From IMG/VR virus record IMGVR_UViG_2645727901_000008: a DNA stretch of 64,000 nucleotides; one strand, 5' to 3'. The notes below the pieces were generated by a model that was not told the origin of the DNA, ran no database searches, and saw only the letters and a program-made list of their open reading frames with translations. Positions 1-64,000 of this stretch are shown here, piece after piece (position 1 is the first letter of the stretch; every line of letters starts with the position of its first letter). Source of the stretch: a virus. Its lineage: Duplodnaviria > Heunggongvirae > Uroviricota > Caudoviricetes. The position numbers were made by a program, and so were the translations under genes.

Positions 1-600
1 CTCGATGACACCAGCAAAGTCACCTGATACAAAGGAAGTGTTTTTGAGTACGTCATCAGCCAAAAATGCCTTCATCTCTGCATGTGGGAAGTAGGGCGCT
101 TTGTATTTGCCATACCCCACGTTGAACTCGCCATTTTGGTTGTACCGCGTTACGCCATTAAAACAGTGACGATTAAGGTACAAAAATGCGGCAGCATGAT
201 GTAGTTGGTCATACTTTCCTCTGTTAAATGCCTCACGCACTTCGAGGTAAGCGTCAGCGTTGTTGTAATTTTTGAAAAAACTATATGACAGCGTGACGAG
301 CGAATGTCCTTCTCGCTGCAATGTCTGATAGAAGTTAATCAGGTCACCGTTAATATCATTAAGCAGGTTGTGGCGAAATCCTGCATTCGTAAATACGGAA
401 CCGCCACCAACGAATGGTTCTATTAACCGCTTACCGTGTGGTAGATGCTCAAGCACTGTAGGCAATTCTGAGAATTTACCACCTACCCATTTGAATATCG
501 GACGCTCATATTCATCCGGAGTCCGAATGGTGCGCATATAGCTAATTTCAGCCATCGTATCCTGTTTTTCTATGGCTATGCTTGCTATAGATTTACTCAT
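1..600 (-). CDS. Dam-like DNA N6-adenine methyltransferase, 3' end truncated by window edge
   Basis: Minus-strand ORF from ATG at 600 runs off the window start; translation carries FKWVGGK (AdoMet motif I) and LYLNRHCFNG typical of Dam-family enzymes; start overlaps upstream stop by 8 nt. Confidence 0.7.
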   Translation of the reverse strand, partial: MSKSIASIAIEKQDTMAEISYMRTIRTPDEYERPIFKWVGGKFSELPTVLEHLPHGKRLIEPFVGGGSVFTNAGFRHNLLNDINGDLINFYQTLQREGHSLVTLSYSFFKNYNNADAYLEVREAFNRGKYDQLHHAAAFLYLNRHCFNGVTRYNQNGEFNVGYGKYKAPYFPHAEMKAFLADDVLKNTSFVSGDFAGVIE

Positions 601-1273
601 AGAGCACCCCCTTATTCGCTTCGAAAACTGCCTTTGCGAATCCATGTGGAGTAGCACTTCGAAAATTAGCCCTGTCAGGCCCTGGTGGCGCGGCATGGAT
701 TCTGTTATCTGGCTTGCCTAATGATTCGTCCATTAGGGCATCAGGCATGACAAAGCCCTGGCCGCTCCAGAGGCATGTTTTTTTTGTGTAGTTATCTTCC
801 TGACAATATGCAGTGAAGAAGTAAGGGTGAAAGATGTGATCTGGCTTACGCCAGAATGTCGATATTTTGCTGACCGGATTTTCAATCATGTACGGACAAC
901 CGATCATCTTTGCAATGTCATAACACTGCCAGACAACCTGCATTGCTTTGAACTGGAAAACCGGATCTTTATTAGCCTTGTCCGAAAACCAGCGCGCGCC
1001 GGAAACAGCCAGGTCAGTACACGGTGGGAACCCGGCCAGAAACACGATGCGCTGCAAATTCTTACGGAGAAAAGCGTATACTTCATCGCTATCGATGATC
1101 GCACTAATACGCGTCAGAACGGCACCTGATTGCATCCGCTCGTCACTGGTCGATAAGTGCTGTGGATCGACGATAGCGGCATCGACACCGTATTCCAGCC
1201 AGGGGGCAACCATTGCCCCCGTAAAATCACAAAGACTCACAACAAGCTGTCGGTTATTATCGTTCTGCTTCAC
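593..1273 (-). CDS. C5-cytosine methyltransferase-like protein (compact); start uncertain, GTG at 1273 with GGAGG upstream preferred
   Basis: Motif IV-like GFPPC and motif VI-like ENP in translation; motif I degenerate; translationally coupled to the downstream Dam-like ORF. Confidence 0.45.
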
Positions 1274-2162
1274 CGCCAATGGCCTCCACCAGCGCGTTAA
1301 ACAGTGCAGATAATTCGCCCGTAAAGAGCACGAAATCAGCATCAAATCGTTGTGCTACATCCTCCCGGTCGATATCGTCGTTCTGGTCATAGAGATCATC
1401 ACAGAATGTCAGGGCTTTGATACTCATATCATCGTTGACTCTGAACGACGCACGGTCCATCCAGTTAATTGCAACGGTCGTAGCTACTTTCCCCGCCTCA
1501 ATGTGAGACATAATCTCGTCGGACTGTAGATCAACTTTGTTGCAGCGAACGGCACCACCATTATCGAGCAGACCCTTTAATGTGGCGTCTTCACCTGCTG
1601 TAAATCCGGCAGGGAAGCCGCTTTTAAACCACTCGGTCATTGTAATTTCCAGCGGTTCGCGTGGTGTGAATGGAATGACAGGCAGGCTGCCGAGCGACTT
1701 TCGCAATAAAGCCAGCTGGTCCTCTGCCTTTTTGGCGCTGCTTGCCTCAACGAATACCAGATGGTTGCTGCGGTCGATCAGGATTTTGGCGAGTGATTTT
1801 CTCGTGAACGCGCGAGGCAAAAGTGAATGCAGGACTTCATCTTTAAGACTGTCTCTTTCCGTTTTCTTCAGCTTGCGGGCTTGCTCTTCTTCGAGTTTCA
1901 GGACTTTTTTCTGCAACTCTTCCTTGAGCACCTGCGAGGGGAGAATTTTTTCTTCTCGCTTATGCTGTATTAGCAGAAAACCCTGGTATTCATGGGTGAG
2001 GTTGTCACCAAGAACAGGTGTCCAACCGACTTTAGCTGTGTCCTGAGAACCGCAAGGAGTAAACACGAATTTGCTAAGAGCATCGGATACTTCTGCGGCA
2101 CTCCAGTTAACTTCACGTGAAAGACGATAGATGAAGATGTTTTTGAAAGCGACTGATCTCAT
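1257..2162 (-). CDS. rdgC: Recombination-associated protein RdgC homolog
   Basis: 301 aa; N-terminus ...[13 protein letters not shown]...FTPCGSQD... matches E. coli RdgC as I recall it; length matches. Confidence 0.85.
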
Positions 2163-2168
2163 GTTTCA

Positions 2169-2212
2169 CCAATTGTGTTAGAAAATTCTATTCAATTATC
2201 TAACACAATTGG
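2169..2212. promoter_or_regulatory. Palindromic site CCAATTGTGTTAGA-N16-TCTAACACAATTGG immediately upstream of rdgC start
   Basis: Perfect 14-bp inverted repeat read directly from sequence; core TGTTAGA-N16-TCTAACA recurs elsewhere in the window. Confidence 0.5.
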
Positions 2213-2221
2213 ATGTGTTTT

Positions 2222-2875
2222 CTATCCCTTCTTGAAATCAAAGTTGCTTGCGATGGCCTGGAAGGTGCCTCCAGCCTTGAAATCAATATTTTCGTCGGCT
2301 GTCACAGTAATGTTTTTGCCATTAACGCTGATGTTATCGGCTGATTTGACGTTAACACTCCCTCCCGCATTCACTACTACATCAGCCGGACCAATGATGT
2401 ATATCTGCCCTGATTCATTCATTCCAATCCTTGAGCCTGCTGCCGTATTCGCTATTTCATATCCACCGCCAGCCGTTCGCACTTCGAGCACATTGTTGCG
2501 GTGAATCACGAAATCTTTTGTCGCCGAAAATTGCGGGCGGGGAGGCGCTCCGTCTACTTCTGGTGGCGTCCAGCCGCTACCATTGCCTGACGCCTCCGGC
2601 GCGACGTTTGGTACTCCTCCAGGCGCATCCTGAGCTGCGCCAACTATCATTGGGCGTCTGGTATCAATTCGACCATTAACATCCAGATAAGGAAACTCTA
2701 CCCATACCAGGTCGCCTTTTACTGTAGGTACAAACGCGTTACCTATGGGTAACAGGTATTCTGCCCAGGGTAGATCGTCATCAGGAACGCCATTCCAGTC
2801 TGGTAAAACACGGACCTGAGCACGCATAAGCCCTGCCGGGTGCACAGTTCCAACAATTTGCGCTCTACGCTTCAT
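2222..2875 (-). CDS. Baseplate central spike / gpV-like protein (OB-fold plus beta-helix repeats)
   Basis: 217 aa; C-terminal repetitive VNAGGSVNVKSADNISVNGKNITV pattern typical of phage baseplate spike proteins. Confidence 0.5.
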   Translation of the reverse strand: MKRRAQIVGTVHPAGLMRAQVRVLPDWNGVPDDDLPWAEYLLPIGNAFVPTVKGDLVWVEFPYLDVNGRIDTRRPMIVGAAQDAPGGVPNVAPEASGNGSGWTPPEVDGAPPRPQFSATKDFVIHRNNVLEVRTAGGGYEIANTAAGSRIGMNESGQIYIIGPADVVVNAGGSVNVKSADNISVNGKNITVTADENIDFKAGGTFQAIASNFDFKKG

Positions 2876-3852
2876 TTGTTCGGCACTCCTAATATCATTC
2901 GTGTTGTGTAGCCTACGCGGTCTTCAAAGTGCGCAACATTTTTTACTATCAGCTTGCGGGGCATTGATTCATCAATGCGGTTTTCCTGGTCATAGCGGTA
3001 TACGATAATCTCTATTACCATTCCCGGTTTTATATCCGGATTGCCTGCGACTTCTATATCCATTTTGGGGACGAGAGACAGCTGCATATTGCGAAGAGTT
3101 TCCATATCAGAATCGGATATATAACGCACTGGGAGTGAGCTATCGCCATATTCGACGTAGCCATCGGTCATGGAATACCCAACAAAACGATATTGATTCT
3201 TTGCTGTTGTCGCATGTTCCTGTTGGAGTAGGCGCATTTTGGACAAAGTGTATTCTGCTTTAGGGTTATTCCCCTCGTAGGTAAATGATGGCGTTTGCTT
3301 CATCAGATCAGCCAGGGTGTAAAAGTTAAATTCCCCACGGCATACCCAACATAATGCACCTTTGTCTCGCGCTATCTGCGAGAGCATTTTTGACGGTTTG
3401 TCACCGGCATTCAGATGATATGTAACTGCGCGTTTTAGCACGCTGCTGGTAATTTTAAGCTTGCCGGAATATGCCTTGAATATAGCGTCTGGTGTTTTGT
3501 TGGTATGTAAATTTGTGCGCGGGGAGGGGATCTTAAACCTGCGCACGTCTTCACTGACAGCAATAACGGTAACAACATCACCAGCCAGCATTGCAGACGT
3601 AACAAAGAAGTCTGTTTTAAAAGTGCCTGCATTACCGTTTGGATCGCCCATTTCAGCCACCAGCGATGCACCGTATTTGGCTTTCCAGTCATCAATTACG
3701 GTGCCGGTAGCGTCATGAATTTCCAGTTTTAGCAAAGGGGCTTTGAGGCTGGTTTTTTCTACATATACTGCGGTAAAAATCCAGTCTCGTGGCACTTTGT
3801 TATCGTTAATGAGCACTGACTGTAGAAAATATTGTTGTAACTCCTGGGCCAC
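2872..3852 (-). CDS. Hypothetical phage protein (326 aa), possibly structural
   Basis: Long ORF tightly packed with neighbours on the same strand; no motif recognised. Confidence 0.45.
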   Translation of the reverse strand: MAQELQQYFLQSVLINDNKVPRDWIFTAVYVEKTSLKAPLLKLEIHDATGTVIDDWKAKYGASLVAEMGDPNGNAGTFKTDFFVTSAMLAGDVVTVIAVSEDVRRFKIPSPRTNLHTNKTPDAIFKAYSGKLKITSSVLKRAVTYHLNAGDKPSKMLSQIARDKGALCWVCRGEFNFYTLADLMKQTPSFTYEGNNPKAEYTLSKMRLLQQEHATTAKNQYRFVGYSMTDGYVEYGDSSLPVRYISDSDMETLRNMQLSLVPKMDIEVAGNPDIKPGMVIEIIVYRYDQENRIDESMPRKLIVKNVAHFEDRVGYTTRMILGVPNK

Positions 3853-3855
3853 TTA

Positions 3856-4623
3856 TCACCCCATAGATATCGAGGTTTCGGTAATAATACGTTTTGCGTC
3901 CAACTCCCATGCTGTGATCACGTCTGCAATCACACTTATCGGCGCTTGTGTGGCATAAATACGCTCTTCTCCAATTGGTGCCGAAACATCCGTAAATCCG
4001 ACTTCTTTGGCATCCTGTATCGAGCAAATCAGCGGGACCGGGACACGAACAAGGTGAGTGGTTGCTTCAAATTGTGTACCTGTCATCAGGCGAAGCCGTG
4101 CGCCCAGCGAATTACACATCAGACTCATGGTCGCTTTATCAGTTGACATTAACGTAACGTCATACGTCAGAATGGCCTGGGTGTATTCCAGTTCTGCTAA
4201 AGGCATTCCGGTATCCGGTTCGCAAAAACTGGCTACTTTTTTGCGGTCAATCTGCTGATCATCGTTGATATAATTGATATCCATAGTGCGTGAGATATTG
4301 ACCAGGGGGAGAGCATCCCGGTTAATGTTCTGGTTTTCAGGTTTTCTCCCTTGCCCGGCATTTGCGCGACGAACTGCTTTAAGAAACTCGATCGCATTGT
4401 CGAAACGGGCCACATAGACACGCTCTGCTGGTGGACGATTCAGGAATGACGCAAAGCGTTTTTCTTCCGGCGCGGGGGCCACCAGTAAGATATCAGAAAA
4501 GATATTGCTGATTAGCGTAGCAAACGCGTTATCCACGTTTTCAAAGCCCGTGGTCTGGAATTTCCCTGTGCGTGAGGTTTGCCATTCACCTGTTCGCGCC
4601 AGGAGGGTTTTATTTGAAGTCAT
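3856..4623 (-). CDS. Hypothetical phage protein (255 aa)
   Basis: Long ORF in operon context; no motif recognised. Confidence 0.45.
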   Translation of the reverse strand: MTSNKTLLARTGEWQTSRTGKFQTTGFENVDNAFATLISNIFSDILLVAPAPEEKRFASFLNRPPAERVYVARFDNAIEFLKAVRRANAGQGRKPENQNINRDALPLVNISRTMDINYINDDQQIDRKKVASFCEPDTGMPLAELEYTQAILTYDVTLMSTDKATMSLMCNSLGARLRLMTGTQFEATTHLVRVPVPLICSIQDAKEVGFTDVSAPIGEERIYATQAPISVIADVITAWELDAKRIITETSISMG

Positions 4624-5453
4624 TCGATCACTCCGTTTTGAGTCGTATCAAAATTCCTGGCAGGTATGCAGTAGTAAAGCGAACCAACATGCTGTGTGCC
4701 GTAGCTAAAAATACGGTGCACGTACCACCAGCGGCGGGCTACGCCGTTTACCATCTCTTCATTCCATTCAAGAATTGATCCGACGGGGACGTTATTTGCT
4801 GCAATACGCAGAATCAGAACATCATCGGTTAAGCCATCCTGCTCACCGTCTGCGTCAATCGCATGGAAAGAGTCACGCCCGTCCGGGTTATCCAGCACAT
4901 AAACGATTTCAGGTTCCTGGTAAGTCAGTTCGCGCTGGTTGTTATCCAGTTCAGTGAATGACTCTTCTCCTGTTTCGTCGCTGACTACCCCATATGTGCC
5001 AACATCTGGTCGATATAAGAGAGCCTGAAACGCGTCTGGGCTGGATTCAATAATCAGCATCCAGTCTGCGCGGATTTGGTCGTTAAAGGCTTTATGCCCG
5101 TTATAGCGTGCTTTTAGCTGTGGAGTTGGTTCTCTGCCAGCCAGGGAAGGTGGAAGTATGGCTATATCTGATTCGGCAGCATCCGGAGTAAGGCCAGCGT
5201 TGCTATCAGCAAAATTATCATGGCTATCAGCTTTGGCGGCGGGTTGCTCTTCCAGAATGCTGAATGAATCCGAACCGGTATTGCCATGTTCCGGCGCGCC
5301 TCCTGCATTCGCTTCAATCGGCGCTGGCGTTTCTCTCTGCGTGCTGTCATGTTCTGACTCATTACTTGCCAGGTTTGCATCGTCAGCAAACCATTCGTCA
5401 AAACGGCCCATAAGCATCCTCAAAGGTCGATTTATCAGGTATCGAGGGTGCAT
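4620..5453 (-). CDS. Hypothetical phage protein (277 aa; start may be ATG at 5411)
   Basis: Long ORF; GAGG 6 nt upstream of the internal ATG at 5411. Confidence 0.45.
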   Translation of the reverse strand: MHPRYLINRPLRMLMGRFDEWFADDANLASNESEHDSTQRETPAPIEANAGGAPEHGNTGSDSFSILEEQPAAKADSHDNFADSNAGLTPDAAESDIAILPPSLAGREPTPQLKARYNGHKAFNDQIRADWMLIIESSPDAFQALLYRPDVGTYGVVSDETGEESFTELDNNQRELTYQEPEIVYVLDNPDGRDSFHAIDADGEQDGLTDDVLILRIAANNVPVGSILEWNEEMVNGVARRWWYVHRIFSYGTQHVGSLYYCIPARNFDTTQNGVIE

Positions 5454-5488
5454 TGTCTGGAGATTGTGATTTCAATTCATATCCCAAC

Positions 5489-5536
5489 ATGGGACTAAAG
5501 TGCTTTACATTGTCCCATATTGGGACTACTATACTT
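5489..5536 (+). promoter_or_regulatory. higBA promoter/operator region with nested inverted repeats (ATGGGAC...GTCCCAT, GTCCCA-TAT-TGGGAC) and a TATACT -10-like hexamer
   Basis: Inverted repeats read from sequence directly upstream of the higB RBS. Confidence 0.4.
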
Positions 5537-5556
5537 TCAGAGAGAAGGAATCTGTG

Positions 5557-5859
5557 ATGAAAATAATTTCGGTAAAAACACTAAGGGATTTCTGGGCGAA
5601 GAATCCCGATGCAGAACAGCCATTAAAGGCATGGGTTGATGAAGCAACAAAGGCTGACTGGAAAAATCCGGCTGAGATCAAAGAACAGTACCGGACAGCC
5701 AGCATCCTTAAAAACAGGCGCGTGGTGTTCAATATTAAGGGAAATGATTACAGGTTAATTGTCGCAATTGCTTATCAGCGAGGATGGATGTTCGTTAAGT
5801 TTATTGGAACACATAAGGAATACGATGCCATTGAAGCGGATACAATAGAACTGGAGTAA
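5557..5859 (+). CDS. higB: Type II toxin HigB (RelE-superfamily mRNA interferase)
   Basis: VFNIKGNDYRLIVAIAY...FIGTHKEYD aligns with E. coli HigB VFNVGGNELRVVAMVF...VMTHKEYD; ATG at 5557 with GAGAAGGA RBS. Confidence 0.8.
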   Translation: MKIISVKTLRDFWAKNPDAEQPLKAWVDEATKADWKNPAEIKEQYRTASILKNRRVVFNIKGNDYRLIVAIAYQRGWMFVKFIGTHKEYDAIEADTIELE

Positions 5860-5862
5860 ATC

Positions 5863-6222
5863 ATGAACATTAAACCTATCCGTACAGAACAAGATTATGA
5901 GGCCGCACTGCGTGCGGTCGAACCGATGTTCGATAACGAACCGGAAATGAACACACCGGAAGGCGATTTCTTTGAAGTAATGTGCCTGCTCATTGAAGAG
6001 TACGAGAAAAAGCATTACCCAATTGAGCCACCATCACCTATTGAAGCCATTAAATTCCGTATGGAACAGCAAGGGCTGACCGTGAAGGATCTGGAACCGG
6101 CGATTGGTAAGTCAAATCGAGTTTACGAAGTGCTTAATGGGACACGAAATTTGACGTTACCTATGATTCGTCGTTTACATGCCCAGTTTGGTATTCCACT
6201 GGAAAGTCTGGTTGGTGTTTAA
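5863..6222 (+). CDS. higA: Antitoxin HigA (XRE-type HTH)
   Basis: C-terminal HTH pattern GLTVKDLEPAIGKSNRVYEVLNGTRNLTL resembles HigA; starts 4 nt after higB stop. Confidence 0.8.
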   Translation: MNIKPIRTEQDYEAALRAVEPMFDNEPEMNTPEGDFFEVMCLLIEEYEKKHYPIEPPSPIEAIKFRMEQQGLTVKDLEPAIGKSNRVYEVLNGTRNLTLPMIRRLHAQFGIPLESLVGV

Positions 6223-6284
6223 GTTTGGCGGTCTGGAGGACCGCTTTTTATCTAAAATAAAAATTAGAAGGTTTGATAGCTTGT

Positions 6285-7022
6285 ATGGGCAAAAATTCAT
6301 CAACAGAAAACACATCTACAATTGACTCAATCAAGGGCACAATGGATGAAGCCATAAAAGATAAATTATTTAATAAATTATTTGCATATGTGGTGGTTTC
6401 ATTTTTTGTCGTTAATTGGCAAGAAATACTAATTTTGTTTAAATCTAAATATGATATATACACAACACTGTCTATAGTATGGGTAGGGGATAAATATCAA
6501 ATCCCTTATTTTGGAACCTTCATTGTATCTCCGTTTTTAGCTCACTTTGTGATGCCGTTTATATATGGCACTATTGCGTCCATAGTGATGCCTTATATTA
6601 CTATGCGTATATCAAAACTCACTGGTAGAAATTATGCGCAAATAAGATACATTGACCATGAATTTGACTCAGAAGAGAAAGCAAGAGTAAAGGCGTTGCT
6701 GAGAAACCTAAAGAAAAAAGAGGAAGAGCTTTTAAAATTAGAGGAACAAATAGAAGGTCAACAAAAAATACTGAATACAATCGAAGAAAAGAAGAGAGAG
6801 ATTGAGAGTGCCAGAGTGGCTCTGTATCACGGTATAAAAGTAATTGTTGATATATATAAAGCAAAAGATAAAAGGATTTCCACCAAAGAAGATTTTGCCG
6901 ATTTATTAAAAGCAATTGAAGAAAGTGATTTTTATAAAGACACTGGGTTGTGGGGTATTAATAAATTAATAGATGACGTGGAGACAATATATGAGTCTCA
7001 ATCGACATCAAAGGACAAGTAA
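6285..7022 (+). CDS. AT-rich accessory gene: membrane N-terminus plus coiled-coil C-terminus, unknown function
   Basis: Visibly AT-rich codons; hydrophobic segments then K/E-rich heptad-like region; sits between higBA and a convergent gene. Confidence 0.5.
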   Translation: MGKNSSTENTSTIDSIKGTMDEAIKDKLFNKLFAYVVVSFFVVNWQEILILFKSKYDIYTTLSIVWVGDKYQIPYFGTFIVSPFLAHFVMPFIYGTIASIVMPYITMRISKLTGRNYAQIRYIDHEFDSEEKARVKALLRNLKKKEEELLKLEEQIEGQQKILNTIEEKKREIESARVALYHGIKVIVDIYKAKDKRISTKEDFADLLKAIEESDFYKDTGLWGINKLIDDVETIYESQSTSKDK

Positions 7023-7055
7023 TATAAAAGGCGGGATAACCGCCTTTGTTGTAAA

Positions 7056-8252
7056 TTAAGAACCTTTCTTCACATACTCCATGAACATTTTTTCAGCTTG
7101 TGCAGGTGGTGTTCCTGCCATGACCAGCGCATCAATGAACGCCTGCTTCTTCAGTGCGAACTGATCGGCCAGGCGTTGCTGAAGCTCCTTGTTTTTCTGT
7201 TTCTCACGTTGCAACGCCGCTTCTTTTGCTGCCGCCCGTTTTTTCTGTGCGTCTGACAACTTTCTGGCCTTGGTCAGTTGGTCACGTAGCTTGTCAATCT
7301 TGCCGTTGTCCTTTGCCAGTTTTGTGCTTAAAGCGGCCTGGCGCTTCTGATAGAGCCTCCATTCGCGCTTGGCAGCGTCAACGTTTGTTTTACTGTTGCG
7401 ATTGCGATTAAACTCCCTCTCGTCTTCTTTTGAGAAGTGTTTGGTTGTACGGCGGCGATCGTCACCAAATGCAATTTGCGTTGCGGCCTTTTGTAACGCA
7501 CGAGCAATACTCATTTGCCAACTAGCGGACTGTAACCGCGTCATTGAGTGGATCACGTGTTTACAGGCGACGCCTTGTAGCTTAGGGTTACGAACTTTTG
7601 GATAGGCGTATTCTTTTGGCGGGGCCAGGGCAAAGTTACCCGCAGTAGCGATGTAACGATACCAGTATTGATGACGACCACAGTCACAATCGAAAGACAC
7701 CCGCCCGGCGCACAGTGATTTAGTGATTTTCAGAGCTGATTTATCGTCTTCTGCGATGTCATCGACCATCTGATCCCATTCTTCAAAGCGTATCCGGACG
7801 ATATGGTGCTGGTGGACGGATATATCCGATGCTTCTACGCGGATATGAATCACGTTGTGGCGAAGAGATACGGGTGTAGCTCTTTTGATACCAGATCCGT
7901 CATCCACGGCGTTATTTGCACGCTTAATATCGATTGCCTGGCTGGATGCCACCAGCTGGGCGTATGTGATGCCAGCCGTCTTGCTGTCATATTTTTCGCG
8001 TGTTTTACTCCGTAGCTTTTCGAAACCTTTCAGGTCGTCTCGCGTGAAGAACGTGCCGCCTTTTTTCTTCCCTAACTTGAGAATATCTTCGGCGGATTTG
8101 TTCCTCAGTCTACCTGGCGTCAGCGTCCGGTGAGCTTGTCGGCGCTTACGGGTTTGTTCTTTCCTGATAAGGTCGAATAAACGCGTGAAGTCCTTAGAGG
8201 ACAGGCCGTCAGTGATATAGCGCCCGTCCTGGTTTTTCAGGAAATCAGGCAT
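7056..8252 (-). CDS. Hypothetical protein (398 aa) with CxC...CxH zinc-finger-like motif and basic coiled-coil N-terminus
   Basis: Long ORF; FDCDCGRHQYW...ACKHVIH motif seen in translation. Confidence 0.5.
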   Translation of the reverse strand: MPDFLKNQDGRYITDGLSSKDFTRLFDLIRKEQTRKRRQAHRTLTPGRLRNKSAEDILKLGKKKGGTFFTRDDLKGFEKLRSKTREKYDSKTAGITYAQLVASSQAIDIKRANNAVDDGSGIKRATPVSLRHNVIHIRVEASDISVHQHHIVRIRFEEWDQMVDDIAEDDKSALKITKSLCAGRVSFDCDCGRHQYWYRYIATAGNFALAPPKEYAYPKVRNPKLQGVACKHVIHSMTRLQSASWQMSIARALQKAATQIAFGDDRRRTTKHFSKEDEREFNRNRNSKTNVDAAKREWRLYQKRQAALSTKLAKDNGKIDKLRDQLTKARKLSDAQKKRAAAKEAALQREKQKNKELQQRLADQFALKKQAFIDALVMAGTPPAQAEKMFMEYVKKGS

Positions 8253-8574
8253 TTTCTATCTCCGGTTCCGCGCTCGCGTAATCACGGATCTTGTTCCTCA
8301 GCCATGCCACATCAGGAAGAGTTAACGTGGTCCCGGCGGGCATTTCTTCCATTTCTGACTCATGGCCCACCAGCACCCGGAATACCCAGCGCAAATCTGC
8401 ATTGCCATACGCCCTGTAGGCTGCAAGGTCTGAACGATATACTTCATCAATCTTTATCGTGTACTGGAAATTATCAGAGTGATACTCCGATACCCGCTTA
8501 ATCATTTCCTGGTGAAACAGCGCACGAAAAATATCGTCTTCAATGTACCTATCGTCGAGTCTGCTATAGCCCAT
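8245..8574 (-). CDS. Hypothetical protein (109 aa)
   Basis: ORF overlapping downstream gene start by 8 nt, consistent with coupling. Confidence 0.4.
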   Translation of the reverse strand: MGYSRLDDRYIEDDIFRALFHQEMIKRVSEYHSDNFQYTIKIDEVYRSDLAAYRAYGNADLRWVFRVLVGHESEMEEMPAGTTLTLPDVAWLRNKIRDYASAEPEIENA

Positions 8575-8767
8575 AACAAAGCCTCTCAGTCATAACATGG
8601 GGGAAACTGTATGCAGGGTGTGAAATGCGAGAAACAGACAGGCCACCAGTTCAGGGGGATGTGGTTCATAAATCCCCTCACTGGTGACAAGTGACTTTCA
8701 TTAATCTTTATGCGGGGGCCAGCTTCATTTGCTGGCATTAGATTAAAAATTAAACGGAGTGAATGAC

Positions 8768-8902
8768 ATGGATGTTATTCTAGAATTGTTAAAGCTTATT
8801 GATCTGTTTATGAACGCCTCATTGACCACTCAAATACTGGCGTCAATATTTTTGTTACTCTTCTACCTGGTATTGAGGGAGTTAACAAAGCTACTAATGT
8901 GA
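8768..8902 (+). CDS. Small hydrophobic peptide (44 aa), candidate membrane peptide
   Basis: ATG at 8768 preceded by GGAG; translation MDVILELLKLIDLFMNASLTTQILASIFLLLFYLVLRELTKLLM; below ORF-track size cut-off. Confidence 0.3.
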   Translation: MDVILELLKLIDLFMNASLTTQILASIFLLLFYLVLRELTKLLM

Positions 8903-9556
8903 TCAAAGTATCACGGTATCTTCATCAACTTCTTTCCCAGCCAGTGACTTTGGCTGGGAGGTGCCTGCTTTAACTTTTTCATGCCCAATAATGGAAAGGA
9001 ACGAAGCGAGTATGCCTGTTTTTTGCTCTTTCTCGACTGTACCGGTCATCTGCTCTACATAATCTGCACTGGCAACGTTGTGGTATACGGTCGCGTAGCA
9101 ACACAGGATCATCAGAATATGCTCCGGCCTGATATCCTGCCAGTTCACCCTGTAGACTTCTTCTCCGTTACCGTTGTATTCGGTATCAACGATAGAGTCG
9201 GGGATTTCGAAAGCACCTTTGTTATTTTGCGGCAGGGATAATAGTTTCTGGAGTTTTAACTCTCTGTATCTTTCCATCCCGACGATGATTGCTGCTCTTC
9301 CATCGGCATGACGGGTCTTGAGAGTCACCTGACTTGCTCCGGTGCCAGCGGAGATCGTTGGCGTAATTTCGTCTACCAGTACCTTAAATTTGCTTTTCCG
9401 CAGGGCTGCTATAGCTGGAGGAATTTTTTGCTTTTGCTCCAATGCTGACGCGGGAAGGGGTTTTACTTCGTTAATAATGAGAGCACCGTCTTTCAGTATT
9501 GCAGTGAGCATTTGAGGCTTGCTGGTGGTCAGGCTGAATATTGCGATCTTTTCCAT
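8903..9556 (-). CDS. Hypothetical protein (start at internal ATG 9556 with GGAGGAAGG RBS)
   Basis: ORF with strong RBS at the internal Met (MEKIAIFSL...). Confidence 0.5.
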   Translation of the reverse strand: MEKIAIFSLTTSKPQMLTAILKDGALIINEVKPLPASALEQKQKIPPAIAALRKSKFKVLVDEITPTISAGTGASQVTLKTRHADGRAAIIVGMERYRELKLQKLLSLPQNNKGAFEIPDSIVDTEYNGNGEEVYRVNWQDIRPEHILMILCCYATVYHNVASADYVEQMTGTVEKEQKTGILASFLSIIGHEKVKAGTSQPKSLAGKEVDEDTVIL

Positions 9557-9824
9557 TGTCCTTCCTCCACGGATGACGGATACAAAAAAAGGCCGCACAT
9601 GGCGGCCTGCTTTGGCGTTATGACTCCCTACCGCGCTTCGGCTGAAAGTTAATCGTCAAAAGAACCTTCAACGGGAGCCGTTAGCGCGATGGATTATGTG
9701 CAGTTTGTGATTTCCAAAATAGTGTCAACCACTTTTTGTGGATTTTATTTTTTGACCGAAATTTGGCCTAAATCATGTTGATGTAGTTAATTGTTTTTAT
9801 AACATAAAACTTCATTTTGTTTAC

Positions 9825-10448
9825 ATGAAGGATGGTGTAGTGAAGTTAAGGGTTTTAGGGGCCGCGCTCGCGGCTATGTTGGGATGCGTATCTGCTAATA
9901 CTGCCAATGCAACTGCGTTACCTGCACAATTCAGGGCAGGGCAGCAGGTTATGAATAATGCTGGTGGGGATCATTCACAAGCGGCCATTATGGACTTTTG
10001 CAAGAGGGAGGGCATTCCATTACGGCCTGTTGGAACTCAGTTTATTGGTAAAACTGACTTTTGCGTTTTTGCATATACAGCATATCTGACGGACAAAGCT
10101 ATAACAAAAACAGGTTATTCAACCAAAGATACTCTTTCCAGATTAAGTCAGGGATGGCAGCAATTCGAAGTGTATCGCCAGCAAGGATTAGGTGAGTTAT
10201 TGCAACCACTTTTTATGCTTGCGTTGGTGCCCGAGGGGCAGCAATTTTTGGTTAAAAAGGGAATGCTTCGCCAAAGTGATATTGCCGGGTTCGATAGCAT
10301 GATGGCTTATGAGCGCAAACTAACCGAGCAGCGAAATAAAAAACCATCTGCTTCATGTGTGCAAAGTAAAACAGCAGAATACAGTGCAGTAGCCGGGCCT
10401 TTAGCCAAACAAATGGCAGAGCAATGGTGTAAAAAATACGGGCAATAA
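9825..10448 (+). CDS. Secreted protein with N-terminal signal peptide, unknown function
   Basis: LRVLGAALAAMLGCVSANTANA signal-like N-terminus. Confidence 0.5.
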   Translation: MKDGVVKLRVLGAALAAMLGCVSANTANATALPAQFRAGQQVMNNAGGDHSQAAIMDFCKREGIPLRPVGTQFIGKTDFCVFAYTAYLTDKAITKTGYSTKDTLSRLSQGWQQFEVYRQQGLGELLQPLFMLALVPEGQQFLVKKGMLRQSDIAGFDSMMAYERKLTEQRNKKPSASCVQSKTAEYSAVAGPLAKQMAEQWCKKYGQ

Positions 10449-10468
10449 GTTACGCAGCGGAGGCAGAA

Positions 10469-10861
10469 TTGAAAAGATTGACTATTGCTTTACTGGCGTC
10501 TTTCCCTTTGATCGCGAGCGCCGGAAATTTACAAGTTAAGTGCGGTCGGTTTGATATAAAAATCTATCCAGATGCCATATTTCTGAATGGGAATAAGGTT
10601 GATAACGTACACCGAAAAACTAAATCTGACGTAATGAGCTATGTGTTCCAGGAGTATGCGGAGATGGGGGGAACTTACACGCTGTACTCGCTGGATGTTC
10701 CTTCTCGCGGTGATATGACATTATCCCATCAATGGCAGAACGCCGATGGCGAAGCTCTGCGCGAAGTTAAAACAGAAAAATGCGGCACTTTCCATTCTTT
10801 TAAAGGGAAAGTGCCAAATGTTAAATCTGTGCTTGAAAAACAGCGCGCAGGTGATTTTTAA
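10469..10861 (+). CDS. Secreted/periplasmic protein with signal peptide, unknown function
   Basis: MKRLTIALLASFPLIASAG signal-like N-terminus. Confidence 0.55.
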   Translation: MKRLTIALLASFPLIASAGNLQVKCGRFDIKIYPDAIFLNGNKVDNVHRKTKSDVMSYVFQEYAEMGGTYTLYSLDVPSRGDMTLSHQWQNADGEALREVKTEKCGTFHSFKGKVPNVKSVLEKQRAGDF

Positions 10862-10884
10862 ACTGCGTTAGCACTTTGAACATG

Positions 10885-10927
10885 GCGACAACACATCTTG
10901 GTGGCTGCGTTGTCGCTGTATGTTTTT
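10885..10927 (+). terminator. Rho-independent terminator after the two secreted-protein genes
   Basis: GCGACAAC...GTTGTCGC stem followed by TGTATGTTTTT. Confidence 0.5.
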
Positions 10928-10949
10928 ATAATATAAAGCATTAAAGTTT

Positions 10950-11567
10950 TCATTTTTGTCGGATCTTTTCCAGCATATTTAATTCATTATCACTTTCTGC
11001 TGCTGAGACGGTTGGCCTCACATTTCCGAAATATTTCCTGTGAGACTCATGACTTATGTATTCACCGACAGTTTCATTCTTGAATATACGAATTTGACAT
11101 ATGCGAGATCCAACAATAAGTTCTACAGGGCTATTCCCATGATTAAATAACTCTAAAGATATACAGCCTCTGTACCCTGGTTGTATCATGGTATTTAATG
11201 AAAGACCAAGCCTTGTATAGCTGCTTCTGGACAATACATCAGCGTAGCAATCTGGTGGCAAACAAACATATTCTAATGTTGTTGCCAGTACCACTTGATT
11301 CGGGTAAACAATGAATCTATCCCCAAGATCTCTCCTTGTTTCCTGGAAAAATGTTCTGATTGGTTGATGAGTATCATTGTTTTTTGATGGAATTAACTCT
11401 ATTGACGGCTTCCTTGTCATAATAGACACTAAAAAATCGTAACCAAGTCTAAGGTCTATGGTGAAGTTCCCAATTTGGTTTTTATTTAGAAGAGGTTCAA
11501 TGAACAACGACTCAGGTTCTTCTGATTCATAATATTGCAGCAATTCAGCTTTGCTTAGGAGATTCAT
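10950..11567 (-). CDS. dCTP deaminase-fold (Dcd/dUTPase-superfamily) protein
   Basis: IDLRLG, VYPNQVVLATTLEYVCLP, SSYTRLGLSLN and QPGYRGCISLELFNHGNSPVELIVGSRICQIRIF align motif-by-motif with E. coli Dcd as I recall it; ATG at 11567 overlaps upstream stop (ATGA). Confidence 0.65.
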   Translation of the reverse strand: MNLLSKAELLQYYESEEPESLFIEPLLNKNQIGNFTIDLRLGYDFLVSIMTRKPSIELIPSKNNDTHQPIRTFFQETRRDLGDRFIVYPNQVVLATTLEYVCLPPDCYADVLSRSSYTRLGLSLNTMIQPGYRGCISLELFNHGNSPVELIVGSRICQIRIFKNETVGEYISHESHRKYFGNVRPTVSAAESDNELNMLEKIRQK

Positions 11568-12637
11568 TGTGCACTCCATTTTTCAAGAATCATTACGTTT
11601 CGAATCGATTTTTCAACCAAATCATTTATAGTTTTTTCTATGGCTTCTTGTGACAACCCAGACCATATACCCGTAGGTTTTTCCCATTCAGAGCATAAGT
11701 ACTGCCAGCTGCTGTTAATAAAAGCATGCATTTCATTGTGGTCGCGAATAACAAAAGGACGCACATTATCAAAAGCTGATTTCACATCAAGCAAAGGTGT
11801 CGGCAATGTCAAACAAGGAGAAATAATCTGCCCACCATTATGTAAGGCTGATATCACAGCATTGAACATGCCAACAACTGGATTTTCCACTTTGTTCAAA
11901 AAGTCGCTTACAATTTTAACTCTATCTTCTGTGGATGGGTGAGTATAGCTTGCAGGATGAGAGCCAGCTAATTTGTATAAGAAATCTACCCCACTTTTTC
12001 CAATAAATTGGGCACTAAATAGATCTGCAAAATATTCTCTGCAATGATTTATCCAAATAACATCAGGTAGATTACTCCATTCTGGTCCAGGAAGTGTGCC
12101 TTTGTCCTTGGAACGATAGTTAAGACAGGCAAGCTCAGAAATACCTTTGCTAATATCAACGAAATGTCCCAATTCGTGATATAAAGGTATAGAGCATAAT
12201 GGTCGTCTTCTGTACATTTCAGGTAATGAAATCTGAATTAATTCGACATCGAATTTGACATTTAAAACTTCGTCAAATAAAGAATACAAATTCTTGTTTA
12301 CAGACTTAAAATAAAACCCATGCATATCTGGAGATAGGGCTGTGGTTATAAGTGTTTTTTCACTTATCCATTTTTTACAGGCATCATTTAAGCAATAGAC
12401 AATCTCGTAGGGAATTTTCTTTGTAGTACTGCCAGTGAAAAAATTAACTGCATCGGTGATAAAAAAAGTACAATCCGCAATTATTTTATCAGCAACATTC
12501 ACATGGTTTTCATAGAGCTTATCCACCGCTTCTTGTAGAACAGCAAGATATTCATGCATGTCTTTAGAAAAATAGGGAGATTCTGATATCTCCCTTAGCT
12601 TATTTCGAACTAATGTAAGTTGTGTAAATGCAAGCAT
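11564..12637 (-). CDS. HExxH zinc-metallopeptidase-like protein (357 aa)
   Basis: YHELGHFVD motif with downstream acidic/His residues; start ATG overlaps upstream stop by 1 nt. Confidence 0.5.
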   Translation of the reverse strand: MLAFTQLTLVRNKLREISESPYFSKDMHEYLAVLQEAVDKLYENHVNVADKIIADCTFFITDAVNFFTGSTTKKIPYEIVYCLNDACKKWISEKTLITTALSPDMHGFYFKSVNKNLYSLFDEVLNVKFDVELIQISLPEMYRRRPLCSIPLYHELGHFVDISKGISELACLNYRSKDKGTLPGPEWSNLPDVIWINHCREYFADLFSAQFIGKSGVDFLYKLAGSHPASYTHPSTEDRVKIVSDFLNKVENPVVGMFNAVISALHNGGQIISPCLTLPTPLLDVKSAFDNVRPFVIRDHNEMHAFINSSWQYLCSEWEKPTGIWSGLSQEAIEKTINDLVEKSIRNVMILEKWSAQ

Positions 12638-12942
12638 TAAATGTACTCTAATACATTCCGGGCCATTACGGGTTCTAACATATCTTCGCTAGTTACTTTG
12701 GTTAGCACCTGGGCGAGCGCCTTAGTGTGGCGTATCTCTACCGCGAGCGAGATGGACTCTCTGTGAGAAGGAATCTGTAATTGATCACCTTTATCTACAC
12801 TTAAGTTTGAGGCTTCTCTGATCACCTCATAAACCCGTAACTTTAACTGCTGTGACACTTCTTGTTGAGATGCTATAAGCTGAAGTACAGTCTTGATCAA
12901 CTTCAAAGAATCAGAAGCTTGCTGAGGAACCGCATAGAGCAT
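12637..12942 (-). CDS. Small helical protein (101 aa), first gene of the three-gene cassette
   Basis: ATG at 12942 with GGAGGGG RBS; coupled to the next gene. Confidence 0.5.
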   Translation of the reverse strand: MLYAVPQQASDSLKLIKTVLQLIASQQEVSQQLKLRVYEVIREASNLSVDKGDQLQIPSHRESISLAVEIRHTKALAQVLTKVTSEDMLEPVMARNVLEYI

Positions 12943-13077
12943 AACCCCTCCTTTCCCTTATCTATAACCGCTTTCTTTTTTCTGTGTATGTTAAAAGTAG
13001 AAGCGGTTTTTACCTTTTGTAATATATATAGTGTCTAAAACTAACTTTGGCACTATATATGGCATGATATCTATGTT

Positions 13078-13123
13078 TTAAAGACACAAAAGCTCTGTTA
13101 AAACAGAGCTTTTGTGTCTTTAA
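13078..13123. repeat. Perfect 17-bp-stem palindrome AAGACACAAAAGCTCTG-TTAAAA-CAGAGCTTTTGTGTCTT upstream of the three-gene cassette
   Basis: Read directly from sequence; no flanking U-tract on either strand. Confidence 0.6.
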
Positions 13124-13267
13124 CTTGATCATTTTCTCGCTGAAGTGTATGTCAGGCTTAGCTCATAATCAAGTTGCTTCCAAGCTAAAAATGAGCTAGC
13201 TCCCTGAAACACTAAGAGCGGGGTGTTTCATTTATTAGCGTTGGGCCTGACGGTGTGTAGGTGAATT

Positions 13268-13555
13268 TTAGCTCATTACTCGATAACGACGGGGAATGGA
13301 ATTCTCCATCAGGCCACGAATTACTCCCGCCTCACGTAGTTCCTCTGTCTCCCAGTATCTGTTTGTCACCAGATCGAGGCTGGCTATGACCTTGTGCCGG
13401 TCATTCGGCATAGCTAATTTTTCTGCTATAACCATCAGTGAAAACTCTTCATCCAGTAGAATTTGATAGCAGTTTTTTGATAGTTCCACTTCCCTTATGA
13501 GACTGAAACGTCGCTGGATTGTGGCAGTAGAGTAAGTGAAATCTATTTTCTTCAT
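13268..13555 (-). CDS. Hypothetical protein (95 aa)
   Basis: ORF in track; no motif recognised. Confidence 0.4.
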   Translation of the reverse strand: MKKIDFTYSTATIQRRFSLIREVELSKNCYQILLDEEFSLMVIAEKLAMPNDRHKVIASLDLVTNRYWETEELREAGVIRGLMENSIPRRYRVMS

Positions 13556-13574
13556 CGTGCGGAGAATCCGATTA

Positions 13575-13600
13575 TTTAGCAGTTAAAGCCCCGGACAGGC
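13575..13600 (-). terminator. GC-rich hairpin (GCCCCGG-ACAG-CCGGGGC) after antirepressor-like gene
   Basis: Hairpin read from sequence; near-identical hairpin follows the second copy at 51537-51555. Confidence 0.4.
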
Positions 13601-13614
13601 CGGGGCAACAGTAA

Positions 13615-14541
13615 TTAACTAACAATCCAGTCCATAGCAACCATATCCTCTGGCGCTAAATCAATAGCATGGATTTTCCCATCCCGGATAGTGCGCCAGT
13701 GCTTCCTTGATCCGCCTTCGGGCCATACCCATACACCTTCAGACCATGAGGCGCGACGGCATACCGTTGCATATCCACTTCTGATCTTCTCTCTGGCGGT
13801 ATGCAGTGACAGATTATCTTTTGGGATTTCCGGTAAAGGATGATGGATTGCCTGAAACAGCCCCATCTTGGGATGATACCAGCGTTTGTTGCGTGGTTCT
13901 GCCTCCGACATAACCTGCTTGAAGGCTTTCTGGAAGGGGGCCAGGGCCACAATGGAGCGTCGCGCAAGCAAACCATCTGGAGTTAAAAACTCATGCGTAT
14001 CGGTGGGAATCCGGAAAGCGTTAACCAGGTTGCGACATTTGGCTTCGGTCAGGCCACATTTCGCCGCCAGCTGGCGGTAGCCAATGTAGCCTTCCGGAAT
14101 ATTGCCTTTCTTTATTTGCTCGAGTGTTTCAGCGACCATCGATACTTGTGCTGATACCTCGGCTACCTGGGCATTTACGGCGTTGATCCGGCGTTCATGC
14201 TCAAGATGCATTTGCGCCATTTCAGCCAGGATTTCGGCTTTTGATTTTAACTGTACCCGGGCATTCTCCAGTTCGCGCCAGCGGTCCACCAGCCGGGCGG
14301 TGAATTCGGGAGAGAGCTGCGCGACGACGACAATACTATCGCGCTTGCCTTGCTCGCCTTCGAAGACGTAATAGCTCGCCGGGCGGCCTGCGGTGGGCTT
14401 TTCCTCAATTTGAGGAAAAGATATTACGCCCCGTTCCGCCAGGTGTTCAATGGTGCGTTTAACGTTATCAGGGCGCTTACCTACCAGTTCCGCGATCTCA
14501 ATGCTGGTCATTGTCGCTTTTTGAGAGATGGACAGATTCAT
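13615..14541 (-). CDS. Rha-family regulator / antirepressor-like protein with C-terminal DUF2829-like extension (fused form)
   Basis: N-terminus MTSIEIAELVGKRPDNVKRTIE is Rha-like; C-terminus homologous to the separate 66-aa ORF at 51564-51764; start overlaps upstream stop. Confidence 0.65.
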   Translation of the reverse strand: MNLSISQKATMTSIEIAELVGKRPDNVKRTIEHLAERGVISFPQIEEKPTAGRPASYYVFEGEQGKRDSIVVVAQLSPEFTARLVDRWRELENARVQLKSKAEILAEMAQMHLEHERRINAVNAQVAEVSAQVSMVAETLEQIKKGNIPEGYIGYRQLAAKCGLTEAKCRNLVNAFRIPTDTHEFLTPDGLLARRSIVALAPFQKAFKQVMSEAEPRNKRWYHPKMGLFQAIHHPLPEIPKDNLSLHTAREKIRSGYATVCRRASWSEGVWVWPEGGSRKHWRTIRDGKIHAIDLAPEDMVAMDWIVS

Positions 14542-14756
14542 CAGTGCGCCTCCACGCAGTTCATCGGCAGATTCCAGTAATTGAGGATCTCCATCGCATC
14601 AAGAGTGAAGCGAGCAGCAAAAATGCAGGGTTCTTCGGGAAGGTATGAGCGCGCCTCTGCTTCGGTAGCAGCCATGACGCAGATATACAGGTGTTTTTGG
14701 CAGGAATAGAAACGCCAGATAAATTCAGAATGAGTTGGGGTAGGGATAGTAGCCAT
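14541..14756 (-). CDS. Icd-like small protein (assigned by position upstream of the antirepressor-like gene)
   Basis: 71 aa; AAGGAGG RBS; paralog of ORF at 52468-52692; same order as P1 icd-ant. Confidence 0.4.
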   Translation of the reverse strand: MATIPTPTHSEFIWRFYSCQKHLYICVMAATEAEARSYLPEEPCIFAARFTLDAMEILNYWNLPMNCVEAH

Positions 14757-15067
14757 ATTGGCAGCCTCCTTTGACTAAGTTAAGGAGCTACCGCGTGAGG
14801 TTCCAATCTCAATGGCGGTAGCACTGACTGGGTTGGAACTACCGGCGTCAAAGGGAACCGGCCTGCCTTTCGGCAGCCCAGCCAGCACTACCATTGATCT
14901 CTGAGCTAAACGCTACGTATGGCTGTGCGATGGCATGACACAAAAAAAGACGCTTTCGGCGTCTGTGTCGCCTTTGACATTATCCGGGGTTCCAATCCCG
15001 GCACCCGTTTTTCTAAGGTGCCGTAGAAATATACCCCACGATAATGCCAGGGCGCAACAGTCAGTAT

Positions 15068-15238
15068 TTTATGCTTTGGCGGATTTCTTCCGGGCTTGCT
15101 TGCAGGCGTAGGCCATTGCTTTAGCTTTCACTTCATCCAGCTTCCCGGTGATCGCTTCTTTTCCGAGAGTGACAAACCAGTCATAGCAACCGCCAGTGAT
15201 GTTCTGGATTTGAAAGTTGAGGTAGCGAACGGTCATTT
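15068..15238 (-). CDS. Possible small protein (about 56 aa)
   Basis: Minus-strand ORF with GGGGTG RBS; below ORF-track cut-off. Confidence 0.2.
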
Positions 15239-15567
15239 TGACACCCCCAGCGCGAGTAAAGAATGCAGATTATCGCGTGAGTGGCGGACAACGAGTGATG
15301 GGAAAAGACAGTAGCTGTTCATAGTGTAGTGACTCCTTGCTTTCGGAGCCGCCATCGACTGTTCCACGGTCTGGTGGCGGCGCAATAAAGGCTGGAACAC
15401 CGTGAGTCAACGGGGGCTTTTCAGCCACCTATATTGCACCGCCATAGGTATAGCGGCGGCAATAATACGAAAAACTAAACAGTTTGTCTCAAAAAGTTGA
15501 CCGGTGTGCCAATCGGTAGTGAATGTACATCGGAGAAATTTACAATTCAACTTAAAATGTTAGAAAA

Positions 15568-16146
15568 CTAATTTATCAATTCAATCGCCATCTGATACAA
15601 CGTCATTTCATCGGCATTGTGCCGCATGAAATCTGCTTTTCCGCCTATTTTTCCGTCAGCATGAACAGGGACCAGCCAGGGATATTGTTCTCGGACCTCG
15701 GCTGGCGCTGCGTACTGGTGGTGCCATTTACACAAAGGGAGGACATATTTATGCGCGTTCTCTGCCGTTCTCCCGAAGATATGGTGCAGGGATACTACTG
15801 GGCTATGTTGTCCGTGAATATGGCAGGCAATGCAGGGGAGAGTACCGATAGCGGTCTGTATCCGGCGTTCATCAGCTGTGAGTGATCTGCCCTTCAGGCC
15901 GCGTGACGTGCGTGTTTTTTTGGGCGGAGCGGATACAGCTTTATCTTTTCTCCGCTGTTCATATTGCTTTGCTTTTTCAATTTTCTTTTGCCGATATTCA
16001 GGCGATGCGGCTTTTTCTCTCGCTCGCTGCTGCTGGCGTTGAGCTTGTTGAAGGCGCTTTGCCCTTTGTTCCTCTCGCCAGGCCGGGTCAGCCAATTTTT
16101 GCATGGCTTTTTGTCTCTGTTTCTCCCAATAGCTCTGTTTCTGCAT
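15568..16146 (-). CDS. ref: Ref-like HNH endonuclease (recombination enhancement function)
   Basis: Basic N-terminal region plus CIACHIHG...SLHHI...CKWHHQYAAPAEVREQYPWLVPVHADG as in P1 Ref. Confidence 0.8.
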   Translation of the reverse strand: MQKQSYWEKQRQKAMQKLADPAWREEQRAKRLQQAQRQQQRAREKAASPEYRQKKIEKAKQYEQRRKDKAVSAPPKKTRTSRGLKGRSLTADERRIQTAIGTLPCIACHIHGQHSPVVSLHHIFGRTAENAHKYVLPLCKWHHQYAAPAEVREQYPWLVPVHADGKIGGKADFMRHNADEMTLYQMAIELIN

Positions 16147-16194
16147 GATGGCAGTCTCTTACTTTTCAATGATTTTTCTATGATTGATCAAAAC

Positions 16195-16224
16195 TGTTAG
16201 ATATTCAAAATTGATTTTCTAACA
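16195..16224. promoter_or_regulatory. Palindromic site TGTTAGA-N16-TCTAACA in the divergent region upstream of ref
   Basis: Read from sequence; about 50 bp upstream of the ref ATG. Confidence 0.5.
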
Positions 16225-16263
16225 CAAAACATTAATATCATTCCTGATAACTGTTTGGAGGAC

Positions 16264-16419
16264 ATGATGCTTATAGCTTTAAGTGCGATCCACCAGCCAT
16301 CTGTGAATGAAATTGGCCTGTTCTATGTGTTGTTTTTCGGGGCGTTGGCGCTACTTGAGCTTGGTATTGAGCTTTTCGCAGTGCTTATGTTTTGCGTCAC
16401 GATTTTGGGGAAATTTTGA
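16264..16419 (+). CDS. Small hydrophobic protein (about 51 aa)
   Basis: ATG at 16264; translation MMLIALSAIHQPSVNEIGLFYVLFFGALALLELGIELFAVLMFCVTILGKF. Confidence 0.3.
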   Translation: MMLIALSAIHQPSVNEIGLFYVLFFGALALLELGIELFAVLMFCVTILGKF

Positions 16420-17042
16420 TGGTGAAACGAGTTTTGAAAATTTACATCGCGGGGCCGATGACTGGTTATCCAGATTACAACCGTGCTGCGTTTAATGCGA
16501 AAGCGAGCGAGCTGATGGCTGAAGGGCATATCGTTCTGAATCCAGCTGTGTTACCTGGTGGCCTTTGTCAGAGTGAATACATGGATATTTGCCTGGCAAT
16601 GGTGCGTTCTGCTGATGCGATCTACTTGCTCAATCGATGGGAGGAATCGATTGGTGCTCGTGCAGAGCACGCGCTGGCTGAAAAGCTGGGGCTGACTGTA
16701 ATTTATGAATCACCAACCAACATTGAATGCCAGGTTGCTCCGCATATTTACCGGGAACTGGTCAATGCGTTACGTGATGTTGCTATTGAATGTCACGGCA
16801 CGGATCAGCTTCGCGCTCGCTTAAGCCAAACCCTTTCCAGTTACCTGTCTTTGGCTGAAGGATACAACCTCCGACAGCGAAGAATGGTCAAATTAATCAC
16901 TCTTTTATCGCAATCCCTTGCAAATGCTGAACCAACCAATCCGCTACCTGGTGACGCAATGAATTATCTGAAGTCATGCGGTGTTGTTTCTGAAGATGCA
17001 GTTCGTTTTGTGGAGTTTATGTCTCGGAGGATGTCGGCGTGA
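16419..17042 (+). CDS. DUF4406 / nucleoside 2-deoxyribosyltransferase-like protein
   Basis: N-terminal IYIAGPMTGYPDYN motif; C-terminal HIYRELVNALRD segment repeated in ORF 25135-25758. Confidence 0.5.
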   Translation: MVKRVLKIYIAGPMTGYPDYNRAAFNAKASELMAEGHIVLNPAVLPGGLCQSEYMDICLAMVRSADAIYLLNRWEESIGARAEHALAEKLGLTVIYESPTNIECQVAPHIYRELVNALRDVAIECHGTDQLRARLSQTLSSYLSLAEGYNLRQRRMVKLITLLSQSLANAEPTNPLPGDAMNYLKSCGVVSEDAVRFVEFMSRRMSA

Positions 17043-17356
17043 GCTGGCGGGGATGGGGAAGGGCAGAAATCATGATACTCCGCCAGTGCGCCGGAACTAT
17101 GACGGTAGAGAGTATTGGGAAGCTGATCGGTCGTACCGGTGATGCCGTCAGGACTAAAGCGCGGGAGCTGGGGATCAGCATGATTCTGAAAGGAGACTTT
17201 CATCCGTCAGCCAAATACCGGCAGAGCGATATAGAACTGGCACGGCAGCTTCATCAGTGTGGTGTTCCCCGCCGTGAGATCGCGGAAAAACTCGAAATGC
17301 CCCTGGGCATGATTAATCAGTACGTTTATTTCGAAAGGAGAGTACATGAAGTCTGA
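17039..17356 (+). CDS. Hypothetical small protein, possible HTH
   Basis: ORF in a tightly packed plus-strand array. Confidence 0.4.
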   Translation: MSWRGWGRAEIMILRQCAGTMTVESIGKLIGRTGDAVRTKARELGISMILKGDFHPSAKYRQSDIELARQLHQCGVPRREIAEKLEMPLGMINQYVYFERRVHEV

Positions 17357-17771
17357 AGGTTTAACGCCAGAGCAACTGGCGGAGCGTAACGCTCAGTATG
17401 TGACGGAAATTTCCCGTCTTGAGAAAGAGCGCGCGGCGCTGGCGGCGGAGAATGCAGGGCTAAAGGCGATATGTGATGACTGTCGCAGGTTCATCATGAA
17501 TGGTGTGCAGATGGGTTATATCAAGGTGCCAACAGCGGAAACAGATCCAGACCTTGAGACAATACGTATTGCTATATCACCACAAAAGCCCATTCCAGCC
17601 ACCGATGCTTTTCTGGCTGAAGTCCGGGCACAGGGATTGGAGATGTTTGCTCAGAAATGTAACTCAAAATCAGAACAGTCGATTGCATCTGATATACGCG
17701 ATAACTGGAAACTACTCGGTGAACATGCCACTGACTTTGCCGCAGAGCTTCGCAAGGGAGGGAAACAGTGA
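17346..17771 (+). CDS. Hypothetical protein (141 aa)
   Basis: ORF in packed array. Confidence 0.45.
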   Translation: MKSEGLTPEQLAERNAQYVTEISRLEKERAALAAENAGLKAICDDCRRFIMNGVQMGYIKVPTAETDPDLETIRIAISPQKPIPATDAFLAEVRAQGLEMFAQKCNSKSEQSIASDIRDNWKLLGEHATDFAAELRKGGKQ

Positions 17772-18016
17772 GTAATTCAGCACGACTACAGCTTGGTTTT
17801 TCACCGCTATCAAAAACCATCGTGTTGGCAAAAATGCGTGACTTAGGGGATGGAACAAAACGTCGTGTTGGCAATGATCGCGGTCGTGATGTAACCAACG
17901 AGGCCGCTCAACTCGTCTGGCATCTGGTCATGGCAGAAGGCGGTGAAATTAATTGGGAGCTGGATGATGGTTCGCGCATGGTATTGAAGGCAGAAAAGCA
18001 GGAGCCACCACAGTGA
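17768..18016 (+). CDS. Hypothetical protein (82 aa)
   Basis: ORF in packed array with overlapping stop/start. Confidence 0.35.
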   Translation: MSNSARLQLGFSPLSKTIVLAKMRDLGDGTKRRVGNDRGRDVTNEAAQLVWHLVMAEGGEINWELDDGSRMVLKAEKQEPPQ

Positions 18017-18306
18017 ATATCGACACCACGATAACGATCGATACGGCCCTCAACACAGGTTTGGCCCTGCTCGGTTGGTTTTACATCATGTTCAGTGCGG
18101 GGAAGTGGGCGGCCTCTGTTTTTCTAAAGCAGTGGGGAAAGCGCCGCAAACAGGAGATACGCCAGAAAGCGTTAGAGGCGTTCTATGACGCCTTTGAACT
18201 TAGCCGCATTGAGCCTGGCACAACAGCCAGGGTAGCAACAAAAGATGACCTGATGATCGTGATGTTCCGACAGGAGAAAGCAAATGGCAGCAAAGCGAAT
18301 GACTAA
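18013..18306 (+). CDS. Hypothetical membrane protein (97 aa)
   Basis: Hydrophobic segment LALLGWFYIMF. Confidence 0.4.
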   Translation: MNIDTTITIDTALNTGLALLGWFYIMFSAGKWAASVFLKQWGKRRKQEIRQKALEAFYDAFELSRIEPGTTARVATKDDLMIVMFRQEKANGSKAND

Positions 18307-18508
18307 TCGCGAACTTGTTGATGCCGCGATTGAACTTGCTGGCGATTTTTATTCCATGATGGGGTACACGCATCGCCCAGGCTTCAAATATTGGGAGTCT
18401 CCGCACCCGCAAGAGCAACGGGTATTTCAAATGGCCTGTCGCGCTTTTGAAGTTATTCGCGGTTCTGATGTGATGGACGCGATTGCTGATTTGGAGGATG
18501 AAGAGTGA
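18284..18508 (+). CDS. Hypothetical protein (74 aa)
   Basis: ORF in packed array. Confidence 0.35.
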   Translation: MAAKRMTNRELVDAAIELAGDFYSMMGYTHRPGFKYWESPHPQEQRVFQMACRAFEVIRGSDVMDAIADLEDEE

Positions 18509-18816
18509 ACACAATTAAAGAAATGCCGGTAGAACGTGATGAATATGGCTGCTGGACACATCCGGAGTATGAGAAGTTTTGCGCAGGTCGTGAATATATT
18601 TCCACTGAGGAATTTGACGCCTGGATGAAGGAAAATAATCTTCAGTGGACTATTCGCAGTATGGATGAAGATGATTTTGATCTGGACGCAGCTGGTCCCG
18701 ATATTGCCGCCTGGGAACCGGAGCGACCAGAAGGTGAAGGCTGGTTTGTTGGCTCTATTCATGACACTGAAGATGGTCCAGTTTGTATCTGGCTGCGGGA
18801 GAAGGTTGCCGCATGA
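18505..18816 (+). CDS. Hypothetical protein (103 aa)
   Basis: ORF in packed array. Confidence 0.4.
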
Positions 18817-19505
18817 TCCAAGCTATGCATGAAGTGAATTTATATAGCCGTATTGATGGTTCTGGCTACAGAAACATATGGGTAGTTGGTGATCTGCATG
18901 GTTGCTACACCAGACTGATGTCCGAACTCCATCGTGTGGATTTTGACCCGGCGCAGGATTTACTGATATCGGTTGGCGACCTTATCGATCGCGGTACTGA
19001 AAATGTCGAATGTCTGGAACTATTACAGATGCCCTGGTTCAGGGCAGTAATGGGGAACCATGAGCGGTTGATGCTTGATGCGTTAAGTCCTGATGGCAAC
19101 GTGAATAACTGGCTAATGAATGGCGGACAATGGTTCTTCATGCTGGACACTGATCAGGAAATATTAGCCAAGGCGCTGGTGGAGCTGGTAAAGCGTCTGC
19201 CATATATCATTGAGTTGAACACCGGACATGAAACTATCGTTATAGCCCATGCCGACTATCCAGGTGGAGAGTACCAGTTCGGTAAGGATGTATCGCTTTT
19301 TGATGTTGTCTGGTCGCGCAGTCGCGTCGGTGATTCGATAGATGGCATTGGTGGAGAAATCACAGGCGCAGATCGCTTTATCTTTGGGCACACACCGGTA
19401 CGAAGACCAAAAGCATACTGGAATCAGCACTACATAGACACGGGCGCGGTTTTTTGTGGAAATCTGACGCTAATGCAGGTGAAGGGAGGGCAGCTTAAAG
19501 TCTGA
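18813..19505 (+). CDS. ppp: Ser/Thr protein phosphatase (lambda PPase / P1 Ppp-like metallophosphatase)
   Basis: GDLHG, GDLIDRG and GNHE metallophosphatase motifs; ATG at 18813 with GAGAAGG RBS. Confidence 0.8.
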
Positions 19506-19530
19506 TCAAATCATTTACGCACTCAAAATG

Positions 19531-19560
19531 CGTTAGAACATTGATTTTAGTTTTCTAACA
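19531..19560. promoter_or_regulatory. Palindromic site CGTTAGA-N16-TCTAACA followed by TATTAT, upstream of the 19603 gene
   Basis: Read from sequence. Confidence 0.5.
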
Positions 19561-19602
19561 TATTATTTTACCACTCGGAACAAAACAGAGTCGGTATGCA
19601 TT

Positions 19603-20598
19603 ATGAGTGCAATAATCACCCCATATGTCGTAAATGAAACTGGTGTGGCTGTCTTTCCGGTAGACAAGCCCACCAGCAACTACATCGGCGCAGGTCGCCG
19701 TTTCATTATCTCACCACTTCCGCGAGAACAGGCTGAAAACACTCCAGATGGCGTAGTGGATCTGAATTATTCGCTGGTTGCCAACCAGTCGCTGAAACCA
19801 TTTTTTCAAAGCGAGCGCGTATTTAACGCGTTAGGCGGTGAAGATTCGCTTGTTCATTGGGTAAGTTCCAATATCCACGATTGCCAGGCGCACGATAAGC
19901 GCGATTGCAGCCACCAGCTAACCACTCATTTCTATAACGGCTCTGCCGTTCGCCTGTGCTGGAAGCATGATGCGGAATACATGATGAAGGGGTACAGCAA
20001 GCTGGACGACCAGTTATCCCTGAATCGCGCCAACTGGGTTATGAACTGGGCTGCGAGCGAGTTAAAACTACCGCCAGAACGCGATCTGAGCATGGTTGAA
20101 CTCACTTTTTGGGCCATTCGCCGGAATCTGAAAGATGAGCTGCCAGATGAAGCCGGGCGCATTGCATTTTGTCAGCCAAAAACTGAAATCCCTACCGGTA
20201 CGCTGAAAGAATCAGATATCACCTGGGAGCACAGTACCCGCGAGCTGGTGGACATAACCGCAGAGCAGATCGTCAACCTGTCTGTAGATGAGGATTCCGG
20301 CCTGCTTTATATGCGCCGACCAAAAGCGGTCCTCGGTAAAAGCCCAGCTTATCTCCGGTTTGTGGTTTCTCGTCCGTGCATCGGATGCGGTGGCAAAGTT
20401 AACCACCCGTTCATGTACCGCGCCCGCTCGTTAAACGAACACGACCGCTGGGCTGTTCCTCTTTGTGATGACTGCGCCAGAAGCGCAGAACACGATGTCC
20501 GGGCATGGGAAAAAGCACATGGCATACGCCTTTATGTAGCCGCTAACCAGCTTTTCGACTTCGCCATCGAGCGCGGAGTGATCACGTTCAATAACTGA
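19603..20598 (+). CDS. Hypothetical protein (331 aa) with Cys-rich C-terminus
   Basis: Long ORF; CIGCGG...CDDC motifs. Confidence 0.5.
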   Translation: MSAIITPYVVNETGVAVFPVDKPTSNYIGAGRRFIISPLPREQAENTPDGVVDLNYSLVANQSLKPFFQSERVFNALGGEDSLVHWVSSNIHDCQAHDKRDCSHQLTTHFYNGSAVRLCWKHDAEYMMKGYSKLDDQLSLNRANWVMNWAASELKLPPERDLSMVELTFWAIRRNLKDELPDEAGRIAFCQPKTEIPTGTLKESDITWEHSTRELVDITAEQIVNLSVDEDSGLLYMRRPKAVLGKSPAYLRFVVSRPCIGCGGKVNHPFMYRARSLNEHDRWAVPLCDDCARSAEHDVRAWEKAHGIRLYVAANQLFDFAIERGVITFNN

Positions 20599-20611
20599 TG
20601 GGAACAACGCA

Positions 20612-20911
20612 ATGAGTCAAGGTAACGGTGGTGGAGCTGCAAAGTGCAGAATCTCCACTTGTTTGATTAATGGCAGAAAAATAGAACCGTGCGCGGCGCT
20701 GGCACAATCTCTGGAGCAGGATGCTGAATACACGACGCGAAAAGGCCTGCTGAAATACAAAGTCTATAACCATGAATTAATTCATTCACAGGACCTGATC
20801 ATGCTGCGGTCTGGTGAATTTTCTAAATCGCCTATTCGAGTTTCATTTTGCCCATTCTGTGGTGAAAGTCTGAAAACGTGGGAAGCGGAGGCAACCAGTG
20901 AGCAAAATTAA
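20612..20911 (+). CDS. Small Cys-containing protein (paralog of 22405-22667)
   Basis: Shares C-terminal FCPFCGESLKTW...EATSE with the paralog. Confidence 0.45.
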   Translation: MSQGNGGGAAKCRISTCLINGRKIEPCAALAQSLEQDAEYTTRKGLLKYKVYNHELIHSQDLIMLRSGEFSKSPIRVSFCPFCGESLKTWEAEATSEQN

Positions 20912-21356
20912 CTATCAAGAACTGCGCGAGGCGGCGGAACAGGCAACGCAAGATGAATGGGTAGCATATATTTTGCCGGGTCATAACGGCATTTATCCTG
21001 CGCGCACGTCTGAAGGTAGGCATTGCGGATACTTTATTGACTGGCCTGGCATTGATGGACAAAGGAATGCTGGTGCTAATGCCCGTTATATCGCGGCTAT
21101 CCCACCAAAAGTTGCACTGTCACTCCTAGGCGAAATTAAGCGCCTGGAGGACAAAAATATTGATGCCATGTGCCAAATTGCAGAGCTGGAGAGCAATCGC
21201 GCGGCGCTGGCGGCGGAGCATGGTATTCAGATTGCAATAAATGAACTGCTTGCTCTGGCCCCGCGTCTGGATAAACGAGCGATGGATGCACTCTCTGTGG
21301 CTGTGGAGCACCTGTGTAAACTGATTAAGAAGGAGGCAGTCAGTGAGCAAAATTAA
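20898..21356 (+). CDS. Ead/Ea22-like protein
   Basis: N-terminal MSKINYQELREAAE signature shared by three paralogs. Confidence 0.55.
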   Translation: MSKINYQELREAAEQATQDEWVAYILPGHNGIYPARTSEGRHCGYFIDWPGIDGQRNAGANARYIAAIPPKVALSLLGEIKRLEDKNIDAMCQIAELESNRAALAAEHGIQIAINELLALAPRLDKRAMDALSVAVEHLCKLIKKEAVSEQN

Positions 21357-22023
21357 TTACCAGGCACTGCGTGAGGCGGCAGAAAAAGCACTACATGGTG
21401 AATGGGGTTACGAGGCAGGGGCAATCTGGAATACCTGTGATAGCGGCTATGTTCAGCACATGGCAGCGGTCGAGACTGGCGATGATGTTAGCGATGAAGA
21501 GCATATGAGCAATATGCGTTTTATCACGCTCGCCACGCCAACTGTTGTTCTTGGATTGCTTGATGAGCTTTCTGAAGCTAAAGCTGCCGAAGAGAATGAG
21601 TCCAGTTGTGCTAACAGCGTTATCGACATCGCTATCAACTGGCAGATGCGAGCCAAAGATGCAGAAGCCAAGCTGGAAGCCGCAGAGAAGCGCATTGCGG
21701 AACTGGAAACAAAAGCGAACCAGCAAACCAGAATAAGCGATAAGAATCTGACCAGGCTGATTGCCGATGCTGACAAAATGCTGGGTATGCGTTCGCCGGT
21801 TATAGACAGCGAGTGGTGGACGCTTTTACGGCAGTTCCTGATTGAACTTCAGGATCGCCGCAGAAACAGCATTTCTGAATCTGGAATCCGTGCTGAAACC
21901 CTGAATGATTTAATCCGACATATTGACAGAAACCTGGATATTGACGCGATGAAATCGCCGTTTGAACTGTCATCTGAAATTGTGGATTACGTTAATAGGC
22001 AACTGCACAAGGAGAATTCGTAA
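21343..22023 (+). CDS. Ead/Ea22-like protein (226 aa)
   Basis: MSKINYQALREAAEKA N-terminus; coiled-coil middle. Confidence 0.55.
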   Translation: MSKINYQALREAAEKALHGEWGYEAGAIWNTCDSGYVQHMAAVETGDDVSDEEHMSNMRFITLATPTVVLGLLDELSEAKAAEENESSCANSVIDIAINWQMRAKDAEAKLEAAEKRIAELETKANQQTRISDKNLTRLIADADKMLGMRSPVIDSEWWTLLRQFLIELQDRRRNSISESGIRAETLNDLIRHIDRNLDIDAMKSPFELSSEIVDYVNRQLHKENS

Positions 22024-22242
22024 TGCAGGTGGCATTTGTTGGCCTGTTACCGCATCCGATCCGCCTTTGGGCGGATATGTCACTCATAAAAACGCATTTT
22101 TTTACTACTGATGGCGGCATTCCGGCACCAAAGCGCCGTCATACCGGTATTGCAGCGGCACGACGAGCAGCAAAGAGACGCAGGAGAGCAAAGCGATGAA
22201 AAACCGTAAAGCAAATAAAGTGGCAAAACAGGAGGCGGCGCA

Positions 22243-22404
22243 GTGAACCAGCAAACCAGAATAAGCGATAAGAGCCTGACCAGACTGATTGCCGATGCGG
22301 ACAAGGTGCTGGAGCGGAACACACCCGTTGCCGATGAGGAATGGTGGCAGGATTTCCGGGCTGCAATGCTGGAACTTCAGGAACGTCGTCGGGAGGAGTT
22401 GAAG
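22243..22404 (+). pseudogene. Remnant of an Ead/Ea22-like C-terminal segment (about 150-bp imperfect direct repeat of 21717-21870)
   Basis: DNA and translation (NQQTRISDKSLTRLIADADK...) repeat the C-terminal part of ORF 21343-22023. Confidence 0.4.
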
Positions 22405-22667
22405 TGAGTGAATTAAAGTGTCGAATTAATGGCAATCAGATAGAACCGTGTGCGGTACTGGCAAAAGCACTCGAATATGGAAATCCAGCCTTTAAGAGTA
22501 AAGGCATATTTATCCCGGAACGCGTGAATATAAATACCGGCGAGCCAGGCTTAGACATTGCTCAAATTCACTCCGGCCAATATGTCGGTCGTGGTGTTGC
22601 CATGTGTTTTTGCCCGTTCTGTGGTGAAAGTCTGAAAACATGGAAAAAGGAGGCAACCAGTGAGTGA
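22405..22667 (+). CDS. Small Cys-containing protein (paralog of 20612-20911), probable GTG start
   Basis: Paralogous C-terminus; the longer ORF-track start overlaps the remnant. Confidence 0.45.
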
Positions 22668-23214
22668 AGTTAACTATCAGGCACTGCGTGAGGTGGCAGA
22701 GGCCGCGAAGGGGGATACGACGTGGCAGAACCTACAGGCTTTTCATGCTGCGGCAACGCTGGAGGTTGTGCAGGCGTTGCTGGATGAAAACGAAAGACTG
22801 TGTCGCGATCTGATAGCTCGTAATGGTGAGATTGAAGGGCTTCGGGAGTGGGCAGAAGAACTGGAGGCACGGGAAGTGGCTTTGCCAGTAGCGTCATGCA
22901 TTGTTGAAGATGGATGCATGTGTGTTGATGGGTTCAGTGAGTATGTAGGTCACTCGCTACCTGATGGAATGCATGAGCTTTATGCTGCCCCACCAGCGTC
23001 GGTAGTGCCGGAAGGACTAGTTAAAGCAGTGCGTTTCTATGAACAGGTAAAGTGTGAGAATCCGCCAGTCGAAACCGGAGCATGGAAAGACGCTATTGAC
23101 TGGGTGCTCAAAGAGGCTTGCCAGGCTGTAAACATTGGCATCAAAGGAGAGAGATATGGCAACTTTAACAAAAAAAGAACAAGCATGGTTGAACGAATTA
23201 CAGGACGTTCTTGA
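22660..23214 (+). CDS. Ead/Ea22-like protein (184 aa)
   Basis: MSEVNYQALREVAEAA N-terminus. Confidence 0.55.
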   Translation: MSEVNYQALREVAEAAKGDTTWQNLQAFHAAATLEVVQALLDENERLCRDLIARNGEIEGLREWAEELEAREVALPVASCIVEDGCMCVDGFSEYVGHSLPDGMHELYAAPPASVVPEGLVKAVRFYEQVKCENPPVETGAWKDAIDWVLKEACQAVNIGIKGERYGNFNKKRTSMVERITGRS

Positions 23215-23419
23215 TCGCTGTCCGTCACCGAAAAAAATAGGCTTTTACACCATTGGCGATAAAAACATTTACCTGTATGACCTACGCCGCATGGATGTAA
23301 TCATGGAGGCTCTTGATAATCGTTCGTCGATGGATTGGTGTGCTGCTGTCCATGATATGAATGCCGGATTTGATGAAACGATTTTGTTCCCCTCATCAGT
23401 TGAAAGCACTGCGGGTTAA
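23135..23419 (+). CDS. Hypothetical small protein
   Basis: ORF in packed array; start uncertain. Confidence 0.35.
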   Translation: MASKERDMATLTKKEQAWLNELQDVLDRCPSPKKIGFYTIGDKNIYLYDLRRMDVIMEALDNRSSMDWCAAVHDMNAGFDETILFPSSVESTAG

Positions 23420-23429
23420 GGAGTAACAC

Positions 23430-23813
23430 ATGACCACTATTACCAAAGAACGTATTGAATTGTTCATTAAAAATCCGCTTGAAAACGGACTTACCCGTGG
23501 CGAACAAATGGAACTGGCACGAATTGCACTGGCCTCGCTTGAGGCAGAGCCAGTTGGTGCATTCCACATTGCTGAACAGCAAGTTGACGGCACAAGTGAC
23601 TACATCAAGGATGGGGAGTGGCCTATTGATAATGGGACAATTGAAGTCTACGCCGCCCCGCCAGTACCGGTAGTACCTGCTGCATTACCTGAGAACGACG
23701 ATGAGGACGGGCAGGACATTGATTATCTTGAGCCATCTGAAGTTTACGCGCTTGGGCGAACAGCTGGCTGGAACGCCTGCCGTGCTGCCATGCTTAAGGG
23801 AGATAAATCATGA
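23430..23813 (+). CDS. Hypothetical protein (127 aa)
   Basis: ORF in packed array. Confidence 0.45.
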   Translation: MTTITKERIELFIKNPLENGLTRGEQMELARIALASLEAEPVGAFHIAEQQVDGTSDYIKDGEWPIDNGTIEVYAAPPVPVVPAALPENDDEDGQDIDYLEPSEVYALGRTAGWNACRAAMLKGDKS

Positions 23814-24181
23814 TTAATCGTACCAAGCTGGAGCACATCCTCGAATATGCCAGACAGCAGAAGCGCTTTGGTCAGCATTGCAAAATTCCGCCAGGAGATA
23901 TGGTTGAAATCGTGGAGATTGCCATGCGTAAGGCTGGCAACTATCCGGTAACTCCGGATAGTTGGATAAGCTGTAGTGATCGAATGCCTGAAAAGGGCCA
24001 GAACGTGCTTATTTCGGTGAATTTCGATAGCTCTCTGGTTGAACCGCTAATATGCTCCGCACGCTATACCGGAAGCACCTTTCGGCGCGGAGATGCAACG
24101 ATTAAGCCGGGTAATGGTATTGAGCAAGCAACTCACTGGATTCCGCTACCGGAACCGCCGCAGGAGGTTAACCGTGGCTAA
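23810..24181 (+). CDS. Hypothetical protein (123 aa)
   Basis: ORF with stop/start overlap. Confidence 0.45.
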   Translation: MINRTKLEHILEYARQQKRFGQHCKIPPGDMVEIVEIAMRKAGNYPVTPDSWISCSDRMPEKGQNVLISVNFDSSLVEPLICSARYTGSTFRRGDATIKPGNGIEQATHWIPLPEPPQEVNRG

Positions 24182-24455
24182 CCTGCAACTTGCCGTCAAA
24201 GGTGAATACTTCGATGCCATGATTCGCGGGGAGAAAACAGAAGAATATCGCCTGTGTAATGACTACTGGAATAAGCGAATTATGTTCCGGGAATATGACC
24301 GCCTGATTATCACAAAGGGATATCCGAAGCGCGACGATTCCAGTCGCAGAATAGACGTCCCGTATAACGGATATGAAATCAAGACAATCACACATCCGCA
24401 CTTCGGTGATAAACCGGTAAAGGTGTTCGCGATAAAAGTGAAGATTAATAGCTAA
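24174..24455 (+). CDS. ASCH (PUA-like) domain protein, GTG start
   Basis: GTG at 24174 preceded by GGAGG; translation VANLQLAVKGEYFDAMIRGEKTEEYR has the shape of an ASCH domain. Confidence 0.45.
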   Translation: MANLQLAVKGEYFDAMIRGEKTEEYRLCNDYWNKRIMFREYDRLIITKGYPKRDDSSRRIDVPYNGYEIKTITHPHFGDKPVKVFAIKVKINS

Positions 24456-24478
24456 ATTTCAATTAACACGGAGTAATT

Positions 24479-24772
24479 ATGTGGCGCGGTAATAATCATG
24501 GCGGAAGCCAGATGATACTTACCGAATATACGTTCGACCCCAAAACCTATAAATCACGTTCAGTATATTTGCTTCGGCACAATAGCCGCGTAAGGAATAC
24601 CGTGCTGGAGCAAAATCTGACCGTTGAAATGGATAATTTTGGGAACTTCAAGCCAACAATTGCGCTTGATGATTTTCCGCGTGGTTTAAGCGAAAGAGAA
24701 GCAATGCTGAAATTAGCAGAATGGCTACAAAGATTAAGCATTGCTATTGAAGATAACTGGTCTGAACCTTAA
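24479..24772 (+). CDS. Hypothetical protein (97 aa)
   Basis: ORF in packed array. Confidence 0.4.
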   Translation: MWRGNNHGGSQMILTEYTFDPKTYKSRSVYLLRHNSRVRNTVLEQNLTVEMDNFGNFKPTIALDDFPRGLSEREAMLKLAEWLQRLSIAIEDNWSEP

Positions 24773-24778
24773 ATTTAT

Positions 24779-25153
24779 ATGATGACACTAAAACATTTTC
24801 TTGACCGCCCATTATGGGCGGCAGCCGCAGGCTATGATTTTAATTATATGGATTGCATGTCTTATACTGCCAATGCATACGACCATTCGTTCAGCCTGCT
24901 GTTTAATTCTTTAAGAATATTGCCGGAAACAGAAGTTGGAGAGCTTCATTTATGGCTATTGGGTTTTATCGCGGCTGTCGTTGGTATTGCTGTATGGCCT
25001 TTTATTTTCTGGCTGGTGGCTGTTGTAGTGTGGTTTAAGTGCAAGACATACCGGAAAAAGTATTTCTTAGGTGATGGAATGACTGATATTGCCAAAATGA
25101 ACATTGAAAAATGGACTAAGGAATGTGAAAAGAAATGGCGCAAAAAGAAATGA
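24779..25153 (+). CDS. Hypothetical membrane protein (124 aa)
   Basis: Hydrophobic stretch LWLLGFIAAVVGIAVWPFIFWLVAVVVWF. Confidence 0.45.
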   Translation: MMTLKHFLDRPLWAAAAGYDFNYMDCMSYTANAYDHSFSLLFNSLRILPETEVGELHLWLLGFIAAVVGIAVWPFIFWLVAVVVWFKCKTYRKKYFLGDGMTDIAKMNIEKWTKECEKKWRKKK

Positions 25154-25758
25154 CCAGAATCACTGAAGAGCGTATATCAGAGATTATTTCCCGTATCGAA
25201 ATGTATGGTCACGGAGCTGGATATACGGCAGATGAAGTATTGGAAATAGCCCAGCAGATGCTGGCCTTGAGACAAAAAGAGCAACATGAAAGTAATACGT
25301 GTAGATTGAATTTTGAGCAGTGGCTGGAACAGCAACGCGGGAAAATCGATGTGGACTGTGGTTGTGTGTCCACTGAAACATTCATGCACTGGCTGCGGGT
25401 AGCTTACGAGGCTGGCAACTATCCGGATATTCCGGATAGTTCGGCGCAAGCACCAGGGAAGGGGGGGTTCCCCGGAGAGCGGATCCGAATTAAGCCGCAT
25501 GTTTACCGTGAACTGGTTAACCGCCTCCACGATACAGCGATCAAGTGTGCTGGCACCCAGCAATTACGGGAAAGAATTAGCCGCGTTTTGGGCGAAGTTA
25601 TTACACCAGATCGTCATAAACAAGCCGAGAAAAGCGGCCTGGAAAGGAGTCATCTTGAGGCGGCATTAAACATTAAACCGGGGCATACGCTAGGTGTCAT
25701 TGATGCCATGTTGGTTCATGAAATGGCTAAGGCGTTATTGCCACTGGAGGCTGATTAA
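25135..25758 (+). CDS. Hypothetical protein (207 aa) sharing a segment with ORF 16419-17042
   Basis: HVYRELVNRLHDTAIKCAGTQQLRERI resembles HIYRELVNALRDVAIECHGTDQLRARL. Confidence 0.45.
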   Translation: MAQKEMTRITEERISEIISRIEMYGHGAGYTADEVLEIAQQMLALRQKEQHESNTCRLNFEQWLEQQRGKIDVDCGCVSTETFMHWLRVAYEAGNYPDIPDSSAQAPGKGGFPGERIRIKPHVYRELVNRLHDTAIKCAGTQQLRERISRVLGEVITPDRHKQAEKSGLERSHLEAALNIKPGHTLGVIDAMLVHEMAKALLPLEAD

Positions 25759-25821
25759 ATTCCGGATAAAGCTGATATCTGATCACCATGCTAAAATCCC
25801 CTCAATTCACAGAGGGGATTT

Positions 25822-26094
25822 TTGTATATGTTGCGTAGATTTTTAGGTAAAAGCGTTATTGTCGGTGCGATGTTGGCTATGTCTGGGTGTGCTATGGTGC
25901 AATACAATGACGGAGAAAAGGTTAGCATCCAGTCAGATGGTTGGTATGGCCTGGATAGCCTGCAAAAAACAGCGGATAAAGCCTGCCAGCAATACGGAAA
26001 GTCTAAAGCCGTATATCAGCATAGCGCGAACGCTAACCCTCATCTTGCGCCCGGTTCGGGTGTTCAGAATACCATCTGGAAATGTGAGCCTTAA
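25822..26094 (+). CDS. Small lipoprotein
   Basis: Signal peptide with lipobox-like LAMSGC. Confidence 0.5.
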
Positions 26095-26096
26095 AC

Positions 26097-26345
26097 ATGA
26101 GCGACTGGAATATTGCAGCCAAAAGTCAGGAAGAACGGGATAAGGTTAACGTAGATCTGGCTGCCAGCGGTGTGGCGTACAAAGAGCGATTGAACATACC
26201 AGTCATAGCGGAACAGGTGGCCAGGGAACAACCTGAGCACTTGCGTGCATATTTCATGGAAAGACTACGTTATTACCGCGAGCAGAGCGTGAAACTACCA
26301 AAAGGAAGTGATCCGGTATATCAAAAGGCAGATCCACAAAAATAA
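26097..26345 (+). CDS. hot: Hot (homolog of DNA polymerase III theta subunit)
   Basis: [36 protein letters not shown] closely matches E. coli HolE. Confidence 0.8.
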
Positions 26346-26420
26346 GCCTTTTCAATAAGCTATATCACCACCAGCTAAAAAATACATTCTGACTTGCATG
26401 AAATGCGCCCTTTAGCGATA

Positions 26421-26440
26421 TACTGTATATAAACACAGTA
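26421..26440 (+). promoter_or_regulatory. LexA (SOS) box TACTGTATATAAACACAGTA upstream of humD
   Basis: CTGT-N8-ACAG consensus read from sequence 17 bp before the humD ATG. Confidence 0.65.
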
Positions 26441-26456
26441 TTTAGGAGGGCGTATA

Positions 26457-26849
26457 ATGGGATTCCCATCACCAGCAGCCGATTTTGCTGAAAGCAGAAT
26501 TTCGCTTGACGCACAATTCATCAAACGACCAACCGCAACATATTTCATGCGGGCCGCCTGCTCACATCTCCGTGAGGGGATTTTGCAAGGTGCAATGCTG
26601 GTGGTTGATTCATCTCTTCCACCACTGGATGGTTCTCTACTCATATGTGCCGTAGAGGGAGAATTTCGCGTAAAGCGATACCGCAAGCATCCTCGCCCAC
26701 ACCTTGAGGATCTGGAAAGCGGAAGACGTGAGTCACTGCCAGATGATGATGACAGCAGCTATTCCGGGAGTCAGGCCATATTCGGGGTAATCACATACAT
26801 CATTAACGATGCCAGGAGTGGGGAATTTGATGATTGCCCGGTGATTTAA
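26457..26849 (+). CDS. humD: HumD (UmuD-like SOS mutagenesis protein)
   Basis: MGFPSPAADFAESRISLD N-terminus and LexA/UmuD-type C-terminal domain; position upstream of phd-doc as in P1. Confidence 0.85.
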   Translation: MGFPSPAADFAESRISLDAQFIKRPTATYFMRAACSHLREGILQGAMLVVDSSLPPLDGSLLICAVEGEFRVKRYRKHPRPHLEDLESGRRESLPDDDDSSYSGSQAIFGVITYIINDARSGEFDDCPVI

Positions 26850-26921
26850 GCTGCAAAGAGCTGGTGCTTTATGCTTGTGAAGTTTATACTTGTGTACACA
26901 TAACGAGTACACGAGGTGTTT

Positions 26922-27143
26922 ATGCAATCCATTAACTTCCGTACCGCGCGTGGCAACCTTTCTGAAGTGCTCAACAATGTTGAAGCCGGGGAAGAGGTTG
27001 AAATCACCCGCAGAGGCCGTGAGCCAGCAGTAATTGTCAGCAAGGCTACTTTCGAAGCCTACAAAAAAGCGGCGCTGGATGCTGAATTTGCATCCCTGTT
27101 TGACACCCTGGACTCCACCAACAAGGAACTGGTTAACCGATAA
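26922..27143 (+). CDS. phd: Phd antitoxin
   Basis: [39 protein letters not shown] matches P1 Phd as I recall it; ATG at 26922 with GAGG RBS. Confidence 0.9.
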
Positions 27144-27523
27144 TGAGGCATATATCACCGGAAGAACTTATTGCGCTTCATGATGCGAATATAAGCCGCT
27201 ACGGCGGCCTGCCGGGAATGTCAGATCCGGGTAGGGCAGAGGCCATTATCGGGAGAGTTCAGGCCAGAGTTGCCTACGACGAGATCACCGACCTTTTCGA
27301 AGTCTCCGCCACCTACCTGGTGGCTACGGCGAGAGGGCATATATTCAATGATGCCAATAAGCGTACCGCGCTAAACAGTGCGCTGCTATTTCTACGCCGT
27401 AACGGTATACAGGTATATGATTCTCCCGTGCTGGTGGAACTTGCGGTGGGGGCCGCAACTGGTGAAATCCCCGTATCTTCAGTAGCGGAAAAACTACGTG
27501 AATTATTTGGTTCCAATATTTGA
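27143..27523 (+). CDS. doc: Doc toxin (Fic-family kinase)
   Basis: [39 protein letters not shown]... matches P1 Doc as I recall it; start overlaps phd stop. Confidence 0.9.
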
Positions 27524-27526
27524 AAA

Positions 27527-27555
27527 GAAGCCCGCTCAACCAGGCGGGCTTCCTA
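27527..27555. terminator. Hairpin GAAGCCCGC-N8-GCGGGCTTC between convergent doc and minus-strand gene
   Basis: Inverted repeat read from sequence; weak U-tract. Confidence 0.35.
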
Positions 27556-27606
27556 CTATCACTCAATGATTTTTTCTGCTGTCAGCCAGCTAATTCGGTG
27601 ATGTTT

Positions 27607-28413
27607 TTAGGCGTCAGCATCAGCATCCTCCGCTACCTCTGCTTCCACATCAGCCACGGCTTCATCGGACGGTTCTTCTTTGGCCTGATCTGCAATCGCC
27701 GCACGGCATTTCGCCCTGGCTGTAGCGATTGCTTCAGCTCGCACATCATCAGGAATCGTTGACGTGATATACATATCCACTTCTTCGGCGCGGAACACTG
27801 TTTGGTCCAGATATTCGCGTAGCATCCAGGTAAATTCGAAATCACACGCGATAATCTCTGCGCTACCTTCTGCACCATTTGAGAAATGAATAAATGCCTG
27901 TTTAGCCAAACCGATAACACGACATGCGGTTGCCAAAACAGCGACAACTAGGTTTACATTTTCACACGCTACGGGCTGATTAACGCCGGAGATTACTCCA
28001 TTTAACTGTCGGTTATATGGAAGGTAGTTTGAGATGCGTTCTACGCGCCATGTGCCAGTCAGGCTGCCATTTTTAAATATAATTGGTGTAACGGATAGCC
28101 CAAGCTCGCGTATAAGTCGTTGCGCTATAGCAGGATCATTAAACAGGTCTAATGCTATACATTCGAAAGACTGCGCAAGGGCAAACAGTTCTTCCAGAGA
28201 GTAGTCTTTGCCCCTGGCGGTGATGTAACGACGAACGCCGCTGTCTGCATCACTCCATATAGCTACGCCATGCTCTTCATTCAGCACTTCATTAAAGCCG
28301 AGATACGTCATGATAGTGCGTTCAATCGTGTCAAACGGCAGTGACATGTCGGCGTTAACAGCCACCAGCAGGCCATTACGCAAGCGGTATTGAATTGTTT
28401 TGGTGCTTTCCAT
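27607..28413 (-). CDS. Hypothetical protein (268 aa) with acidic C-terminal tail
   Basis: Long ORF; C-terminus EEPSDEAVADVEAEVAEDADADA. Confidence 0.45.
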   Translation of the reverse strand: MESTKTIQYRLRNGLLVAVNADMSLPFDTIERTIMTYLGFNEVLNEEHGVAIWSDADSGVRRYITARGKDYSLEELFALAQSFECIALDLFNDPAIAQRLIRELGLSVTPIIFKNGSLTGTWRVERISNYLPYNRQLNGVISGVNQPVACENVNLVVAVLATACRVIGLAKQAFIHFSNGAEGSAEIIACDFEFTWMLREYLDQTVFRAEEVDMYITSTIPDDVRAEAIATARAKCRAAIADQAKEEPSDEAVADVEAEVAEDADADA

Positions 28414-28419
28414 GTCAAA

Positions 28420-29097
28420 TCACTCCACTACAAACCAGTCACATGCCAGTAAGTCGCCTACAGAAGGAACCCACGGAACAACTACACCTTGTGCATTTTT
28501 TAAGGCGAAATAAGCACCATACGGAACGAGGTCGCCGGGGAAATATCCCTTAATGGGTTCCATTCGTGCCGGGTACTGTCCTTCAGGAACCAGCCAGCAG
28601 AATTGGTTTTCGCCGTTCCACCCGCGTCGAGCAACTTTCTTGCCATCCTTCAGCCACATCAGCGCGTCAGAAAAGTCGGCTGCTTCAAGGTCGATTTCTT
28701 CTTGCTGGGTGGTGATGCCACCAGCAGAAATAGTTACGCTCCCGGTAAGATTAATCATCACGCCGTTGTCATCCGTAATGATGACCGTGGTTCCATTTTT
28801 GGCGGCGTCGTTAACCAGGCCATAGCGTTCCTCAAATGGTTTCTCCGGGGCATAGAACAAATAACCGTTTTCATAAACGATCAGATACCCGCCAGTTTTT
28901 GGTCGGTGTTTTTGTAAAAACATTGCGTCAACACAAACTGTTGCCCCTTTTGGCTCAACGAGTTCGATGCAGCCCCAAAGTGGGGCATCAGTTACTCCGA
29001 AAATAACAACATTTTTGATTTTCGATGCACTAACGTTTTTGTGAGCTTTGTATTTGGGAAGGAACTTAAAAAGCTCTTTCGTTGCCATGTTATTCAT
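28420..29097 (-). CDS. Protein with C-terminal DUF2829 (Tad2-like) domain
   Basis: C-terminus ALMWLKDGKKVARRGWNG...VPWVPSVGDLLACDWFVVE fits the DUF2829 pattern as I recall it. Confidence 0.5.
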   Translation of the reverse strand: MNNMATKELFKFLPKYKAHKNVSASKIKNVVIFGVTDAPLWGCIELVEPKGATVCVDAMFLQKHRPKTGGYLIVYENGYLFYAPEKPFEERYGLVNDAAKNGTTVIITDDNGVMINLTGSVTISAGGITTQQEEIDLEAADFSDALMWLKDGKKVARRGWNGENQFCWLVPEGQYPARMEPIKGYFPGDLVPYGAYFALKNAQGVVVPWVPSVGDLLACDWFVVE

Positions 29098-29111
29098 AGT
29101 CTTTTCTCTGC

Positions 29112-29606
29112 TTATAACTTTTCGTACTGAAGCGGTGAACGCTTAATTTCAAAGTGGCCTTCCGATGTGCTACCAAAGCCACCAGCACCACGTTCCGTTT
29201 CGTTGAGTTCCTCAACCTCGACTAGTGAGACTTGTTCAACACGCTCAAAAATGCCTTGCATGACAGCCATTCCTGGCTTGAGACAAACGCCTTCCCCGCC
29301 GGGATCAGTAATCAGTTTTGCCATGATTTCACCGCGATAATCGGAGTCGATAATTCCTACGCAGTTAGCCAGGCGAGTATGTTTTTTGCAGCCCAATCCG
29401 GATCGCGGATAGAGTTTCAGACACCAGCCGGGCGGGATCTCCATAGCCAGTCCGGTATACACCCACCAGCTTGAGGAAATTGCACCATTGCTATCGACGC
29501 ATGTTTTTATTTCAACAGCCTCAAAATCCATCGCCGCCGATCCGGAGGTGGCATAAGCTGGAAGTTTTGCTGCCGGATGTAGGCGTTTCACTTTTACGTA
29601 AATCAT
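29112..29606 (-). CDS. dut: dUTP diphosphatase
   Basis: GIIDSDYRGE and RGAGGFGSTS dUTPase motifs. Confidence 0.85.
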   Translation of the reverse strand: MIYVKVKRLHPAAKLPAYATSGSAAMDFEAVEIKTCVDSNGAISSSWWVYTGLAMEIPPGWCLKLYPRSGLGCKKHTRLANCVGIIDSDYRGEIMAKLITDPGGEGVCLKPGMAVMQGIFERVEQVSLVEVEELNETERGAGGFGSTSEGHFEIKRSPLQYEKL

Positions 29607-30079
29607 TGTTTTTTAGCTCTCTGCGTGAAGGTGTAAACCCGACGTTTGATATGTGGAACGGTAGGAACAGGAAGACAGGAACTTTCAATAACCCCTTGCT
29701 CCTCCAGCGATCGCACCGCCCGCAAGAACTGCGACGTGTCGCCGCCAAACTGGCGGGCATAGGTGCTGCCGTTAAGAAGTATTTGAGCTATTACCCGAGC
29801 TTTTGTCTGGCTGTCACGATATGCGAATAGCCGCACGGCCTCTTCTGGCGCAATCGCTAACTGATAGCCTTTACCGGCACGGTGTCGAATGAATCCATGC
29901 GCCAGTAGGTTTTTGAGTTCGTTACGAGTGCGAACAGATCCGTAATCCAGGAAGTGCGGATTAATAACGACTGGCTTAAACCATTCCGTAGGTGCTTTAG
30001 CTAATAGAGCTAACAGCTTTCCGGACAATTCTGGATAGGAAGACGGGTAACAATTCAGAGATGGGTAATAAGTTTTCAC
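29603..30079 (-). CDS. Hypothetical protein (158 aa)
   Basis: ORF overlapping dut start by 4 nt. Confidence 0.45.
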   Translation of the reverse strand: MKTYYPSLNCYPSSYPELSGKLLALLAKAPTEWFKPVVINPHFLDYGSVRTRNELKNLLAHGFIRHRAGKGYQLAIAPEEAVRLFAYRDSQTKARVIAQILLNGSTYARQFGGDTSQFLRAVRSLEEQGVIESSCLPVPTVPHIKRRVYTFTQRAKKQ

Positions 30080-30420
30080 CGACGCCCCCTTGCAGGATAT
30101 CGACCTGCATCAGTATCCGGTGCGATAAAGCCGGTAGTGGGGCGAGTGAAAGCGAGATTAATCTTCTCGACCATAGTGCGATAATTTTCCTGATAGTGGG
30201 CCAGGAGTTTTTCGGCGGCAATGATGGTTACTTTCCGGACGTAGCTTTCTGCTTCCTCCAGATTTCGCCAGTTTTTTTCGAGGGTAAACACAGGGACGGC
30301 CTCAAGCCCGGTCATGATGCCGAATACAACGACAGCATGACTGTTCTTAACACCAGCAGCGAAGGTTACGGTGTAACCATCCACCTTAAAGCGTCTTGAT
30401 TCCGTGATTTGACTCTGCAA
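30076..30420 (-). CDS. Hypothetical protein (114 aa), TTG start in track
   Basis: ORF; start codon at 30420 is TTG. Confidence 0.4.
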   Translation of the reverse strand: MQSQITESRRFKVDGYTVTFAAGVKNSHAVVVFGIMTGLEAVPVFTLEKNWRNLEEAESYVRKVTIIAAEKLLAHYQENYRTMVEKINLAFTRPTTGFIAPDTDAGRYPARGRR

Positions 30421-30493
30421 AGCACCCTCCGAAATAGGCGAGGGTACTTTACAGCAAAGATAACAATCTAAAAAGATGTGTTAGAAATTTAAT

Positions 30494-31522
30494 TTATGAA
30501 TCCATCAGGCGGCTATTAGCCCCCACAGACACGCCGCCACGGCGCAGATACCGCATAAGTGTTTCCGGTTTCTTCCAGGTTCCTTCCTGCATGATCTCCA
30601 CCATAGACACCTGCTTTTCAGCCATATCGATAGCGGCCCCGACACGAGCACTATGCCCGGTCCACGTCCGGTATCTCCCTTTGTTTGGCGTGGCATCTCT
30701 TTTATTCAGCAACACCCAGGCGTCGCTGAATATTTTCTCCATTGCAGGTGCAGTAAGGGGAGTTGTCGTAATCCTGGCCTTATTGCTACGGTGTATCGGC
30801 GGGAACAGCACCGCGTCAGGATGTTCACGAAGCCCGGAAACATCCAGCCAGTCATTCAGCACTGCGGTAGTGCGACGGGAAAGCACCTTATCAAGCCCGG
30901 CGGCGGTCGTTATTGTCTTCGTGTGTGAAATATGTAGCGTGACAGTGTCACCTGTTTGGTCCAGATCTCCTACACGAATACGCGAGATTTCAGACATTCG
31001 CATCAGCGTATTGTATGCAACGAAGAGGAAAGCCCGGTTACGCAGGTCCACCAGCCGTTCTGACCTGGACAACAGGACGTCGAGCAGTTTCAGATCGTCC
31101 CACCGCAGCGGTATAGCCTGGCCTGTTCGTTCGCCTTTTTCCGTTGCCGCTTCGCGCCGGATGCGCCGCATAGCCAGAGAAACACTTTTATCATCCGAAA
31201 GTGGCGGAAGGCCACAATGCGAAAGCAGCATGTTAAGCATGGCGTAGTGCTTATCAATGGTGGTCGAAGCCAGATCAGCATCATGCAGCTGAAGAAAATA
31301 CTCGCGGGCCATCTCTGGTGAGATCGGGAACCAAGCGAGCTGGCGAGCGTGGCACCATCGCGCCCAGGAGTGAAACACTAACCGGAGATCGCGCAAAGTA
31401 TTCGGCGCGTAAGCCCCCTGGTCATTCATGAACCGCATAAAGTTTTCTGCGGCCTCCTGGTACTCTTTGCCAATGTTGCGCAGAAAACCACCGGAGCTGC
31501 CAGAGATAATTAATTCACTCAT
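30494..31522 (-). CDS. dre: Cre-family tyrosine recombinase (Dre-like)
   Basis: 342 aa; aligns with P1 Cre at NMLLSHCGLPPLSDDKSVSLAMRRIRRE and WTGHSARVGAAIDMAEKQVSMVEIMQEGTW; cognate site is rox-like. Confidence 0.85.
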   Translation of the reverse strand: MSELIISGSSGGFLRNIGKEYQEAAENFMRFMNDQGAYAPNTLRDLRLVFHSWARWCHARQLAWFPISPEMAREYFLQLHDADLASTTIDKHYAMLNMLLSHCGLPPLSDDKSVSLAMRRIRREAATEKGERTGQAIPLRWDDLKLLDVLLSRSERLVDLRNRAFLFVAYNTLMRMSEISRIRVGDLDQTGDTVTLHISHTKTITTAAGLDKVLSRRTTAVLNDWLDVSGLREHPDAVLFPPIHRSNKARITTTPLTAPAMEKIFSDAWVLLNKRDATPNKGRYRTWTGHSARVGAAIDMAEKQVSMVEIMQEGTWKKPETLMRYLRRGGVSVGANSRLMDS

Positions 31523-31673
31523 GAAACTATTTAACCTCTATATACAGATGACGCTACGCAAAAATATAAAAATGACAGGGTAGCTATAAGTTAATTTTCA
31601 AAATTCAAGCCTTTGATTCGAGGCACGTATTTTTAGTGATGTCAACACTGATCATCTACCCATGATTATAGTC

Positions 31674-31705
31674 TAACTTTAAATAATGCCAATTATCTAA
31701 AGTTA
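31674..31705. other. rox-like recombination site TAACTTTAAATAAT-GCCA-ATTATCTAAAGTTA (one substitution relative to rox as recalled), about 150 bp upstream of the recombinase start
   Basis: 14-bp inverted arms around a 4-bp spacer read from sequence; also related to loxP. Confidence 0.8.
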
Positions 31706-31906
31706 GAAACTTAGGAATTTTTTTCCTTTCCCCGTAGATGGGCAATGCATTGCTGGCGTGGGCTTTAAGTTATGCCTGGCAGTTTTTAAGCAGAATTTTC
31801 TAAATTGGATGACAAAAAAATGCATCTTGATCCTTTACTCACCCTGTTATTCGGCATAGATTTGTCATAGTAATTTTATGTTAGAAAACTAAATCGAGTA
31901 GGAATA

Positions 31907-32944
31907 ATGAGTAAGAAGTCGATCGAGAAAGAGTACAAACGGTTCCTGCAAACCGCTGAACGGTGGAAAGAGCTGGTGGTCGCAAACTCTGTTTTCCATG
32001 ATACCAGTTATGCCGGCGAGGAATTCCGCCACGTTGCACTAACACATGATCAGAATGTACTAGAAGAAGCTGAAAAGTGCCTCACAGAATGGAAAGCCTT
32101 TGTTGACTTGTGCCGTAACGCTGACGGCAAAGCGTCCAACATTGTTGAGTCTGTATATTCTCCGATCCCATTCATTATTGAGGACACAAATCAAAGCACG
32201 CATATTGTTGTGCAAAGCGCGACCACCACCCGCTCATTTACGCGCGAAAATCTGCTCAAAAAATATGATGCAATTATAAAGAAAAGCCTGAAAAACAAGA
32301 TATTTTCGCAGATTGTTGGTGCACTTGAAGAAGAGCGCCGTTTTTTCGCATCAGAACCTGAAGGGGAAGTTTACCGGGCGCGCAAAGATGGATACACAGA
32401 TGTAGTGCTTACAACAAACATTGAAGGCAGCAATGCTCTGTCACGATTCAGGGTAGGCGCACACGGAGCCTTAGTGTTCGCAAAACTTCCGAACACCACA
32501 GTGCCCGTTGTTAATAATGTCGGCGAACGTCGCAGCATTACTATTTATTCTGGGGTTGAGTCGATACCTTGCGGCCTGCTTGGTGACTTTAGCCTCTATC
32601 GCGTTCGCGATCTGGAGAAACACCAACCAAGCTATGTTGCGAAGTCATATATCTTGCGAAACATCGACATCCGCAATGAGAGCTTAAAGAACAAATCAGC
32701 CAAAATGCTTGAGGAAGCCGATCCGGCTATTCGCCATATCATTGAGCGTAAAATACAGACAGCACGCGAAGCGATGGCGAGACTGAATAAAATGGATCTG
32801 GAGTTGTTAGACGTAATGATGACATCCGGAGATGACCTGACAGGCATAAAACTGACAGACGCGCGGAAAAGATACGGTAAAACCATAGAAGAACGTTACG
32901 GGTTCACTTTCTCCCAAACACAGCACGCCGCTAAACTCTGGTAA
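31907..32944 (+). CDS. Hypothetical protein (345 aa) at the position P1 uses for its c1 repressor
   Basis: Convergent with pacB and adjacent to the recombination site; TGTTAGAAAA motif 22 bp upstream; no similarity to P1 C1 that I can recognise. Confidence 0.5.
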   Translation: MSKKSIEKEYKRFLQTAERWKELVVANSVFHDTSYAGEEFRHVALTHDQNVLEEAEKCLTEWKAFVDLCRNADGKASNIVESVYSPIPFIIEDTNQSTHIVVQSATTTRSFTRENLLKKYDAIIKKSLKNKIFSQIVGALEEERRFFASEPEGEVYRARKDGYTDVVLTTNIEGSNALSRFRVGAHGALVFAKLPNTTVPVVNNVGERRSITIYSGVESIPCGLLGDFSLYRVRDLEKHQPSYVAKSYILRNIDIRNESLKNKSAKMLEEADPAIRHIIERKIQTAREAMARLNKMDLELLDVMMTSGDDLTGIKLTDARKRYGKTIEERYGFTFSQTQHAAKLW

Positions 32945-32969
32945 TCACAAGCCCCGCATTGCCGGGGCT

Positions 32970-34478
32970 TTATATATCCAGATCTGGCATTTCCACATCT
33001 GCAAGAACCTGATCGCGGAAGGTAGCCATTTCAGCGCCGATATCTTCATTAGCAGGAACATAGTCCACCAGCATTGTAAAGCAGTAGGTATCCCATCGGT
33101 CAGGTGATTTGATGTTCAGCTTTTGCCGCATGTGCTCCTTGCGCATCATCGCCATCTTCCCTTCTTCATTAAGTAAAAAGGGGATTTTTGACGCTTGCTC
33201 TGCCGTTTTAGGGTCACTGTCTATTCGCATACGACCTGACTTTATGGCATCACGAGCCATAATATTTGCGTAGGCACGTTGGTTAACAAAACGCTCCTTG
33301 TCTTTGTTCGAAAACATGGGTTTCCCCCACCGAATACGTACCGGATTAGCCCCACGGCGCACCAGCTGCGCACAGGTATCTGAACCAAAACCGTCTGCGT
33401 CAACCGCGATTGTAATATTCGGGTATTTATCCGGCGTGCATTCGTTGTATATAAAGTCAGCAAAAGCCAGCGGGTCCATAGTCCCTGGCATTTCCATTAT
33501 CTTAAAGTTAACAACGCGCCGCTTATTCCTGTGACCTGACACCTTGCAGATGTTAAGGACCGACTTGTCTCGCCCGTTCCCAACGTCAGCTGTCGCTACC
33601 CACCCCCAATTTTTCTCCAACAACACCTTGCGCCGCGCAGCGCGATCGCATTCATCACGACCAAGCAAATAGCCGTTAATCTCCCGAGGGAACTGACCAA
33701 GCACCTTAACCATATACTCAATAGAATCGCGCCCGCCATATTCCAGGAGTTTCTGCCTGATGAATTGTGGTGTGACGAACGGTGATTCTTCTGAGTTAAG
33801 AACAATTGCTGTCCAGATCCCTTTCGGGTTGTCTGGGGTTTTAGCTTGAGAATGGTGCGAATCGTAGAAATAACCACTTGGCCTTGTTGGCTGGGATAGC
33901 ATCAACATTCGGTTATCTTCTTCAGTAAGAGCACCGGTCATTACGCCGATCGCCTTATCAGATATACCAGATGCTTCATCCAGAATTAGAAGCAAATGTG
34001 CCGCGTGTTCCCCCGCCAGCGCTTCTTCGTTGCCGAGTCGATAACCTTTGCAGAGAACTTCCCAAATCCCCTTACGGGAGCGCTCATAAAACATGGTGTC
34101 AGAGAGGACAAAATAGGTCTGCAACCACCCATGACGCTTAACTGCATTCGCCCAATACTGTTTAACGTATTTGAATACGCCTGTTTTTACCTGGCCTATC
34201 TTGTTAGCAACAATGATGACACGGGCATCGGGGAACAGGATCATAAAAATCAACAGCAACATCGCGGTAAGGGACGACTTCCCCGTTCCGTGTCCGGACG
34301 TGACGGTAGTCCTACTCCCCGTTTCCTGCACTGACTGAATGATCTGCTGCTGCTGGTGGGAGGGGAACATCCCAAAAATATCGACAACAGCCTGGGTAAA
34401 GTTGTAGCGGTATTTGATTACCATATCGCGCCAGCGTGGATCGCTGGTGACGCATTTAATCTTGCGCCCGCCAGCCAT
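32970..34478 (-). CDS. pacB: Terminase large subunit (PacB-like)
   Basis: 502 aa; Walker A-like TSGHGTGKSS; downstream of and coupled to the pacA-like gene. Confidence 0.8.
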   Translation of the reverse strand: MAGGRKIKCVTSDPRWRDMVIKYRYNFTQAVVDIFGMFPSHQQQQIIQSVQETGSRTTVTSGHGTGKSSLTAMLLLIFMILFPDARVIIVANKIGQVKTGVFKYVKQYWANAVKRHGWLQTYFVLSDTMFYERSRKGIWEVLCKGYRLGNEEALAGEHAAHLLLILDEASGISDKAIGVMTGALTEEDNRMLMLSQPTRPSGYFYDSHHSQAKTPDNPKGIWTAIVLNSEESPFVTPQFIRQKLLEYGGRDSIEYMVKVLGQFPREINGYLLGRDECDRAARRKVLLEKNWGWVATADVGNGRDKSVLNICKVSGHRNKRRVVNFKIMEMPGTMDPLAFADFIYNECTPDKYPNITIAVDADGFGSDTCAQLVRRGANPVRIRWGKPMFSNKDKERFVNQRAYANIMARDAIKSGRMRIDSDPKTAEQASKIPFLLNEEGKMAMMRKEHMRQKLNIKSPDRWDTYCFTMLVDYVPANEDIGAEMATFRDQVLADVEMPDLDI

Positions 34479-35842
34479 TAATCATCCTCCGGCGGTTCTA
34501 TCGCGATATCATCATCTCCGGCGTCATACCCTGCATCAGATACATCATAATCACCGTAAATTTCAGCCGTTGCCGAAGGGTCAATATCCAGCTCTTCGTC
34601 GTTGGCCTCGAATTCTCCAGCTTTACGCTCGCCATTGCGGTCGTAATCTCCGCACCCCAATTCTTCAACAATGGTTGCCACATCCGCCCGGCGCTCTGCC
34701 AGCCATTGCGGATGGTTAGCCTGAAGCGTTGCAAACTCCCTTGCCTCTTTGTCCAGCTGTTCATCATCAACATCATTGACGTCAGAAACAGGTGGTTCGA
34801 GAAGAGTGATAGCTTTCGCCGCGCGCGCCGCGAGGATAGCCGGGACGCTGACCCCCTGGCGCTCGATGTATTCAGCAACACCGATATCATCCAGTTCCTC
34901 GCGCTCACGCATACGTATAGCGGCGGCGATAACTCTGGCTGCGCGTGCGTCAGCGCCAATGCGATATTCAATCTCTTTGCCACGCTGTTCGGCCTGTAGG
35001 CGTGCTAATTCGAGTTTTTCTCTGGCCTCAGCCTCTTTGAATGCTTGCTGGCGAGCGCTCTGACGAAGCTTTTCATCCCCCTGTCGCAGCTTTTGTTCGG
35101 ACTGATATATAGCTGCCAACCTACTGATAAAATCATTCATGTAGTAGGCCGCGTCACTGATTAGACCGAGAAGACGCTGCCCAGGGTGCATTCCTTCTGG
35201 CTCTTTATCGCCCAAGGCGTCTATTTCCGCCTGTAGGCGTTCGGCCTCCTGATCAACAATGCTTTGATACTGAAGTGCGCGCTCTTGCGCCATTTGAATT
35301 GCTAACCGCAGGTGTTCTTCTGCGCCGTTCTTCATCATATCGCGAGCCACATTCGTAGTGGGCAATGTGGCACGCTGCACAGCACCGTCAGGGATCATTG
35401 CAGAAGATCCCTCAATTTTTGGGGCGCTTTTATCTTCTTCGGGGATCATTTTCGCCATTTTTTCGCGCAATGATCTCCTGACAGATTCTTTTATCTCATT
35501 GTTATTATTTGCATTATTTTCATGATCCGAAGTTTTCTTTCTCGGCATACTTCGGAAAGAACCTGCGCCCTGCGAATTGTCAATTTCTGTAAATTTTGTT
35601 TTTTCTGCACCCTCTTCCAGCTTTTTTGTTGCTCTTCCCGCCCGTTTTTTTTCAGGTGATTTGGTGCTTTTTTTTGTTGTCTTTACCTGCGACCGCACCT
35701 CATTTTTTTTCATATTGAGATGCTTTCTGGCTGTATTGAAGCTAAGGCCATGCTCCTCACAGTATTCCTTTACAGTGATCCCTTTTTCTTCACGCAACGC
35801 TATAAAGCGGGCGCGGTGCTCCTCCCAATTAACCAGACTCAT
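34478..35842 (-). CDS. pacA: Terminase small subunit (PacA-like)
   Basis: 454 aa basic and coiled-coil-rich protein in the lpa-pacA-pacB order of P1; internal GATC cluster. Confidence 0.7.
   Translation of the reverse strand: MSLVNWEEHRARFIALREEKGITVKEYCEEHGLSFNTARKHLNMKKNEVRSQVKTTKKSTKSPEKKRAGRATKKLEEGAEKTKFTEIDNSQGAGSFRSMPRKKTSDHENNANNNNEIKESVRRSLREKMAKMIPEEDKSAPKIEGSSAMIPDGAVQRATLPTTNVARDMMKNGAEEHLRLAIQMAQERALQYQSIVDQEAERLQAEIDALGDKEPEGMHPGQRLLGLISDAAYYMNDFISRLAAIYQSEQKLRQGDEKLRQSARQQAFKEAEAREKLELARLQAEQRGKEIEYRIGADARAARVIAAAIRMREREELDDIGVAEYIERQGVSVPAILAARAAKAITLLEPPVSDVNDVDDEQLDKEAREFATLQANHPQWLAERRADVATIVEELGCGDYDRNGERKAGEFEANDEELDIDPSATAEIYGDYDVSDAGYDAGDDDIAIEPPEDD
35393..35527. other. 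Candidate pac site: five GATC elements (mostly TGATCC/TGATCT) within about 135 bp inside pacA
   Basis: GATC at 35393, 35406, 35444, 35472 and 35524 read from sequence; P1 pac is a cluster of TGATC(A/G) hexamers inside pacA. Confidence 0.35.
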
Positions 35843-36231
35843 AAAGCAACACCACGCTTTTTAACGGCGGCATTCCACAGCTTATTCGCCATGTCCACCA
35901 GCTCTCGTTGCTCTTTTCGCGCCTGTTCGACTGATTTCCTGCTACAGTTTTTAACCAGTAAGCTACCGTATTCAGGCGTGCGCCCGCGCACCTTGAACTG
36001 ATATCCGTTCAGACCATGTAGCCAATATTTTCGTGGATACACACGATCATCCAGCTCACAGATTGCCCTGCTTGAACGAACAAAATGACGAATGATGTTA
36101 GTTACACTTACTCGTGAAACATGGAGATGAGGGTATTTTTCTTTGGCGAGAGTGGTAATTTCAGTGACTGTCAGATAGCAGTCAGCCCTGATCATGATAT
36201 CCGCAATTTCTGCGCTGCTGATTTGTTCCAT
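35839..36231 (-). CDS. lpa: Late promoter activator Lpa-like (assigned by position and size)
   Basis: 130-aa ORF immediately upstream of and coupled to pacA. Confidence 0.55.
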   Translation of the reverse strand: MEQISSAEIADIMIRADCYLTVTEITTLAKEKYPHLHVSRVSVTNIIRHFVRSSRAICELDDRVYPRKYWLHGLNGYQFKVRGRTPEYGSLLVKNCSRKSVEQARKEQRELVDMANKLWNAAVKKRGVAL

Positions 36232-36309
36232 TAATCCCCCGGGCAGGAAATGACCGAGGGGATGATAATGAGAATGTTAAAACTGTATAGACTGGTAAAA
36301 AGATGATTA

Positions 36310-36339
36310 TATTAGAAAATTAATATTAAATACCTAACG
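36310..36339. promoter_or_regulatory. Degenerate palindromic site TATTAGA-N16-CCTAACG overlapping a TATAAT-like hexamer upstream of lpa
   Basis: Read from sequence; same 16-bp spacing as the other sites. Confidence 0.3.
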
Positions 36340-36732
36340 CTACCAGCGAGACAAACGAACAACATGTTTCACTTTTGCGATCCACTTTCCGCGATAACTA
36401 TTGATTACGGCCTGTGCCAGCTTCAAATTGGCTTCAAAATCAGCCTTACTACCATCAGACTCCACCAGCATTCCTCCATCTATTTCTGGTAAACATAGAT
36501 AATCCTGCTCAACCTGCAGCGGCATTGATGGCTCTCTGAATGGCGTTACTTGCTCTGCTTTCCAGCGAAATCTAACCCTCATCCCCCTGGTGGTCATTAC
36601 TAGATAGCCTGTTATAGTGCTTTTATGGCCCACATCAGTACGCGTGGCATTGCATGACACGATCTTACAGTTAGCGATAGACCACTCCATATTGGTGGCC
36701 TGTTGAGTGCTTAATTTGGTAGTCCCGTACAT
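36340..36732 (-). CDS. Hypothetical protein (130 aa)
   Basis: ORF coupled to the upstream gene. Confidence 0.45.
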   Translation of the reverse strand: MYGTTKLSTQQATNMEWSIANCKIVSCNATRTDVGHKSTITGYLVMTTRGMRVRFRWKAEQVTPFREPSMPLQVEQDYLCLPEIDGGMLVESDGSKADFEANLKLAQAVINSYRGKWIAKVKHVVRLSRW

Positions 36733-37307
36733 CAGAAAGCCTCCCAGTCAGTCGCGATAATATCCACACCAGTTGCAAACCAGTCTGTCTGCGCCTGTAA
36801 ATCACCATTCATCATTACCAGGCGAGGCATCACCATCACATCGCACCCTTCCACAATATCGAATGCCTCTTCCGGCAAGAATTCGAAGAGCTTTTCTTTG
36901 CTGCCAATGCTGCCACGGAACATCGATATATAGCTCCCTTTAGGCCATGATGTCCGCCGGGCATCAAGCCCTTTCATCATCCAGTAAAAAGCCGAGGAAA
37001 AAGGGATATTCTTTTTGCCAATGATTACATTATTCGCTTCTGTGTACTTCAGGAACTTAACTAACCTTACCATTGACTCGGATAACGCAACGTATGGCTC
37101 ATGATTGATTGCTGACACGCTTACACCGTGCAATCCAACGCTTACCACTGTCATATCGCCGCTTTGTGCGGTTTCGATATTGACGCCTTTGCGAACTAAT
37201 GAGGCGTAAAGTTCCTCTCGCTTTTGGGTCCAGCGTTCACGCTTCCCTATGAAGTCACTCAAAATGAGATCTTCTTCTGCATATGCGTTATCGTTCGCCA
37301 TTAACAT
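36732..37307 (-). CDS. Hypothetical protein (191 aa)
   Basis: ORF in track. Confidence 0.45.
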   Translation of the reverse strand: MLMANDNAYAEEDLILSDFIGKRERWTQKREELYASLVRKGVNIETAQSGDMTVVSVGLHGVSVSAINHEPYVALSESMVRLVKFLKYTEANNVIIGKKNIPFSSAFYWMMKGLDARRTSWPKGSYISMFRGSIGSKEKLFEFLPEEAFDIVEGCDVMVMPRLVMMNGDLQAQTDWFATGVDIIATDWEAF

Positions 37308-37761
37308 AACGTCTCCTTTTTTACACGCGCGACTATCCCCCGGAAGTACCGGTAGTGATGTCGTAACTTCGTATTAATTAAGGGGTACAGCCTGAGCGGC
37401 TATATGATGAATTGAAAGGAGTTGTGGCGGTGGTGCCTCCACCTGCCAGGTTAGCCACTCCCGGCGACGTCACTTATCAGAACGTAGTGAATGAAAATGG
37501 CTTCGTCACGAGCGCATAGCCGCAATTACCACAACGGAAACGGCGCTCACGCTAATTAAACGCCTTTTCCTGTTGTGCGCCGTACTCTTCCGGCTGTCAC
37601 ACCGAATCGCCAGGATGGTGAGTCCTCGGTCCGACGATATGAACGGGGCTTGCACATTCCGGCTACCTGGTTTGTTGCCTGAGCTAGGGGAAAAGGTAAC
37701 CCCTTTAACGTCACCAGACCGCTAACGACGCATGTGCCATACGCCGTGTTACAACCAAATA

Positions 37762-37837
37762 TGGTGGCCCCTACCGGACTTGAACCGGTGACCGTGCGAT
37801 TATGAGTCGCCAGCTCTAACCACTGAGCTAAAGGGCC
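37762..37837 (-). tRNA. tRNA-Ile2 (anticodon CAU, ileX-like; would be read as Met without lysidine context)
   Basis: Reverse complement GGCCCTTTAGCTCAGTGGTTAGAGC...GACTCATAATCGC...GGTTCAAGTCC...GGGGCCACCA nearly matches E. coli ileX. Confidence 0.85.
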
Positions 37838-37848
37838 AATTAGTGTTT

Positions 37849-37962
37849 TATTTTCGACGCCTGAGATTCTTCGCGACTTGTTCTACGCCGTATACGATCA
37901 CAAGTAGAAACAGCAAAAACCATCCAGGGTTCTTATCGATATACGTCCAAAAATCCATCATG
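37849..37962 (-). CDS. Possible small membrane peptide (about 37 aa)
   Basis: Translation MMDFWTYIDKNPGWFLLFLLVIVYGVEQVAKNLRRRK. Confidence 0.25.
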
Positions 37963-38120
37963 AGTTCCTGAACGCACCTTCAATAATCGGCAATAGCAAT
38001 ACCACAGCTACTGAAACTAATGCCCCATCAGCCAACACCGACATCACTTTGCTGGTGAAATCCACCAGTACGGACAAAACGAGAAAGCCAATGGCGCCCG
38101 CAATACGCGCCTTGCCAATC
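37959..38120 (-). CDS. Possible small membrane protein (about 53 aa)
   Basis: Translation MIGKARIAGAIGFLVLSVLVDFTSKVMSVLADGALVSVAVVLLLPIIEGAFRNS. Confidence 0.25.
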
Positions 38121-38121
38121 A

Positions 38122-38577
38122 TTACAGATAATCTTCCACACGAAGGCCAAGACGGCGACCAACCTCTTCCAGAACCTTATGCTCCGCAGGTTCGATTTCA
38201 CCATCTGCTTCAGCGATCGTGAGCATGTTCACGAAGACTTCTTCCGCTTCTTTGGGATCGTTTTTGATATCTTCAATTTCGCGGAGGATATTCATGCGAC
38301 CAACACGGAAACCAGCTTCCAGTTGCTCAGTAAAACGGGTGATTGTTGCGGTAATTTCGTTGCCAAAATGACTTAAGCGAGGATTAGAGCGGACAAGCTG
38401 ATCAAGTTTCGCTGTTTCTTCCTTTTCGATTTCACCATCTGCGGCAGACACCAGCAAACAGCCACCGATGATGGCCTCCATCAGATCGCGATTCTCAACC
38501 CTTTTCAGCTCTACTTTTGCTGAAGCGACTTTCTTACCGAAAAATTTACCGAACATTGGTTTTCCCTCAATAAACAT
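38122..38577 (-). CDS. TerB-like (tellurite-resistance family) protein; start may be ATG at 38556
   Basis: Repeated helical ...ADGEIE... segments typical of TerB-like proteins; GAGGGAAAA RBS before the internal ATG. Confidence 0.5.
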   Translation of the reverse strand: MFIEGKPMFGKFFGKKVASAKVELKRVENRDLMEAIIGGCLLVSAADGEIEKEETAKLDQLVRSNPRLSHFGNEITATITRFTEQLEAGFRVGRMNILREIEDIKNDPKEAEEVFVNMLTIAEADGEIEPAEHKVLEEVGRRLGLRVEDYL

Positions 38578-38823
38578 GACGTATTTATTAGGTTGCGGTG
38601 CCTGGTGCCTCCAGGTGACGTTAACCAGTTAACAATTAACGCCGGGATTTTTGTCTTCACAATTAAGGAGGATTGTTTTAACTGTTCCGCGTGCGCTTAG
38701 CCGCATTCACCGCAATGGTAAGAGCACTTGGCTGGCTGGGCGGCGATGACGCCTGTACGCATTTGGTGAACCGGTTCTGCTTCCGGCATTCGCTTAATTA
38801 GCCAAATACTCTTAACGTTGCAC

Positions 38824-38910
38824 TGGCGGAGAGTAATGGAATCGAACCATCATCGCTTGCGCAATGGGACGGTTTTCAAGACCGCTTGAGCACCATGCTC
38901 CCTACTCTCC
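38824..38910 (-). tRNA. tRNA-Ser-like (anticodon UGA, long variable arm), atypical D-arm
   Basis: 7-bp acceptor GGAGAGT/ACTCTCC, anticodon loop CTTGAAA, T-loop TTCGATT, encoded CCA; folded by eye. Confidence 0.5.
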
Positions 38911-39045
38911 CGTTATTGTGGCGACCGGTGCTGATCTCCGGCTTGCGGTTATTTCAGACTCTCACGGGCGTTTAATTGCCCCGCCGAACAGCTCTTTTCC
39001 GCAATAGCTGCAATGTCTTTCGCGCATCAGCCTGCGCATTCACCA

Positions 39046-39135
39046 CAATGTTGAGAACACTGGTTGTCACGCTGCAACGCAACATTTATTCGTAGATTGG
39101 GATATGACCCCGTTACGCCAGTGTTCTCAACGTTG
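39046..39135. repeat. 18-bp inverted repeat CAATGTTGAGAACACTGG ... CCAGTGTTCTCAACGTTG flanking about 54 bp
   Basis: Read from sequence; one mismatch between arms. Confidence 0.55.
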
Positions 39136-39283
39136 TAGTGCCGGTTACGGTTCCGGCCAGGCCTCTTCCTCAACGGGTTGTTCTCCATACGGACTACCGT
39201 TTATTGGTCGTTCCTGCGGTTTATGTTGTGAAGCCAGATGCTTATCTTCTGGTTGCTTCAAAGAGCTGCACTTCATCACAACG

Positions 39284-39356
39284 GTAAGGGTACTTCGTAG
39301 GGATTCGAACCCTCTGCCAAGCACGGCGATCTCCGACGTCGCAAAATACCCTTACC
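39284..39356 (-). other. tRNA-like element with T-arm (GGGTTCGAATCCC) and 10-bp closing stem but no canonical anticodon arm; possible tRNA pseudogene
   Basis: Folded by eye; T-loop present, cloverleaf incomplete. Confidence 0.25.
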
Positions 39357-39364
39357 TGTTGCGT

Positions 39365-39440
39365 TGGTGCCGATTAACGGGATCGAACCGCTGACCATTC
39401 GCTTACAAAGCGACTGCTCTACCAACTGAGCTAAACCGGC
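39365..39440 (-). tRNA. tRNA-Thr (anticodon UGU)
   Basis: Reverse complement GCCGGTTTAGCTCAGTTGGTAGAGC...CTTTGTAAG...GGTTCGATCC...CGGCACCA. Confidence 0.85.
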
Positions 39441-39444
39441 AATT

Positions 39445-39531
39445 TGGTGGGGAGTGATGGAGTCGAACCACCCGAGTCGCAATGACAGTAGATTTACAGT
39501 CTACCCCGCTACCCCTACGGACTAACTCCCC
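39445..39531 (-). tRNA. tRNA-Tyr-like (anticodon GUA, class II long variable arm)
   Basis: Acceptor GGGGAGT/ACTCCCC, anticodon stem-loop GTAGA-CTGTAAA-TCTAC, T-loop TTCGACT, encoded CCA. Confidence 0.6.
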
Positions 39532-39536
39532 TAAAG

Positions 39537-39612
39537 TGGCGATGGTGGGTGGATTCGAACCACCGACCGACAGCTTAGAAGGCTGCTGCTCTATCCTACT
39601 GAGCTACACCAT
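39537..39612 (-). tRNA. tRNA-Arg (anticodon UCU)
   Basis: Reverse complement GATGGTGTAGCTCAGTAGGATAGAGC...CTTCTAA...GGTTCGAATCC...CACCATCGCCA. Confidence 0.85.
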
Positions 39613-40853
39613 CACTTGCCGGGTACGTCTCCGGCGAGGGCTTCCACCTCCGTATGCTTTTCGGCGCACCGCGCCCTGGCTGCAATTCAGTAACAGGGGA
39701 TGCATAACCCTGGCTTCCAGCGTGATTAGCGCCTTCAGCATGACGGGATATACCCGTAACCAACAAACTTTCCCATATACCATCAAACAATGGCTGTTAC
39801 GCGGGAGGGACGTAACAGGTAAGGGCGCTGACCAGAAAGACCTGACCCTTCTCATTCATCTGGTTAATCACACCAGCGCCCTTGCCTGTTATGTCTCCCC
39901 GTTCCCTAATACACAGACGGGGACACTCTGCGGTCGATTTTTTGACGGGGGACGACTCATACCCCGTGGCGTCTGGCTTCTTAGGCCGCTACCATCATCA
40001 GATCATCGTTTGCATTTACTTTAATGGTCGGTTTCTAAACCGCCGCAAAGCCGCTAACCATGACGAAAACCCTAAAAAAGCCCACCCGAAGATGGGCAAA
40101 TACGCTACATCTCACACAAGAAAGAAGCCGACTGCCTGAGCTGGATTCACTTTCAAATGCCCGCAGAAAGGGAACACAAGTCGGCTTCTTTCTTGATGCG
40201 GCACTCTCTCCGCCCGTCACCGTTCTGTCTCGGTTGTCGCGTTTGCCACGCCAGCCGTAACGAGGTTTAAAGTCTTTGCACGTTTCCATCACTCGACTGC
40301 CGTCTGTGGCTGTTCGTTGCAGCGGGGGTGCCTCCCCCTGGGGATATCCCCGGCCTTACCCCATTCTTTCAAGACACAATGCAAGGCCGCATCCGCATAG
40401 GTGCATTACCGCAACATTAAGGAGACTTAGGGCAAAAGGTAATCGCCACAAAAAAAATCCCTATGCCTCCTTAATGTTGAGGATGTGCATTGATGATGAT
40501 TCGATGCGGCGAGTCCCGTTACTCTCTGCCGGACCATCATCAATGAACATCTTAAAAAGACCTTCCGTGGCTCAACATGTCTTGTCGTTTACTCCGTAAA
40601 GTGCTCTCTCTGAAACCACTTTACGCACTAAACCTGCTGAACTTTGGCTTGCTCGGTGCCAAAGCGAGTCCCTGTATGTATGTAATTTTCTAACACTTTA
40701 ATTTGTTATTTGCTGGTGGGCGAACAACAACCAATAAGTGACTATCAAGCCCAGCAAGCGAAATGTGGCAACGCTCCACCAGCAAGGAAAATTCTAAGTT
40801 AAGTTACTCTCACAATCAATACGTTCGTTTAGTGAAATTAGATTTCTAACATT
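39613..40853. other. About 1.2 kb without a convincing CDS; rich in long-loop inverted repeats
   Basis: Only short, overlapping ORFs in all frames; 13-bp inverted repeat CAACATTAAGGAG...CTCCTTAATGTTG around 40408-40478 and others. Confidence 0.4.
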
Positions 40854-42074
40854 TTATTTCCCATAAAGATCTTCTACGCCCCCATTCTTCTTGTCCCATT
40901 CGTTAGCCCACACCCGGCAGGCATCAATAATTTCTTGACGACGGTCGCCCTGCATAAAGGGGATGCTTTCATGAAAACTACTTGGGATACAGGCCACGCT
41001 GAATACGGTATCAAACGCAGTCTGTTTGATAGCTTCCAACGTCTCTGGGCGCATTTTCAATTCATCGATCGGCGCATCCTTAGAGTCCATAATCCGGCGA
41101 TGCAGGCGCGGGAAATCAGTCTCCAGGTACGCCATAATTTTATCTGCCAGGCATTCGTCTATATCGGTATTCCAGTCCGTTTCGAAGCCGGGCAGGCGAT
41201 AGTAAAGCGGCGTTCCCCATACTGATGGGATCACATCCATCGTCAGCAGGCGGTTGGTTCTAATTTGTTGATGGTAATTAGCCGTCAACAGAGCTTCACC
41301 ACGCTGACCAGTCTCCGCAACCAGACCATGCGGGTACTCATGGATATAGGCAATAGCATCCACCCCGTCATACATGAGCGGGAATGTCTCTGGCCTTTGT
41401 CCCATACCACAAGCGCGGTTCAGATCATGACCAAGCTGTGAGCACTCTCGTTTCAGCGTTTCAATAATGTTCTGCGCTGTTGCTAACTTTTTACGCAGTG
41501 TGACGCCTTCGCCTTGATACTTAATGCATTGCTGATTCAGCTCTGTTAAACGCTCTTTTAGTTCCCGACGCTCTCTTTTCAGCGCACGGTTATCCTTCTC
41601 CGCAACATCCAGTCGTTTTGACAGACTGGCTGGATAGTCTTTTTTGTAACGACTCAAATCGGCTTCTGCGGATTTGCGCAGTGTGTTTGCCTGTTCAAGA
41701 CGCGCTTCCAGATTACCGATCTCACTACGCATATTCGCGGCAAATTGATTAACAGCATTGCCAAGACTTTCAACTGTCGCTGATACGCCTGTGACTTGTG
41801 AAAAACGGATCAAGCCATCATTAACGGCTTGTTGATATCCCTCAAACTGATCCACCAGCTTGTTGTAATCAACCGTCCCTTCCTCAAGTAGCTGGTTGAT
41901 CTCCGCGACCAGGTTATCAGTAGTGGCAATGACGCTCTCATGTAACCGTCTGGACAGGTCATCCCCCGGATTCCGCTTTTGAATAAGGGCGATCTGTGTC
42001 CGCAGCGTTTCAATCGCGGCTGAGATGATTTCCAGATTAGAAGTATCAGTTTGTTGACTCATTGCAGTTCCCAT
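40854..42074 (-). CDS. Hypothetical coiled-coil protein (start likely ATG at 42074 or 42062)
   Basis: Long ORF; the ORF-track start would place a TTTCTAACA motif inside the gene. Confidence 0.5.
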   Translation of the reverse strand: MGTAMSQQTDTSNLEIISAAIETLRTQIALIQKRNPGDDLSRRLHESVIATTDNLVAEINQLLEEGTVDYNKLVDQFEGYQQAVNDGLIRFSQVTGVSATVESLGNAVNQFAANMRSEIGNLEARLEQANTLRKSAEADLSRYKKDYPASLSKRLDVAEKDNRALKRERRELKERLTELNQQCIKYQGEGVTLRKKLATAQNIIETLKRECSQLGHDLNRACGMGQRPETFPLMYDGVDAIAYIHEYPHGLVAETGQRGEALLTANYHQQIRTNRLLTMDVIPSVWGTPLYYRLPGFETDWNTDIDECLADKIMAYLETDFPRLHRRIMDSKDAPIDELKMRPETLEAIKQTAFDTVFSVACIPSSFHESIPFMQGDRRQEIIDACRVWANEWDKKNGGVEDLYGK

Positions 42075-42177
42075 TGTTTTTTGCAAGATTAGTTTTCTAA
42101 CATATTTTATTAGTATGAGAACAAGAGCGAAAGATGTGATAAACAAAAAACCCGCTAATCGGCGGGTTTTTGAGCGG

Positions 42178-42492
42178 TTATTGTGTCATTGCCTGGTAGA
42201 TAAAATACACGATGCATACCGGTACGATAGCCCATTGCAGCAATGAAAGCAGCCTCATGGCTGTCATGGGAGTAACTCCATCTACGTATTCCTTCTCTGA
42301 CATTTTCCCTAACCAACTAACCGACAAAAGGGTCGAGTTCTCCCCCATTTCCAGCTCCCTGAGGGCTTCCCGGATTAAAGGCGCTGTTACCACCTTGCGG
42401 GCAGTGTTGAGCGTAATGCTCCGCGTCCTCCCGGCGTCATCGGCAAACGCCAGGTTCACATGATATTTTTTGCTCAATGTACAAACTCCCAA
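42178..42492 (-). CDS. Hypothetical membrane protein (104 aa)
   Basis: C-terminal hydrophobic LLSLLQWAIVPVCIVYFIY. Confidence 0.4.
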   Translation of the reverse strand: MGVCTLSKKYHVNLAFADDAGRTRSITLNTARKVVTAPLIREALRELEMGENSTLLSVSWLGKMSEKEYVDGVTPMTAMRLLSLLQWAIVPVCIVYFIYQAMTQ

Positions 42493-42674
42493 TCATTGGC
42501 TTTCGCGCTTTCCGGGGTAATGCATACCTTGTCGCCGGTAACTATGTTTCGGGCTTCTAATGCCCCATCATCCATCTTTTTAAGCTCTATACAGAAAGAA
42601 TGAGGCCATGAGCAGCGACGAGCAACAACGTTAGCACCAGCAGGGATAAGTTCAGCCACGTTAAGTAAACGCAA
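42474..42674 (-). CDS. Hypothetical small protein (66 aa)
   Basis: ORF in track. Confidence 0.3.
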   Translation of the reverse strand: MRLLNVAELIPAGANVVARRCSWPHSFCIELKKMDDGALEARNIVTGDKVCITPESAKANDWEFVH

Positions 42675-42688
42675 AACGATTTCTCCGT

Positions 42689-43132
42689 TTAATCAAGACA
42701 AACATATTCCGTGATAGCTTTTATGGCTTCATCGGCACTGCGCGCCTCAAAGCAGTAATAGCCTGCTTCCGTGAGGCGAGTCATCCAGACGAGCTGTTCG
42801 GGAGTCAGACGGTTTCTCCCGTGCTTCATCTCAATGCGCATTCCGTGATACCCACCACGAGCAAGGTCAATAGAAAGGTCCGGATAGCCCTTCTTCTGAC
42901 CTTCTGCCACCATCTTAATGGCTGTCCTTTTGCCTCTCAGGCCGCCGTTCGGTGTTGAGTGTGTGTGCTCATACACGTATCGCATGTTGCGATACAGCCA
43001 ATCCAGAACGCGAACCTGTTCGTAATGTTCGTAATTCCGTTTTAATAAGTCAGGATTTCTTTCTAACTCTCTCAGTGCAGCAGCGTGCGGGGATATTTCA
43101 GAATACGCACTATGATGCCTGCGTCTTCGCAT
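42689..43132 (-). CDS. VRR-NUC domain nuclease-like protein
   Basis: GYPDLSIDLARGGYHGMRIEMKHGRNRLTPEQ resembles the VRR-NUC (PD-(D/E)xK) motif; ATG at 43132. Confidence 0.6.
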   Translation of the reverse strand: MRRRRHHSAYSEISPHAAALRELERNPDLLKRNYEHYEQVRVLDWLYRNMRYVYEHTHSTPNGGLRGKRTAIKMVAEGQKKGYPDLSIDLARGGYHGMRIEMKHGRNRLTPEQLVWMTRLTEAGYYCFEARSADEAIKAITEYVCLD

Positions 43133-43320
43133 CAAATTTCTAACACAAACTTACTGAATTCATGAACACGATAATAACAAGAGCGTTAGTTTTATCAAAC
43201 CGAGGGGAATACTACTGAAGAGATAGGCGGATGCAACAGGTCGGACTTGTTTTTAGAGTAAATGGTGATGCGGGTCAACAAGCCGGGTAAATTGTATGTC
43301 ATTTACCCAACTTGTTATTT

Positions 43321-43581
43321 TTAATGGTTTATTTTATCAGGTTCGTTAATTTCCGTAACCGCCTTGTCGATAGCAATCATCCATCCTTCATAGGATAAAT
43401 CATCAACAAGTCCCACCAGCTTATCGTCAGTGTGCGGAAAATAAATCCATCCCCATTTCGAAGGGTTTCCTATATGCCGCAGGGTAAATACCCGCTTATA
43501 ACGGTGGTATTCAAGGGCGTATCCCTTCCCTTGTGAGTACGCTTTTAAGTCGTCGATCGTAAACCTACGATTCTTCCGCAT
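43321..43581 (-). CDS. Hypothetical protein (86 aa)
   Basis: ORF in track. Confidence 0.4.
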   Translation of the reverse strand: MRKNRRFTIDDLKAYSQGKGYALEYHRYKRVFTLRHIGNPSKWGWIYFPHTDDKLVGLVDDLSYEGWMIAIDKAVTEINEPDKINH

Positions 43582-43583
43582 GG

Positions 43584-44018
43584 CTACCCCACGATTCGAT
43601 ATTTCTCTATAGACTCGTCGTAACTTGTGTATACGTATGGCTCTGTATCATCAGCATAAGGCGCGACTTCCAGAGCATGAACGGGATTGTATACCGCGTC
43701 ATTTTCCAGGCGATCGCTCGAATACAGATGCCCGGCTAAAACCGTAAGCGCCGGGCGACTCATTTTGTAGATTTCTGCCACATCACTATCTACAACTTGT
43801 CCAAATGATATGTCGCCACGCTCCAGCAATAACGTTTTAAGCGCAGGCCACCACGGCCCATAAAGATGATAAAGCTGTGGATCTCTTTTCAGCCTTTCCG
43901 CCATGCCATCCAGATATGCATCCAGAAACGCCTCTTCACTCCTGCCATTGAGCGCCTGCGGCAAAATGTCCTCAAGGTAGGATTCCGTCGGTTTTACAGT
44001 GTCAATTAATGTCGTCAT
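43584..44018 (-). CDS. Hypothetical protein (144 aa)
   Basis: ORF in track. Confidence 0.45.
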   Translation of the reverse strand: MTTLIDTVKPTESYLEDILPQALNGRSEEAFLDAYLDGMAERLKRDPQLYHLYGPWWPALKTLLLERGDISFGQVVDSDVAEIYKMSRPALTVLAGHLYSSDRLENDAVYNPVHALEVAPYADDTEPYVYTSYDESIEKYRIVG

Positions 44019-44054
44019 TCAAATTCGGCCCCGGTTGGGGCCGCTCCTTATCTG

Positions 44055-47000
44055 TTAGGCCGCATCGGCGATTATTTTACGCAATTCATCTACCGAGTAA
44101 CGCGTAGATACCATCCATGCAGGACGGTCAAAGTTCACATCAGCAACCGGGTTTGCTTCAAAATTCCAGAAACGCCCGCCAATCTTCTTAATCGCGTCTT
44201 TGGCGTTCCGTATTGTCGAGGAACCAGGTTGGTCGGCAATGAGATAAACCGCACCGACGTCCTCGCTGACACTCCACCAGCGCCCGCGAACACGCGCCTT
44301 AGCGCGAATCGGCTTATCATTAACCACAATGATATAGTCATCATTCGCCGCTTCATCAGCTCTGGCTTCAGCCACTGCCGCCTGCTCTTCTCTTTTGCTT
44401 TCAGCCTGTTCAAGCCTTTCCGCGATCTCTGATTCGGTGGCCCCGCCGTTTTTCAGCGATACATAGTCTTGCCACGTTGCTGATTTGAGCGCATCCGGCA
44501 ACTCATTCACATAGTCACCGTCTTTCAACTCACGGGCGCGGCGGGTAGCCATTTCTACCAGGCGATTAACAGAAACAGCATCAGCAAAATCGTCCTTACT
44601 AATGTGTTTTTCATCAAATGCATTGATGACAGCCCCCACCTTAATCCACTGCGCTGCTGGCGAATCCAGAGGATTATCGGCCTGAACAATGGCTAATTTC
44701 GCTCCATCGACACCATTATTAGCCAGCTGCTCCAATGCCGACCAGCCATCGGCATCGCTGAGTGATTTATATTGCTCAAACAATGCATCGCGCCAGGCCA
44801 CCAGCGCAGCTCGTGTTTTCTCAATTTTCGCCGTAATTTTCGCGGCCTTCACCTGATTAAACATCCGTTCAATGTCATCAGTGTTGCTAAAGGCTTTCAT
44901 CCTGCCCTGGAATAAACGGTATGCCACCACGGTCTTCCAGAAAGATTCCAGCCCTTCTCCGGACGGTTTACGGAACAGGCTAAGAATATCTTCAGAAGTA
45001 ACTTTATTAAGTGAGCGACCGGACAAACCACGCCCTGCCATCCAGTTTTCAAACTCCTGGGAAACATCATCCATCGTGGCCTGTGACCCCCATGCCTGCA
45101 TTCCCTGGATGTAATCATATCCATACAATGCCTGGAGGAATCCCTCGCCGTCCACGACATTCAGCGGGTTATCACTGGCTTGTATTTTTGCCACTTCACG
45201 CTTCAGCGCCTCATCGTTGCCATCAGGGTAAATCCACCGCTCAGGCGCTATATCCGATGCTCGCCCGATTTTTTGACCTATTACGCCATCATAAGCCGAT
45301 GACAGTGCAATCTGACCATCATCGGTGCGATAAGCCCAGTATTTAATAGCTGAACCACCGCCCCATACTCTACTAGGCTTCCCGGCAGTGACATTCATTA
45401 CCCCATTGCGAATAGCATCATAGAACTGATCGCGCGTAAGTGTTGTTGATAGCTGGTGGCATTGAACACCACGTGCAGCTGTTTCACGCGATTCTGCAAC
45501 TCCCTCTTCAAAGGTTACCGATTCAATTATCAGGTTAAAGGGCAAAAATAATGCCGTCCCCGGAGAACGAGAGTAACGACTAGCCACATCCAGCCAGGAT
45601 ATGCGGCACGTACACCCGCCCCTTTCCGCATCAATGGCGGTAACACGAACAATTGCTGTCGTATTGTGATTCTCATCGATGATCGCGCGATAATGGCTGC
45701 CCTTGTGCAACAAGATATTTTTCTCAGTGCGTACATACTCCTGTGGGTTCTGCAATACATCGGCATCAAGCTCCAGAACCCCGGCTTTAATCGCACGTTC
45801 CAGATCACCACGAGAACGTTTCATAACGGTGTCAGCGTCTTTAGCTCTGGTGATCGCAAAGCGTAGCTCCCGCACACGTTTTCTGTAGTCTCGCAACTGT
45901 TCCAGAACATATTTCTGCCCGTTCCTGTTCGTCCCCGCTTTAATCAGGTCGTCAAGATTGCGCTGGTAATGCTCTACCTGCTCCATCGCGCTTTTCAGTT
46001 CTGTCTCCATCATGCCGATATCTTTCCCGGCAGCATTCGCCGCTTTCAGGTAGTTATCGAGAGCATTATTGGCTTCGCGTAGGGCTTTCAGTTTCAGACG
46101 TTCTTCACGCTCTTGCGCCTGACGACTCATGATTGCACGGCGTTCTTCCGGATTTGCCGCCAGCATAATGGCGCGTTCATCTGCGTCATCCGCATCACCA
46201 TTGGCGATCTCTGACATGTCGGAGGTCATCACCATATTGATCCAGTCCTTCTTACGTTTCAGCGTATCCAGACGGAAGTCATCAAATGTGCCTTTGCCAC
46301 AATAGTAGTGAACATTGACCTTTTCTTGTGGTGAGCCTACCCGAGCGCCGCGCCCATTACGTTGGTCGATACTGGCAGGAGTCCAGGGTAGTGTCAGATG
46401 GTGGATATCGGTTGTCCCGATGTGCAAGTTAATACCTACTTCAGCCTTCTTGTTACAGATTATGATGCGCGTGCGACCTTCGTTATAGTCGGCGGCAATA
46501 CCTTCCATGCCCTCAAGGCCAGCATCATTTTTAGCTGAGAGATAATCCTCATATTGGGCAAGTTTGCTGTAGTAGGTTTCCCATGCACCTTCTTTGTATT
46601 CACCGTTTTTATTTGGCGTAGGTTCAGTCGGCTTATTCACCTTCTTCAGCTTGACGCCGCCAGCCTGGCTAACTGTCGTCGCATTGATAATGCCTATCTC
46701 CTGCTCCGGCATTTGCAGTGCACTGGCAATAATACGGCGCAGCTTCTGGTGCTGGGCTTTTTCATCAATGAAGACGATTTGTTTACCGTTCTTCAGACCT
46801 TCACGAAGGTTTTCGATCAGCGCGGCATACTTCGGCGGGATGGGGTGTGATACCTGCTGCATATCAATACCGGCAGCCGCAATGGCCTTCAGTATTTCAG
46901 CTTCCAGTTCAATGCCAGCACGTATTTCAACATGCGACGGATGTTCGCTAAAGGTGGTCTTCACTACCTTGCTGGCACGCGTACTGACCAGCCCACCAGC

Positions 47001-50000
47001 GCCATCTTCTTCGGCCTCGTCTACATCATCTGCCACTTTACCGCCAGCTACTTTTGGCAGGGCATCAGCAATAGCTTTTACCTTGTCTGCAAGCTCAACG
47101 GGGAACTGGAATGTAATCGCACTGGCATACAGATCAGGATCTATAGCAACCTTATCCATGTCGCGGATGATGGAGAAGATGAAATCATCCGGTTTTTCGT
47201 TTGTGATATGCCCGTTTTCATCGACCGTCAGCGCATCTTTACTACTTAACTCCTGTGCACGCTTACGAAGTTCTTCGTAAATGGCCTCTTGCTCTCCTGT
47301 CATCGGGATCTGCAAGGTATTCTCGACAATATCAGGGATTTTTACCGTCGCCCCGACGTCCGCAGCAGTCTTCAGAGTAGTCCAGCGATGGAAAATACCA
47401 CGCAGACCATCCAGGTTCTGGAAGCCCACCAGTCCCTGCTTCTCTTCCACCTCACCGGAAATTTTCTGAACCTGAACTGTGGCTGTTTTACCGAACACGC
47501 GAACGAAATCATCCGGCGTAACAATACCCATGCGCATCCACTCTTCCTGCGGAATGACAGTAGACAGCATGTTGAAAGCATCAATCGGGCTGTTCACCAG
47601 CGGTGTTGCCGTCAGCATAACCACACCACGCCCGTTGTTGCGTTTCATCATGTACGCAGCTTTTACAGCCATGTCGCGGGCCATTTTGGATACTGCCGGG
47701 TTAGGCAAATATGCCAGTTGCCCCGCTTCGCGCCCGGCGCTAAAGGAGTTGCGGTAGTTATGCCCTTCGTCGGCAATTACGCTATCGAAGTTCATATCCT
47801 CAAAGTACGGGATATTCTGCTTCTTCGTTGTACCGGTATTTGCGGCCTGGTCCTTAATCTTGTTCTTCTTCTGCGCGTCACGGTGTTTGCCAGATGCCAG
47901 GTCAAGACGCCCCATTTCCACAGCATTAAAGACCGCTTGCTGTGAGTTTTCCTCAATGGTTTCTTCTCGTAGCGGGATAGACGCGAATTGCTCTTTTGTC
48001 ATGATGACCGTTCGCCAATTTGACGACGGGATCATGTTCATGCGCTGAACGATAACGGCGCTGGCGGACTCTTTCACAACATTTCTGGTAAGAGCCTGCC
48101 CGTTACTGTCGAGGCGTGGTTCGCCATTTTCATCAAGCACCGGCGCGGTCAGAATATTTCCGCTGTCATCACGAACTTCATCCAAACCGATAAACATCAT
48201 ATTGGCGAAGGCATCAGAACTGTAGAAACTCTGTGCCTCGTGATACCAGTTCTGATAAACCGCCTTCGGAACAACAATACACGTGCGTTTAGTGCGACCT
48301 GTTTCGAAGTTATACGCCTCAAGCGCAAGCGCGGTCGTGGTTTTACCCAGCCCGGTGCCAAATCCCATGATGCCGCGCCCATCTTCTGATAAGCGACGAA
48401 CTTCTTCATTCTGATAAGTCAGAGGAATGCGCTTCCCACTAATCCCCTCCAGGCCAAGCGGTGCGTCAGAATGCGTAAACGGGATGAAGCCATTAAATGC
48501 GTCGTTATAGTCGCGGGCTATCTGATCAGCCTGCGGGTGAGTGCGTAACCAGTCGTTGAAGCTAATTTCCAGTTGAGCAATCTTATCCAGGTACTCGTTA
48601 GCGTTCTGCCCACGCGGTTTAATGCCGTTCAGGTAGTTTTCTAACTGGTTCAGGAAGCCGTCTTTATTGTTGGCCTTCTTGAACTCATTCCCGTTTTTGC
48701 CGTTTACGGTTCGTAGTTGATAGCCAGTAAATACCCCGTCCTTACCTTCGTAATCGTCCGGAGATACCAGAATGCCGTCCTCAACCTTAAGGTCGGGTTC
48801 TGTATACTTAAACTCGTCATAGCCCTGCTCTGCCAGGAACTCTTTTATCAAGCGGCGATCCAGCCAGCGGGCGTTCAGATTAACGGTGACTTTATTTAGT
48901 GGCGTGAAAATGCGTTTCTCTTCGATTTTCGCCAACTGACGCTCAAAGTTCGCTTTCTGCTCACCTGTTGACGCATCACGCCAGCCCACCAGCAATGCTG
49001 TTTTGGTTGCAATATCGCCGCTGGTGGCGCGGTCCATCGGCAGCAGGCAGCCATACCCATCAATAGCGATATCATCAAATTTCGCCAGGTATTCCAGAGC
49101 AGCATCGTCGTCTCCTGGCAGTTCGCCAGCAAACGCCTCACGAAAATCGTCCAGTGTGATTGGATTAAGTGCCACGTCACTGAAAAGGTGGGTTACAACT
49201 TGTTCCGGGCGTGTAAAGTCAATACCGGCAGCACCATCCGTTACATCAAGTCGTCCAGCAAGGAGGTCAGAAGCAGAGCCGTCCTGTTTCACGTTGCCAG
49301 TGAAAGTCATCCAGTTTTTAGCGCCAGCTTCAGCAATCCCATTCAGCTTAATCGCGTGCGGCGGACCATACTTCGCAATTTCGGCTTCCGCCAGGCGCGC
49401 GGCATCAGCAAGTACATCATCAACATTTTCCCCCAGATTACGCTTATCAAGCGCCTTGTTGATCAACTGCCCTATCAGTGCGCCGCGCATAACGCGTTCT
49501 CTGTCTTTTTCTCTCTGCTTGCCAGCAAAGCGAATCATTGCCGCTACTTCATCACTGATAACCGATGGATAGTCGGACGCGATCGCCGATATCTGGTCCC
49601 ATGACAACGCCAGAATGCCATTTGTTGACTGAAACGCGATCTGCAGATCACCAAACGTCGTAACACCATATCGATTTACATCAAGCGCGGAGGATTTGGT
49701 TGTCGCGTCCTTGACCCATTTCAGACCATCAAACTCATGCCAGATGCCGCCTACAAGGCGTTTATCGCCCACTTTCGCGCCCTGCCATGCCTGAGTAGTT
49801 ACGCCAAGCAAATCCCAATTAATGCGGCTTTCAAAGCGGCGCGATAGAGCGGTTTTCATCGACTCATTGGATACACGACCGTCCTTTTTCACCACCAGGG
49901 TATTGCGGAAGCTGGTACGCTCCATATCGCCGTAAACAAATCGCTTCCCTTCGGTTGTAAACCATTTTCCTTTGAGGAAGGTATCCCAAAGGACGTTTGC

Positions 50001-50894
50001 CGATTTGAGCGTTGCATCATCCGTGTCGGGGATCATCTCCAGGAAGGTTTCCGGGTGTTTACGCAATACCCATACGTCCACCACGGTATCTGTACCGGAT
50101 TCGCTGAACGTACCAGAAGGCATACGATGTGCGCCCAAAAATTCCGCTTTACGGCTGACTTTATCGCGCAATTTTTTGTATTTCGTACCATCGGTCATGC
50201 CATTCGGCACCACCAATACAATTAGTCCACCAGGTTTAACCTTGTCGATCGTGCGCAACACAAAGTAATTGCCAACGTTCTTCTCGTTTGCATATGCCGG
50301 ATCAAGCCCGGCAACGCCGGAACGCCCTTCACCAAACGGTACGTTACCAACAGCGTGGTCATACATTGCGTCTTTCGCCGCCAGCGCCTCAAACGCCCCG
50401 ATATTCACATCGTCTTCCGGGTGCAAAAGCTGGTTTATTCGACCGGAAATCGGAGACAGTTCGGCGCTGGTCATTATCATGCCCTGCCGTTTTGTCTCCT
50501 GGAAAATACCTGTGCCCGCTGATGGTTCCAGTACGTGCCCACCATCAATACCGTAGTCAGCAAACAGATCCCATATACCTTCAGCCATAAACTGTGGCGT
50601 GTAGTATTCGTATTGGCTGCCCTCACCATCTGTCAGGCCGCCTTCACCGGTATACCCGGCAAGAATCTGACGTTGTTCGTCAGTTAATTTCGCCCCATCG
50701 AAGCCGGGCGGAAGGGAATTAAGAAGATTTACTGCGGCATTGTTTGCTGCCCGGCGTGTTTTCTGAATACTGACGCCATCGGCTTTCCTGACGCCAAAGG
50801 TCGCAACAGCACGTAATTTATGCAACCGACTAACAATTTCAATCAGTTCGCCTAAGCTGGAGGCTTCACTGATTGAATGAAGTAGTTTGTCCAA
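44055..50894 (-). CDS. darB: DarB-like giant antirestriction protein (N6-adenine methyltransferase plus SF2 helicase), TTG start
   Basis: 2279 aa; MTase motifs EPSAGTGIF and GNVPFGEG; helicase motifs GFGTGLGKTTTAL, DEGHNYRN, LTATPLVNS; size matches P1 DarB. Confidence 0.8.
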   Translation of the reverse strand: MDKLLHSISEASSLGELIEIVSRLHKLRAVATFGVRKADGVSIQKTRRAANNAAVNLLNSLPPGFDGAKLTDEQRQILAGYTGEGGLTDGEGSQYEYYTPQFMAEGIWDLFADYGIDGGHVLEPSAGTGIFQETKRQGMIMTSAELSPISGRINQLLHPEDDVNIGAFEALAAKDAMYDHAVGNVPFGEGRSGVAGLDPAYANEKNVGNYFVLRTIDKVKPGGLIVLVVPNGMTDGTKYKKLRDKVSRKAEFLGAHRMPSGTFSESGTDTVVDVWVLRKHPETFLEMIPDTDDATLKSANVLWDTFLKGKWFTTEGKRFVYGDMERTSFRNTLVVKKDGRVSNESMKTALSRRFESRINWDLLGVTTQAWQGAKVGDKRLVGGIWHEFDGLKWVKDATTKSSALDVNRYGVTTFGDLQIAFQSTNGILALSWDQISAIASDYPSVISDEVAAMIRFAGKQREKDRERVMRGALIGQLINKALDKRNLGENVDDVLADAARLAEAEIAKYGPPHAIKLNGIAEAGAKNWMTFTGNVKQDGSASDLLAGRLDVTDGAAGIDFTRPEQVVTHLFSDVALNPITLDDFREAFAGELPGDDDAALEYLAKFDDIAIDGYGCLLPMDRATSGDIATKTALLVGWRDASTGEQKANFERQLAKIEEKRIFTPLNKVTVNLNARWLDRRLIKEFLAEQGYDEFKYTEPDLKVEDGILVSPDDYEGKDGVFTGYQLRTVNGKNGNEFKKANNKDGFLNQLENYLNGIKPRGQNANEYLDKIAQLEISFNDWLRTHPQADQIARDYNDAFNGFIPFTHSDAPLGLEGISGKRIPLTYQNEEVRRLSEDGRGIMGFGTGLGKTTTALALEAYNFETGRTKRTCIVVPKAVYQNWYHEAQSFYSSDAFANMMFIGLDEVRDDSGNILTAPVLDENGEPRLDSNGQALTRNVVKESASAVIVQRMNMIPSSNWRTVIMTKEQFASIPLREETIEENSQQAVFNAVEMGRLDLASGKHRDAQKKNKIKDQAANTGTTKKQNIPYFEDMNFDSVIADEGHNYRNSFSAGREAGQLAYLPNPAVSKMARDMAVKAAYMMKRNNGRGVVMLTATPLVNSPIDAFNMLSTVIPQEEWMRMGIVTPDDFVRVFGKTATVQVQKISGEVEEKQGLVGFQNLDGLRGIFHRWTTLKTAADVGATVKIPDIVENTLQIPMTGEQEAIYEELRKRAQELSSKDALTVDENGHITNEKPDDFIFSIIRDMDKVAIDPDLYASAITFQFPVELADKVKAIADALPKVAGGKVADDVDEAEEDGAGGLVSTRASKVVKTTFSEHPSHVEIRAGIELEAEILKAIAAAGIDMQQVSHPIPPKYAALIENLREGLKNGKQIVFIDEKAQHQKLRRIIASALQMPEQEIGIINATTVSQAGGVKLKKVNKPTEPTPNKNGEYKEGAWETYYSKLAQYEDYLSAKNDAGLEGMEGIAADYNEGRTRIIICNKKAEVGINLHIGTTDIHHLTLPWTPASIDQRNGRGARVGSPQEKVNVHYYCGKGTFDDFRLDTLKRKKDWINMVMTSDMSEIANGDADDADERAIMLAANPEERRAIMSRQAQEREERLKLKALREANNALDNYLKAANAAGKDIGMMETELKSAMEQVEHYQRNLDDLIKAGTNRNGQKYVLEQLRDYRKRVRELRFAITRAKDADTVMKRSRGDLERAIKAGVLELDADVLQNPQEYVRTEKNILLHKGSHYRAIIDENHNTTAIVRVTAIDAERGGCTCRISWLDVASRYSRSPGTALFLPFNLIIESVTFEEGVAESRETAARGVQCHQLSTTLTRDQFYDAIRNGVMNVTAGKPSRVWGGGSAIKYWAYRTDDGQIALSSAYDGVIGQKIGRASDIAPERWIYPDGNDEALKREVAKIQASDNPLNVVDGEGFLQALYGYDYIQGMQAWGSQATMDDVSQEFENWMAGRGLSGRSLNKVTSEDILSLFRKPSGEGLESFWKTVVAYRLFQGRMKAFSNTDDIERMFNQVKAAKITAKIEKTRAALVAWRDALFEQYKSLSDADGWSALEQLANNGVDGAKLAIVQADNPLDSPAAQWIKVGAVINAFDEKHISKDDFADAVSVNRLVEMATRRARELKDGDYVNELPDALKSATWQDYVSLKNGGATESEIAERLEQAESKREEQAAVAEARADEAANDDYIIVVNDKPIRAKARVRGRWWSVSEDVGAVYLIADQPGSSTIRNAKDAIKKIGGRFWNFEANPVADVNFDRPAWMVSTRYSVDELRKIIADAA

Positions 50895-51045
50895 AGGATT
50901 TCCCCCTCTAAACCGTAAAAAATTCCGCTATGCGGTACGGTTGAGAGGGTATGGAGAATGTTATTTTCAGGGGGACGATACTACCGTCAAAATCACATAC
51001 TCCCCATAGTTTGCCTACTTATTAACCCATGACCGGGAGAAAAAT

Positions 51046-51531
51046 ATGGCAAACATTGAACCTCGCTGGCTAATTGAAGCCCGTAAGCACATTGGCCTGA
51101 CTGAAATAAAAGGCGCTAAACACAACCCTGAAATCGTTCAGTTCTGGCGCGACATCAAGCGCGGCGGAATTAAAGACGATGAAACGCCGTGGTGCGCAGC
51201 ATTTGTCGGTGCAATGCTGGAACGTGTAGGCATCCGCTCAACAAGATTTGAGTCGGCAAAATCCTATCTGGATTGGGGCGAGAAATTAGATACACCGGCA
51301 TACGGATGTATCGTTGTATTTACCCGCGTAGGCGGTGGGCACGTAGGCTTCGTTGTCGGACGCCGTGCCAATGGCGATCTGCTTGTCCTGGGTGGGAACC
51401 AGGGGGATGCTGTTAATATTCGCGCATTCCCAACATCAAGAGTGTCTGGCTATCGCTGGCCTGCTGGCGAACCACGCAATACCGCTCTGTTACCAGTCGG
51501 AGACGCAGCAACCTCAACTAATGAGGCATGA
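51046..51531 (+). CDS. Putative peptidoglycan hydrolase-like protein (TIGR02594-like)
   Basis: PWCAAFVG...GGGHVGFVVG pattern; weak family assignment from memory. Confidence 0.4.
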   Translation: MANIEPRWLIEARKHIGLTEIKGAKHNPEIVQFWRDIKRGGIKDDETPWCAAFVGAMLERVGIRSTRFESAKSYLDWGEKLDTPAYGCIVVFTRVGGGHVGFVVGRRANGDLLVLGGNQGDAVNIRAFPTSRVSGYRWPAGEPRNTALLPVGDAATSTNEA

Positions 51532-51555
51532 AAAAAGCCCCGGCCAGGCCGGGGC
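51531..51555 (-). terminator. Rho-independent terminator (GCCCCGG-CCAG-CCGGGGC plus T6 on minus strand)
   Basis: Hairpin and A6/T6 tract read from sequence. Confidence 0.55.
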
Positions 51556-51563
51556 ATCACGCT

Positions 51564-51764
51564 TCAATTCACGATCCAATCATTACCGACTATATCAGCC
51601 GTCGATAAATCAACTTCCCGGATCTGGAGTCCATTAATACAAAACCATCCGGTAGTAGAGTAATTATCAGGCCAGGCCCATACACCAACACTCCATGCTT
51701 TACGGCGGCACACTTCAGCCTGTCCTTCCCTGATTTTTTTTACCGCCTGCATGATGTCCATCAC
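51564..51764 (-). CDS. DUF2829-like small protein (66 aa), separate-ORF counterpart of the C-terminus of ORF 13615-14541
   Basis: AVKKIREGQAEVCRRKAW...ADIVGNDWIV; GTGATG start overlaps upstream stop. Confidence 0.45.
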   Translation of the reverse strand: MMDIMQAVKKIREGQAEVCRRKAWSVGVWAWPDNYSTTGWFCINGLQIREVDLSTADIVGNDWIVN

Positions 51765-52468
51765 TCACCTCCCCAACCGATCACCTGGAATTGCCCCATT
51801 TTGGGGTGATACCAGCGTTTTCCTCGGTGTTCAGCCTCCGACATCATCCGGTTAAAAGCATTCATGAAGGGAGATAAGGCCACGATGGAACGACGCGACA
51901 ATACCCCCTCTGGAGTTAAAAACTCATGTGTATCGGTGGGGATCCGGTAAGCGTTAACCAGGTTGCGACATTTGGCTTCGGTCAGGCCGCATTTTGCCGC
52001 CAGCTGGCGGTAGCCAATGTAACCTTCCGGCATGTTGCCCTTCTTGATTTGCTCGACGGTTTCTACCACCTGGCTAACCTTTGACTCAACAACATGAAGC
52101 CGCTTTTGCTGCTGAACTGCATTTGCAGCCATTGCGGCGATCATCTCTATTTCGGTCAACGGCTGGCGTGCTTGTTCTTCCAGTTCGCGCCAGCGGTCCA
52201 CCAGCCGGGCGGTGAATTCGGGAGAGAGCTGCGCGACGACGATAATGCTATCGCGCTTGCCTTGCTCGCCTTCGAAGACGTAAGCCTCAACACTACGTCG
52301 TAGTCCTAAGTTATTGATTTTTTCGAAAACCTCAATTTGAGGACGAACAATAACGCCACCTTTGTCTAATGTCTCAATAGTGCGTTTCACATTGTCATGA
52401 CGTTTTCCCACCAGCTCCGCGATCTCAATGCTGGTCATTGATGGCTTTTCGAGAATGCAGATATCCAT
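51761..52468 (-). CDS. Rha-family regulator / antirepressor-like protein (split form)
   Basis: MTSIEIAELVGKRHDNVKRTIE N-terminus; two DNA stretches nearly identical to copy 1. Confidence 0.65.
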   Translation of the reverse strand: MDICILEKPSMTSIEIAELVGKRHDNVKRTIETLDKGGVIVRPQIEVFEKINNLGLRRSVEAYVFEGEQGKRDSIIVVAQLSPEFTARLVDRWRELEEQARQPLTEIEMIAAMAANAVQQQKRLHVVESKVSQVVETVEQIKKGNMPEGYIGYRQLAAKCGLTEAKCRNLVNAYRIPTDTHEFLTPEGVLSRRSIVALSPFMNAFNRMMSEAEHRGKRWYHPKMGQFQVIGWGGE

Positions 52469-52692
52469 CAGTGAGCCTCCGCAATGCCGGGATTGGTAAT
52501 ATTGCGATACCAGGGATTGGTGTTTGGTTGTGGGGAAGTGGAGAAACGACCAGTGAGAACGCCATACTGATCAGGGATCAGAGAACGGGCTTCTTTTTCA
52601 GTTGCGGCAATTGCGAAGTGATCGCAGTGTTTTTGCAGGGAGTGAAAACGCCAGATGAATTCTGGACGTGAGCAAGGATTGGCATTAACCAT
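52468..52692 (-). CDS. Icd-like small protein (paralog of 14541-14756)
   Basis: Shares PEFIWRF...AIAATE...AH with the paralog. Confidence 0.4.
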   Translation of the reverse strand: MVNANPCSRPEFIWRFHSLQKHCDHFAIAATEKEARSLIPDQYGVLTGRFSTSPQPNTNPWYRNITNPGIAEAH

Positions 52693-53022
52693 AGTTACGG
52701 CCTCACTAACAGGTTTAACAACCTGCTACCCGCTGCTAAACAGGTGGCAGGACGTGACGGGGTTAGCAGACTGGCGTTAGTGAAACCAGCAGGCCGAAGC
52801 CTCCCCATCACGCCCCACCATAATTTGGGCGTAACGCGGTTTTACGGACACAAAAATACCGCAATATCGGATATCTGCGGTTGTCCGCACTAACATTCAG
52901 GCTGCTAAACCCGGTCGCAGAATTTGCTACGACGACATGAATATAAGCCTGAAAACATGGAAGATCAACTAAAAATTTCAGCAATAGATGACTTCAGTCG
53001 ATGATGCAGATCATACATTCCG

Positions 53023-53052
53023 ATTTAGAAACGGCAAATTAATTTTCTAACA
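53023..53052. promoter_or_regulatory. Palindromic site ATTTAGA-N16-TCTAACA about 330 bp upstream of the second icd/ant-like module
   Basis: Read from sequence; imperfect left half. Confidence 0.45.
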
Positions 53053-53106
53053 CAAAATGTCGAGCGAGCATTTTCCGATCATTGGGATGTTTTGTAGACG
53101 CACAGG

Positions 53107-54069
53107 TCACCCCCTAAAGCCAGCCGGGATTGACCAATCCTCACGGTCAAATTCAGACCGATAGCCACGCTGTTTCATCAGGTCAAAGGCTTCACCAATG
53201 GTTGCACACCCCTGGGAGCCAGAATAATCCATTGAGAAATCCAGGGCACTGGATTGTTTAGGCTTATTCACTGCGGTAGCGGCACTACGTATCCATGCAA
53301 ATTTTTTTGCCAGCTTTTCAGCGGTACGATACAGAGCCTGCCGTTTTGTGTGCCCCTCGTCTGAACGACGCTTTGCAGCTCTCGCTTTTGCCGCCGCCAG
53401 GCAGTGGTTGGTCTGTTCTTCCCTGATTACTGTTTTTTTATCCAGCACCCCGTTATCCGTTTGAGAACTATCTGCTGGTGAAGCCTTTGGCTGAACCGCG
53501 CATGATCTTTCTCTTCTTTTGGCTATAGAGTGACTCTTATTTTCTATTGGCTGTTCATTTTGAACATGGGGGGACTTGTTCAATTTGAACAGGGGGTTCC
53601 CAGTTTCAAAAAAATAACGAACCTTTGAAATCAACTGCTTAACCAGTTTTGTGGCGTTGGCAAATTTGATGCCCTGCTTACCCCCTATCTCCATTGCTAC
53701 ATGAATGAAGTGGAGAAATTGTGTCGTAAACCGATATACGTTACACACCTGGGCATTGTTATTCGCTACCTGATGTTGCTTAACAAGCATTCCGCACTTC
53801 GTCGCTTCAGCAAATGCCCGGCGTACAGTAGAAATACTGCGTCCTGTAATCTCGGACATATCAGCATATGAGCGACGGATCATGTATTCATCGGTAGACC
53901 CTGCCAGGTTGGCGAACTCGGCAATAATGGCGCTATGTGAAGGGGAAAGAAGACCGCTATGACGAGCAAAAAAACTCAACTGATGACCTTTGATTTTTTT
54001 GTGGTATTCAGTGTTGTTTTTATACTCAGAAGTGTTGAAAGTTACTGAAACTGAATTTAAAATATTCAT
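53107..54069 (-). CDS. RepL-like HTH protein (possible lytic replication initiator)
   Basis: HTH-like SYADMSEITGRSISTVRRAFAEATKCGML; TGTTAGAAATTT motif upstream. Confidence 0.4.
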   Translation of the reverse strand: MNILNSVSVTFNTSEYKNNTEYHKKIKGHQLSFFARHSGLLSPSHSAIIAEFANLAGSTDEYMIRRSYADMSEITGRSISTVRRAFAEATKCGMLVKQHQVANNNAQVCNVYRFTTQFLHFIHVAMEIGGKQGIKFANATKLVKQLISKVRYFFETGNPLFKLNKSPHVQNEQPIENKSHSIAKRRERSCAVQPKASPADSSQTDNGVLDKKTVIREEQTNHCLAAAKARAAKRRSDEGHTKRQALYRTAEKLAKKFAWIRSAATAVNKPKQSSALDFSMDYSGSQGCATIGEAFDLMKQRGYRSEFDREDWSIPAGFRG

Positions 54070-54130
54070 CAGATAGTTCCGTGCAAAAATCTATCTACCG
54101 TATAAATCTATGCCAGTGGATTTATACACC

Positions 54131-54165
54131 AAAAAGCCGCTTCTCAGCGGCTTTTGCTTTTTTTG
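54131..54165. terminator. Bidirectional rho-independent terminator (AGCCGC-TTCTCA-GCGGCT flanked by A5 and T-rich tract)
   Basis: Read from sequence. Confidence 0.6.
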
Positions 54166-54269
54166 GCAGTCGCTACCGGAGCAGTGACCGCGATCCTACT
54201 CAATCACATCGGACAGGATCAACAGTGTATATAAATACACTATGTTAGAAATTTAATTTCATGCAGCGG

Positions 54270-55268
54270 TTATCCCCGTCGCGAAACGAAGAGTAATGGG
54301 GTAGTATTTTTGCTCTCCTTCGGCGATAACTCCGGCTCTTTCTTGCCTGATATCGGCAAGCCATAAGTCGCATTTGCCCCCAGAGATTCAAGCATCGCAG
54401 CCACTATGCGAGCATCATCTTCAGACTGCATACGGCAGAGCGCCCGACGCTGTTCTGCGCTGATAAAAACAGGCAGCTCCTGGATAGCATCACGCAAAAT
54501 CCTACGGCATTTCTTCGCATCTTCGCCCTGGCTTTCCATCATTGCGGCCTGGTTGCGTAATTCGTCGCGAAGTTGCATATTTTCCACTTCAAGGAGCATC
54601 AATTCTGACTCAAGGGCTTCACGCTGTGCTGACTCGAAAATAGCCTGCTGATTCTTCATTGCTGAAAAGTGGTGAACAAGATCCGTAGCCGCGTTATCGG
54701 TAAAACCTTGTTCGATAAGTGCCGCATGAATAGCCGCGTCGCGCTCTTCTGCTGATTCCAGCATCAGACTTTTCTTGTCGAGGCTGATATAGTTAGGCAC
54801 AGTTACGTAATCAAAGCCGTGGAAAGACTTTACCAGGGATACCGATGAATCTGGACCAGATGTAGCCCACGACCAACCACCAGCACCAGAGTTAATCATG
54901 CCCTGAACAATACGCCCGGTGTCTGTATCCAGTATTTCCTGCGTATGAGTAACAATGCCGTTGTCGTCAATCGAAATGTCGATAGTCCTGTTTGACGGCA
55001 CGTTCTCCAATACAACAGGCTTCCCATCTACCATCACAACAGAGACTTCCGGCAAGTTCAGGCTTTTCGTTTTGTTATAGTGCATCGCCCGGCGACCATG
55101 ACCGTAATAACCATACATCTCACCCAGCGCGATACGCTCTTTTGTTTCTGGCGAGTTGAATGTGTCTCGTACCGACTGAATGACGTAATTTCGGTTGTTC
55201 TGCGGTGTGTGTTTGCGGATTTTCTCTACCAGGGAGAAGCGATCCGTAACAGTATTCAGTGATTGCAT
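54270..55268 (-). CDS. Head maturation protease/scaffold-like protein (P1 Pro-like, assigned by position after portal)
   Basis: Immediately downstream of the portal-like gene; C-terminal coiled coil. Confidence 0.4.
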   Translation of the reverse strand: MQSLNTVTDRFSLVEKIRKHTPQNNRNYVIQSVRDTFNSPETKERIALGEMYGYYGHGRRAMHYNKTKSLNLPEVSVVMVDGKPVVLENVPSNRTIDISIDDNGIVTHTQEILDTDTGRIVQGMINSGAGGWSWATSGPDSSVSLVKSFHGFDYVTVPNYISLDKKSLMLESAEERDAAIHAALIEQGFTDNAATDLVHHFSAMKNQQAIFESAQREALESELMLLEVENMQLRDELRNQAAMMESQGEDAKKCRRILRDAIQELPVFISAEQRRALCRMQSEDDARIVAAMLESLGANATYGLPISGKKEPELSPKESKNTTPLLFVSRRG

Positions 55269-55281
55269 TATTTCCCTCCGG

Positions 55282-56964
55282 TTAATTGCTCATCACAAAT
55301 TTTGCAAAGTTTATTAACTGTTCTGGCGTCCAGTTTTCCGGATCGTCACCGGACGACAACGGCGCGGATTCGTACATACCATGCTCGTTGTTTTGCTCTG
55401 ATTCATTCGCCTTAAACTCTTTGATCATGGTGTTGAGAGTGTCATCGTCGATGTGCAACTGCTCAGTGAACAGATAACGCATAAACGCGTCGCTACCAGC
55501 CAGTTTCGGGTTGTTCTGGATCTGGTCCATAATTTGGGAGATGACAGCAACAAAGTTGGCGCGTGCATCCAGTTCTCGGTTTTCCTCTTCCTGGATAGCA
55601 GTGTTCATTGAGTTGAATTGCACGTCATAAGGGCGGTTTGTTTCGGTGTAAACCTTGCCGTATTTATAAGCGAGGTGAATGTCCAGAAGCCGATAAATAG
55701 TTCGCTGGGCGGCCTGTCTGATCCAGTTCGCACGCAATGCAGCCTGGATAGCAGTTTGCTGCCAGCCGCCTTCTCCAAGCCCTCCGCTCATCTGATCAGC
55801 CCAGCCAAGCATTGTTGCGTCAATGCCGAGGCTTGCAGCAAGCTGCCGGAGGTGAAACATAACGTCTTCGATACCACTGATATCTGCGGGTATGGATTGC
55901 GTATCAATGGTGATGCCGTTCTTCCCGTCTCCCATAACAGGTATCAGATGGTTAAGCACAGTCGGAATAGCGTTGGCATTAATCGACCTTTGCGCCACCA
56001 GGTCACTATGACGCTTCAATGCCTGGCTGACGCCACGCGTATAGTTCGCCGCATTAACCGGGTCCAGTGTGTTCGTCGTAAGAGCAATCAGGCGGTCAAT
56101 TTTGGCTGCATTATTTCGCGTTGATTTCAGCGCGGCGAGCGAAGCACATAAATTAAGGTAAGGTTCATAGCTGTATTCCAGGAATGAAGTTCCGTAATTC
56201 TGCGTCTCCATTAACGGCTTATCAGCCTGATCACTTAACAGTGAATACCCTTTTGTACCGTAGCTAACCGGAATAACCTTATGCTGCGGCGTCCAATACG
56301 GGTTTTTCATGGAAACAAGATTCCACGGTTCGGTTATTACCCTGCGCAAACTATGCGTATCCAGAATGTAATCACCACTAAAACCGACCAGCTGGCTACC
56401 GCGATAAAATTCCTGGACGAAGTGTGGAAGAGTGTAATAACTGGATTCAATGCCAGTTATCCCTCTGCCCTGTTCAGCATAAGGTCGGACATAAGACACC
56501 CCAAAGATCGCCATAATCATGGCCCATGAAGGAAGTCCGTCATTAATCATTGCCCCCAAATCAGCTGTTAACTCTTCACACCTACTTACCGCCTCGGCAT
56601 CGGAACCATCTTTTGGCGAAAGCATGAATGCCAGCCCGGTTTTCTTTGAAGGCGCAAGCGCATGTGCAATATGAATGTTTAAAGCCGTTGAGATAGTCGG
56701 GCTTTTAGCCATCGTTTCCAGGATGTTGTACTTTTGCAGGCGCTCGCCGGGCAGTTCAGCGGATAAAGAAATTGAATCTGCTGCACTCGTCATGCCATCG
56801 CTGTTGCTACCCAGGATGCCTGGACGTAAAGCGGACAGGCCGGAACGAGCAACGACACTATGCCCGCTCGTAAAAACGACCGGATCGGCGGGCGTAACAT
56901 CACCACCGTTGAAGGCTTTCTTCAATGCCGACAGAAAGCCTTTGTTTTTGTCTTTCGTTGCCAT
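55282..56964 (-). CDS. Portal protein-like (P1 Prt-like)
   Basis: 560-aa ORF at the head of a morphogenesis block; assignment by size and context. Confidence 0.55.
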   Translation of the reverse strand: MATKDKNKGFLSALKKAFNGGDVTPADPVVFTSGHSVVARSGLSALRPGILGSNSDGMTSAADSISLSAELPGERLQKYNILETMAKSPTISTALNIHIAHALAPSKKTGLAFMLSPKDGSDAEAVSRCEELTADLGAMINDGLPSWAMIMAIFGVSYVRPYAEQGRGITGIESSYYTLPHFVQEFYRGSQLVGFSGDYILDTHSLRRVITEPWNLVSMKNPYWTPQHKVIPVSYGTKGYSLLSDQADKPLMETQNYGTSFLEYSYEPYLNLCASLAALKSTRNNAAKIDRLIALTTNTLDPVNAANYTRGVSQALKRHSDLVAQRSINANAIPTVLNHLIPVMGDGKNGITIDTQSIPADISGIEDVMFHLRQLAASLGIDATMLGWADQMSGGLGEGGWQQTAIQAALRANWIRQAAQRTIYRLLDIHLAYKYGKVYTETNRPYDVQFNSMNTAIQEEENRELDARANFVAVISQIMDQIQNNPKLAGSDAFMRYLFTEQLHIDDDTLNTMIKEFKANESEQNNEHGMYESAPLSSGDDPENWTPEQLINFAKFVMSN

Positions 56965-57048
56965 GAATCACCGCGAATTGTTTCCAGTTTCGCGGCAGCA
57001 TAATCAGTATGTGATTTGATAGGAGAGTTTTATTGGTGCTGTTAATGA

Positions 57049-57381
57049 TTACTTACACGCTTCCCTGCCCACATAGTCAGCGATGGAACCACTTACAATC
57101 CCCCCCATTTTGGGATCAGGTTTTGAATTTTTCATCTGTTCAAGCGTCTCCCCAGAACCAAGATACTTCACTTCATTTGTCATGCAATTATATATTCTCT
57201 TCGAATATGCTGTCCCAGATGGGCCTTCCCTTTTTGTAATGATAGTTTTATATTCACCTTCACGACCAATATCCAGCACTGTATAAGTAGCTTTTGGATC
57301 AGAAGGGATTTTTATCTTATAGGGCGCAGCACAAACTGATGCAGAAGCTAATAAAGCACAAACCAGGATTATATTTCTCAT
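57049..57381 (-). CDS. Small secreted protein (AT-rich island)
   Basis: Signal peptide MRNIILVCALLASASVCAAP; AT-rich codons. Confidence 0.5.
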   Translation of the reverse strand: MRNIILVCALLASASVCAAPYKIKIPSDPKATYTVLDIGREGEYKTIITKREGPSGTAYSKRIYNCMTNEVKYLGSGETLEQMKNSKPDPKMGGIVSGSIADYVGREACK

Positions 57382-57425
57382 AACTATACTCCATGTTATA
57401 AATTATCAAAGCTAAGTAAGTAAAA

Positions 57426-57983
57426 CTAATCTGGATCAACAATAAGTTGTGAAACCTTCGCTGCAAGTCTTATATAGCGTTCAGCTTCATTTCTGGTGAT
57501 TTCAAAATCCAGAAAGTGCGCGGCTTCATTTCTTAGCGAGCGAAGCCGTTTTAACAGCAAAGCAGCGGAATCTTCAAGTTTTCCTTCTTGAATCAACCAG
57601 TCAATGAATAGTTCTGGATTCCGTTTCGGCTTTAACCCTCCCTGTATAAAACCAGAGCGCCCGGCAGCCTCCTCTACCATCAACCATGACTCCATAATAG
57701 CAGCTCTAGGTGAAAAATCAGCAATTCTCTCTAATTGTGCGATTTTATTTATATATTCAGAGTTATTATTACCATTGTTAATATTTTTATTCCCAACTGA
57801 TGCATCTGTTGCTAATACTTCTGCTGCGGTTAGTCCCGCATTAAACTCAGCTTCAGCTGCTCCAATCTTGAATCTACTCAGACGTACTATTAACTCCTTA
57901 ATATCAACCCCATACTTATTAACAAACCACACAAACACCAATGGCCATGCAAGAGCTGAAACCAAATCTGTAAATGATGACAT
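57426..57983 (-). CDS. Membrane-anchored protein with HEPN-like Rx4H motif (AT-rich island)
   Basis: N-terminal hydrophobic helix; C-terminal LRSLRNEAAHFLDF fits Rx4-6H. Confidence 0.45.
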   Translation of the reverse strand: MSSFTDLVSALAWPLVFVWFVNKYGVDIKELIVRLSRFKIGAAEAEFNAGLTAAEVLATDASVGNKNINNGNNNSEYINKIAQLERIADFSPRAAIMESWLMVEEAAGRSGFIQGGLKPKRNPELFIDWLIQEGKLEDSAALLLKRLRSLRNEAAHFLDFEITRNEAERYIRLAAKVSQLIVDPD

Positions 57984-58108
57984 CGGTTATCCTCATTCAT
58001 TATATTCTCAGCTAGTTTACATATTATTAAACAGGAACAAAAATGAATTATGCGCCCATCTTCAGATATGTTATGAACGCACAGAAAGAGCATTAAGTTA
58101 CATTGATG

Positions 58109-59485
58109 TTACCCAACAGAGGTTGACTCAAACATAGAAAAAATTAACCCTTTACCTTCGCCAAACTCAGTCTCAATTTCATCAGAAACGGCAGATAAAA
58201 TGCTACGCAGATCGACATCTCCGCCGCCGAACATATCGCCTAACGCTTGTTGTTGGTGAATAAGTTCATCGTTAATTTTTTGCGCCAGTTTCTTGAAAGC
58301 GGCCCCCATTCGCTTAGCGCTTCGGTTGTTGGCAACAATAAACAGAGCAAGCGCTTCTGCTTCCGGAGTGCTATCTCCAAACAATCCACGCTGTGCGATC
58401 ACCTCTTCTACTGCCTGACCGTTATCTTTTGCTTCACGAACAAGGTTAATTGCTTCCTGGAGTGCTGCTATCGCCTGTGTATCCAGGCCATTAACCTGCT
58501 CTATACCGTCCACTAAGCCTGTTACTGCGTCATGGTGAGCGTCGCCAGACAGCGACTGCATTTGCGCAAAATCGCTGGCTGCCGTATTTAATGCGGTCAG
58601 GATATTACGCATTTCCGGATCTGGCTCTTCCGACACTAGCCGAACAAGCCTTTCATCCTTGTACGCTTTGGCAAAAATTGCATTCTGGATGCGATCGATA
58701 AGCTGTTTCGTGGGACGCCCATCGGCAGTAAGCAAGCCTGCCGTCGCTGTATCGCCAATTTCGCGCAAAAACGCACGAATAAACGCATCATTGGACCGCG
58801 CCAGCAGATTTCCATCATCTGAAGGATTAAATAGCGCCATGACGCTCTCAGTGAGAAATTGCGCATCCGCATACGCTTTTTCACTTGCTGCCATCTCTTG
58901 CAGATCGCTAATGTTTGAATCGCGGGCAAATTGAGCGCGGTCTACATCTGTGAGTCTTTCTCGCACTAGTACGGGCATAGACATTTGCGAAATTTCGTCA
59001 GGATTCAGACCAAACTCTTTCGCATGGTCGATCAGGTACTGGCGATACTCATCCGCCTGTCCTTGCTCATAGGCACGCCAGATACCCATACTCCTTCCGT
59101 TGCCGGATTCAACAACGTTGTCCGGACCAACTATCGGCGCTCCGTGGCTGCTCATACCGGAATCCGTTAATTGTGCCGGGCGTAAATTGGAGGCAATACG
59201 GTTAACCTGGAGTTTGCTGGATAGCCGGGTACGATCTCGTGGTTGGAGTTCTTCCGGGAAGGCCGGGTTAATCATACCGTCAAGGTTGTTCGAAATGATC
59301 AGACTGCTGGCATCAACGACCTTAAAAGCCGTCTTTACCTCTGCACCTTTGCTGGTGACTACGTAGCTACTTCGCCCCAGGCGTGTTTCTTTCCTCTCTA
59401 ATGAAGAAACCAGAGCAATGACGCTGTTAATATCTGCGGCCTCGGAAAGCGCAGAAGTAACTGATTTGTTCAAAATACACTCCAA
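58109..59485 (-). CDS. Hypothetical virion-associated protein (458 aa), in the DarA-operon neighbourhood
   Basis: Long ORF downstream of the DarA-like gene. Confidence 0.45.
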   Translation of the reverse strand: MECILNKSVTSALSEAADINSVIALVSSLERKETRLGRSSYVVTSKGAEVKTAFKVVDASSLIISNNLDGMINPAFPEELQPRDRTRLSSKLQVNRIASNLRPAQLTDSGMSSHGAPIVGPDNVVESGNGRSMGIWRAYEQGQADEYRQYLIDHAKEFGLNPDEISQMSMPVLVRERLTDVDRAQFARDSNISDLQEMAASEKAYADAQFLTESVMALFNPSDDGNLLARSNDAFIRAFLREIGDTATAGLLTADGRPTKQLIDRIQNAIFAKAYKDERLVRLVSEEPDPEMRNILTALNTAASDFAQMQSLSGDAHHDAVTGLVDGIEQVNGLDTQAIAALQEAINLVREAKDNGQAVEEVIAQRGLFGDSTPEAEALALFIVANNRSAKRMGAAFKKLAQKINDELIHQQQALGDMFGGGDVDLRSILSAVSDEIETEFGEGKGLIFSMFESTSVG

Positions 59486-59567
59486 CTATAGAGAAAGCTG
59501 TGAGTGTAAAAAGAGTGTGATTTATGTGAGAACAGAGAAGTGAAAGGGGCATTTCGCCCCCTTTTGA

Positions 59568-59936
59568 TTACCCGGCATAACCGTTGGCTTTCACCCAGCT
59601 TATGGTCTGTTCTTTAGCCTGCTCCAACGTAAGGAACTCGCCAACATAGTTTGAGATCCCACGCAGCGCATCAATAAATTCCATTTGTGTGGACTTTGTG
59701 AACACACCGCCCAGGAAGTCAGTCACTATCTTAGGGACTTCATCTACAACAGGATCAGTCTGTTGTTGCGGTTCCGCTGCCGGTTGCGCGGCAGTCCCCA
59801 GGCCCAATTTCAGCATCACATCAACAATCTGCTTACCAATGGTGACGCGTTGCAATACTGGCGCAGTTTTCTGCGCCTGCATTAGATCTGATAGCTCTTT
59901 ACCTAATTTCAGGCGGTCTAAAACAGAGATGGTCAT
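59568..59936 (-). CDS. Hypothetical protein (122 aa) coupled to the DarA-like gene
   Basis: ORF start overlaps upstream stop. Confidence 0.45.
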   Translation of the reverse strand: MTISVLDRLKLGKELSDLMQAQKTAPVLQRVTIGKQIVDVMLKLGLGTAAQPAAEPQQQTDPVVDEVPKIVTDFLGGVFTKSTQMEFIDALRGISNYVGEFLTLEQAKEQTISWVKANGYAG

Positions 59937-61861
59937 TAAGCACCTCCCTGCTGAATTTCAGCCAGAATGTTGATCAGGTAGTCAACTGCTGCACCCACAG
60001 TGGCTTCGTTCTCGTCGTATCGACCTGCACTGATTAGAGCATTTGCTGCTTCCTGTACATGATCAAGTTCAGTACTGATGACCGTCAGATCGCGGGGTGT
60101 AAACTGCTCCGGAACGGATTTCAGGTACTCCAGCGCTTTATCTGCCTCCTGATCAGCTTCACTTGCTGATTCACCAGCTTCTTCTGGCTCCGGCTCCTGT
60201 TCTGTTGCTGGTTGTGGTTGTGATTCCGGATCAACCACATGCTCTGTTTTTACTTCGATTGAATGATTTTGAAGGGCGTTATACACGTCCATAATGAAAA
60301 GGTTCTCCCCATCACCAAGTGGATACGCCACGTTTGGAAACGCTTTGCGGAAAAGAATTTTCACTTGCGCCTTGAATGTTTTCAGGTCACTGCCAAACAG
60401 GTCTACATAGCCATCAATATGTTTCGACATGCTGGACACAACCAATTGGCCTGCAAAATCTTTCAGCTCATCTTCATCAGGAAGATAGAGCAACTCGTAC
60501 TGGCTGACTTCTTCATCTGTCAGTTTACGGTCATACGTAATGATACCGTGACGAGCATATTCGTAATACTGATCAGCCTGGTCAGGACGATCAATCACGG
60601 CTTTATTTCCATCCGGCACAGCACCAACACCAGCCGGGCGAGATTGAAGTGCATAGTGGTATTTACCTACATCCTGGCTCTCTTGTTGTGATACTGGGTT
60701 CGTCTCGGGGTCTGTCTGTGGTGGTTCGGAGTCTTCCTGCTGGCCTGGTAACACATCAACTTTATATTTATCTGCGTTATGCTCTCGGTAGGCTTTAAGT
60801 AATTTGGTTGCAGCATCTGCCAAACTGCCTCCTTTGACAGCACTGGCATCAATACTGAATTTACCTTCAGGTGCTACTATCGTAACGAAATTGTCACTGC
60901 CGGACGTGACATAATTAACTTCAGCGCCATTATCCAGCACTGTTTTTCCGTCAATGGCAAGATTATGTTTTACATGTCGCAGCTGGTCACTAAACGCTCG
61001 CTCTTTCGTTTTTTCACCTTTAGCAGACAACAATTTATCGCGTTTTGCTTGTAATTCCTCGTTGATGGCTTTCTGGGCATCAAGTTTTTTTTGCATCTCC
61101 GTAAGAGCAGCACGCTTTTCAGTCAGCCCACGTTGCGCAACTTCCACCTGATCAATCATTATTGACCGTTCTTCTGCCAGTTTATCTGCTTCATTGAGAT
61201 AACTCTCAATATCTGCCTTCATTTTGTCCTGGCGCTCTTTTGCTTTCTTAAATTTTTCGCTGTTACGCTCAATCAAATTAGATAGCGCCTGGCATACCTG
61301 GCTTAAAGAAACATCTCTCCCACCAATCGGGGCGACAACGTGAGTTACGTTACGTTTATTAAGTAAAAACTGAAATGCAACAAGCTCGTCGTTACTCTTT
61401 ATTTTTGCCCCGTCAGATGTTGGAGAGTGGAAAATTATGCTTGTACTCTGCCCGTCAGTAAGCGGTATCTGCGCGGTCAAAACAGGGATATTAGCTACCC
61501 GACGTACACGACCGATAATCGCACCACCAATACAATTACGTCCATTTTCATCGGCCCCGGCTTCATCAGTCCCTGCCATAATATTCGTACCATTCAGGCC
61601 ACGATTCAGCGCACGGACGAAAGCTCGCATTGTTTGAGCTAACCGAATTCTGGTTGTAGTTATGGACTCAAACATAGCTTCGTCAGACACAACCAGAATT
61701 TCATTGCCCATATAGGCAAGCTCAATATCTTCTAAGGTCGCCGCCTCAAAAATCAGGTCATCTTCGCTTAATTCTTCTGAAGACCAGCGACTTGGCATAT
61801 AGCCGGGGATCGTATCAGCAAAAGTAGACTGAATATTAATTCGTAAAGGATTGTTAATCAT
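59936..61861 (-). CDS. darA: DarA-like internal head / antirestriction protein (start at internal ATG 61861)
   Basis: About 641 aa from the internal start, matching P1 DarA size; follows the lydA-lydB-like pair; assignment partly positional. Confidence 0.5.
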   Translation of the reverse strand: MINNPLRINIQSTFADTIPGYMPSRWSSEELSEDDLIFEAATLEDIELAYMGNEILVVSDEAMFESITTTRIRLAQTMRAFVRALNRGLNGTNIMAGTDEAGADENGRNCIGGAIIGRVRRVANIPVLTAQIPLTDGQSTSIIFHSPTSDGAKIKSNDELVAFQFLLNKRNVTHVVAPIGGRDVSLSQVCQALSNLIERNSEKFKKAKERQDKMKADIESYLNEADKLAEERSIMIDQVEVAQRGLTEKRAALTEMQKKLDAQKAINEELQAKRDKLLSAKGEKTKERAFSDQLRHVKHNLAIDGKTVLDNGAEVNYVTSGSDNFVTIVAPEGKFSIDASAVKGGSLADAATKLLKAYREHNADKYKVDVLPGQQEDSEPPQTDPETNPVSQQESQDVGKYHYALQSRPAGVGAVPDGNKAVIDRPDQADQYYEYARHGIITYDRKLTDEEVSQYELLYLPDEDELKDFAGQLVVSSMSKHIDGYVDLFGSDLKTFKAQVKILFRKAFPNVAYPLGDGENLFIMDVYNALQNHSIEVKTEHVVDPESQPQPATEQEPEPEEAGESASEADQEADKALEYLKSVPEQFTPRDLTVISTELDHVQEAANALISAGRYDENEATVGAAVDYLINILAEIQQGGA

Positions 61862-62489
61862 GCTCATCCTCCAGGCGCGCGATTTCTTCTTTAAGAGCAC
61901 GTGTCTTAGCTACTTCCTGAGACAAGGCAGCTTTAACGTTACCCGTATCTTGCATTACTTTGTCTGACTTGCTCTGGAGTTTAGACAGTTTGTCGTTAGC
62001 ATTAGCGATATCTTCACGGAGTGCATCACGTGATTCTTTCGCTTCAGCTAATTTCTGAGCGTTAGATTTAACTCCCTGCCGCTTCTTATTTCCGTCATCA
62101 ATATTTTTTGCTGCACGAGCAAGTTTTCGAGCTAATGACTTCTGGAAAGAAGTTGCTCCGCGATTAAATAAAGCCGCAAGAGATTGCCCCAAAGCCGACA
62201 TTGTTTTTACTGGCTTGAACGGTACTGTTTTACCATTCAGTTTGATCCCAGATATATCACCGGTATCGTTAACCTGAACTTCCATTGTCTGTTCATCAAT
62301 ACCAATAAGGGTAAACGTGCGCGTCATGATCCCATCTTTCTTCCTGCCATTACTTGCAGGGATCACCCTCGCTATCTTGTAACCACCTTTGCTGATTTCT
62401 TTGACGAGTTTTGCCAGCCCCTTTTCGTTTAACTCATCATAATTAAGAAGAACATAATTATTCTTATTTGACATCCCAGTCTCCTTCAC
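61854..62489 (-). CDS. Hypothetical protein (211 aa), Hdf-like by position
   Basis: ORF between the lydB-like and DarA-like genes. Confidence 0.4.
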   Translation of the reverse strand: MKETGMSNKNNYVLLNYDELNEKGLAKLVKEISKGGYKIARVIPASNGRKKDGIMTRTFTLIGIDEQTMEVQVNDTGDISGIKLNGKTVPFKPVKTMSALGQSLAALFNRGATSFQKSLARKLARAAKNIDDGNKKRQGVKSNAQKLAEAKESRDALREDIANANDKLSKLQSKSDKVMQDTGNVKAALSQEVAKTRALKEEIARLEDEHD

Positions 62490-62910
62490 GCTTTTCGATC
62501 GTAAACTGGCGCTCTATGCAGTCATTGATAGGGAAAATGCGATAAAGCGGATTCAGTCGACAGTTACCGTTAGTCAATGTGACTTTCAGATCCCACTTCG
62601 TTGGCTCAAGATATTTCGTATCGATGAGCAAATACTCTTCTCTCTCACCGCGTTTTGAGGCGTCAACTGGTCGCGTTTTCCCTGAAATAACCACAGATGG
62701 ATTTTTCAGGTCTTGCAACCAATATTCGATTTGAGCATTGCTGACCCAGCTTCGCTTAACACGTAGCGAAACAGGAAATGCTATAGCGGATTCTTTCACT
62801 ACAGCGTCACCAATACTCAAAATCTCAACACTCTTGCGACGAAAAATGAAACGGTCAATGATGGCAACAAATGCCATGATAAAAATGAAATAATTTCCAA
62901 AGTTACCCAT
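62464..62910 (-). CDS. lydB: LydB-like antiholin (by size and position)
   Basis: 148 aa with N-terminal hydrophobic segment; coupled to the holin-like gene. Confidence 0.45.
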   Translation of the reverse strand: MGNFGNYFIFIMAFVAIIDRFIFRRKSVEILSIGDAVVKESAIAFPVSLRVKRSWVSNAQIEYWLQDLKNPSVVISGKTRPVDASKRGEREEYLLIDTKYLEPTKWDLKVTLTNGNCRLNPLYRIFPINDCIERQFTIEKREGDWDVK

Positions 62911-63236
62911 TATTTCTCTCCACCTTTTCCCCCATTCGCTATTACGCTTAAGAGATTCAAGACGTTACTAGCTCTGGACTTCAAGCCCTGTAAAATTTCA
63001 CTACCGTTGTTACTGGCAATCAGAACAACGCAGAAAATGATACCTTCAGGCCATTCTTGGCTAACCGCCACCCCATACCCCGCAAGCCCGGCTGTTACCG
63101 CAGTAAACAATTCACTCGCAAGATTGAGCAGGGACGCAGAAATGCGCCCGTCTCTAACTCCGAGAAGGAATACGCCGGTTCCACTTAGTAGGGATGTTAT
63201 GACTACTACAGCCAGATTTTCATAATCTGCAAACAT
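62910..63236 (-). CDS. lydA: LydA-like holin
   Basis: 108 aa with hydrophobic helices and charged C-terminus. Confidence 0.5.
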   Translation of the reverse strand: MFADYENLAVVVITSLLSGTGVFLLGVRDGRISASLLNLASELFTAVTAGLAGYGVAVSQEWPEGIIFCVVLIASNNGSEILQGLKSRASNVLNLLSVIANGGKGGEK

Positions 63237-63341
63237 ACCCCTCCAGAAATAACATCTAATGCGCCACTAACTTAGTCAGTTTGTTATTTCCTTACAGGAC
63301 ATCTTCTAGAATCTCCCCCCTTAACATACAAGGGGGGACAT

Positions 63342-63902
63342 ATGCTTATTGGATACATTCGCGTATCAACTAATGACCAAAACACCGCTTTACAACGAAA
63401 CGCCCTTGAAAGCGCAGGATGTGAGCTAATTTTTGAGGATAAGGCGAGCGGCAAAAAGGCTGAACGCCCAGGGTTAAAAAAGGTTCTGCGTATTCTTTCC
63501 AGAGGTGACACCCTGGTCGTATGGAAGTTAGATCGTCTTGGGCGCAGCATGCGTCACTTGGTTGTGCTGGTGGAAGAGCTGCGTGACAGAGGCATTAACT
63601 TCCGGAGTCTCACTGACTCCATCGACACCAGTACACCAATGGGGCGCTTTTTCTTTCACGTAATGGGGGCGCTGGCAGAAATGGAACGTGAGCTTATCAT
63701 TGAACGTACACGCGCTGGACTTGATGCAGCTCGCGCAGAAGGTCGTATAGGTGGGCGTCGGCCTAAATACCAAGAAGAAACATGGCAGCAAATGCGGCGA
63801 TTGCTGGAGAAGGGCATCCCTCGTAAGCAAGTTGCAATCATCTATGATGTGGCTGTTTCCACGCTTTATAAGAAGTTTCCGGCATCATCATTTCAATCCT
63901 AA
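63342..63902 (+). CDS. cin: Cin-like serine DNA invertase
   Basis: MLIGYIRVSTNDQNTALQRNALESAGCELIFEDK...VVWKLDRLGRSM...GINFRSLTDSIDTSTPMGRFFFHVMGALAEMERELIIERT matches Cin/Gin/Hin invertases. Confidence 0.85.
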   Translation: MLIGYIRVSTNDQNTALQRNALESAGCELIFEDKASGKKAERPGLKKVLRILSRGDTLVVWKLDRLGRSMRHLVVLVEELRDRGINFRSLTDSIDTSTPMGRFFFHVMGALAEMERELIIERTRAGLDAARAEGRIGGRRPKYQEETWQQMRRLLEKGIPRKQVAIIYDVAVSTLYKKFPASSFQS

Positions 63903-63919
63903 ACCTTGGTTTAAGAGAA
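63894..63919. other. cix/gix/hix-like crossover site CAATCCTAAACC-TT-GGTTTAAGAGAA overlapping the cin stop codon
   Basis: Core TAAACC-NN-GGTTTA resembles gix TAAACC-GA-GGTTTT; read from sequence. Confidence 0.5.
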
Positions 63920-64000
63920 CTCGGTACCAGCGGTGAAAAGATCCCCCTGTTGAGTACGGCTAACACATGGAGTGCGCGCCAGACTTTCAACGGCGGGATC

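Follow-up and report, generated by a model that had tools for sequence, protein, structure and literature searches.

Bacteriophage P1 encodes Dmt, a 754-aa protein in which a PF00145 domain is followed by a PF02086 domain, the fused two-domain architecture that the initial annotation of the locus studied here had correctly named. The P1 GenBank record states that the Dam domain methylates GATC, and in the P1 operon dmt lies after uhr-hrdC under the control of the C1 operator Odmt. In Escherichia phage D6 (GenBank MF356679) the corresponding genes are annotated as RdgC family (D6_65), "putative DNA-cytosine methylase" (D6_64), and "site-specific DNA-adenine methylase" (D6_63); a C5-like gene paired with dam is thus already on record in D6, and finding such a pair is ordinary. 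Our literature search on the D6 methylases and on the cytosine activity of P1 Dmt returned nothing specific. A third relevant system is the 236-aa "Dcm" of phage K42, which raises 5-methylcytosine (5mC) on msDNA as monitored by LC-MS and triggers retron Ec86, and which is inactive as a C82A/E128A/K175A/K176A quadruple mutant (bioRxiv 10.1101/2023.08.16.553469). The K42 study, which used a dcm+ host, assumed CCWGG as the target by analogy with host Dcm rather than mapping the modified sites (bioRxiv 10.1101/2023.08.16.553469). This preprint was later published (Wang et al., Cell Rep 2024, 43:114857).

The locus described here occupies one end of a 64,000-nt viral record (IMG/VR IMGVR_UViG_2645727901_000008), the whole of which we refer to as the window. 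Positions 1-2200 of the window share 96.5% nucleotide identity with phage D6 and are 100% identical to the E. coli plasmid NZ_AP027678.1. The stretch carrying rdgC, the C5-like gene, and dam is matched by 119 plasmid records, 96 of which cover at least 80% of it; these plasmids are non-conjugative and their hosts are E. coli, Salmonella, and Shigella. These nucleotide identities place the window among the D6-like plasmid prophages of E. coli. The gene order after rdgC and the baseplate genes is identical to that of D6 and the C5-like proteins of the two elements are 99% identical, whereas glnS, which follows dam in D6, is missing from the plasmid source. We consider it very likely that this operon tail of rdgC, a compact C5-cytosine methylase gene, and dam provides the D6-like plasmid prophage with two independent, active orphan DNA methylases that have no partner nuclease.

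Gene organization and translational coupling

The three genes form one unit on the minus strand. The first is rdgC (1257..2162, minus strand), a homologue of P1 hrdC whose product matches PF04381 (RdgC) at 5.1e-103 and is 51% identical to P1 HrdC; D6_65 is likewise noted as similar to P1 hrdC. Next comes the gene for the compact C5-cytosine DNA methylase (593..1273, minus strand; 226 aa), which equals the D6_64 gene and was recognized by its match to phrog_757, followed by dam (1..600, minus strand), of which the window holds the first 200 of 301 codons, recognized by PF02086 and TIGR00571. The initial annotation had placed here two coupled minus-strand ORFs, a C5-like ORF of 250 aa and a Dam-like ORF that leaves the window. 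Both the coupled pair and the departure of dam, which exits after residue 200, can be read directly from the sequence. The 250-aa ORF also exists as a mechanical call from TTG 1345, with its initial 72 nt falling within rdgC; the gene itself is likely to encode 226 aa, starting at GTG 1273, 9 nt after GGAGG (1287-1283). A start at 1273 is also annotated in D6_64, close homologues are likewise called at 226 aa, and the 3' end of rdgC overlaps this GTG start by 17 nt. RefSeq/PGAP departs from the D6 annotation in labelling the C5-like gene "hypothetical protein" and in using a later start, ATG 1213. The label arises because the compact family has no Pfam or NCBIfam model, and the choice of start codon removes the cofactor loop of the methylase.

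The C5 gene ends in a TAA stop at 595-593, and dam begins at ATG 600, within the last codons and the stop of the C5 gene. The resulting overlap of 8 nt in different frames, ATGAGTAA (593..600, minus strand), together with a Shine-Dalgarno-like run, AAGGGGG, 6 nt upstream of the dam ATG, marks the junction, and through the overlap the C5 gene is translationally coupled to dam. A junction of this type might also be what remains of one Dmt-like fusion gene broken by a frameshift, whether through sequencing error or as a recent pseudogene, and fusions of the relevant kind do exist: P0121 (563 aa) and P0391 (566 aa), which are 71% identical to each other, carry a compact C5 domain fused to Dam via a ~50-residue linker, and P1 Dmt is fused as well. 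However, the linker of the fused relatives is missing here, and the two ORFs have separate start codons, each with a Shine-Dalgarno-like run. The order rdgC, C5, dam with an identical frame offset was present in 22 of the 22 D6-like viral contigs retrieved, a constancy that excludes a sequencing frameshift, and the two-ORF layout and offset are common to D6, these contigs, and the identical plasmid at 82-99% protein identity. Relative to D6-like relatives, dN/dS ranged from 0.07 to 0.12 in the C5-like gene and from 0.07 to 0.16 in dam, indicating purifying selection on both. As no single continuous frame occurs in D6, the 22 contigs, or the identical plasmid, we rejected the frameshifted fusion gene, the chance of which we regard as negligible. 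Instead, both methylase genes are probably intact and under selection, and the two enzymes they specify are probably active.

The Dam methylase

The second gene product is, on its profile matches and motifs, a Dam-family N6-adenine DNA methylase, in agreement with the initial annotation. It matches PF02086 at 8e-37 with 127.8 bits (cut-off 22) and scores 164.6 bits with TIGR00571 (cut-off 114.85) despite having only 200 residues in the window, while its score of 161.7 does not reach the 441 set as cut-off for the E. coli Dam equivalog. The segment KWVGGK is encoded at 492-475, and positions 420-397 encode EPFVGGGS, the SAM loop. The leftward extension that had been proposed as a check was carried out in the identical plasmid NZ_AP027678.1 and recovered the complete Dam of 301 aa (L036, 2695-3600), including the DPPY motif, which begins 11 residues beyond the window edge; in both this plasmid and D6_63 the surrounding segment FCDPPYEP occupies Dam residues 209-216, or 9-16 residues past the edge. 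Against P1 Dmt, the protein aligns with residues 478-753 at 69% identity. Given its family membership and this identity to the P1 Dam domain, the enzyme would be expected to use SAM to methylate adenine at N6 within GATC. A suggested connection between Dam methylation and a GATC-rich candidate pac site was not established: the window contains 232 GATC sites against 248 expected, and counts of GATC and TGATCR over the whole window revealed no overall enrichment, only small local clusters.

Family, motifs, and fold of the compact C5-like protein

Profile searches, which had been recommended to assess methyltransferase homology of the C5-like ORF, matched the 226-aa protein to phrog_757, "DNA methyltransferase", at 3.9e-78 over residues 2-224, and homology to methyltransferases is therefore present. 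The same protein gave no Pfam match at E values up to 1 and no NCBIfam match, and no C5 methylase came up when PDB sequences were searched with the single sequence or with profiles built from 43 and 81 sequences. Among 81 family members that are 34-49% identical to the protein, PF00145 was the Pfam family matched by most, and then faintly (5 of 81; best E value 0.0039). Homologues number more than 7,900 in a 90% clustered collection and form 1,608 clusters at 50% identity, mostly of 200-280 aa, and relatives occur in ~1,580 phage records, mainly of Escherichia, Klebsiella, and Salmonella phages. With the size of the compact phage Dcm-like family taken as about 210-250 aa, the 226-aa protein fits.

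Motifs IV and VI are as clear as first reported, with FPPC at residues 82-85 (1030-1019; Cys85 codon 1021-1019) and ENP at residues 131-133 (883-875; Glu131 codon 883-881). Motif I, LCDFTGAM (1234-1211), had been called degenerate; it is indeed non-canonical, having DxTG instead of FxGxG in a loop reminiscent of the generic class I DxGxG type, but family members conserve it and it is not decaying. Across the 81 members C85, E131, P133, P150, K164, T166, W169, and G211 are invariant, D16, P24, W25, D36, F82, P83, N132, R205, S206, and T208 are conserved in at least 90%, and G19 and D61 are invariant among closer relatives. The spacing of the DxTG loop, D36, D61, and C85 parallels that of F25, E47, D69, and C98 in the phage carboxymethyltransferase CmoX. 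K164 and K165 precede the strand TCLWSG, and we take this Lys-Lys pair to stand at the place of the HhaI motif VIII arginines; a C-terminal helix ends the protein.

An AlphaFold model of the 226-aa protein, built from 66 sequences, reached a pLDDT of 87.7 and a pTM of 0.87. Foldseek searches with this model ranked DNMT3A/3B first, and small phage "DNA-cytosine methylases" came first in the viral library. The fold-match scores were 12.2 for DNMT3B, 11.8 for CmoX (8yf3), 11.6 for the prophage C5 methylase 3g7u, and 10.7 for DNMT3A, and the margin of C5 methylases over other matches was modest. Likeness to M.HhaI, the DNMT3A/3B catalytic domain, and CmoX extends to the fold, the motif order, the Pro-Cys nucleophile, Glu-Asn-x, and the spacing of acidic residues. 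In contrast to canonical C5 methylases, the protein is ~100 residues shorter than the smallest classical enzymes, carries DxTG in place of FxGxG, has no distinct recognition domain, and falls below all Pfam thresholds. Neither the sequence nor the model shows a separate domain for target recognition between motifs VIII and IX; the putative recognition segment comprises only ~30 residues (172-204), mostly coil with a pLDDT of ~70, between the TCLWSG strand and the last helix. On the evidence of the model, the 226-aa protein adopts the C5-methylase fold in minimal form. Judged by motif spacing, Asp36 and Asp61 would contribute to SAM binding together with the DxTG loop that follows strand 1. By analogy with the wider family, Cys85 of FPPC would attack C6 of a flipped-out cytosine and Glu131 of ENP would protonate N3, after which the methyl group would pass to C5.

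Probable catalytic activity and alternative functions

The described protein most informative for activity is the K42/KarlJaspers-type Dcm, the trigger of retron Ec86 (Eco1), which shares phrog_757 with the 226-aa protein and 37% identity over the full length. The comparison was made through gp63 of phage tunus, a phage close to K42, in which residues 22-257 carry exactly the K42 Dcm residue positions C82, E128, K175, and K176. Alignment of tunus gp63 with the 226-aa protein (37% identity, E value 2e-42) places these four positions on C85, E131, K164, and K165, respectively. Because the Pro-Cys and Glu-Asn-Pro motifs are conserved, dN/dS is ~0.1, and the K42 homologue makes 5mC, we judge the 226-aa protein to be probably an active stand-alone enzyme and not a degenerate partner.

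The initial annotation had raised the possibility of a degenerate or specialised partner, and several features could be read in this way. The protein is very short for a C5 methylase and without a target-recognition domain, its motif I is non-canonical, it has no Pfam or NCBIfam match, and its gene is translationally coupled to dam, to which related domains are fused in P0121 and P0391. A catalytically dead remnant serving as an accessory or partner subunit of Dam would, however, be hard to reconcile with a catalytic Cys and Glu that are invariant in 81 diverse members, with a dN/dS of ~0.1, or with a K42 homologue that is active alone from a plasmid. The family, which many lytic phages probably carry without a neighboring Dam, also extends over ~1,580 phage records, and the example checked, tunus, has no Dam within 3 kb of its compact gene, in contrast to the present temperate phage-plasmid, where the compact gene and dam are coupled. 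In phage KarlBarth a Dam-like gene lies ~850 bp downstream of the compact gene, past two other genes. The suggestion of a degenerate partner was consequently not borne out, and we consider a dead subunit very improbable.

An active enzyme need not perform plain DNA C5-methylation, and two variants of this alternative were weighed. E. coli makes carboxy-SAM (Cx-SAM) through the tRNA cmo5U pathway (CmoA), and the compact enzyme might transfer a carboxymethyl group from this cofactor as CmoX does. In CmoX an Arg replaces Asn304 of HhaI and binds the carboxyl group, and the conserved R205-S206 at the start of the last helix of the 226-aa protein may occupy the position of this Arg. Yet DNMT3A/3B, the best fold matches, presumably also have Arg-Ser at the R205-S206 position and nonetheless use SAM, which counts against Cx-SAM; LC-MS on the K42 homologue found 5mC specifically, and no cmoA or cmoY homologue was seen adjoining the gene here or in D6. 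The second variant, an RNA or single-stranded DNA substrate, draws on the presence of FtsJ-type RNA methylases near the top of the fold matches and on msDNA being the only substrate shown for a homologue. Against RNA, the fold alignments with RNA methylases span ~130 residues, as compared with 170-185 for DNA C5 methylases. We therefore regard an active enzyme with a chemistry or substrate other than plain DNA C5-methylation as distinctly unlikely.

For an active DNA C5-methylase, the target sequence cannot be copied from host Dcm, because a loop of ~30 residues replaces the recognition domain. Nor was a K42-type specificity carried over, because the two proteins share no sequence relationship in the putative DNA-reading loop that joins motif VIII to the last helix; K42 Dcm in addition has a 14-residue insert before motif VIII, and with the differing loop and insert the target sequence may differ. 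The absence of a recognition domain, the coupling to Dam, and the fusion to Dam in some relatives led us to contemplate that the compact enzyme might be targeted through Dam or be highly permissive in its choice of sites, methylating for instance the cytosine of GATC or one beside it so that sites become doubly modified, with the pair acting as one bipartite modification device. We view this arrangement as unlikely, and retain two independent active methylases as our reading of the pair.

Relation to P1 Dmt and fused relatives

The D6-like locus resembles P1 in the position of its methylases after hrdC/rdgC and in a Dam part that is 69% identical, and it differs in that P1 fuses a ~480-aa canonical PF00145 half to Dam, whereas a separate 226-aa protein of another family is found here. 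The proposal that the two P1 domains occur here as separate genes accordingly holds for Dam, which is orthologous, and fails for the 226-aa protein. Comparison of the latter with the P1 C5 half gave no significant similarity (best BLASTP E value 2.9; hhalign probabilities 0.2 and 0.08), with hhalign run both against the N-terminal half of P1 Dmt and against an alignment of 26 P1-type fusion sequences; a homologue search seeded with the P1 N-terminal half collected close P1-like proteins only and did not yield a broad canonical profile. The best hhalign path, itself not significant, placed FPPC on TPCQ and IENP on WENV. A split-off P1 C5 domain was thus rejected as the origin of the 226-aa protein, which has no detectable similarity to it and belongs to a different, compact family. 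These comparisons indicate that the slot after rdgC/hrdC is kept and that its cytosine-methylase module is a non-orthologous compact replacement.

Among the fused relatives, P0391 comes from a 69-kb contig on which its gene is the second downstream of RdgC, with a 199-aa ORF in between. A further candidate, P0408 (492 aa), was tested as a compact-C5-Dam fusion and is not one, having a Dam domain with another N-terminus.

A probable operator and a promoter-like site upstream of rdgC

Where P1 places its operon under Odmt, the D6-like locus has an operator-like inverted repeat before rdgC. A perfect 14-bp inverted repeat lies between the baseplate gene and rdgC, and the extended half-site, ATTGTGTTAGAWAATT, is present as two inverted copies (2172-2187, plus strand, and 2194-2209, minus strand; span 2172..2209) that form a candidate bivalent repressor operator. 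With up to 3 mismatches allowed, the window contains 13 copies of ATTGTGTTAGAWAATT, as compared with 1.33 expected; none of 100 shuffles reached this count, and all copies but one (12 of 13) are intergenic. An equally spaced second inverted pair is located at 19527-19564. In our own comparison with Odmt, the C1 operator of P1, 10 of 17 motif positions matched. From its arrangement and recurrence, the inverted ATTGTGTTAGAWAATT pair is a probable bivalent repressor operator before rdgC.

A consensus scan identified a sigma-70-like promoter, TAGAAA-18 nt-GATAAT (2195..2224, minus strand), which is a weak match (9/12) and the only promoter-like site in positions 1-3000; its -10 hexamer falls inside the upstream ATTGTGTTAGAWAATT copy. 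By analogy with P1 Pdmt/Odmt, a promoter overlapped by an operator would keep the operon silent in the prophage and would allow it to switch on early in lytic growth. No terminator was found between the upstream baseplate genes and the rdgC operon, and read-through late expression of the operon is therefore possible.

Biological implications

The methylase pair is not a new kind of system. Shielding of phage DNA from restriction would be the likely benefit of both enzymes, and Dam would also add whatever Dam contributes to packaging and replication. P1-like and D6-like phage-plasmids share a slot after rdgC for a cytosine methylase and Dam, and fill it with non-homologous cytosine-methylase modules, fused or separate. 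The compact phage methylase family is very common and yet has no Pfam or NCBIfam model, and the practical value of recognizing it lies mainly in annotation. The target sequence of the compact enzyme, and the manner in which DNA is read without a recognition domain, bear on the prediction of restriction evasion and of retron triggering; as a candidate consequence related to the bipartite reading, retron Eco1 would be activated by D6-like prophages in those hosts that contain it.

Start codon and divergence within the rdgC-C5-dam operon

In the E. coli plasmid whose sequence is identical to this end of the window, the compact C5 methylase gene is annotated by RefSeq/PGAP as a 206-aa "hypothetical protein" (L036 3593-4213), the start being placed at ATG 1213 in window coordinates, whereas in phage D6 the gene begins at GTG 1273. 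Translation from ATG 1213 yields a C5 protein that lacks both the DxTG cofactor loop and the first strand, which is conserved. The start shared with D6, GTG 1273, agrees with the family alignment.

Gene-by-gene comparison of the window (1-2162) with three D6-like relatives that carry the operon (L012, L014 and L019) gave very unequal dS values for the three adjoining genes within one relative, as exemplified by L012, where dS falls from 1.54 in rdgC to 0.34 in the C5 gene and 0.05 in dam. Such a sharp contrast between neighboring genes of the same relative points to recombination breakpoints inside the operon. The surroundings of dam also differ: in D6 (L001 1985-3646) a glutaminyl-tRNA synthetase gene sits between dam and the par/stb genes, while the identical plasmid (L036 2264-3600) has no such gene at the corresponding place.

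Dispersed motifs in the window

The 16-bp motif ATTGTGTTAGAWAATT is scattered through the window in 13 copies against 1.33 expected, and all but one of these (12/13) are intergenic. Two inverted pairs, each with its two copies 22 bp apart, occupy 2172-2209, in front of rdgC, and 19527-19564; single copies lie at 16213, 30475, 31875, 36306, 40684, 42091, 43134, 53041 and 54239. The set looks like the operators of the phage's own C1-type repressor and resembles the C1 operators that are dispersed in P1. TGATCA or GATC forms small local clusters at 12782-13131, 35390-35530 and 59971-60155, with neither sequence enriched in whole-window counts; none of the three clusters matches the P1 pac site, which is laid out as seven hexamers.

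Split and fused methylases

Further module arrangements occur among the proteins P0481, P0189, BFVD A0A6J5NPY6 and A0A6J5SE15, namely Dam fused to a PAPS-reductase-like domain (PF01507) and an HNH nuclease fused to a compact C5 methylase. Compact C5 domains are also contained in large phage proteins of 1,100-1,400 aa, one with an N-terminal domain described as helicase/UvrB.

Among P1-like elements, a PF00145 cytosine methylase stands alone as P0271 (473 aa; 123 member sequences), which shares 99% identity with the N-terminal part (half) of the fused P1 Dmt. Split and fused methylase forms thus exist side by side in the P1 lineage as well.

Follow-up and report, generated by a model that had tools for sequence, protein, structure and literature searches.

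A 17-bp motif dispersed through the window, the 64,000-nucleotide stretch of viral DNA analysed here, is best explained as the operator of a 345-aa homolog of the phage P1 repressor C1, which would serve as the master lysogeny repressor of a heteroimmune C1-type operator network (estimated probability roughly 0.85). Such a C1-like network had been put forward in the original prediction, and is supported by the positions of the P1 operators, C1 homology and the exclusivity of the sites, as well as by covariation among lineages, phylogenetic footprinting and an in-place operator swap at a P1-like c4 region. The window belongs to a D6-like relative of P1, being ~93% identical to D6 over ~83% of its length. 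Phage D6 itself (MF356679, AY753669), the sequenced prototype for this cluster of plasmid prophages, carries the same motif in 16 sites at 13 homologous loci. The control system is of a known kind; its site sequence is without annotation in public records, including both D6 GenBank entries, and may have been described earlier in the literature.

The anticipated enrichment over shuffled sequence was observed, with 12 exact copies of TGTTAGAAA/TTTCTAACA in the window versus 0.65 expected and none of 100 shuffles reaching 12 or more. A weight-matrix scan (strong-site cut-off 16 bits) returned 15 sites at or above this score versus 0.15 expected, and an unbiased ranking of 9-mers, Chi aside, placed the C1 operator core at the top in P1 and TGTTAGAAA at the top in the window. 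As a control for AT-rich intergenic composition, the non-coding DNA of D6 alone holds 11 copies versus 0.15 expected; all 16 D6 sites fall within the non-coding 10.5% of the genome, and a single TGTTAGAA occurs in its 82 kb of coding DNA. The motif as first described is real but was drawn too short, since per-position information content stays at 0.6-1.2 bits up to position 17 and is noise beyond. The site is an asymmetric 17-mer, (T)(R)TGTTAGAAAWYTAATTT, or written out (T)(R)TGTTAGAAA-W-Y-TAATTT, with specificity residing mostly in positions 1-9 and an AT-rich 3' end. Sites come singly or as overlapping inverted pairs, and no copy is coding. Pairs are present at five loci, where the 17-mers overlap by 4 bp with identical spacing and a total span of 30 bp. 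Four of these were recovered as the equally spaced TGTTAGA-N16-TCTAACA palindromes already noted, here delimited as 2176-2205 (0 mismatches), 16195-16224 (0), 19531-19560 (1) and 53023-53052 (2), against 0.16 expected, and the degenerate pair at 36310-36339 was recovered by weight matrix. The single sites previously listed at 15558, 30479, 31879, 40845-40851, 42096-42102, 43139-43145 and 54243 were likewise confirmed. A half-site placed at 40679-40685 had been mislocated: the 17-mer there has its TCTAACA core at 40689-40695 and its opposite end at 40679.

Annotated P1 operators could be matched by position to these sites, namely Oref, Omat, Odmt, Oc4, OrepL, Obanab, OpmgR, O26/Oppp and Olpa, together with the c1 region. 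The c1-proximal operator TGTTAGAAAACTAAATC (31879-31895, +; 27.4 bits) lies 12 bp ahead of the c1 start codon, a placement seen in every lineage examined, and downstream of a promoter-like TTTACT-17-TAGATT; its identity among D6 and the relatives L005, L006 and L007 is 0.94 versus 0.81 in the flanks. A weak distal site, ATTTAGAAAATTCTGCT (31789-31805, -), is situated 74 bp upstream of the proximal one, so that the two flank the c1 promoter on both sides. The window, D6, L005, L013 and L014 all have the inverted distal site at a distance of 74-75 bp, and L013 and L014 have it as a full TGTTAGAAAAA. The operator in the pro-repL interval (54243-54259, +; 29.7 bits), 174-190 bp ahead of the repL start, is 0.94 identical versus 0.80 in its flanks (RepL homolog 29% identical); its counterparts are P1 OrepL, controlling kilA-repL, and a copy of the Citrobacter motif at the equivalent place (L009, 39802). 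Upstream of lpa (35839-36231, -; PF25716 at E 5e-57), the degenerate bivalent operator at 36310-36339 (22.1 + 8.8 bits) is kept in D6 and L007 and matches P1 Olpa.

Two c4-icd-antirepressor modules each have an operator. That of module 1 (15558-15574, +; 28.8 bits), equivalent to P1 Oc4, which controls c4-icd-ant, follows directly after the ref stop codon and is upstream of the module, comprising a C4 RNA (14811-14898, -), isrK (14943-15021, -) and an Icd homolog (14559-14735). In the bivalent operator of module 2 (53023-53052), a weak inverted half is paired with a strong one at 53036-53052 (-; 30.8 bits), whose 3' end overlaps the -35 element TTGCCG of the promoter TTGCCG-16-TATGAT; the RNAs of this module are c4-a1b1 (52894-52946) and C4 (52740-52825). 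A further bivalent operator (16195-16224; 27.7 + 11.2 bits) separates ref (-), whose product is 56% identical to its homolog, from a divergent early operon (+); P1 has Oref before ref, and the Citrobacter motif is at the matching place (L009, 13615). The rdgC/hrdC-methylase operon (-) is headed by two overlapping inverted 17-mers (2176-2205; 23.9 + 18.5 bits, 0 palindrome mismatches) within an extended palindrome at 2170-2211, with counterparts in P1 Odmt before uhr-hrdC-dmt and in the Citrobacter plasmid with its own motif (L009, 5364).

The remaining sites head operons on both strands. The bivalent operator of a pdcB-like operon (+) at 19531-19560 (26.5 + 16.8 bits) overlaps TTGATT-17-TATTTT and is kept in D6 and L007. 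At the head of the dut/isaA operon (-), a site directly adjoining the dre (Cre-like recombinase) stop codon (30479-30495, +; 29.8 bits) is 0.97 identical versus 0.80 in its flanks among four relatives. It has the same placement and orientation in L005, L007 and L014, and in Citrobacter with that lineage's own motif (L009, 18374). The tRNA/tci operon (-; tRNAs at 39368-39613 and 37765-37837) is headed by a site at 40835-40851 (-; 27.8 bits), 16 bp upstream of a promoter-like TTGATT-17-TAGAAT (40819-40791), and has a second operator in its leader (40679-40695, -; 22.5 bits), at which the TGTTAGAAA core is kept in D6 and L007 amid diverged flanks. The heading site is bivalent in L007 (28195/28224), and its P1 counterpart is Obanab, which heads an operon with tRNAs and tci genes. 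At the head of pmgS, a site at 42086-42102 (-; 27.5 bits) directly after a conserved -10-like TAAAAT is 0.90 identical versus 0.66 in the flanks (D6, L007, L005), and corresponds to P1 OpmgRa and OpmgRb before pmgR-pmgS. The site at the head of a pmgM-like gene (43129-43145, -; 22.2 bits) is ~25 bp downstream of a strong promoter-like TTGATA-16-TGtTATTAT; D6 retains TGTGTTAGAAA there amid unrelated flanks, with a score below threshold. A possible weak site, TGTTATAAAAACAATTA (9788-9804, -; 14.2 bits), lies between mat and a simB-like gene and is also present in D6 at 72211, P1 having Omat before mat; we regard it as tentative. Across relatives, the footprinted 17-mers are 0.90-0.97 identical and their flanks 0.66-0.81. 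Sites overlap, abut or sit just downstream of sigma-70-type promoter-like elements, an arrangement expected of repressor binding. Some, though, are distant from any persuasive promoter, such as the repL site (174-190 bp before the start codon) and 15558, for which the best -35 candidate is 8 bp away and another ~70 bp away.

Sequence comparison shows the candidate repressor (gene at 31907-32944, +) to be distantly homologous to P1 C1. It is 20% identical to P1 c1 over 239 aa in tblastn (E 2e-5), and D6-type and P1-type C1 alignments match with 98.4% probability in hhalign (E 6.8e-15, 19% identity). Its homologs carry the precomputed domain PF27008 (Phage_P7_repressor_C1), the D6 allele, to which it is 89.9% identical, being annotated as 'prophage repressor' (orf1). 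The predicted structure of the protein resembles only Tus, a monomer on asymmetric Ter sites, with TM-scores of ~0.4. In sequence the two proteins are not similar (hhalign probability <1%, PDB profile search empty), and the Ter core GTTGTAAC is absent. Ter and the operator share two DNA blocks, with 2 bp more between them in the operator, and this DNA resemblance may therefore be due to chance. Functionally, Tus arrests forks in the replication fork trap of E. coli, whereas transcriptional repression is proposed here.

The form of the motif follows repressor lineage. Relatives with 70-81% and also those with 45-52% repressor identity retain TGTTAGAAA, while the same positions hold CCTTAGAAT in a Citrobacter lineage (28% repressor identity) and TYTTAGAAA in a Pantoea lineage (29%), and the site is GTCTAAT(T/A) in a Serratia lineage (21.5%); no clear motif was found in an Enterobacter kobei lineage (L011). 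The matrix of motif enrichment by lineage is diagonal, the distant-lineage motifs having been derived post hoc from the sequences on which they were also scored. Because every gene has diverged in the distant plasmids, this covariation cannot single out C1 among co-evolving regulators, and many functionally uncharacterised proteins are encoded in the window. The sites could instead be operators for another phage- or host-encoded DNA-binding protein co-evolving with the phage backbone, which we consider improbable given that the regulon agrees with that of P1 C1 locus by locus, that the site ahead of c1 is invariant in its position, and that the sites have the hallmarks of C1 operators in length, asymmetry and single or paired form. 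A host factor in particular is unlikely, as plasmids whose enterobacterial hosts are related carry different motifs.

Less probable still is that the motif is no repressor site but a core element of an early promoter class that RNA polymerase recognises directly, alone or with a phage factor. The reverse complement of the core does contain a -35-like CTAACA, which may act as such within the 30479 site (TGtTATCTT follows 16 nt later), and TA precedes about half of the copies to give a -10-like TATGTT. However, both orientations are seen relative to downstream genes, five loci have inverted pairs with perfect spacing, and the motif has no constant placement with respect to the best promoter-like elements; general promoter scans found fewer promoter-like sites than in shuffled sequence and did not single out these sites. 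Hardly credible is the alternative also raised originally, that the motif belongs to Lpa-dependent late promoters as the equivalent of the P1 -22 box and activates late genes: the same TATGTT, the sites ahead of the morphogenesis genes pmgS and pmgM, the Lpa homolog and the near absence of P1-type late promoters (only 8685-8707 scores strongly), by which the late promoters of the window must look different, would fit, but the motif does not resemble the -22 box AAGTGACTT, is missing from the structural and lysis operon heads (genes 26-25, genes 7-24-6-5, darB, prt/pro, the dar operon and lydA), heads early and immunity genes that are C1-controlled and not Lpa-controlled in P1 (c1, lpa, repL, c4-ant, ref), is inconsistent in orientation, varies in offset (ahead of the -35 at one extreme, ~25 bp past the -10 at the other), and in module 2 takes the place of a proven C1 operator.

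That replacement is one of the lines of evidence for the C1-type operator network. Module 2 and P1 share 89-91% identity beyond P1 position ~48195 (downstream) but 28% upstream of it, and P1 Oc4 has been replaced in place by a D6-type site with its orientation unchanged. The P1/P7 C1 system (ImmC; Op sites, consensus ATTGCTCTAATAAATTT) has a homologous PF27008 repressor and a 17-bp operator consensus (PMC8546580), the same length as the window site. Shared features include asymmetric sites in single and overlapping inverted-pair forms, ~15-20 of them dispersed and heading the same gene set (c1, lpa, repL, c4-icd-ant, ref, hrdC/dmt, the tRNA/ban operon and pmg genes), an AT-rich 3' end abutting the -35 at c4, and C4 antisense RNA governing the antirepressor modules. 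Inverted-pair geometry, c4 promoter overlap and the Serratia intermediate place P1 ATTGCTCTAATAAATTT and the D6-type TGTTAGAAAAYTAATTT in the same orientation, in which the two site types correspond at their AT-rich 3' ends and differ in their 5' halves. The TCTAA(C/T)A core earlier thought common to both operators compares opposite strands of the two sites and is probably a coincidence. The operator sequences themselves differ, with no P1-type operators in the window at three or fewer mismatches and no D6-type sites in P1. The repressor has 345 aa here versus 283 aa in P1 (~19-20% identical), the 17-mers of an inverted pair overlap by 4 bp here (span 30 bp) and by 6 bp at P1 Obanab (span 28 bp), and, unlike P1, the window has two c4-icd-antirepressor modules with separate operators and a repL that lacks kilA in front. 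Homologs of Coi, Lxc, C8, KilA and Ant1 were not detectable in the window; without Coi or Lxc, the circuit is not a simple copy of that of P1.

We infer, as most likely, that the 345-aa protein binds the 17-mers, and how it does so and represses. By analogy with P1 C1, one monomer would occupy each 17-mer, and the 30-bp bivalent operators are probably bound more tightly or cooperatively. In the prophage, the repressor would block initiation or early elongation at lytic promoters, as the sites lie at or just past sigma-70-type promoters. It would thereby silence lpa (the late-gene activator), repL (lytic replication) and both c4-icd-antirepressor modules, along with ref, the rdgC-methylase and tRNA/tci operons, pmgS, pmgM, and the pdcB and dut operons. 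Autoregulation of c1, possibly by looping as in P1, is suggested by the two sites that bracket its promoter, and derepression may proceed via the antirepressors, themselves restrained by C4 antisense RNAs. Lambda-type CI/Cro control likewise has a prophage master repressor that silences lytic promoters and is autoregulatory. The repressors of lambdoid phages are helix-turn-helix dimers on symmetric operators clustered at one immunity region, whereas the sites described here are asymmetric and scattered across the whole replicon.

The window is ~93% identical to Escherichia phage D6 (MF356679) by megablast of positions 30000-45000, which identifies it as a D6-like plasmid prophage distantly related to P1, and the same interval matches many near-identical plasmids of E. 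coli, Shigella and Salmonella. In a whole-window blastn comparison ~53 kb of the 64 kb aligned to D6 as mosaic blocks, and the gene names used here were taken from the D6 annotation. C1 proteins of the window's clade were found at ≥60% identity in ~130 PLSDB records. E. coli, Salmonella and Shigella commonly harbour D6-like phage-plasmids, some of which carry resistance genes.

The repeated motif reported in the original prediction is real, with TGTTAGAAA/TTTCTAACA occurring 12 times in the window versus 0.65 expected. The associated TGTTAGA-N16-TCTAACA palindromes are present at 2176, 16195, 19531 and 53023 with 0-2 mismatches (0.16 expected), and the half-site placed at 40679-40685 should read 40689-40695. 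A weight-matrix scan identified 15 sites scoring ≥16 bits, compared with 0.15 expected, adding a site at lpa (36310) and the partner halves of inverted pairs. Alignment of the copies indicates that conservation extends well past the 9-mer, holding at 0.6-1.2 bits as far as position 17, beyond which only noise remains. The resulting D6-type site, (T)(R)TGTTAGAAA-W-Y-T-A-A-T-T-T, is 17 bp long, asymmetric and non-palindromic within a single site, and the five inverted pairs in the window all span 30 bp. In phage D6, all 16 sites fall within non-coding DNA, which makes up 10.5% of the genome, and the 82 kb of coding DNA contains a single TGTTAGAA. As the 9-mer is enriched within D6 non-coding DNA alone (11 copies versus 0.15 expected), the signal is not an artefact of AT-rich intergenic sequence. 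Among D6-like relatives, the 17-mers at the pmgS, dre-downstream, c1 and repL sites are conserved at 0.90-0.97 versus 0.66-0.81 for their flanks, with an essentially invariant 9-mer core. When 9-mers were ranked in an unbiased way, the leading family other than Chi was the C1 operator core for P1 and TGTTAGAAA for the window. Chi itself (GCTGGTGG) has 44 copies in the whole window versus 1.7 expected, and Chi-containing 9-mers are similarly enriched in P1 and distant relatives.

The window carries D6-type sites at 13 dispersed loci, which head lytic or early operons or lie at c1. For comparison, C1 operators and Lpa late promoters were extracted from P1 as annotated in AF234172. Sites with P1 equivalents are those at c1 (31879, with a weak inverted site 74 bp upstream; c1 region operators in P1), lpa (36310-36339; Olpa), repL (54243; OrepL), the two C4-RNA antirepressor modules (15558 and 53036-53052; Oc4), ref (16195-16224; Oref), the rdgC-methylase operon (2176-2205; Odmt), the tRNA/tci operon on the minus strand (40835-40851 and 40679-40695; Obanab), pmgS (42086-42102; OpmgR) and pmgM (43129-43145; O26/Oppp). 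Further D6-type sites are present at the heads of the pdcB (19531-19560) and dut (30479) operons. Most sites overlap with, adjoin or lie shortly after sigma-70-like elements, and the promoter-overlapping operators (c1, pmgS, pmgM, c4 module 2 and the tRNA operon) are oriented with the gene. Three genes have an operator directly 3' of the stop codon, namely ref (operator at 15558), dre (30479) and pro (54243), in all three cases in the same orientation to incoming transcription. The best local sigma-70 match (TTGGCA-16-TATAAT, 11/12; 31665-31692, minus strand) is within or beside the rox recombination site and directed at the recombinase gene dre, and the right arm of rox is overlapped at 31701 by AGTTAGAAAC, which nearly matches the operator core.

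The alternative raised alongside the operator proposal, that the motif is an Lpa-type late-promoter box, does not hold, since the TGTTAGAAA sites are unlike the P1 -22 box (AAGTGACTT, with a -10 hexamer 4-5 nt further on; AF234172), are missing where the structural and lysis operons begin, and vary in orientation and in distance to -10-like hexamers. A matrix built from nine annotated P1 late promoters recovered a single strong site in the window, at 8685-8707 (plus strand, 24.5 bits). Given only one strong P1-type late promoter despite a clear Lpa family member encoded in the window (PF25716), late promoters of D6-like phages may be built differently from those of P1. Late operon heads share C-rich/G-rich inverted boxes, e.g. 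GTCCCCC...GGGGGA, located at 5454-5590, 8575-8700, 50895-51045 and 63237-63370; the heads bearing them are those of genes 7-24-6-5, genes 26-25, the darB/hydrolase divergent region and lydA.

The proposal of a C1-like operator network is instead supported as the probable reading, both by the match to P1 operator loci and by the homology to P1 C1 of the 345-aa protein encoded next to the c1-proximal site (31907-32944, plus strand). The latter shares 20% identity over 239 aa with P1 c1 (tblastn, E 2e-5), and hhalign comparison of the D6-type with the P1-type C1 alignment scores 98.4% (E 6.8e-15, 231 columns). Precomputed assignments to PF27008 (Phage_P7_repressor_C1) exist for homologs of both types. 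Judged from its sequence, the 345-aa protein is a distant C1 homolog.

P1 has 22 dispersed C1 operators with a 17-bp asymmetric consensus, and the roles of its Coi, Lxc, Ant and C4 have been described (PMC8546580). The D6-type operator belongs to this well-known kind of system, as P1 and the window have in common a homologous C1, a 17-bp asymmetric site, dispersed operators including at c1, and both monovalent operators and bivalent operators made of overlapping inverted pairs. The bivalent operators span 30 bp in the window versus 28 bp at P1 Obanab, and the predicted window repressor is 60 aa longer than P1 C1. The two specificities are distinct: the P1-type operator ATTGCTCTAATAAATTT (from the AF234172 annotation) has no match within three mismatches in the window, and the D6-type matrix finds no sites in P1 and 16 at homologous loci in D6. 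This lack of cross-matching sites indicates that the window is a member of the P1-type C1 immunity networks with a different specificity. Neither D6 GenBank record annotates the D6-type operator, no description of it was found in the literature searched, a set excluding the D6 genome and Dre/rox papers, and searching the literature for the motif itself turned up nothing but unrelated primers.

The original prediction had matched the D6-type and P1 sites through a shared TCTAAYA core, an alignment that pairs opposite strands. Three observations favour co-orientation instead: the inverted pairs of both phages place their AT-rich ends centrally, both operator types run the same way when the c4 regions are aligned, and the Serratia site GGTCTAATAAACTAATT is intermediate between GCTCTAATAAATTT and TGTTAGAAAACTAATT. 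We therefore favour, from these sequence comparisons, co-oriented sites in which the AT-rich 3' ends would be equivalent and specificity would lie in the 5' halves.

The C4 antisense-RNA-governed antirepressor operon headed by a C1-type operator (ImmI in P1) has counterparts in the window, which, unlike P1, has two such modules, at 14811-15021 and 52740-52946 (minus strand), with operators at 15558 and 53036-53052. Rfam places their C4 RNAs at 14811-14898 and 52740-52825, the two C4 matches score 77.1 and 70 bits and a c4-a1b1 match 51.5 bits, and Icd homologs are present in the window. The first module is diverged, with an isrK-like Hfq-binding RNA match (Rfam, 62.7 bits) directly upstream of its C4. 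The second is ~90% identical to the P1 c4 region; when aligned from P1 Oc4 to c4, identity is 89-91% from approximately P1 position 48195 through a1/b1 and C4, and 28% upstream of that position. In place of P1 AATGCTCTAATAAATTT, this second module carries TGTGTTAGAAAATTAATTT, which is oriented like the P1 site and has its 3' end on the -35, and the strong half of the operator (53036-53052) is the 17-mer TGTTAGAAAATTAATTT. A P1-like module with a D6-type site in place suggests a P1-like cassette fitted with the operator of the resident repressor, and such in-place replacement would illustrate how mosaic exchange and immunity are reconciled. In P1, Coi is an antirepressor encoded next to c1 and Lxc is a corepressor. 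Homologs of Coi, Lxc, C8, KilA and Ant1 were not detected by tblastn within the window (~27 kb of the replicon lies outside it), the dre-c1 interval contains no ORF of ≥60 aa, and Lxc was likewise not detected in a study of a D6-like plasmid (PMC6799933).

Searching plasmids by tblastn produced a graded series of repressors, and the motif tracks repressor lineage. Three relatives with repressors 70-81% identical to that of the window (L005, L006 and L007) keep TGTTAGAAA at the same loci, and three with repressors 45-52% identical (L013, L014 and L015) keep the core TGTTAGAAA(A) with an altered 3' half. Motifs of the more distant lineages, found post hoc in plasmids where everything has diverged, are CCTTAGAAT(T/A) in a Citrobacter plasmid (repressor 28% identical; 8 copies versus 0.7 expected), TYTTAGAAA in a Pantoea plasmid (29%) and, in a Serratia plasmid (21.5%), GTCTAAT(T/A), which occurs among others as a pair 5' of c1. 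The Citrobacter motif occupies positions equivalent to those in the window, before rdgC, ref and c1 and abutting the recombinase stop codon, as well as after pmgS and between pro and repL. The matrix of motif enrichment across genomes is diagonal. The Serratia candidate came from the region upstream of c1; the top k-mers of that plasmid were rejected as operators because they are RepB iterons. A de novo k-mer search of an Enterobacter kobei lineage gave no convincing motif. In L015, a 16-kb locus on a Logan contig (SRR12267734) whose repressor is 45% identical to that of the window, the 9-mer AGTGTGAAG is present in six copies (0.1 expected), possibly as an iteron or a further class of operator.

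Because the motif follows repressor lineage, operator sequence should predict which phage-plasmids are mutually immune, and it would also define the lysogeny regulon. The repressor-operator pairs are potential engineering parts, expected to work orthogonally to P1 C1. The series TGTTAGAAA, CCTTAGAAT, TYTTAGAAA, GTCTAAT and GCTCTAAT provides a ready-made system for studying co-evolution of protein-DNA specificity, in a case where operators scattered genome-wide must change together.

It is an old puzzle how C1, a monomer that lacks any recognisable DNA-binding motif, recognises an asymmetric operator of 17 bp. An AlphaFold model of the window repressor (pLDDT 85.1, pTM 0.56) had a single significant Foldseek match in the PDB, E. 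coli Tus bound to Ter DNA (E 1.4e-7, probability 1.0, ~305 columns, with a TM of only ~0.4), tentatively suggesting a Tus-like fold. Like C1, for which this has long been known, Tus binds an asymmetric site as a monomer. The viral structure library contained no significant match to the model, a PDB profile search with the repressor was empty, hhalign gave probabilities of 0.3% and 0.1% for the two C1 alignments against Tus, and no link between C1 and Tus was found in the papers searched. The P1-type C1 model (pLDDT 57) was too poor for comparison. Resemblance between the operator and TerB (sequence from PMC4499146) was set aside as evidence, as the blocks TATGTT and AACTAA align only with a 2-bp indel, and the Ter core GTTGTAAC is absent from the D6-type operator.

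We give somewhat less than even odds, roughly 0.4, to the broader proposal that the C1 family (P1, P7, D6 and relatives) is Tus-fold, with possible orientation-dependent roadblocks and a specificity code at operator positions 1-2. If so, the fold would explain the reading of an asymmetric operator by a C1 monomer and, if confirmed, be the first structural rationale for such binding. C1-operator complexes, like Tus-Ter, might then act as orientation-dependent roadblocks, a reading that fits the uniform orientation of the operators following the ref, dre and pro stop codons and the alignment of the promoter-overlapping operators with their genes. Positions 1-2 (TG, CC or TY before TTAGAA) would be a simple code that defines immunity groups among P1-like phage-plasmids.

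Two further observations concern the relatives. Rfam places four tRNAs on the minus strand of the window (37765-37837 and 39368-39613), and those at homologous positions of MF356679 are listed on the plus strand, suggesting that the strand annotation of that record may be wrong. The Salmonella Typhi plasmid pK91 (NZ_CP029871; L006) carries a c1 70.6% identical to that of the window together with the operator and the dre-dut block, a remnant that is embedded in a conjugative IncFIB multiresistance plasmid (qnrS1, blaTEM-1, sul2, tetA) and ends at an IS26 just after c1.

Follow-up and report, generated by a model that had tools for sequence, protein, structure and literature searches.

Phage-plasmids of the D6/P1 type are frequently found in E. 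coli, Salmonella and Shigella, and the higBA genes that they carry have so far been treated as a plasmid-addiction module only (PMC6799933). In the 64,000 nucleotides of DNA analysed here (the window), which represent a D6-like phage-plasmid of the D6/P1 type, a third gene lies directly downstream of higBA. This gene, hereafter X (6285–7022, + strand), had been described in a first-pass annotation as an AT-rich ORF with no recognised family, and it raises the question of what kind of protein travels with the addiction module and to what end. Our analyses indicate that the phage-plasmid carries X as a true accessory ("moron") gene, encoding a predicted inner-membrane coiled-coil protein of 245 aa in the phrog_8191 family, and that it may act at the membrane in protection of the lysogen.

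The reading frame of X begins with an ATG at 6285. An alternative TTG start at 6273 is disfavoured because the aligned homologues all begin at this methionine (M-S/G-K/A-D/N-S-S), as does the RefSeq protein WP_178278662.1. A Shine-Dalgarno-like AGAAGG (6266–6271, + strand), read from the sequence, lies 13 nt upstream of the ATG. The AT-richness remarked on in the first pass was confirmed, as the GC content of X is 0.324 (GC3 = 0.30) versus a mean of 0.475 ± 0.039 for 738-bp segments of the window; X is the lowest-GC stretch of the window, and the 0.16% of 738-bp segments that are equally low each overlap it. In line with a non-functional X, that is, a fortuitous reading frame or a remnant in decay within AT-rich filler DNA, are the absence of functional annotation everywhere, the weak spacing (13 nt) of the ribosome-binding site and the terminator-like hairpin just 5' of the gene. 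However, the probability of a 249-codon open frame arising by chance at the base composition of X is ~1.6e-10, and every allele pair shows purifying selection (overall dN/dS 0.20–0.28, with 0.06–0.20 in the membrane region and 0.35–0.48 in the coiled-coil stalk, aa 109–193). Full-length homologues with identities from 94% to ~20% occur in several genera and, in addition, the family alignment gives a confident structure prediction. We consequently give the non-functional reading almost no credence and regard it as effectively refuted already.

The order of elements claimed for the protein, hydrophobic helices followed by a K/E-rich coiled coil, was borne out by hydropathy, heptad register and structure modelling. 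Hydropathy analysis placed hydrophobic segments at aa 31–53 and 76–108, C-terminal to which the protein is K/E-rich, with 40–41% charged residues, and has heptads that keep to one register between about aa 128 and 197. The usable AlphaFold model was obtained with a 42-sequence alignment (pLDDT 85.7), as 14 close sequences gave a pLDDT of only 65. It has two transmembrane helices, an outer loop of ~20–30 residues, a 111-residue helix that is unbroken from aa 83 to 193 (pLDDT 88–98, mostly >90) and a small helical head. X is predicted to be a two-pass inner-membrane protein with both its N and C ends in the cytoplasm and an 85-residue cytoplasmic coiled-coil stalk. All 42 family members keep the two hydrophobic segments and the K/R bias on their N- and C-flanks.

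The N-terminal region (aa 1–30, 6285–6374) combines a tail that varies among aligned sequences with a conserved amphipathic helix motif, KDKLFNK (model helix 10–28). Transmembrane helix 1 (aa 31–53, 6375–6443) is hydrophobic in 42 of 42 members and has a family-invariant N44 within an NW motif. Next comes the predicted periplasmic loop (aa 54–82, 6444–6530), which consists of a KSK.DI motif along with a short helix and a beta-hairpin; this loop has a net acidic charge throughout the 42 members, and distant ones lack its beta-hairpin part. Transmembrane helix 2 (aa 83–108, 6531–6608), which is supported by hydropathy, alignment and model and has invariant P91 and P103, is continuous with the predicted cytoplasmic K/E-rich stalk (aa 109–193, 6609–6863), as seen in both the model and the heptads. 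The C-terminal head (aa 194–245, 6864–7019) is a small three-helix structure in the model, and residues Y191, D203, F204 and F216 are conserved in the alignment. The transmembrane pair, with its polar and proline residues, is thus the strongly conserved part of X, while the stalk and head are variable.

The remote homology search that had been suggested along with structure prediction placed X in a PHROG of unknown function, phrog_8191 (1.5e-112, residues 1–245 versus positions 1–241 of 242), and a profile search retrieved 79 clusters. Distant relatives match the same set of PHROGs, namely phrog_8191 and the related phrog_4780, 13369, 35327 and 22645. The earlier statement that X has no family therefore stands for Pfam, NCBIfam and PADLOC, where scans with X and 42 relatives returned coiled-coil noise only (DUF6947 was sub-threshold, 17.5 bits versus a cutoff of 27), but not for PHROGs. 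X has no match to PADLOC models at E <= 1, and at E <= 0.01 it matches PHROGs of "unknown function" only and none with an annotated function. A PDB sequence-profile search gave nothing beyond coiled-coil noise, no relative was found in BFVD, and the sole Foldseek hits in the PDB were 2-TM cation-channel pore domains, which were not significant (E >= 2, query-normalised TM-score 0.11–0.18). The relatives are named "hypothetical protein" throughout the databases, and in the literature we found no account of X or of a cassette of higBA with a membrane protein.

The placement of X immediately after higBA was likewise upheld. The toxin gene higB (5557–5859, + strand, 100 aa) matches Pfam HigB_toxin (3.3e-34) and, over its full length, the PADLOC model PD-Lambda-2_A (PDLC03979, 1e-41). 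The antitoxin gene higA (5863–6222, + strand, 119 aa) encodes an HTH domain only (Pfam HTH_3, 3.8e-05), is 97.5% identical to phage D6 orf72, lies directly 5' of X and matches the PD-Lambda-2_B model over positions 1–119 of 402 only (7e-43). The two genes, whose toxin and antitoxin roles are predicted from Pfam, have the type II HigBA order with 3 nt between them. Upstream is a sigma-70-like promoter, TTTACA-17-TACTAT (5504–5532, + strand), which is a consensus match only in a region whose count of such sites is not above chance. Its -35 is flanked by two operator-like palindromes, TCCCA-N3/4-TGGGA (5482–5494 and 5513–5525, + strand), which are the only two in the window (0.12 expected), the region upstream of X included in the count, and we infer from the sequence that HigA binds them.

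Between higA and X is a terminator- or attenuator-like hairpin, GGCGGTCtggagGACCGC, followed by T5 (6227–6249, + strand; -13 kcal/mol, z -2.5). The interval from this hairpin to the start of X has no operator palindrome and no space for a promoter; we rejected a promoter of its own for X, as there is a weak -10-like TAAAAT with no -35 and other lineages leave no room for one. A bidirectional terminator hairpin (7027–7047; -15.4 and -11.7 kcal/mol, z about -4.2, matched by 0 of 200 shuffles) is common to X and the convergent gene reported in the first pass, which is a P1 gene-25-type tail gene (7056–8252, - strand; phrog_1722, 5e-197; D6 annotation). The left flank of the locus is a P1 gene-7-type tail gene (4620–5453, - strand; phrog_1906, 2.6e-115; D6 annotation). 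X thus lies on the strand opposite to the late tail genes and on that of the TA pair.

Comparison of otherwise collinear D6-like phage-plasmids, in which X is present, absent or allelically replaced, confirmed the accessory status and variable presence that had been suspected. The alleles in these elements have identities of 94, 79, 67, 63 and 37% (overall range 100% to 37%), while higA and gene 25 remain 92–98% and 89–99% identical, respectively. Gain and loss of X map to the two terminator hairpins, 6227–6249 on the left and 7027–7047 on the right, and relatives that lack X have one hybrid hairpin at the site. As judged from these alignments, X is an exchangeable cassette between two terminator hairpins. 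In each of 11 contexts, X has a higher AT content than the DNA around it. The idea that X alone had been inserted next to higBA was right as to adjacency, but the whole higB-higA-hairpin-X arrangement recurs as a mobile cassette in three replicon types: D6-like phage-plasmids, other P1-like phage-plasmids and Klebsiella IncFIB plasmids, in the last of which higB, higA and X moved as one unit (99/99/91% identity). The higA-X spacer holds a hairpin in all three cassette lineages, those of the other two being unrelated to that found here.

Relatives of X and higBA of this type are also found apart. In P2-like Klebsiella prophages a relative is a lone opposite-strand moron in the gpV-gpS interval, and in P1-like phage-plasmids relatives occupy three different slots. 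Others are directly 3' of a PD-T7-4-like gene, adjoin a WYL regulator, belong to an island with TIR, Cap4 nuclease and HicAB genes, or are near an AAA_13 ATPase and an integrase. These positions of distant relatives, in prophage tail regions and beside defence genes, support the original view of the locus as one where accessory genes accumulate; several relatives have surroundings without recognisable defence genes. The same type of higBA is found without X in D6-like elements, STEC lambdoid prophages and small plasmids. Two candidate associations were rejected. The 149-aa genes convergent with X at two distant loci are mutually unrelated, and do not represent a conserved partner, and a TacAT-X arrangement is not an independent TA association because a HigA remnant persists there, which shows that it was derived from higBA-X.

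Based on context and architecture, we tentatively propose that X, expressed in the lysogen by read-through from the higBA promoter, is a protein of exclusion or abortive infection that acts at the membrane. In the lysogen X would be transcribed from this HigA-autoregulated promoter by read-through of the hairpin, so that its level would be low normally and would rise on loss of HigA. At the inner membrane, X would shield the lysogen against the arrival of phages or other mobile elements. It might block genome entry (superinfection exclusion) or, alternatively, oligomerise by its coiled coil and permeabilise the membrane once a phage product contacts its variable cytoplasmic part (abortive infection). 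The higBA pair would provide the promoter and an addiction function and would not be an obligate partner of X.

Several observations speak for a protective role. X is on the strand of the TA pair, which must be expressed in the prophage state, and it is a real, constrained gene in an accessory cassette, with a membrane architecture and with relatives in moron- and defence-type contexts. Against such a role, X has no homology to a characterised exclusion or abortive-infection protein in PADLOC, annotated PHROGs, Pfam, the PDB or BFVD, and the contexts of several relatives do not include recognisable defence genes. For exclusion in particular, the variable, phage-facing part would be expected to be periplasmic, but that of X is predicted to be cytoplasmic. 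The higA-X hairpin and T5 could terminate most transcripts, and expression of X in the lysogen is something that we infer. In the accessory slots of prophages, guilt by association is weak evidence.

Three other functional readings have to be weighed against this proposal. X could be a lysogenic-conversion membrane protein that benefits the host or maintenance of the element apart from phage defence, for example in envelope stress, ion flux, cell division, or plasmid competition and entry exclusion. Its presence in chromosomal islets devoid of phage genes, and on non-phage Klebsiella plasmids, would fit this, as would highly conserved membrane helices with polar residues, expected for a specific membrane partner or a pore, and the cation-channel domains that were its sole, non-significant structure matches. 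We nevertheless consider such a role unlikely, as temperate phages and phage-plasmids account for most occurrences of X and the family does not conserve the channel signature. In addition, alleles that turn over rapidly, with a stalk and head that vary, are more in keeping with evolution driven by conflict than with modulation of a housekeeping kind. A part in the phage's own lytic cycle, in lysis timing (as a holin, antiholin or spanin-like protein) or as an accessory of tail or baseplate assembly, would explain the position of X among tail genes, since it lies between tail and baseplate genes in D6-like, P1-like and P2-like elements, and a membrane helix followed by a coiled coil is superficially like i-spanins. 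This we regard as very improbable. X is on the strand opposite to the late genes in D6-like and P2-like elements, is missing from otherwise collinear D6-like elements and is present on non-phage plasmids; its neighbours are opposite-strand tail genes and a TA pair, not a lysis cassette. Moreover, a spanin has a single helix and its coiled coil is periplasmic, whereas X has two membrane helices and a coiled coil predicted to be cytoplasmic. The first-pass annotation had allowed for X proving to be a known structural or lysis protein, but X has no lysis match in annotated PHROGs or Pfam and no structural PHROG match.

The linkage of X to higBA could instead reflect an obligate tripartite HigB-HigA-X system, in which X is a membrane sensor or anchor controlling the release of HigB, or an effector controlled by HigBA. 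The higB-higA-X order occurs in D6-like phage-plasmids with two HigBA lineages that are mutually only 25–29% identical, in another P1-like phage-plasmid at a different slot and on non-phage Klebsiella IncFIB plasmids, where, as noted above, the cassette moved as a unit. Where the upstream flank is retained in IMG/VR loci, all 21 have a HigA1 gene or relic directly 5' of X; a HigA remnant stays there even where TacAT has displaced HigB, and the spacer hairpin is kept in all three lineages. By analogy, accessory third genes are known from PD-lambda-2 and from toxin-antitoxin-chaperone modules, and HigB and HigA closely match component A and the N-terminus of component B of PD-lambda-2, whose defence needs its third gene (PMC9519451). 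However, relatives of X stand alone in P2-like prophages, another P1-like slot and chromosomal islets, and the same type of higBA stands alone in the three settings named earlier. HigA1 beside X is truncated in many D6-type loci in which X is intact, IS903B splits X in most of the Klebsiella plasmids listed while higBA is intact, and X has been exchanged without higA. In our estimation, an obligate system of all three components is improbable and less likely than membrane-acting exclusion or abortive infection.

If X does exclude or abort other phages, it would represent a new single-gene membrane defence family. It would then also account in part for how lysogens with D6/P1-type elements behave on superinfection, and this HigBA type would be known a second time, PD-lambda-2 being the first, in combination with interchangeable third genes. 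In either case, the higBA of D6/P1-type phage-plasmids usually heads a mobile cassette of three genes. The last of these belongs to an uncharacterised, fast-evolving membrane-protein family that also recurs as a moron in P2-like prophages. Should X lack a function of this kind, it is an ordinary hypothetical moron. More speculatively, and with low probability, phrog_8191 and its allies might constitute a new phage-borne class of two-TM coiled-coil, pore- or channel-like effectors wired to a TA promoter. In that event, loss of the labile HigA on infection would release an mRNA-cleaving toxin and, with it, a protein that permeabilises the membrane. The cassette would then be an abortive-infection module, TA-gated and two-pronged, that phage-plasmids carry and that has been shuttled to ordinary plasmids.

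Among known systems, the inner-membrane superinfection-exclusion proteins HK97 gp15, P22 SieA and T4 Imm are encoded by prophage morons. Like these, X is a small, single, variably present accessory gene in or beside the tail region of a temperate phage, and its product is predicted to be in the inner membrane and plausibly expressed from the prophage. Unlike them, X is larger and has a long predicted cytoplasmic coiled coil, its variable part being predicted to be cytoplasmic and not periplasmic, and it has no match at E <= 0.01 to the superinfection-exclusion families annotated in PHROGs (SieA, SieB, Imm, Sp, Cor, Llp and gp15-type). X also shares with 2-TM P-loop cation channels (NaK, MthK and a NaK-NavSulP chimera with a C-terminal coiled coil) the element order of TM1, short helix, loop and long TM2 leading into a cytoplasmic coiled coil. 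No selectivity-filter motif is conserved in its loop, however, part of which distant members lack, and with a fold match that is not significant we rejected a potassium-channel identity and keep it as a lead only.

PD-lambda-2 consists of a HigB-like component A, an HTH-peptidase B and a third gene, C, with the distal gene being required for defence and dispensable for toxin neutralisation (Vassallo et al. 2022; PMC9519451). The locus described here has the same three-gene layout and close relatives of the first two genes (A, 1e-41; N-terminal 119 positions of B, 7e-43). It differs in that HigA has 119 aa, compared to ~400 for B, and no peptidase domain, there is no peptidase ORF downstream, and X is a predicted membrane protein without a match to component C (P4-antitoxin-like) or any PADLOC model. 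With component A present, but the B peptidase domain and component C absent, we rejected membership in PD-lambda-2. Toxin-antitoxin-chaperone modules (HigBAC, CmdTAC) are used in abortive phage defence (PMC11980606; PMC9519451) and, as here, have a third gene that comes after a type II TA pair and reads in the same direction. Their third gene encodes a soluble SecB-like chaperone, whereas X has two predicted transmembrane helices, X and higBA are each found without the other, and neither X nor its 42 relatives matched SecB or any other Pfam family.

Membrane-pore effectors of abortive-infection systems include the two-TM CBASS effectors, SLATT domains, Cam1 and Csx28. X differs from these in having no nucleotide-sensor domain and no partner signalling enzyme nearby, and X and its 42 relatives matched no SLATT or other effector profile of Pfam at E <= 0.01. 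It resembles them in combining an N-terminal transmembrane module with a putative oligomerising or sensing part in the cytoplasm, and in the conservation of the membrane part relative to the variable cytoplasmic one.

The ORF at 6285-7022 (+; hereafter ORF X) starts at an ATG and encodes 245 aa. An in-frame TTG upstream at 6273 is an unlikely start, since the equivalent methionine is the start in all homologs and RefSeq begins the same protein there (WP_178278662.1, "hypothetical protein", on an E. coli GZ2408P plasmid that is 100% identical). With a GC content of 0.324 and a GC3 of 0.30, compared with a mean of 0.475 ± 0.039 for 738-bp windows, ORF X is lower in GC than any other part of the 64 kb. 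Its product is hydrophobic in two segments, at aa 31-53 and aa 76-108, beyond which it is K/E-rich with 40-41% charged residues, and a single heptad register is held from aa ~128 to 197. Directly upstream are higB (5557-5859, +; Pfam HigB_toxin, 3.3e-34) and an HTH antitoxin gene, higA (5863-6222, +), and the convergent gene downstream is a P1 gene-25-type tail gene. The first-pass annotation, which had described an AT-rich ORF for hydrophobic helices and a K/E-rich coiled coil between higBA and a convergent gene, was thus correct in every respect. At the base composition of ORF X, 249 open codons in a row would arise by chance with a probability of ~1.6e-10, and dN/dS between alleles (Nei-Gojobori) is 0.20-0.28 overall. 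We are confident that ORF X is a real, constrained gene; that it is a spurious ORF is scarcely credible.

The flanking genes are homologs of the P1/D6 tail and baseplate genes 6, 24, 7, 25, 26, and mat, and the region of ORF X is 98.6% identical to non-mobilisable Salmonella and E. coli plasmids of ~92 kb and, over the conserved parts, 87% identical to phage D6. Based on these genes and identities, we take the window to be part of a D6-like (P1-related) phage-plasmid. DNA similar to ORF X was present in 29 of 5426 complete E. coli genomes, plasmid-borne every time, on plasmids of ~90-109 kb among the matches listed. A sigma-70-like site in the promoter region of the cassette (5504-5532) is bracketed by two TCCCA-N3/4-TGGGA palindromes (0.12 expected in the window), with no further copy elsewhere in the window; these are the kind of operator expected for HigA, which would bind them. 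A GC hairpin with a T5 run after it (6227-6249, -13 kcal/mol) occupies the spacer between higA and ORF X, and a strong bidirectional hairpin (7027-7047, z ~ -4.2) lies 3' of ORF X. Between the first hairpin and the ATG there are only ~35 nt, too short a spacer for a convincing separate promoter, and none was found in it, so the simplest view is that transcripts from the higBA promoter would read through into ORF X. A Shine-Dalgarno-like AGAAGG is situated 13 nt 5' of the ATG.

Two other parts of the window are noted here. A second AT-rich block (10950-12942, -; GC 0.32-0.40) has three genes: one at 10950-11579 (-) for a DCD-like dCTP deaminase (Pfam PF22769, 1.3e-30), a 357-aa ORF that overlaps it (11564-12637, -), and a 101-aa ORF (12637-12942, -), the latter two without Pfam or PADLOC matches; this could be a nucleotide-depletion-type defence operon. 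Adjacent small ORFs of 207 and 130 aa with signal-peptide-like N-termini (9825-10861, +) sit in a region matching P1 simB; neither has a PADLOC match, and the former belongs to phrog_12786 ("unknown function").

Close relatives of ORF X from a word-indexed search numbered only 20, but an exhaustive profile search, in line with the remote homology search proposed in the first-pass annotation, returned 79 clusters at E ≤ 1e-3. Among the matches listed, most are ~190-290 aa long, with the match covering most of that length; some are short fragments and a few are longer proteins. The hosts of the family include Klebsiella, Citrobacter, Pseudocitrobacter, Yersinia, Nissabacter, and a Flavobacterium. 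The relatives are named "hypothetical protein" throughout, and neither they nor ORF X matched a family in Pfam, NCBIfam, or PADLOC. Five PHROGs (8191, 4780, 13369, 35327, and 22645) cover the family, all of "unknown function", and phrog_8191 is the sole membership that holds for ORF X, in keeping with the earlier failure to recognise a family.

Structure prediction, also proposed earlier, gave an AlphaFold model (42-sequence alignment, pLDDT 85.7) in which an amphipathic helix (aa 10-28) precedes TM1 (aa 31-53). A short helix plus a beta-hairpin (aa 58-80) come next, then an uninterrupted helix made up of TM2 and an 85-residue stalk (aa 83-193), and last a three-helix head (aa 201-244). Both hydrophobic segments are kept across the family, and the enrichment of K/R on their N- and C-flanks, set against a net acidic loop, indicates that both termini are probably cytoplasmic and the ~20-30-residue loop periplasmic. 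We therefore confidently predict an inner-membrane protein that spans the membrane twice and has its coiled coil in the cytoplasm. Foldseek found no significant match to the model in the PDB (best E = 2) or BFVD (best E ~1). Nearly all of the weak PDB matches are pores of 2-TM P-loop cation channels; the family has no conserved filter motif and distant members have the loop deleted, and we keep this possible likeness only as a lead. The membrane region has dN/dS values of 0.06-0.20 and the coiled coil higher ones of 0.35-0.48, and synonymous distances make mosaicism within the gene clear. In the close family, invariant residues are clustered in the membrane part (D26-K31, N44-W45, S54, T61-S63, H87-F88, P91-F92, G95, and P103); when all 42 members are aligned, just N44, P91, and P103 are invariant, and S54 nearly so. 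The low dN/dS and this clustering argue that the transmembrane helices are more than a passive anchor.

Comparison of collinear D6-like elements bore out the expectation of variable presence, as ORF X is present, absent or allelically replaced in the slot between genes 7 and 25. One element (NZ_LT906557) has higB-higA without ORF X and another arrangement has RelE-HigA'-HigA without it, while alleles of ~94, 79, 67, 63 or 37% protein identity occur behind these front ends. Nucleotide identity is 92-98% for higA where present and 89-99% for gene 25, compared with 66-87% for ORF X; in D6 itself, orf72 (HigA) is 97.5% identical to the window HigA and the adjacent orf73, the ORF X counterpart, 36.7%. 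Elements with ORF X have two hairpins and those without it exactly one hybrid hairpin (GGCGGTCtgtatGACCGCC-TTTGTTGT), which maps its gain and loss to the hairpins. We are confident that ORF X is accessory and rapidly exchanged. Some D6-like elements have an extra RelE/ParE-HigA pair between gene 26 and mat (locus L023, E. coli NZ_OY757108, 5448-6019), so that at least three TA modules are possible around the tail genes of one phage-plasmid.

ORF X also follows genes of a second HigBA lineage, whose products (103 and 139 aa) share just 25-29% identity with those of the window; this arrangement occurs both in the same slot of another D6-like element and between IS elements of large non-phage Klebsiella IncFIB plasmids. 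The identities between these two cassettes (99/99/91%) show that higB, higA, and ORF X moved as a unit. The interpretation in the first-pass annotation is supported in part: the accessory nature of the gene holds, and the idea of an insertion beside higBA is too simple. In most of the Klebsiella IncFIB plasmids among the matches listed (e.g., NZ_CP021697, locus L006) IS903B splits ORF X after residue ~130 and leaves higBA intact. A Pseudocitrobacter P1-like phage-plasmid has HigB-HTH-ORF X between the tail-tube genes and pmgC, its HigB and HigA sharing 54 and 53% identity with their Klebsiella counterparts and its ORF X only 26-28%. A sister P1-like element (L028/L029, 3781-4916) has TacA-TacT, a truncated HigA remnant and then ORF X; here TacA-TacT (GNAT) has taken the place of higB and left a 68-aa N-terminal HigA remnant, a clear in-place TA swap. 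All 22 IMG/VR matches are D6-like, and HigA1, often truncated beside an intact ORF X, is directly upstream in the 21 that keep the upstream flank. The spacer hairpin is stable in each of three cassette lineages, the hairpins being unrelated, and ORF X is markedly AT-richer than its surroundings in 11 of 11 contexts. ORF X is, we firmly conclude, often the distal gene of a mobile higB-higA-hairpin-ORF X cassette in Enterobacteriaceae.

Relatives also occur without a TA pair: singly, on the opposite strand, in the gpV/gpS interval of Klebsiella P2-like prophages, and after a Dmt-like methylase in a Nissabacter P1-like element. In one such prophage (L007, 6833-7576) the relative is adjoined by a 247-aa phrog_10503 gene ("unknown function", with a sub-threshold HNH_5 match), so that this P2 slot holds two accessory genes. 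On the K. grimontii chromosome (CP067380; L002, 6232-10345) another such homolog (45% identity) follows umuD-umuC and is itself followed by degenerate versions of the D6-type genes 25 and 26, at 81-82% identity. Genes for TIR, Cap4 nuclease, HicAB, and an integrase are close by; this looks like a D6-like phage-plasmid fragment captured in a defence island. Other such relatives lie immediately 3' of a PD-T7-4-like (DUF4145) gene, beside a WYL/WCX regulator, or near an AAA_13 ATPase and integrase, and two contexts had no telling neighbours. We are confident that the family resides mainly in temperate phages, phage-plasmids, and other mobile elements. Conversely, the window's HigBA type occurs alone (73-81% nucleotide identity) in STEC lambdoid prophages and small plasmids, and its HigB and HigA match PD-lambda-2 A (1e-41) and the N-terminal HTH part of PD-lambda-2 B (7e-43), which together suggest that one HigBA front end may be reused with different downstream genes. 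The bare modules lie by the prophage immunity region (L057, E. coli O103 RM8385 chromosome) or adjoin a TenpIN toxin gene (L058, pTX313-2).

The best fit, which we hold tentatively, is that ORF X may encode a lysogen-protecting, membrane-acting anti-phage protein. This is suggested by its moron-like placement, in which it runs opposite to the late genes and shares its strand with a TA pair needed in the prophage, by its variable presence and allelic turnover, by the joining of a conserved membrane module to a variable cytoplasmic part, and by the defence-type neighbours of several relatives. Such a protein would act by injection exclusion or by abortive membrane permeabilisation, and we lean slightly to the latter because the variable part is predicted to be cytoplasmic. 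That HigBA and ORF X form an obligate tripartite system is improbable: the cassette recurs as a unit and PD-lambda-2, to which this HigBA is closely related, needs its third gene for defence (PMC9519451), but each part occurs alone in some elements, HigA relics decay beside intact ORF X, and ORF X is exchanged independently. A non-defence conversion function is unlikely, and a role in the lytic cycle very unlikely.

In the literature searched, the D6 higBA is treated purely as a post-segregational killing system (PMC6799933), ORF X is unmentioned, and a cassette of higBA with a membrane protein is not described. Prophage moron exclusion proteins, three-gene TA modules of the PD-lambda-2 and TAC types, and two-TM pore effectors would all be functional look-alikes of ORF X, but comparison by sequence or fold placed it in none of these groups, and we classify it as an uncharacterised membrane moron family in a TA-led mobile cassette.

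Follow-up and report, generated by a model that had tools for sequence, protein, structure and literature searches.

Depletion of the nucleotide pool is an established antiviral strategy in both bacteria and humans, and to our knowledge it has so far been seen only with enzymes of the cytidine-deaminase fold and with HD-domain enzymes. Deamination of dCTP is a proven defence strategy, carried out by a 576-aa protein that combines a kinase with a Zn-dependent cytosine-deaminase fold and that is unrelated to the enzyme discussed below (10.1101/2021.04.26.441389). Bub operons, which consist of a ubiquitin-like protein (BubA), an E2, a ThiF-type E1 and a DUF6527 protein (BubE), are ubiquitin-like pathways with a characterised biochemistry and a biological role that is not yet established (10.1101/2024.11.21.623953; PMC13373217). 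These two papers demonstrate no phage protection for Bub operons, and their authors raise a stress response as an option; no deaminase is mentioned there or in the CapK/CapS paper. Finally, in the CapP/CapH, ImmA/ImmR and IrrE/DdrO pairs a HExxH zinc peptidase stands beside a small possible substrate, with palindromic operators upstream, a layout that the present locus shares.

The window, that is, the whole 64,000-nucleotide stretch analysed here, comes from a D6-like phage-plasmid and carries a cassette of three minus-strand open reading frames, called A, B and C. The features of the cassette and its surroundings are the following:

10864-13280, no strand: inserted AT-rich segment of 2,417 bp, without counterpart in the sister phage-plasmid L002 (BLASTN)
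10885-10927, plus strand: terminator-like hairpin at the downstream edge of the insert, −20.2 kcal/mol, z −3.9, T-run on the plus strand
10950-11567, minus strand: gene C, Dcd-fold dCTP-deaminase-like protein, 205 aa
11564-12637, minus strand: gene B, predicted cytosolic gluzincin metallopeptidase of a new family, 357 aa
12637-12942, minus strand: gene A, small helical protein of 101 aa with the conserved N-terminus MLYAVPQ
12945-12954, minus strand: Shine-Dalgarno-like AAAGGAGGGG, read from the sequence just 5' of the ATG of gene A
13024-13060, minus strand: second inverted repeat ATATATAGTG...CACTATATAT, overlapping a −10-like TATAGT and kept in Dickeya and Aeromonas
13078-13123, minus strand: perfect palindrome with 22-nt arms (13078-13099 and 13102-13123)
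13128-13155, minus strand: promoter-like site CTGACA-16-AATGAT, a consensus match only, with the −35 region TTGACATA kept in Dickeya and Aeromonas

Base 12637 is common to the stop codon of A and the start codon of B, and the ATGA at 11564-11567 forms the overlap between the stop of B and the start of C. The list of open reading frames also offers an upstream ATG for C at 11579, but the 205-aa start agrees with the RefSeq call and with the conserved N-terminus of the homologues. The GC content is 0.34-0.39 over the cassette, compared with 0.44-0.56 in the flanks. An earlier note on this DNA had described three translationally coupled genes, more AT-rich than their neighbours, with a zinc-peptidase HExxH motif in the middle gene and a Dcd motif series in the last one, on an element that already has a canonical dut. 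All of these points are borne out, the last one by an open reading frame at 29112-29606 with the dUTPase motif GIIDSDYRGE.

The protein encoded by C matches the Pfam DCD profile (1.2e-30), TIGR02274 (113.4 bits, cut-off 92.8) and the Dcd chains 4xjc (1e-16) and 1xs1 (1e-14) of the PDB, the best value being 1.8e-16. It thus shares with the housekeeping enzymes the fold, the C-terminal Lys-Tyr and the catalytic Arg110, Ser111, Arg115 and Glu138 of E. coli Dcd, which correspond to R114, S115, R119 and E139. The catalytic residues, including S115, R119 and E139, are invariant in all 53 homologues and the subfamily keeps the sugar-stacking aromatic residue; judged from these residues, the putative effector looks catalytically competent. 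The main difference is found in motif 3, where Asp128 of the E. coli enzyme (IDPGW) is replaced by Q129. This position is Gln in 52 of the 53 homologues and His in the remaining one, and in none of them is it Asp. Together with a shortened 121-126 loop, this Asp-to-Gln hallmark appears to set C apart from housekeeping Dcd. C also differs from the latter in being a second, mobile copy that is tied to B and A in one operon; a canonical dcd is already present in the host genomes, in one case (L062) located 3 kb upstream of the module. This mobile, second-copy, always-with-B context argues against a housekeeping role.

In gene B, the motif HELGH is found at residues 154-158, and a HExxH is present in all 53 homologues checked. 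H154, E155, H158 and E201 are invariant, the last of these being the third-ligand glutamate. The structure model, which is confident, has the HExxH on a helix (151-164) and E201 on a second helix (192-212), following a three-stranded sheet, in support of the zincin assignment. Sequence and model thus point to a gluzincin metallopeptidase of a new family, and the protease looks active. Against Pfam M48 the score is 16.1 bits, below the cut-off of 20.3, and only the C-terminal third of the profile is covered; unlike M48-type gluzincins such as BepA and HtpX, the protein is predicted to be cytosolic, with helical domains of its own at both the N- and the C-terminus. A Foldseek search with the model returned no close relative among solved or viral structures. 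A relationship to CapP/M78 was also considered and rejected, as a comparison of the B alignment with 14 neighbouring CapP proteins by hhalign yielded a probability of only 3.6%. B is hence unrelated to CapP at the profile level and has no detectable M78 homology, in which it differs from the peptidases of the CapP/CapH, ImmA/ImmR and IrrE/DdrO pairs.

Gene A departs from the small partners in those pairs as well, as it has no recognisable helix-turn-helix and is mildly acidic, as counted from the sequence. Its structure model is weak (pLDDT 55) and contains five helices. A word-indexed search gave only 10 close homologues, while an iterated HMM shows that A is homologous across all proteobacterial loci; in the Bacteroidota loci an open reading frame of the same size occupies its position. 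Pfam matches to LacI-HTH and Csx1/Crn1 (E 0.015-0.09) were taken as noise.

The earlier note had placed the cassette between a terminator at 10885-10927 and a perfect palindrome with a 17-bp stem at 13078-13123, and had called it hairpin-insulated. The terminator-like hairpin is present, with about −20 kcal/mol on either strand. The minus-strand version (−19.8 kcal/mol, z −5.1) has no U-run, and since the T-run is on the plus strand only, the element should mainly block read-through from the flanking plus-strand gene. The palindrome is likewise present, but 17 bp is too short, as the 22-nt arms are predicted to form a 21-bp stem (−31.1 kcal/mol, z −9.2). It is found only in L001, L003-L006 and L066, and every gammaproteobacterial copy keeps its core AGCTCTG-N6-CAGAGCT 5' of gene A. 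Because these copies include Dickeya and Aeromonas, the palindrome looks like an operator and not merely an insulator, and it is probably an operator or 5' regulatory element. It occurs once in the 64-kb window, which rules it out as a repeated element, and a LexA box was rejected from its spacing, read as CTG-N6-CAG instead of N10.

The cassette is an accessory insert that was gained by horizontal transfer. Positions 8841-10863 of the window correspond to 4042-6064 of L002, and positions 13281-16000 to 6096-8814 (BLASTN), so that 2,417 bp replace the 31 bp that lie between these blocks in L002. No direct repeats or att-like junctions were seen on reading the ends of the insert. The cassette is present in 12 of 46 related plasmids and in 8 of 5,426 complete E. 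coli genomes (0.15%), each time on a plasmid; it was not found in phage D6 or in any INPHARED phage, and the module occurs in 3 of 2.9 million viral contigs. The suggestion in the earlier note of a horizontally inserted moron, variably present among related phage-plasmids, is in line with these results, and its opposite, a conserved core module of all relatives, is contradicted by the absence from D6 and from the other 34 sister plasmids.

Outside this group of plasmids, the order A-B-C is found again in some 50 genomes from Proteobacteria and Bacteroidota. Of 50 genome loci, which belong to alpha-, beta-, gamma- and delta-proteobacteria and to Bacteroidota, 49 have C directly after B, and an open reading frame of 95-125 aa lies directly upstream of the two. 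A seemingly B-only locus, L060, turned out to be a gene-calling gap, with C present. The B-C pairing is, by this gene order, conserved and not accidental. There is also one natural B-C fusion protein (P0333), which could be a sequencing frameshift; synteny, the gene overlaps and this fusion support a probable interaction of the three proteins. Among the homologues, conservation is far stronger in C, with 55-82% identity, than in A or in B, where the identity is 32-67%. Close alleles are 99% identical in A, 100% in C and 90% in B, the changes in B being clustered around the catalytic cleft. A conserved effector combined with a variable sensor is a typical pattern of defence systems.

The settings of the module include integrase islands, a Tn7-like element and plasmids, and many copies are chromosomal. 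One copy is embedded between hsdR and hsdS/hsdM of a type I restriction-modification locus, and others adjoin type I restriction-modification, SIR2 and VapBC, or RES-Xre and AbiEii genes. PADLOC matches among the neighbours comprise capP (ten times), type I restriction-modification and a CBASS cyclase plus TIR. For A, B and C themselves PADLOC gave no credible match, so there is no tie to a validated system, and in the literature on dCTP deaminases with protease, defence or ubiquitin-like systems no description of the module was found. This agrees with the earlier note, where the pairing was not recognised as a described system and the described nucleotide-depletion defence was said to use the cytidine-deaminase fold, as the kinase-deaminase protein above indeed does.

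Taken together, we consider the segment to be a self-contained mobile three-gene conflict module, most likely for defence against phages or other mobile elements and carried as a moron by the D6-like phage-plasmid, with a probability of about 0.55. Beyond the observed architecture, folds, catalytic residues, mobility and genomic associations, we infer the following substrate, toxicity, cleavage partners, trigger and defence phenotype. C would be the effector, a trimeric Dcd-fold deaminase converting dCTP to dUTP, and the collapse of the dCTP pool together with the rise in dUTP would block replication of the invading genome. The motif-3 substitution should abolish any dUTP-hydrolysing side activity. 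The effector would be gated by the dedicated zinc protease B and the small helical partner A with its conserved N-terminal peptide. Either a trigger could cause B to cleave A or the tail of C, or B could keep A short-lived, such that a shut-off of host expression would release C. The operon would be under its own promoter and conserved palindromic operators, and in many other genomes the Bub conjugation operon and the DNA-damage regulators CapH/CapP may add an extra layer of control.

The proposed outcome, that is, deamination of deoxycytidine nucleotides and starvation of the invader for dCTP, is the same as for the defensive dCTP deaminase and AvcD-AvcI. These also adjoin defence systems, and their effector is inactive until infection, as proposed for the module. 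They differ in being controlled by themselves or by a small RNA, whereas the module has a zinc protease and a small protein, and C has the unrelated Dcd/dUTPase beta-barrel fold; a Pfam search of A, B and C found neither a Zn-dependent cytidine-deaminase-fold domain nor an N-terminal kinase/P-loop.

Several other explanations have to be weighed, two of which involve the Bub systems. Like the module, Bub (6E/DUF6527) and CapH/CapP operons occur in mobile-element and defence-island settings, and in 20 of 36 well-flanked loci a Bub operon adjoins the module, in several gene orders and often with CapH/CapP. CapH/CapP lie directly upstream of A-B-C in the same orientation in L061 and L032, and Agrobacterium (A. 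fabrum pAt1, L064 4977-9634) has a co-directional run of six genes, BubAB-BubCD-BubE-A-B-C. It is possible, and we put it forward tentatively, that A-B-C is a functional partner of Bub systems, as either their missing effector arm or a target of conjugation. Attachment of BubA, or its recognition as a tag by the zincin B, might then switch on the Dcd-fold nucleotide-pool effector, and the phage-plasmid copy would be a minimal, Bub-independent form. This has parallels in the E1/E2/JAB genes that regulate CBASS and in the ubiquitin- or SUMO-directed SprT/Wss1 proteases. The three proteins are not Bub components themselves, and a tblastn search of the 64-kb window found neither Bub components nor CapH or CapP. 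The module is missing from most Bub operons; an effector slot conserved downstream in every Bub operon is not supported, as a module of this kind is absent from three further Bub plasmids. It is rather improbable that the module serves the Bub and CapH/CapP DNA-damage stress pathways as an output or accessory arm, remodelling dNTP pools after genotoxic stress and not acting against phages, with the stand-alone copies as escaped fragments. The same neighbourhoods, the undemonstrated phage phenotype of Bub and the stress response raised by the Bub authors are all in its favour. However, stand-alone copies are common and keep all the catalytic residues as well as their own conserved predicted promoter and operators, of 110 plasmids that encode a Bub-type E1 only 3 have the module, and the copy inside the type I restriction-modification locus has no Bub.

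We also think it unlikely that the module is an addiction system of the toxin-antitoxin type, stabilising mobile elements with C as the toxin, A as a labile antitoxin and B as a dedicated protease, and with no primary role against phages. The module is always on mobile DNA, its overlapping genes and small acidic first gene resemble a toxin-antitoxin layout, and HigBA, RelE/HigA, VapBC and RES-Xre pairs are found nearby; yet many chromosomal copies are in restriction-modification or Bub/CapHP settings typical of defence, and the host plasmids already have several toxin-antitoxin pairs. As the boundary between toxin-antitoxin and abortive-infection systems is thin, this explanation overlaps in part with the defence module. 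Auxiliary nucleotide metabolism for phage-plasmid replication, in which Dcd would supply dUTP to Dut for dTTP synthesis and A and B would be incidental, is compatible with the sequence of C, since this exceeds the NCBIfam equivalog threshold for the housekeeping dCTP deaminase, and a canonical dut is available on the element. It is nevertheless very unlikely, considering that dut belongs to the D6 backbone and lies 16 kb away, and considering the patchy occurrence of the cassette, its rarity in viral contigs, the tie of C to B and the Asp-to-Gln hallmark. Hardly more probable is a counter-defence module against host immunity, destroying for example a cytosine-nucleotide signal or a protein sensor. 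The cassette does lie immediately downstream of ant/icd, the immunity region of a temperate element, and phages use both proteases and nucleotide-modifying enzymes against defence, but the module is overwhelmingly chromosomal or plasmid-borne, not viral, and is embedded among host defence genes instead of phage early genes.

If the preferred assignment as a defence module is true, the protease-controlled effector of the Dcd/dUTPase fold would represent an independent invention of nucleotide-pool depletion. The E. coli phage-plasmid copy, being stand-alone, 2.4 kb in size and in a tractable host, is a handy entry point for experiments. The location of the module beside Bub in more than half of its well-flanked occurrences, in two phyla, is in addition a concrete lead to an output or a target of these pathways, and a functional partnership, if it is true, would provide the first biological output of Bub operons that can be tested.

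Judged from its sequence, the window is a D6-like phage-plasmid, with 96% identity to phage D6 over 13.3-31.7 kb and weaker matches to P1/P7. The three ORFs of the cassette together span 10950-12942 on the minus strand, and the features considered are:

12637-12942, minus strand, gene A, 101-aa ORF
11564-12637, minus strand, gene B, 357-aa ORF
10950-11567, minus strand, gene C, 205-aa ORF
10885-10927, hairpin with a T-run on the plus strand only, inside the insert, downstream
13078-13123, palindrome with perfect 22-nt arms, inside the insert

The gene overlaps described in the earlier note are present: base 12637 is common to the stop of A and the start of B, and ATGA at 11564-11567 contains the stop of B and the start of C. 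The cassette is also AT-rich as stated there (GC 0.34-0.39 inside, 0.44-0.56 in the flanks). Hairpin and palindrome are real, both far stronger than shuffled controls; the palindrome is indeed perfect, but its arms are 22 nt and not the 17-bp stem given previously.

The proposed insertion is confirmed by BLASTN against a cassette-free sister plasmid (L002), which has 31 bp where the window has 10864-13280 (2,417 bp). By this alignment the segment, including both hairpin and palindrome, is an insertion. Its presence is variable, in 12 of 46 related plasmids that all share the flank. Among complete E. coli genomes, 8 of 5,426 have the cassette, every copy on a 90-109 kb plasmid, and it is absent from the INPHARED phages, D6 included, at both the DNA and the protein level. 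In IMG/VR, relatives of B are encoded on only 3 of 2.9 million contigs. Directly upstream of the insert lie the ant/icd immunity genes.

The insertion changed the 3' end of a minus-strand 95-aa ORF (13268-13555), whose C-terminus differs from that of the 103-aa ORF of cassette-free plasmids because homology begins only at 13281. A second variable spot is located ~2 kb from the cassette (window 8634-8841, L002 3163-4042), where L002 has an extra RelE/ParE-HigA toxin-antitoxin pair and the window about 200 bp; in another compared locus, L001, a HigB/HTH pair lies further upstream. Salmonella plasmids NZ_MK356557.1 and NZ_MK356558.1 (hits H11, H12, H56, H57) have cassette DNA that is 89-92% identical, with B only 50-57% identical (tblastn) and split into several places; the cassette there is probably mosaic or in decay.

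Scanning 100,044 species genomes turned up 50 loci, spread over Bacteroidota and the alpha, beta, gamma and delta classes of Proteobacteria. C immediately follows B in 49 of these, and an ORF of 95-125 aa directly precedes B in nearly all; it is homologous across every proteobacterial locus, while the Bacteroidota ORF belongs to a sister family whose profile similarity to proteobacterial A is marginal. The A-B-C order and the overlapping genes are shared by the B homologues of Dickeya, Aeromonas and Rhizobium. In the 631-aa metagenomic protein P0333, B (residues 12-397) is joined to a DCD domain (425-586), which may be a true B-C fusion or a frameshift artefact.

Across homologues, C is conserved far above B and A. 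Between two near-identical E. coli alleles, L066 (5077-6162) and the window (11567-12637), A is 99%, C 100% and B only 90% identical, and the 36 substitutions and 4-aa indel in B lie almost entirely around the catalytic cleft (residues 38-250), a pattern that resembles recombination, or rapid evolution, restricted to the protease.

Upstream of A, Dickeya has a near-identical palindrome despite 18-37% protein difference, and Aeromonas likewise has the core AGCTCTG-N6-CAGAGCT, of which there is no other copy within the window. Conservation there extends to a TTGACATA box and another inverted repeat. Since the sequence is conserved beyond mere stem preservation, we read the palindrome and these elements as putative operators travelling with the cassette, and not as plain insulators.

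For B, the zincin assignment is borne out. H154-E155-x-x-H158 is invariant, as are E201/D205 in the HRxEYFAD helix, and the AlphaFold2 model (63 sequences, pLDDT 94.8) has a zincin core of three strands, HExxH helix and Glu helix, flanked by N- and C-terminal helical domains. The Pfam M48 match is sub-threshold, and a HMMER search of 1.84 billion representatives yields no more than 580 relatives (218 at E < 1e-30); B represents a new zincin family. We have also considered a relationship to the CapP/M78 peptidases, for which the profile comparison was negative. A is helical and, by our count of charged residues, mildly acidic, with a poor structure model; its N-terminus MLYAVPQ is invariant, and the Proteobacteria-wide consensus is MLAAxP.

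The Dcd fold proposed for C is well supported (Pfam DCD 1.2e-30, TIGR02274 above cut-off, PDB Dcd chains down to 2e-16). All 53 subfamily members examined share the catalytic R110, S111, R115 and E138 (E. coli Dcd numbering) and the C-terminal K-Y; the deoxyribose-stacking aromatic residue is retained. At the position of the dUTPase-type motif-3 Asp (D128 in E. coli), 52 members have Gln and one has His; none has Asp. In the Dcd/dUTPase family the role of this Asp is 3'-OH binding and, for bifunctional enzymes, activation of water for dUTP hydrolysis. Its absence suggests that C would be a monofunctional deoxycytidine-nucleotide deaminase. A Burkholderiales genome has a canonical double-domain dCTP deaminase (L062 4943-6121; DCD_N + DCD + DCD_C, 392 aa) 3 kb upstream of A-B-C, making C a second paralogue there. 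The canonical dut noted in the window, 29112-29606 (minus strand), is indeed a trimeric dUTPase (motif GIIDSDYRGE), part of the D6 backbone and unlinked to the cassette.

A-B-C occurs in integrase islands, in a Tn7-like element beside gyrB-dnaN-dnaA and adjoining type I R-M; other neighbours are SIR2 and VapBC, and RES-Xre and AbiEii. On Emticicia oligotrophica plasmid pEMTOL01 (L065 7489-9583) it sits within a type I R-M locus, with hsdR on one side and hsdS/hsdM on the other, just as the anticodon nuclease PrrC is embedded in its R-M locus. The key loci and neighbour statistics rest on database gene calls and Pfam/PADLOC counts, the latter over 281 ORFs (the nearest three each side), called mechanically and including some antisense artefacts in high-GC genomes. 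Pfam gave ThiF 12 times, Prok-JAB 9, Multi_ubiq 8, DUF6527 3, Prok-E2_E 2 and Peptidase_M78 10, the last accompanied by HTH proteins; PADLOC gave capP 10 times, capH, E1-E2 8 times, type I R-M and a CBASS cyclase with TIR effector.

Clustering and per-locus maps place a Bub-type ubiquitin-like conjugation operon (BubA, E2, ThiF E1, with or without JAB, and DUF6527/BubE peptidase) next to A-B-C in 22 loci. Where both flanks extend 6 kb or more, the figure is 20 of 36 loci, based on clustering ThiF-type E1 proteins by BLAST, with representatives checked by Pfam. By database gene calls, Methylotenera has BubE, BubCD and BubAB on one strand and HTH, M78, A, B and C divergent on the other, and Agrobacterium pAt1 has BubAB-BubCD-BubE-A-B-C co-directional and then SIR2, with CapP, CapH, a GNAT protein and a regulator divergent from this run. 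In Bacteroidota, by the same kind of gene calls, A-B-C is convergent with capP-capH (an M78 peptidase/HTH regulator pair), which is divergent from BubA-BubBD-BubE. On the C tree, Bub-linked and stand-alone copies are intermixed in both phyla. Seen from the Bub side, the association is weak: among 110 plasmids that have a Bub-type E1, only 3 carry the module, three other Bub operons inspected lack it, and the 64-kb window has no Bub, CapH or CapP genes.

The Type I Bub loci of alpha- and gammaproteobacteria (L064 2574-4814, L069 746-4915) carry on their divergent arm CapH/CapP together with a GNAT acetyltransferase and a small RHH/DUF1778-type regulator, the last two looking like a GNAT toxin-antitoxin pair. 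The Methylomagnum plasmid L069 has no A-B-C after its Bub operon, but a 60-aa ORF and a SprT-like zincin (7870-8884), a metalloprotease in the slot held by A-B-C in Agrobacterium.

Conjugation chemistry and BubE protease activity have been demonstrated for Bub operons, of which 31% of 544 adjoin CapH and CapP, and none protected E. coli from phage (Ye et al., bioRxiv 10.1101/2024.11.21.623953); that protection is still not shown is restated in a 2026 EMBO J paper (PMC13373217). The words deaminase and dCTP are absent from both papers and from the companion Ubl paper. As the earlier note held, the described defensive dCTP deaminase is not Dcd-fold but a kinase + Zn-cytosine-deaminase protein (Tal et al., bioRxiv 10.1101/2021.04.26.441389), and for the pairing itself we found no Dcd-fold + zincin system in the searchable literature.

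The functional statements on A-B-C all come from sequence and context. Auxiliary metabolism and anti-defence are conceivable roles, but both fit the distribution of the module poorly; an addiction module and a DNA-damage or stress output of Bub are further rivals. The best-supported reading is that A-B-C would be a mobile, self-regulated three-gene conflict module. Its effector would be the conserved C, controlled by the dedicated protease B and the small partner A. Either B would cleave upon activation by a trigger, or B would turn over A, and C would be freed upon loss of host gene expression; both schemes fit the data. The association with Bub and CapH/CapP suggests that many hosts have an additional layer of regulation or cooperation.
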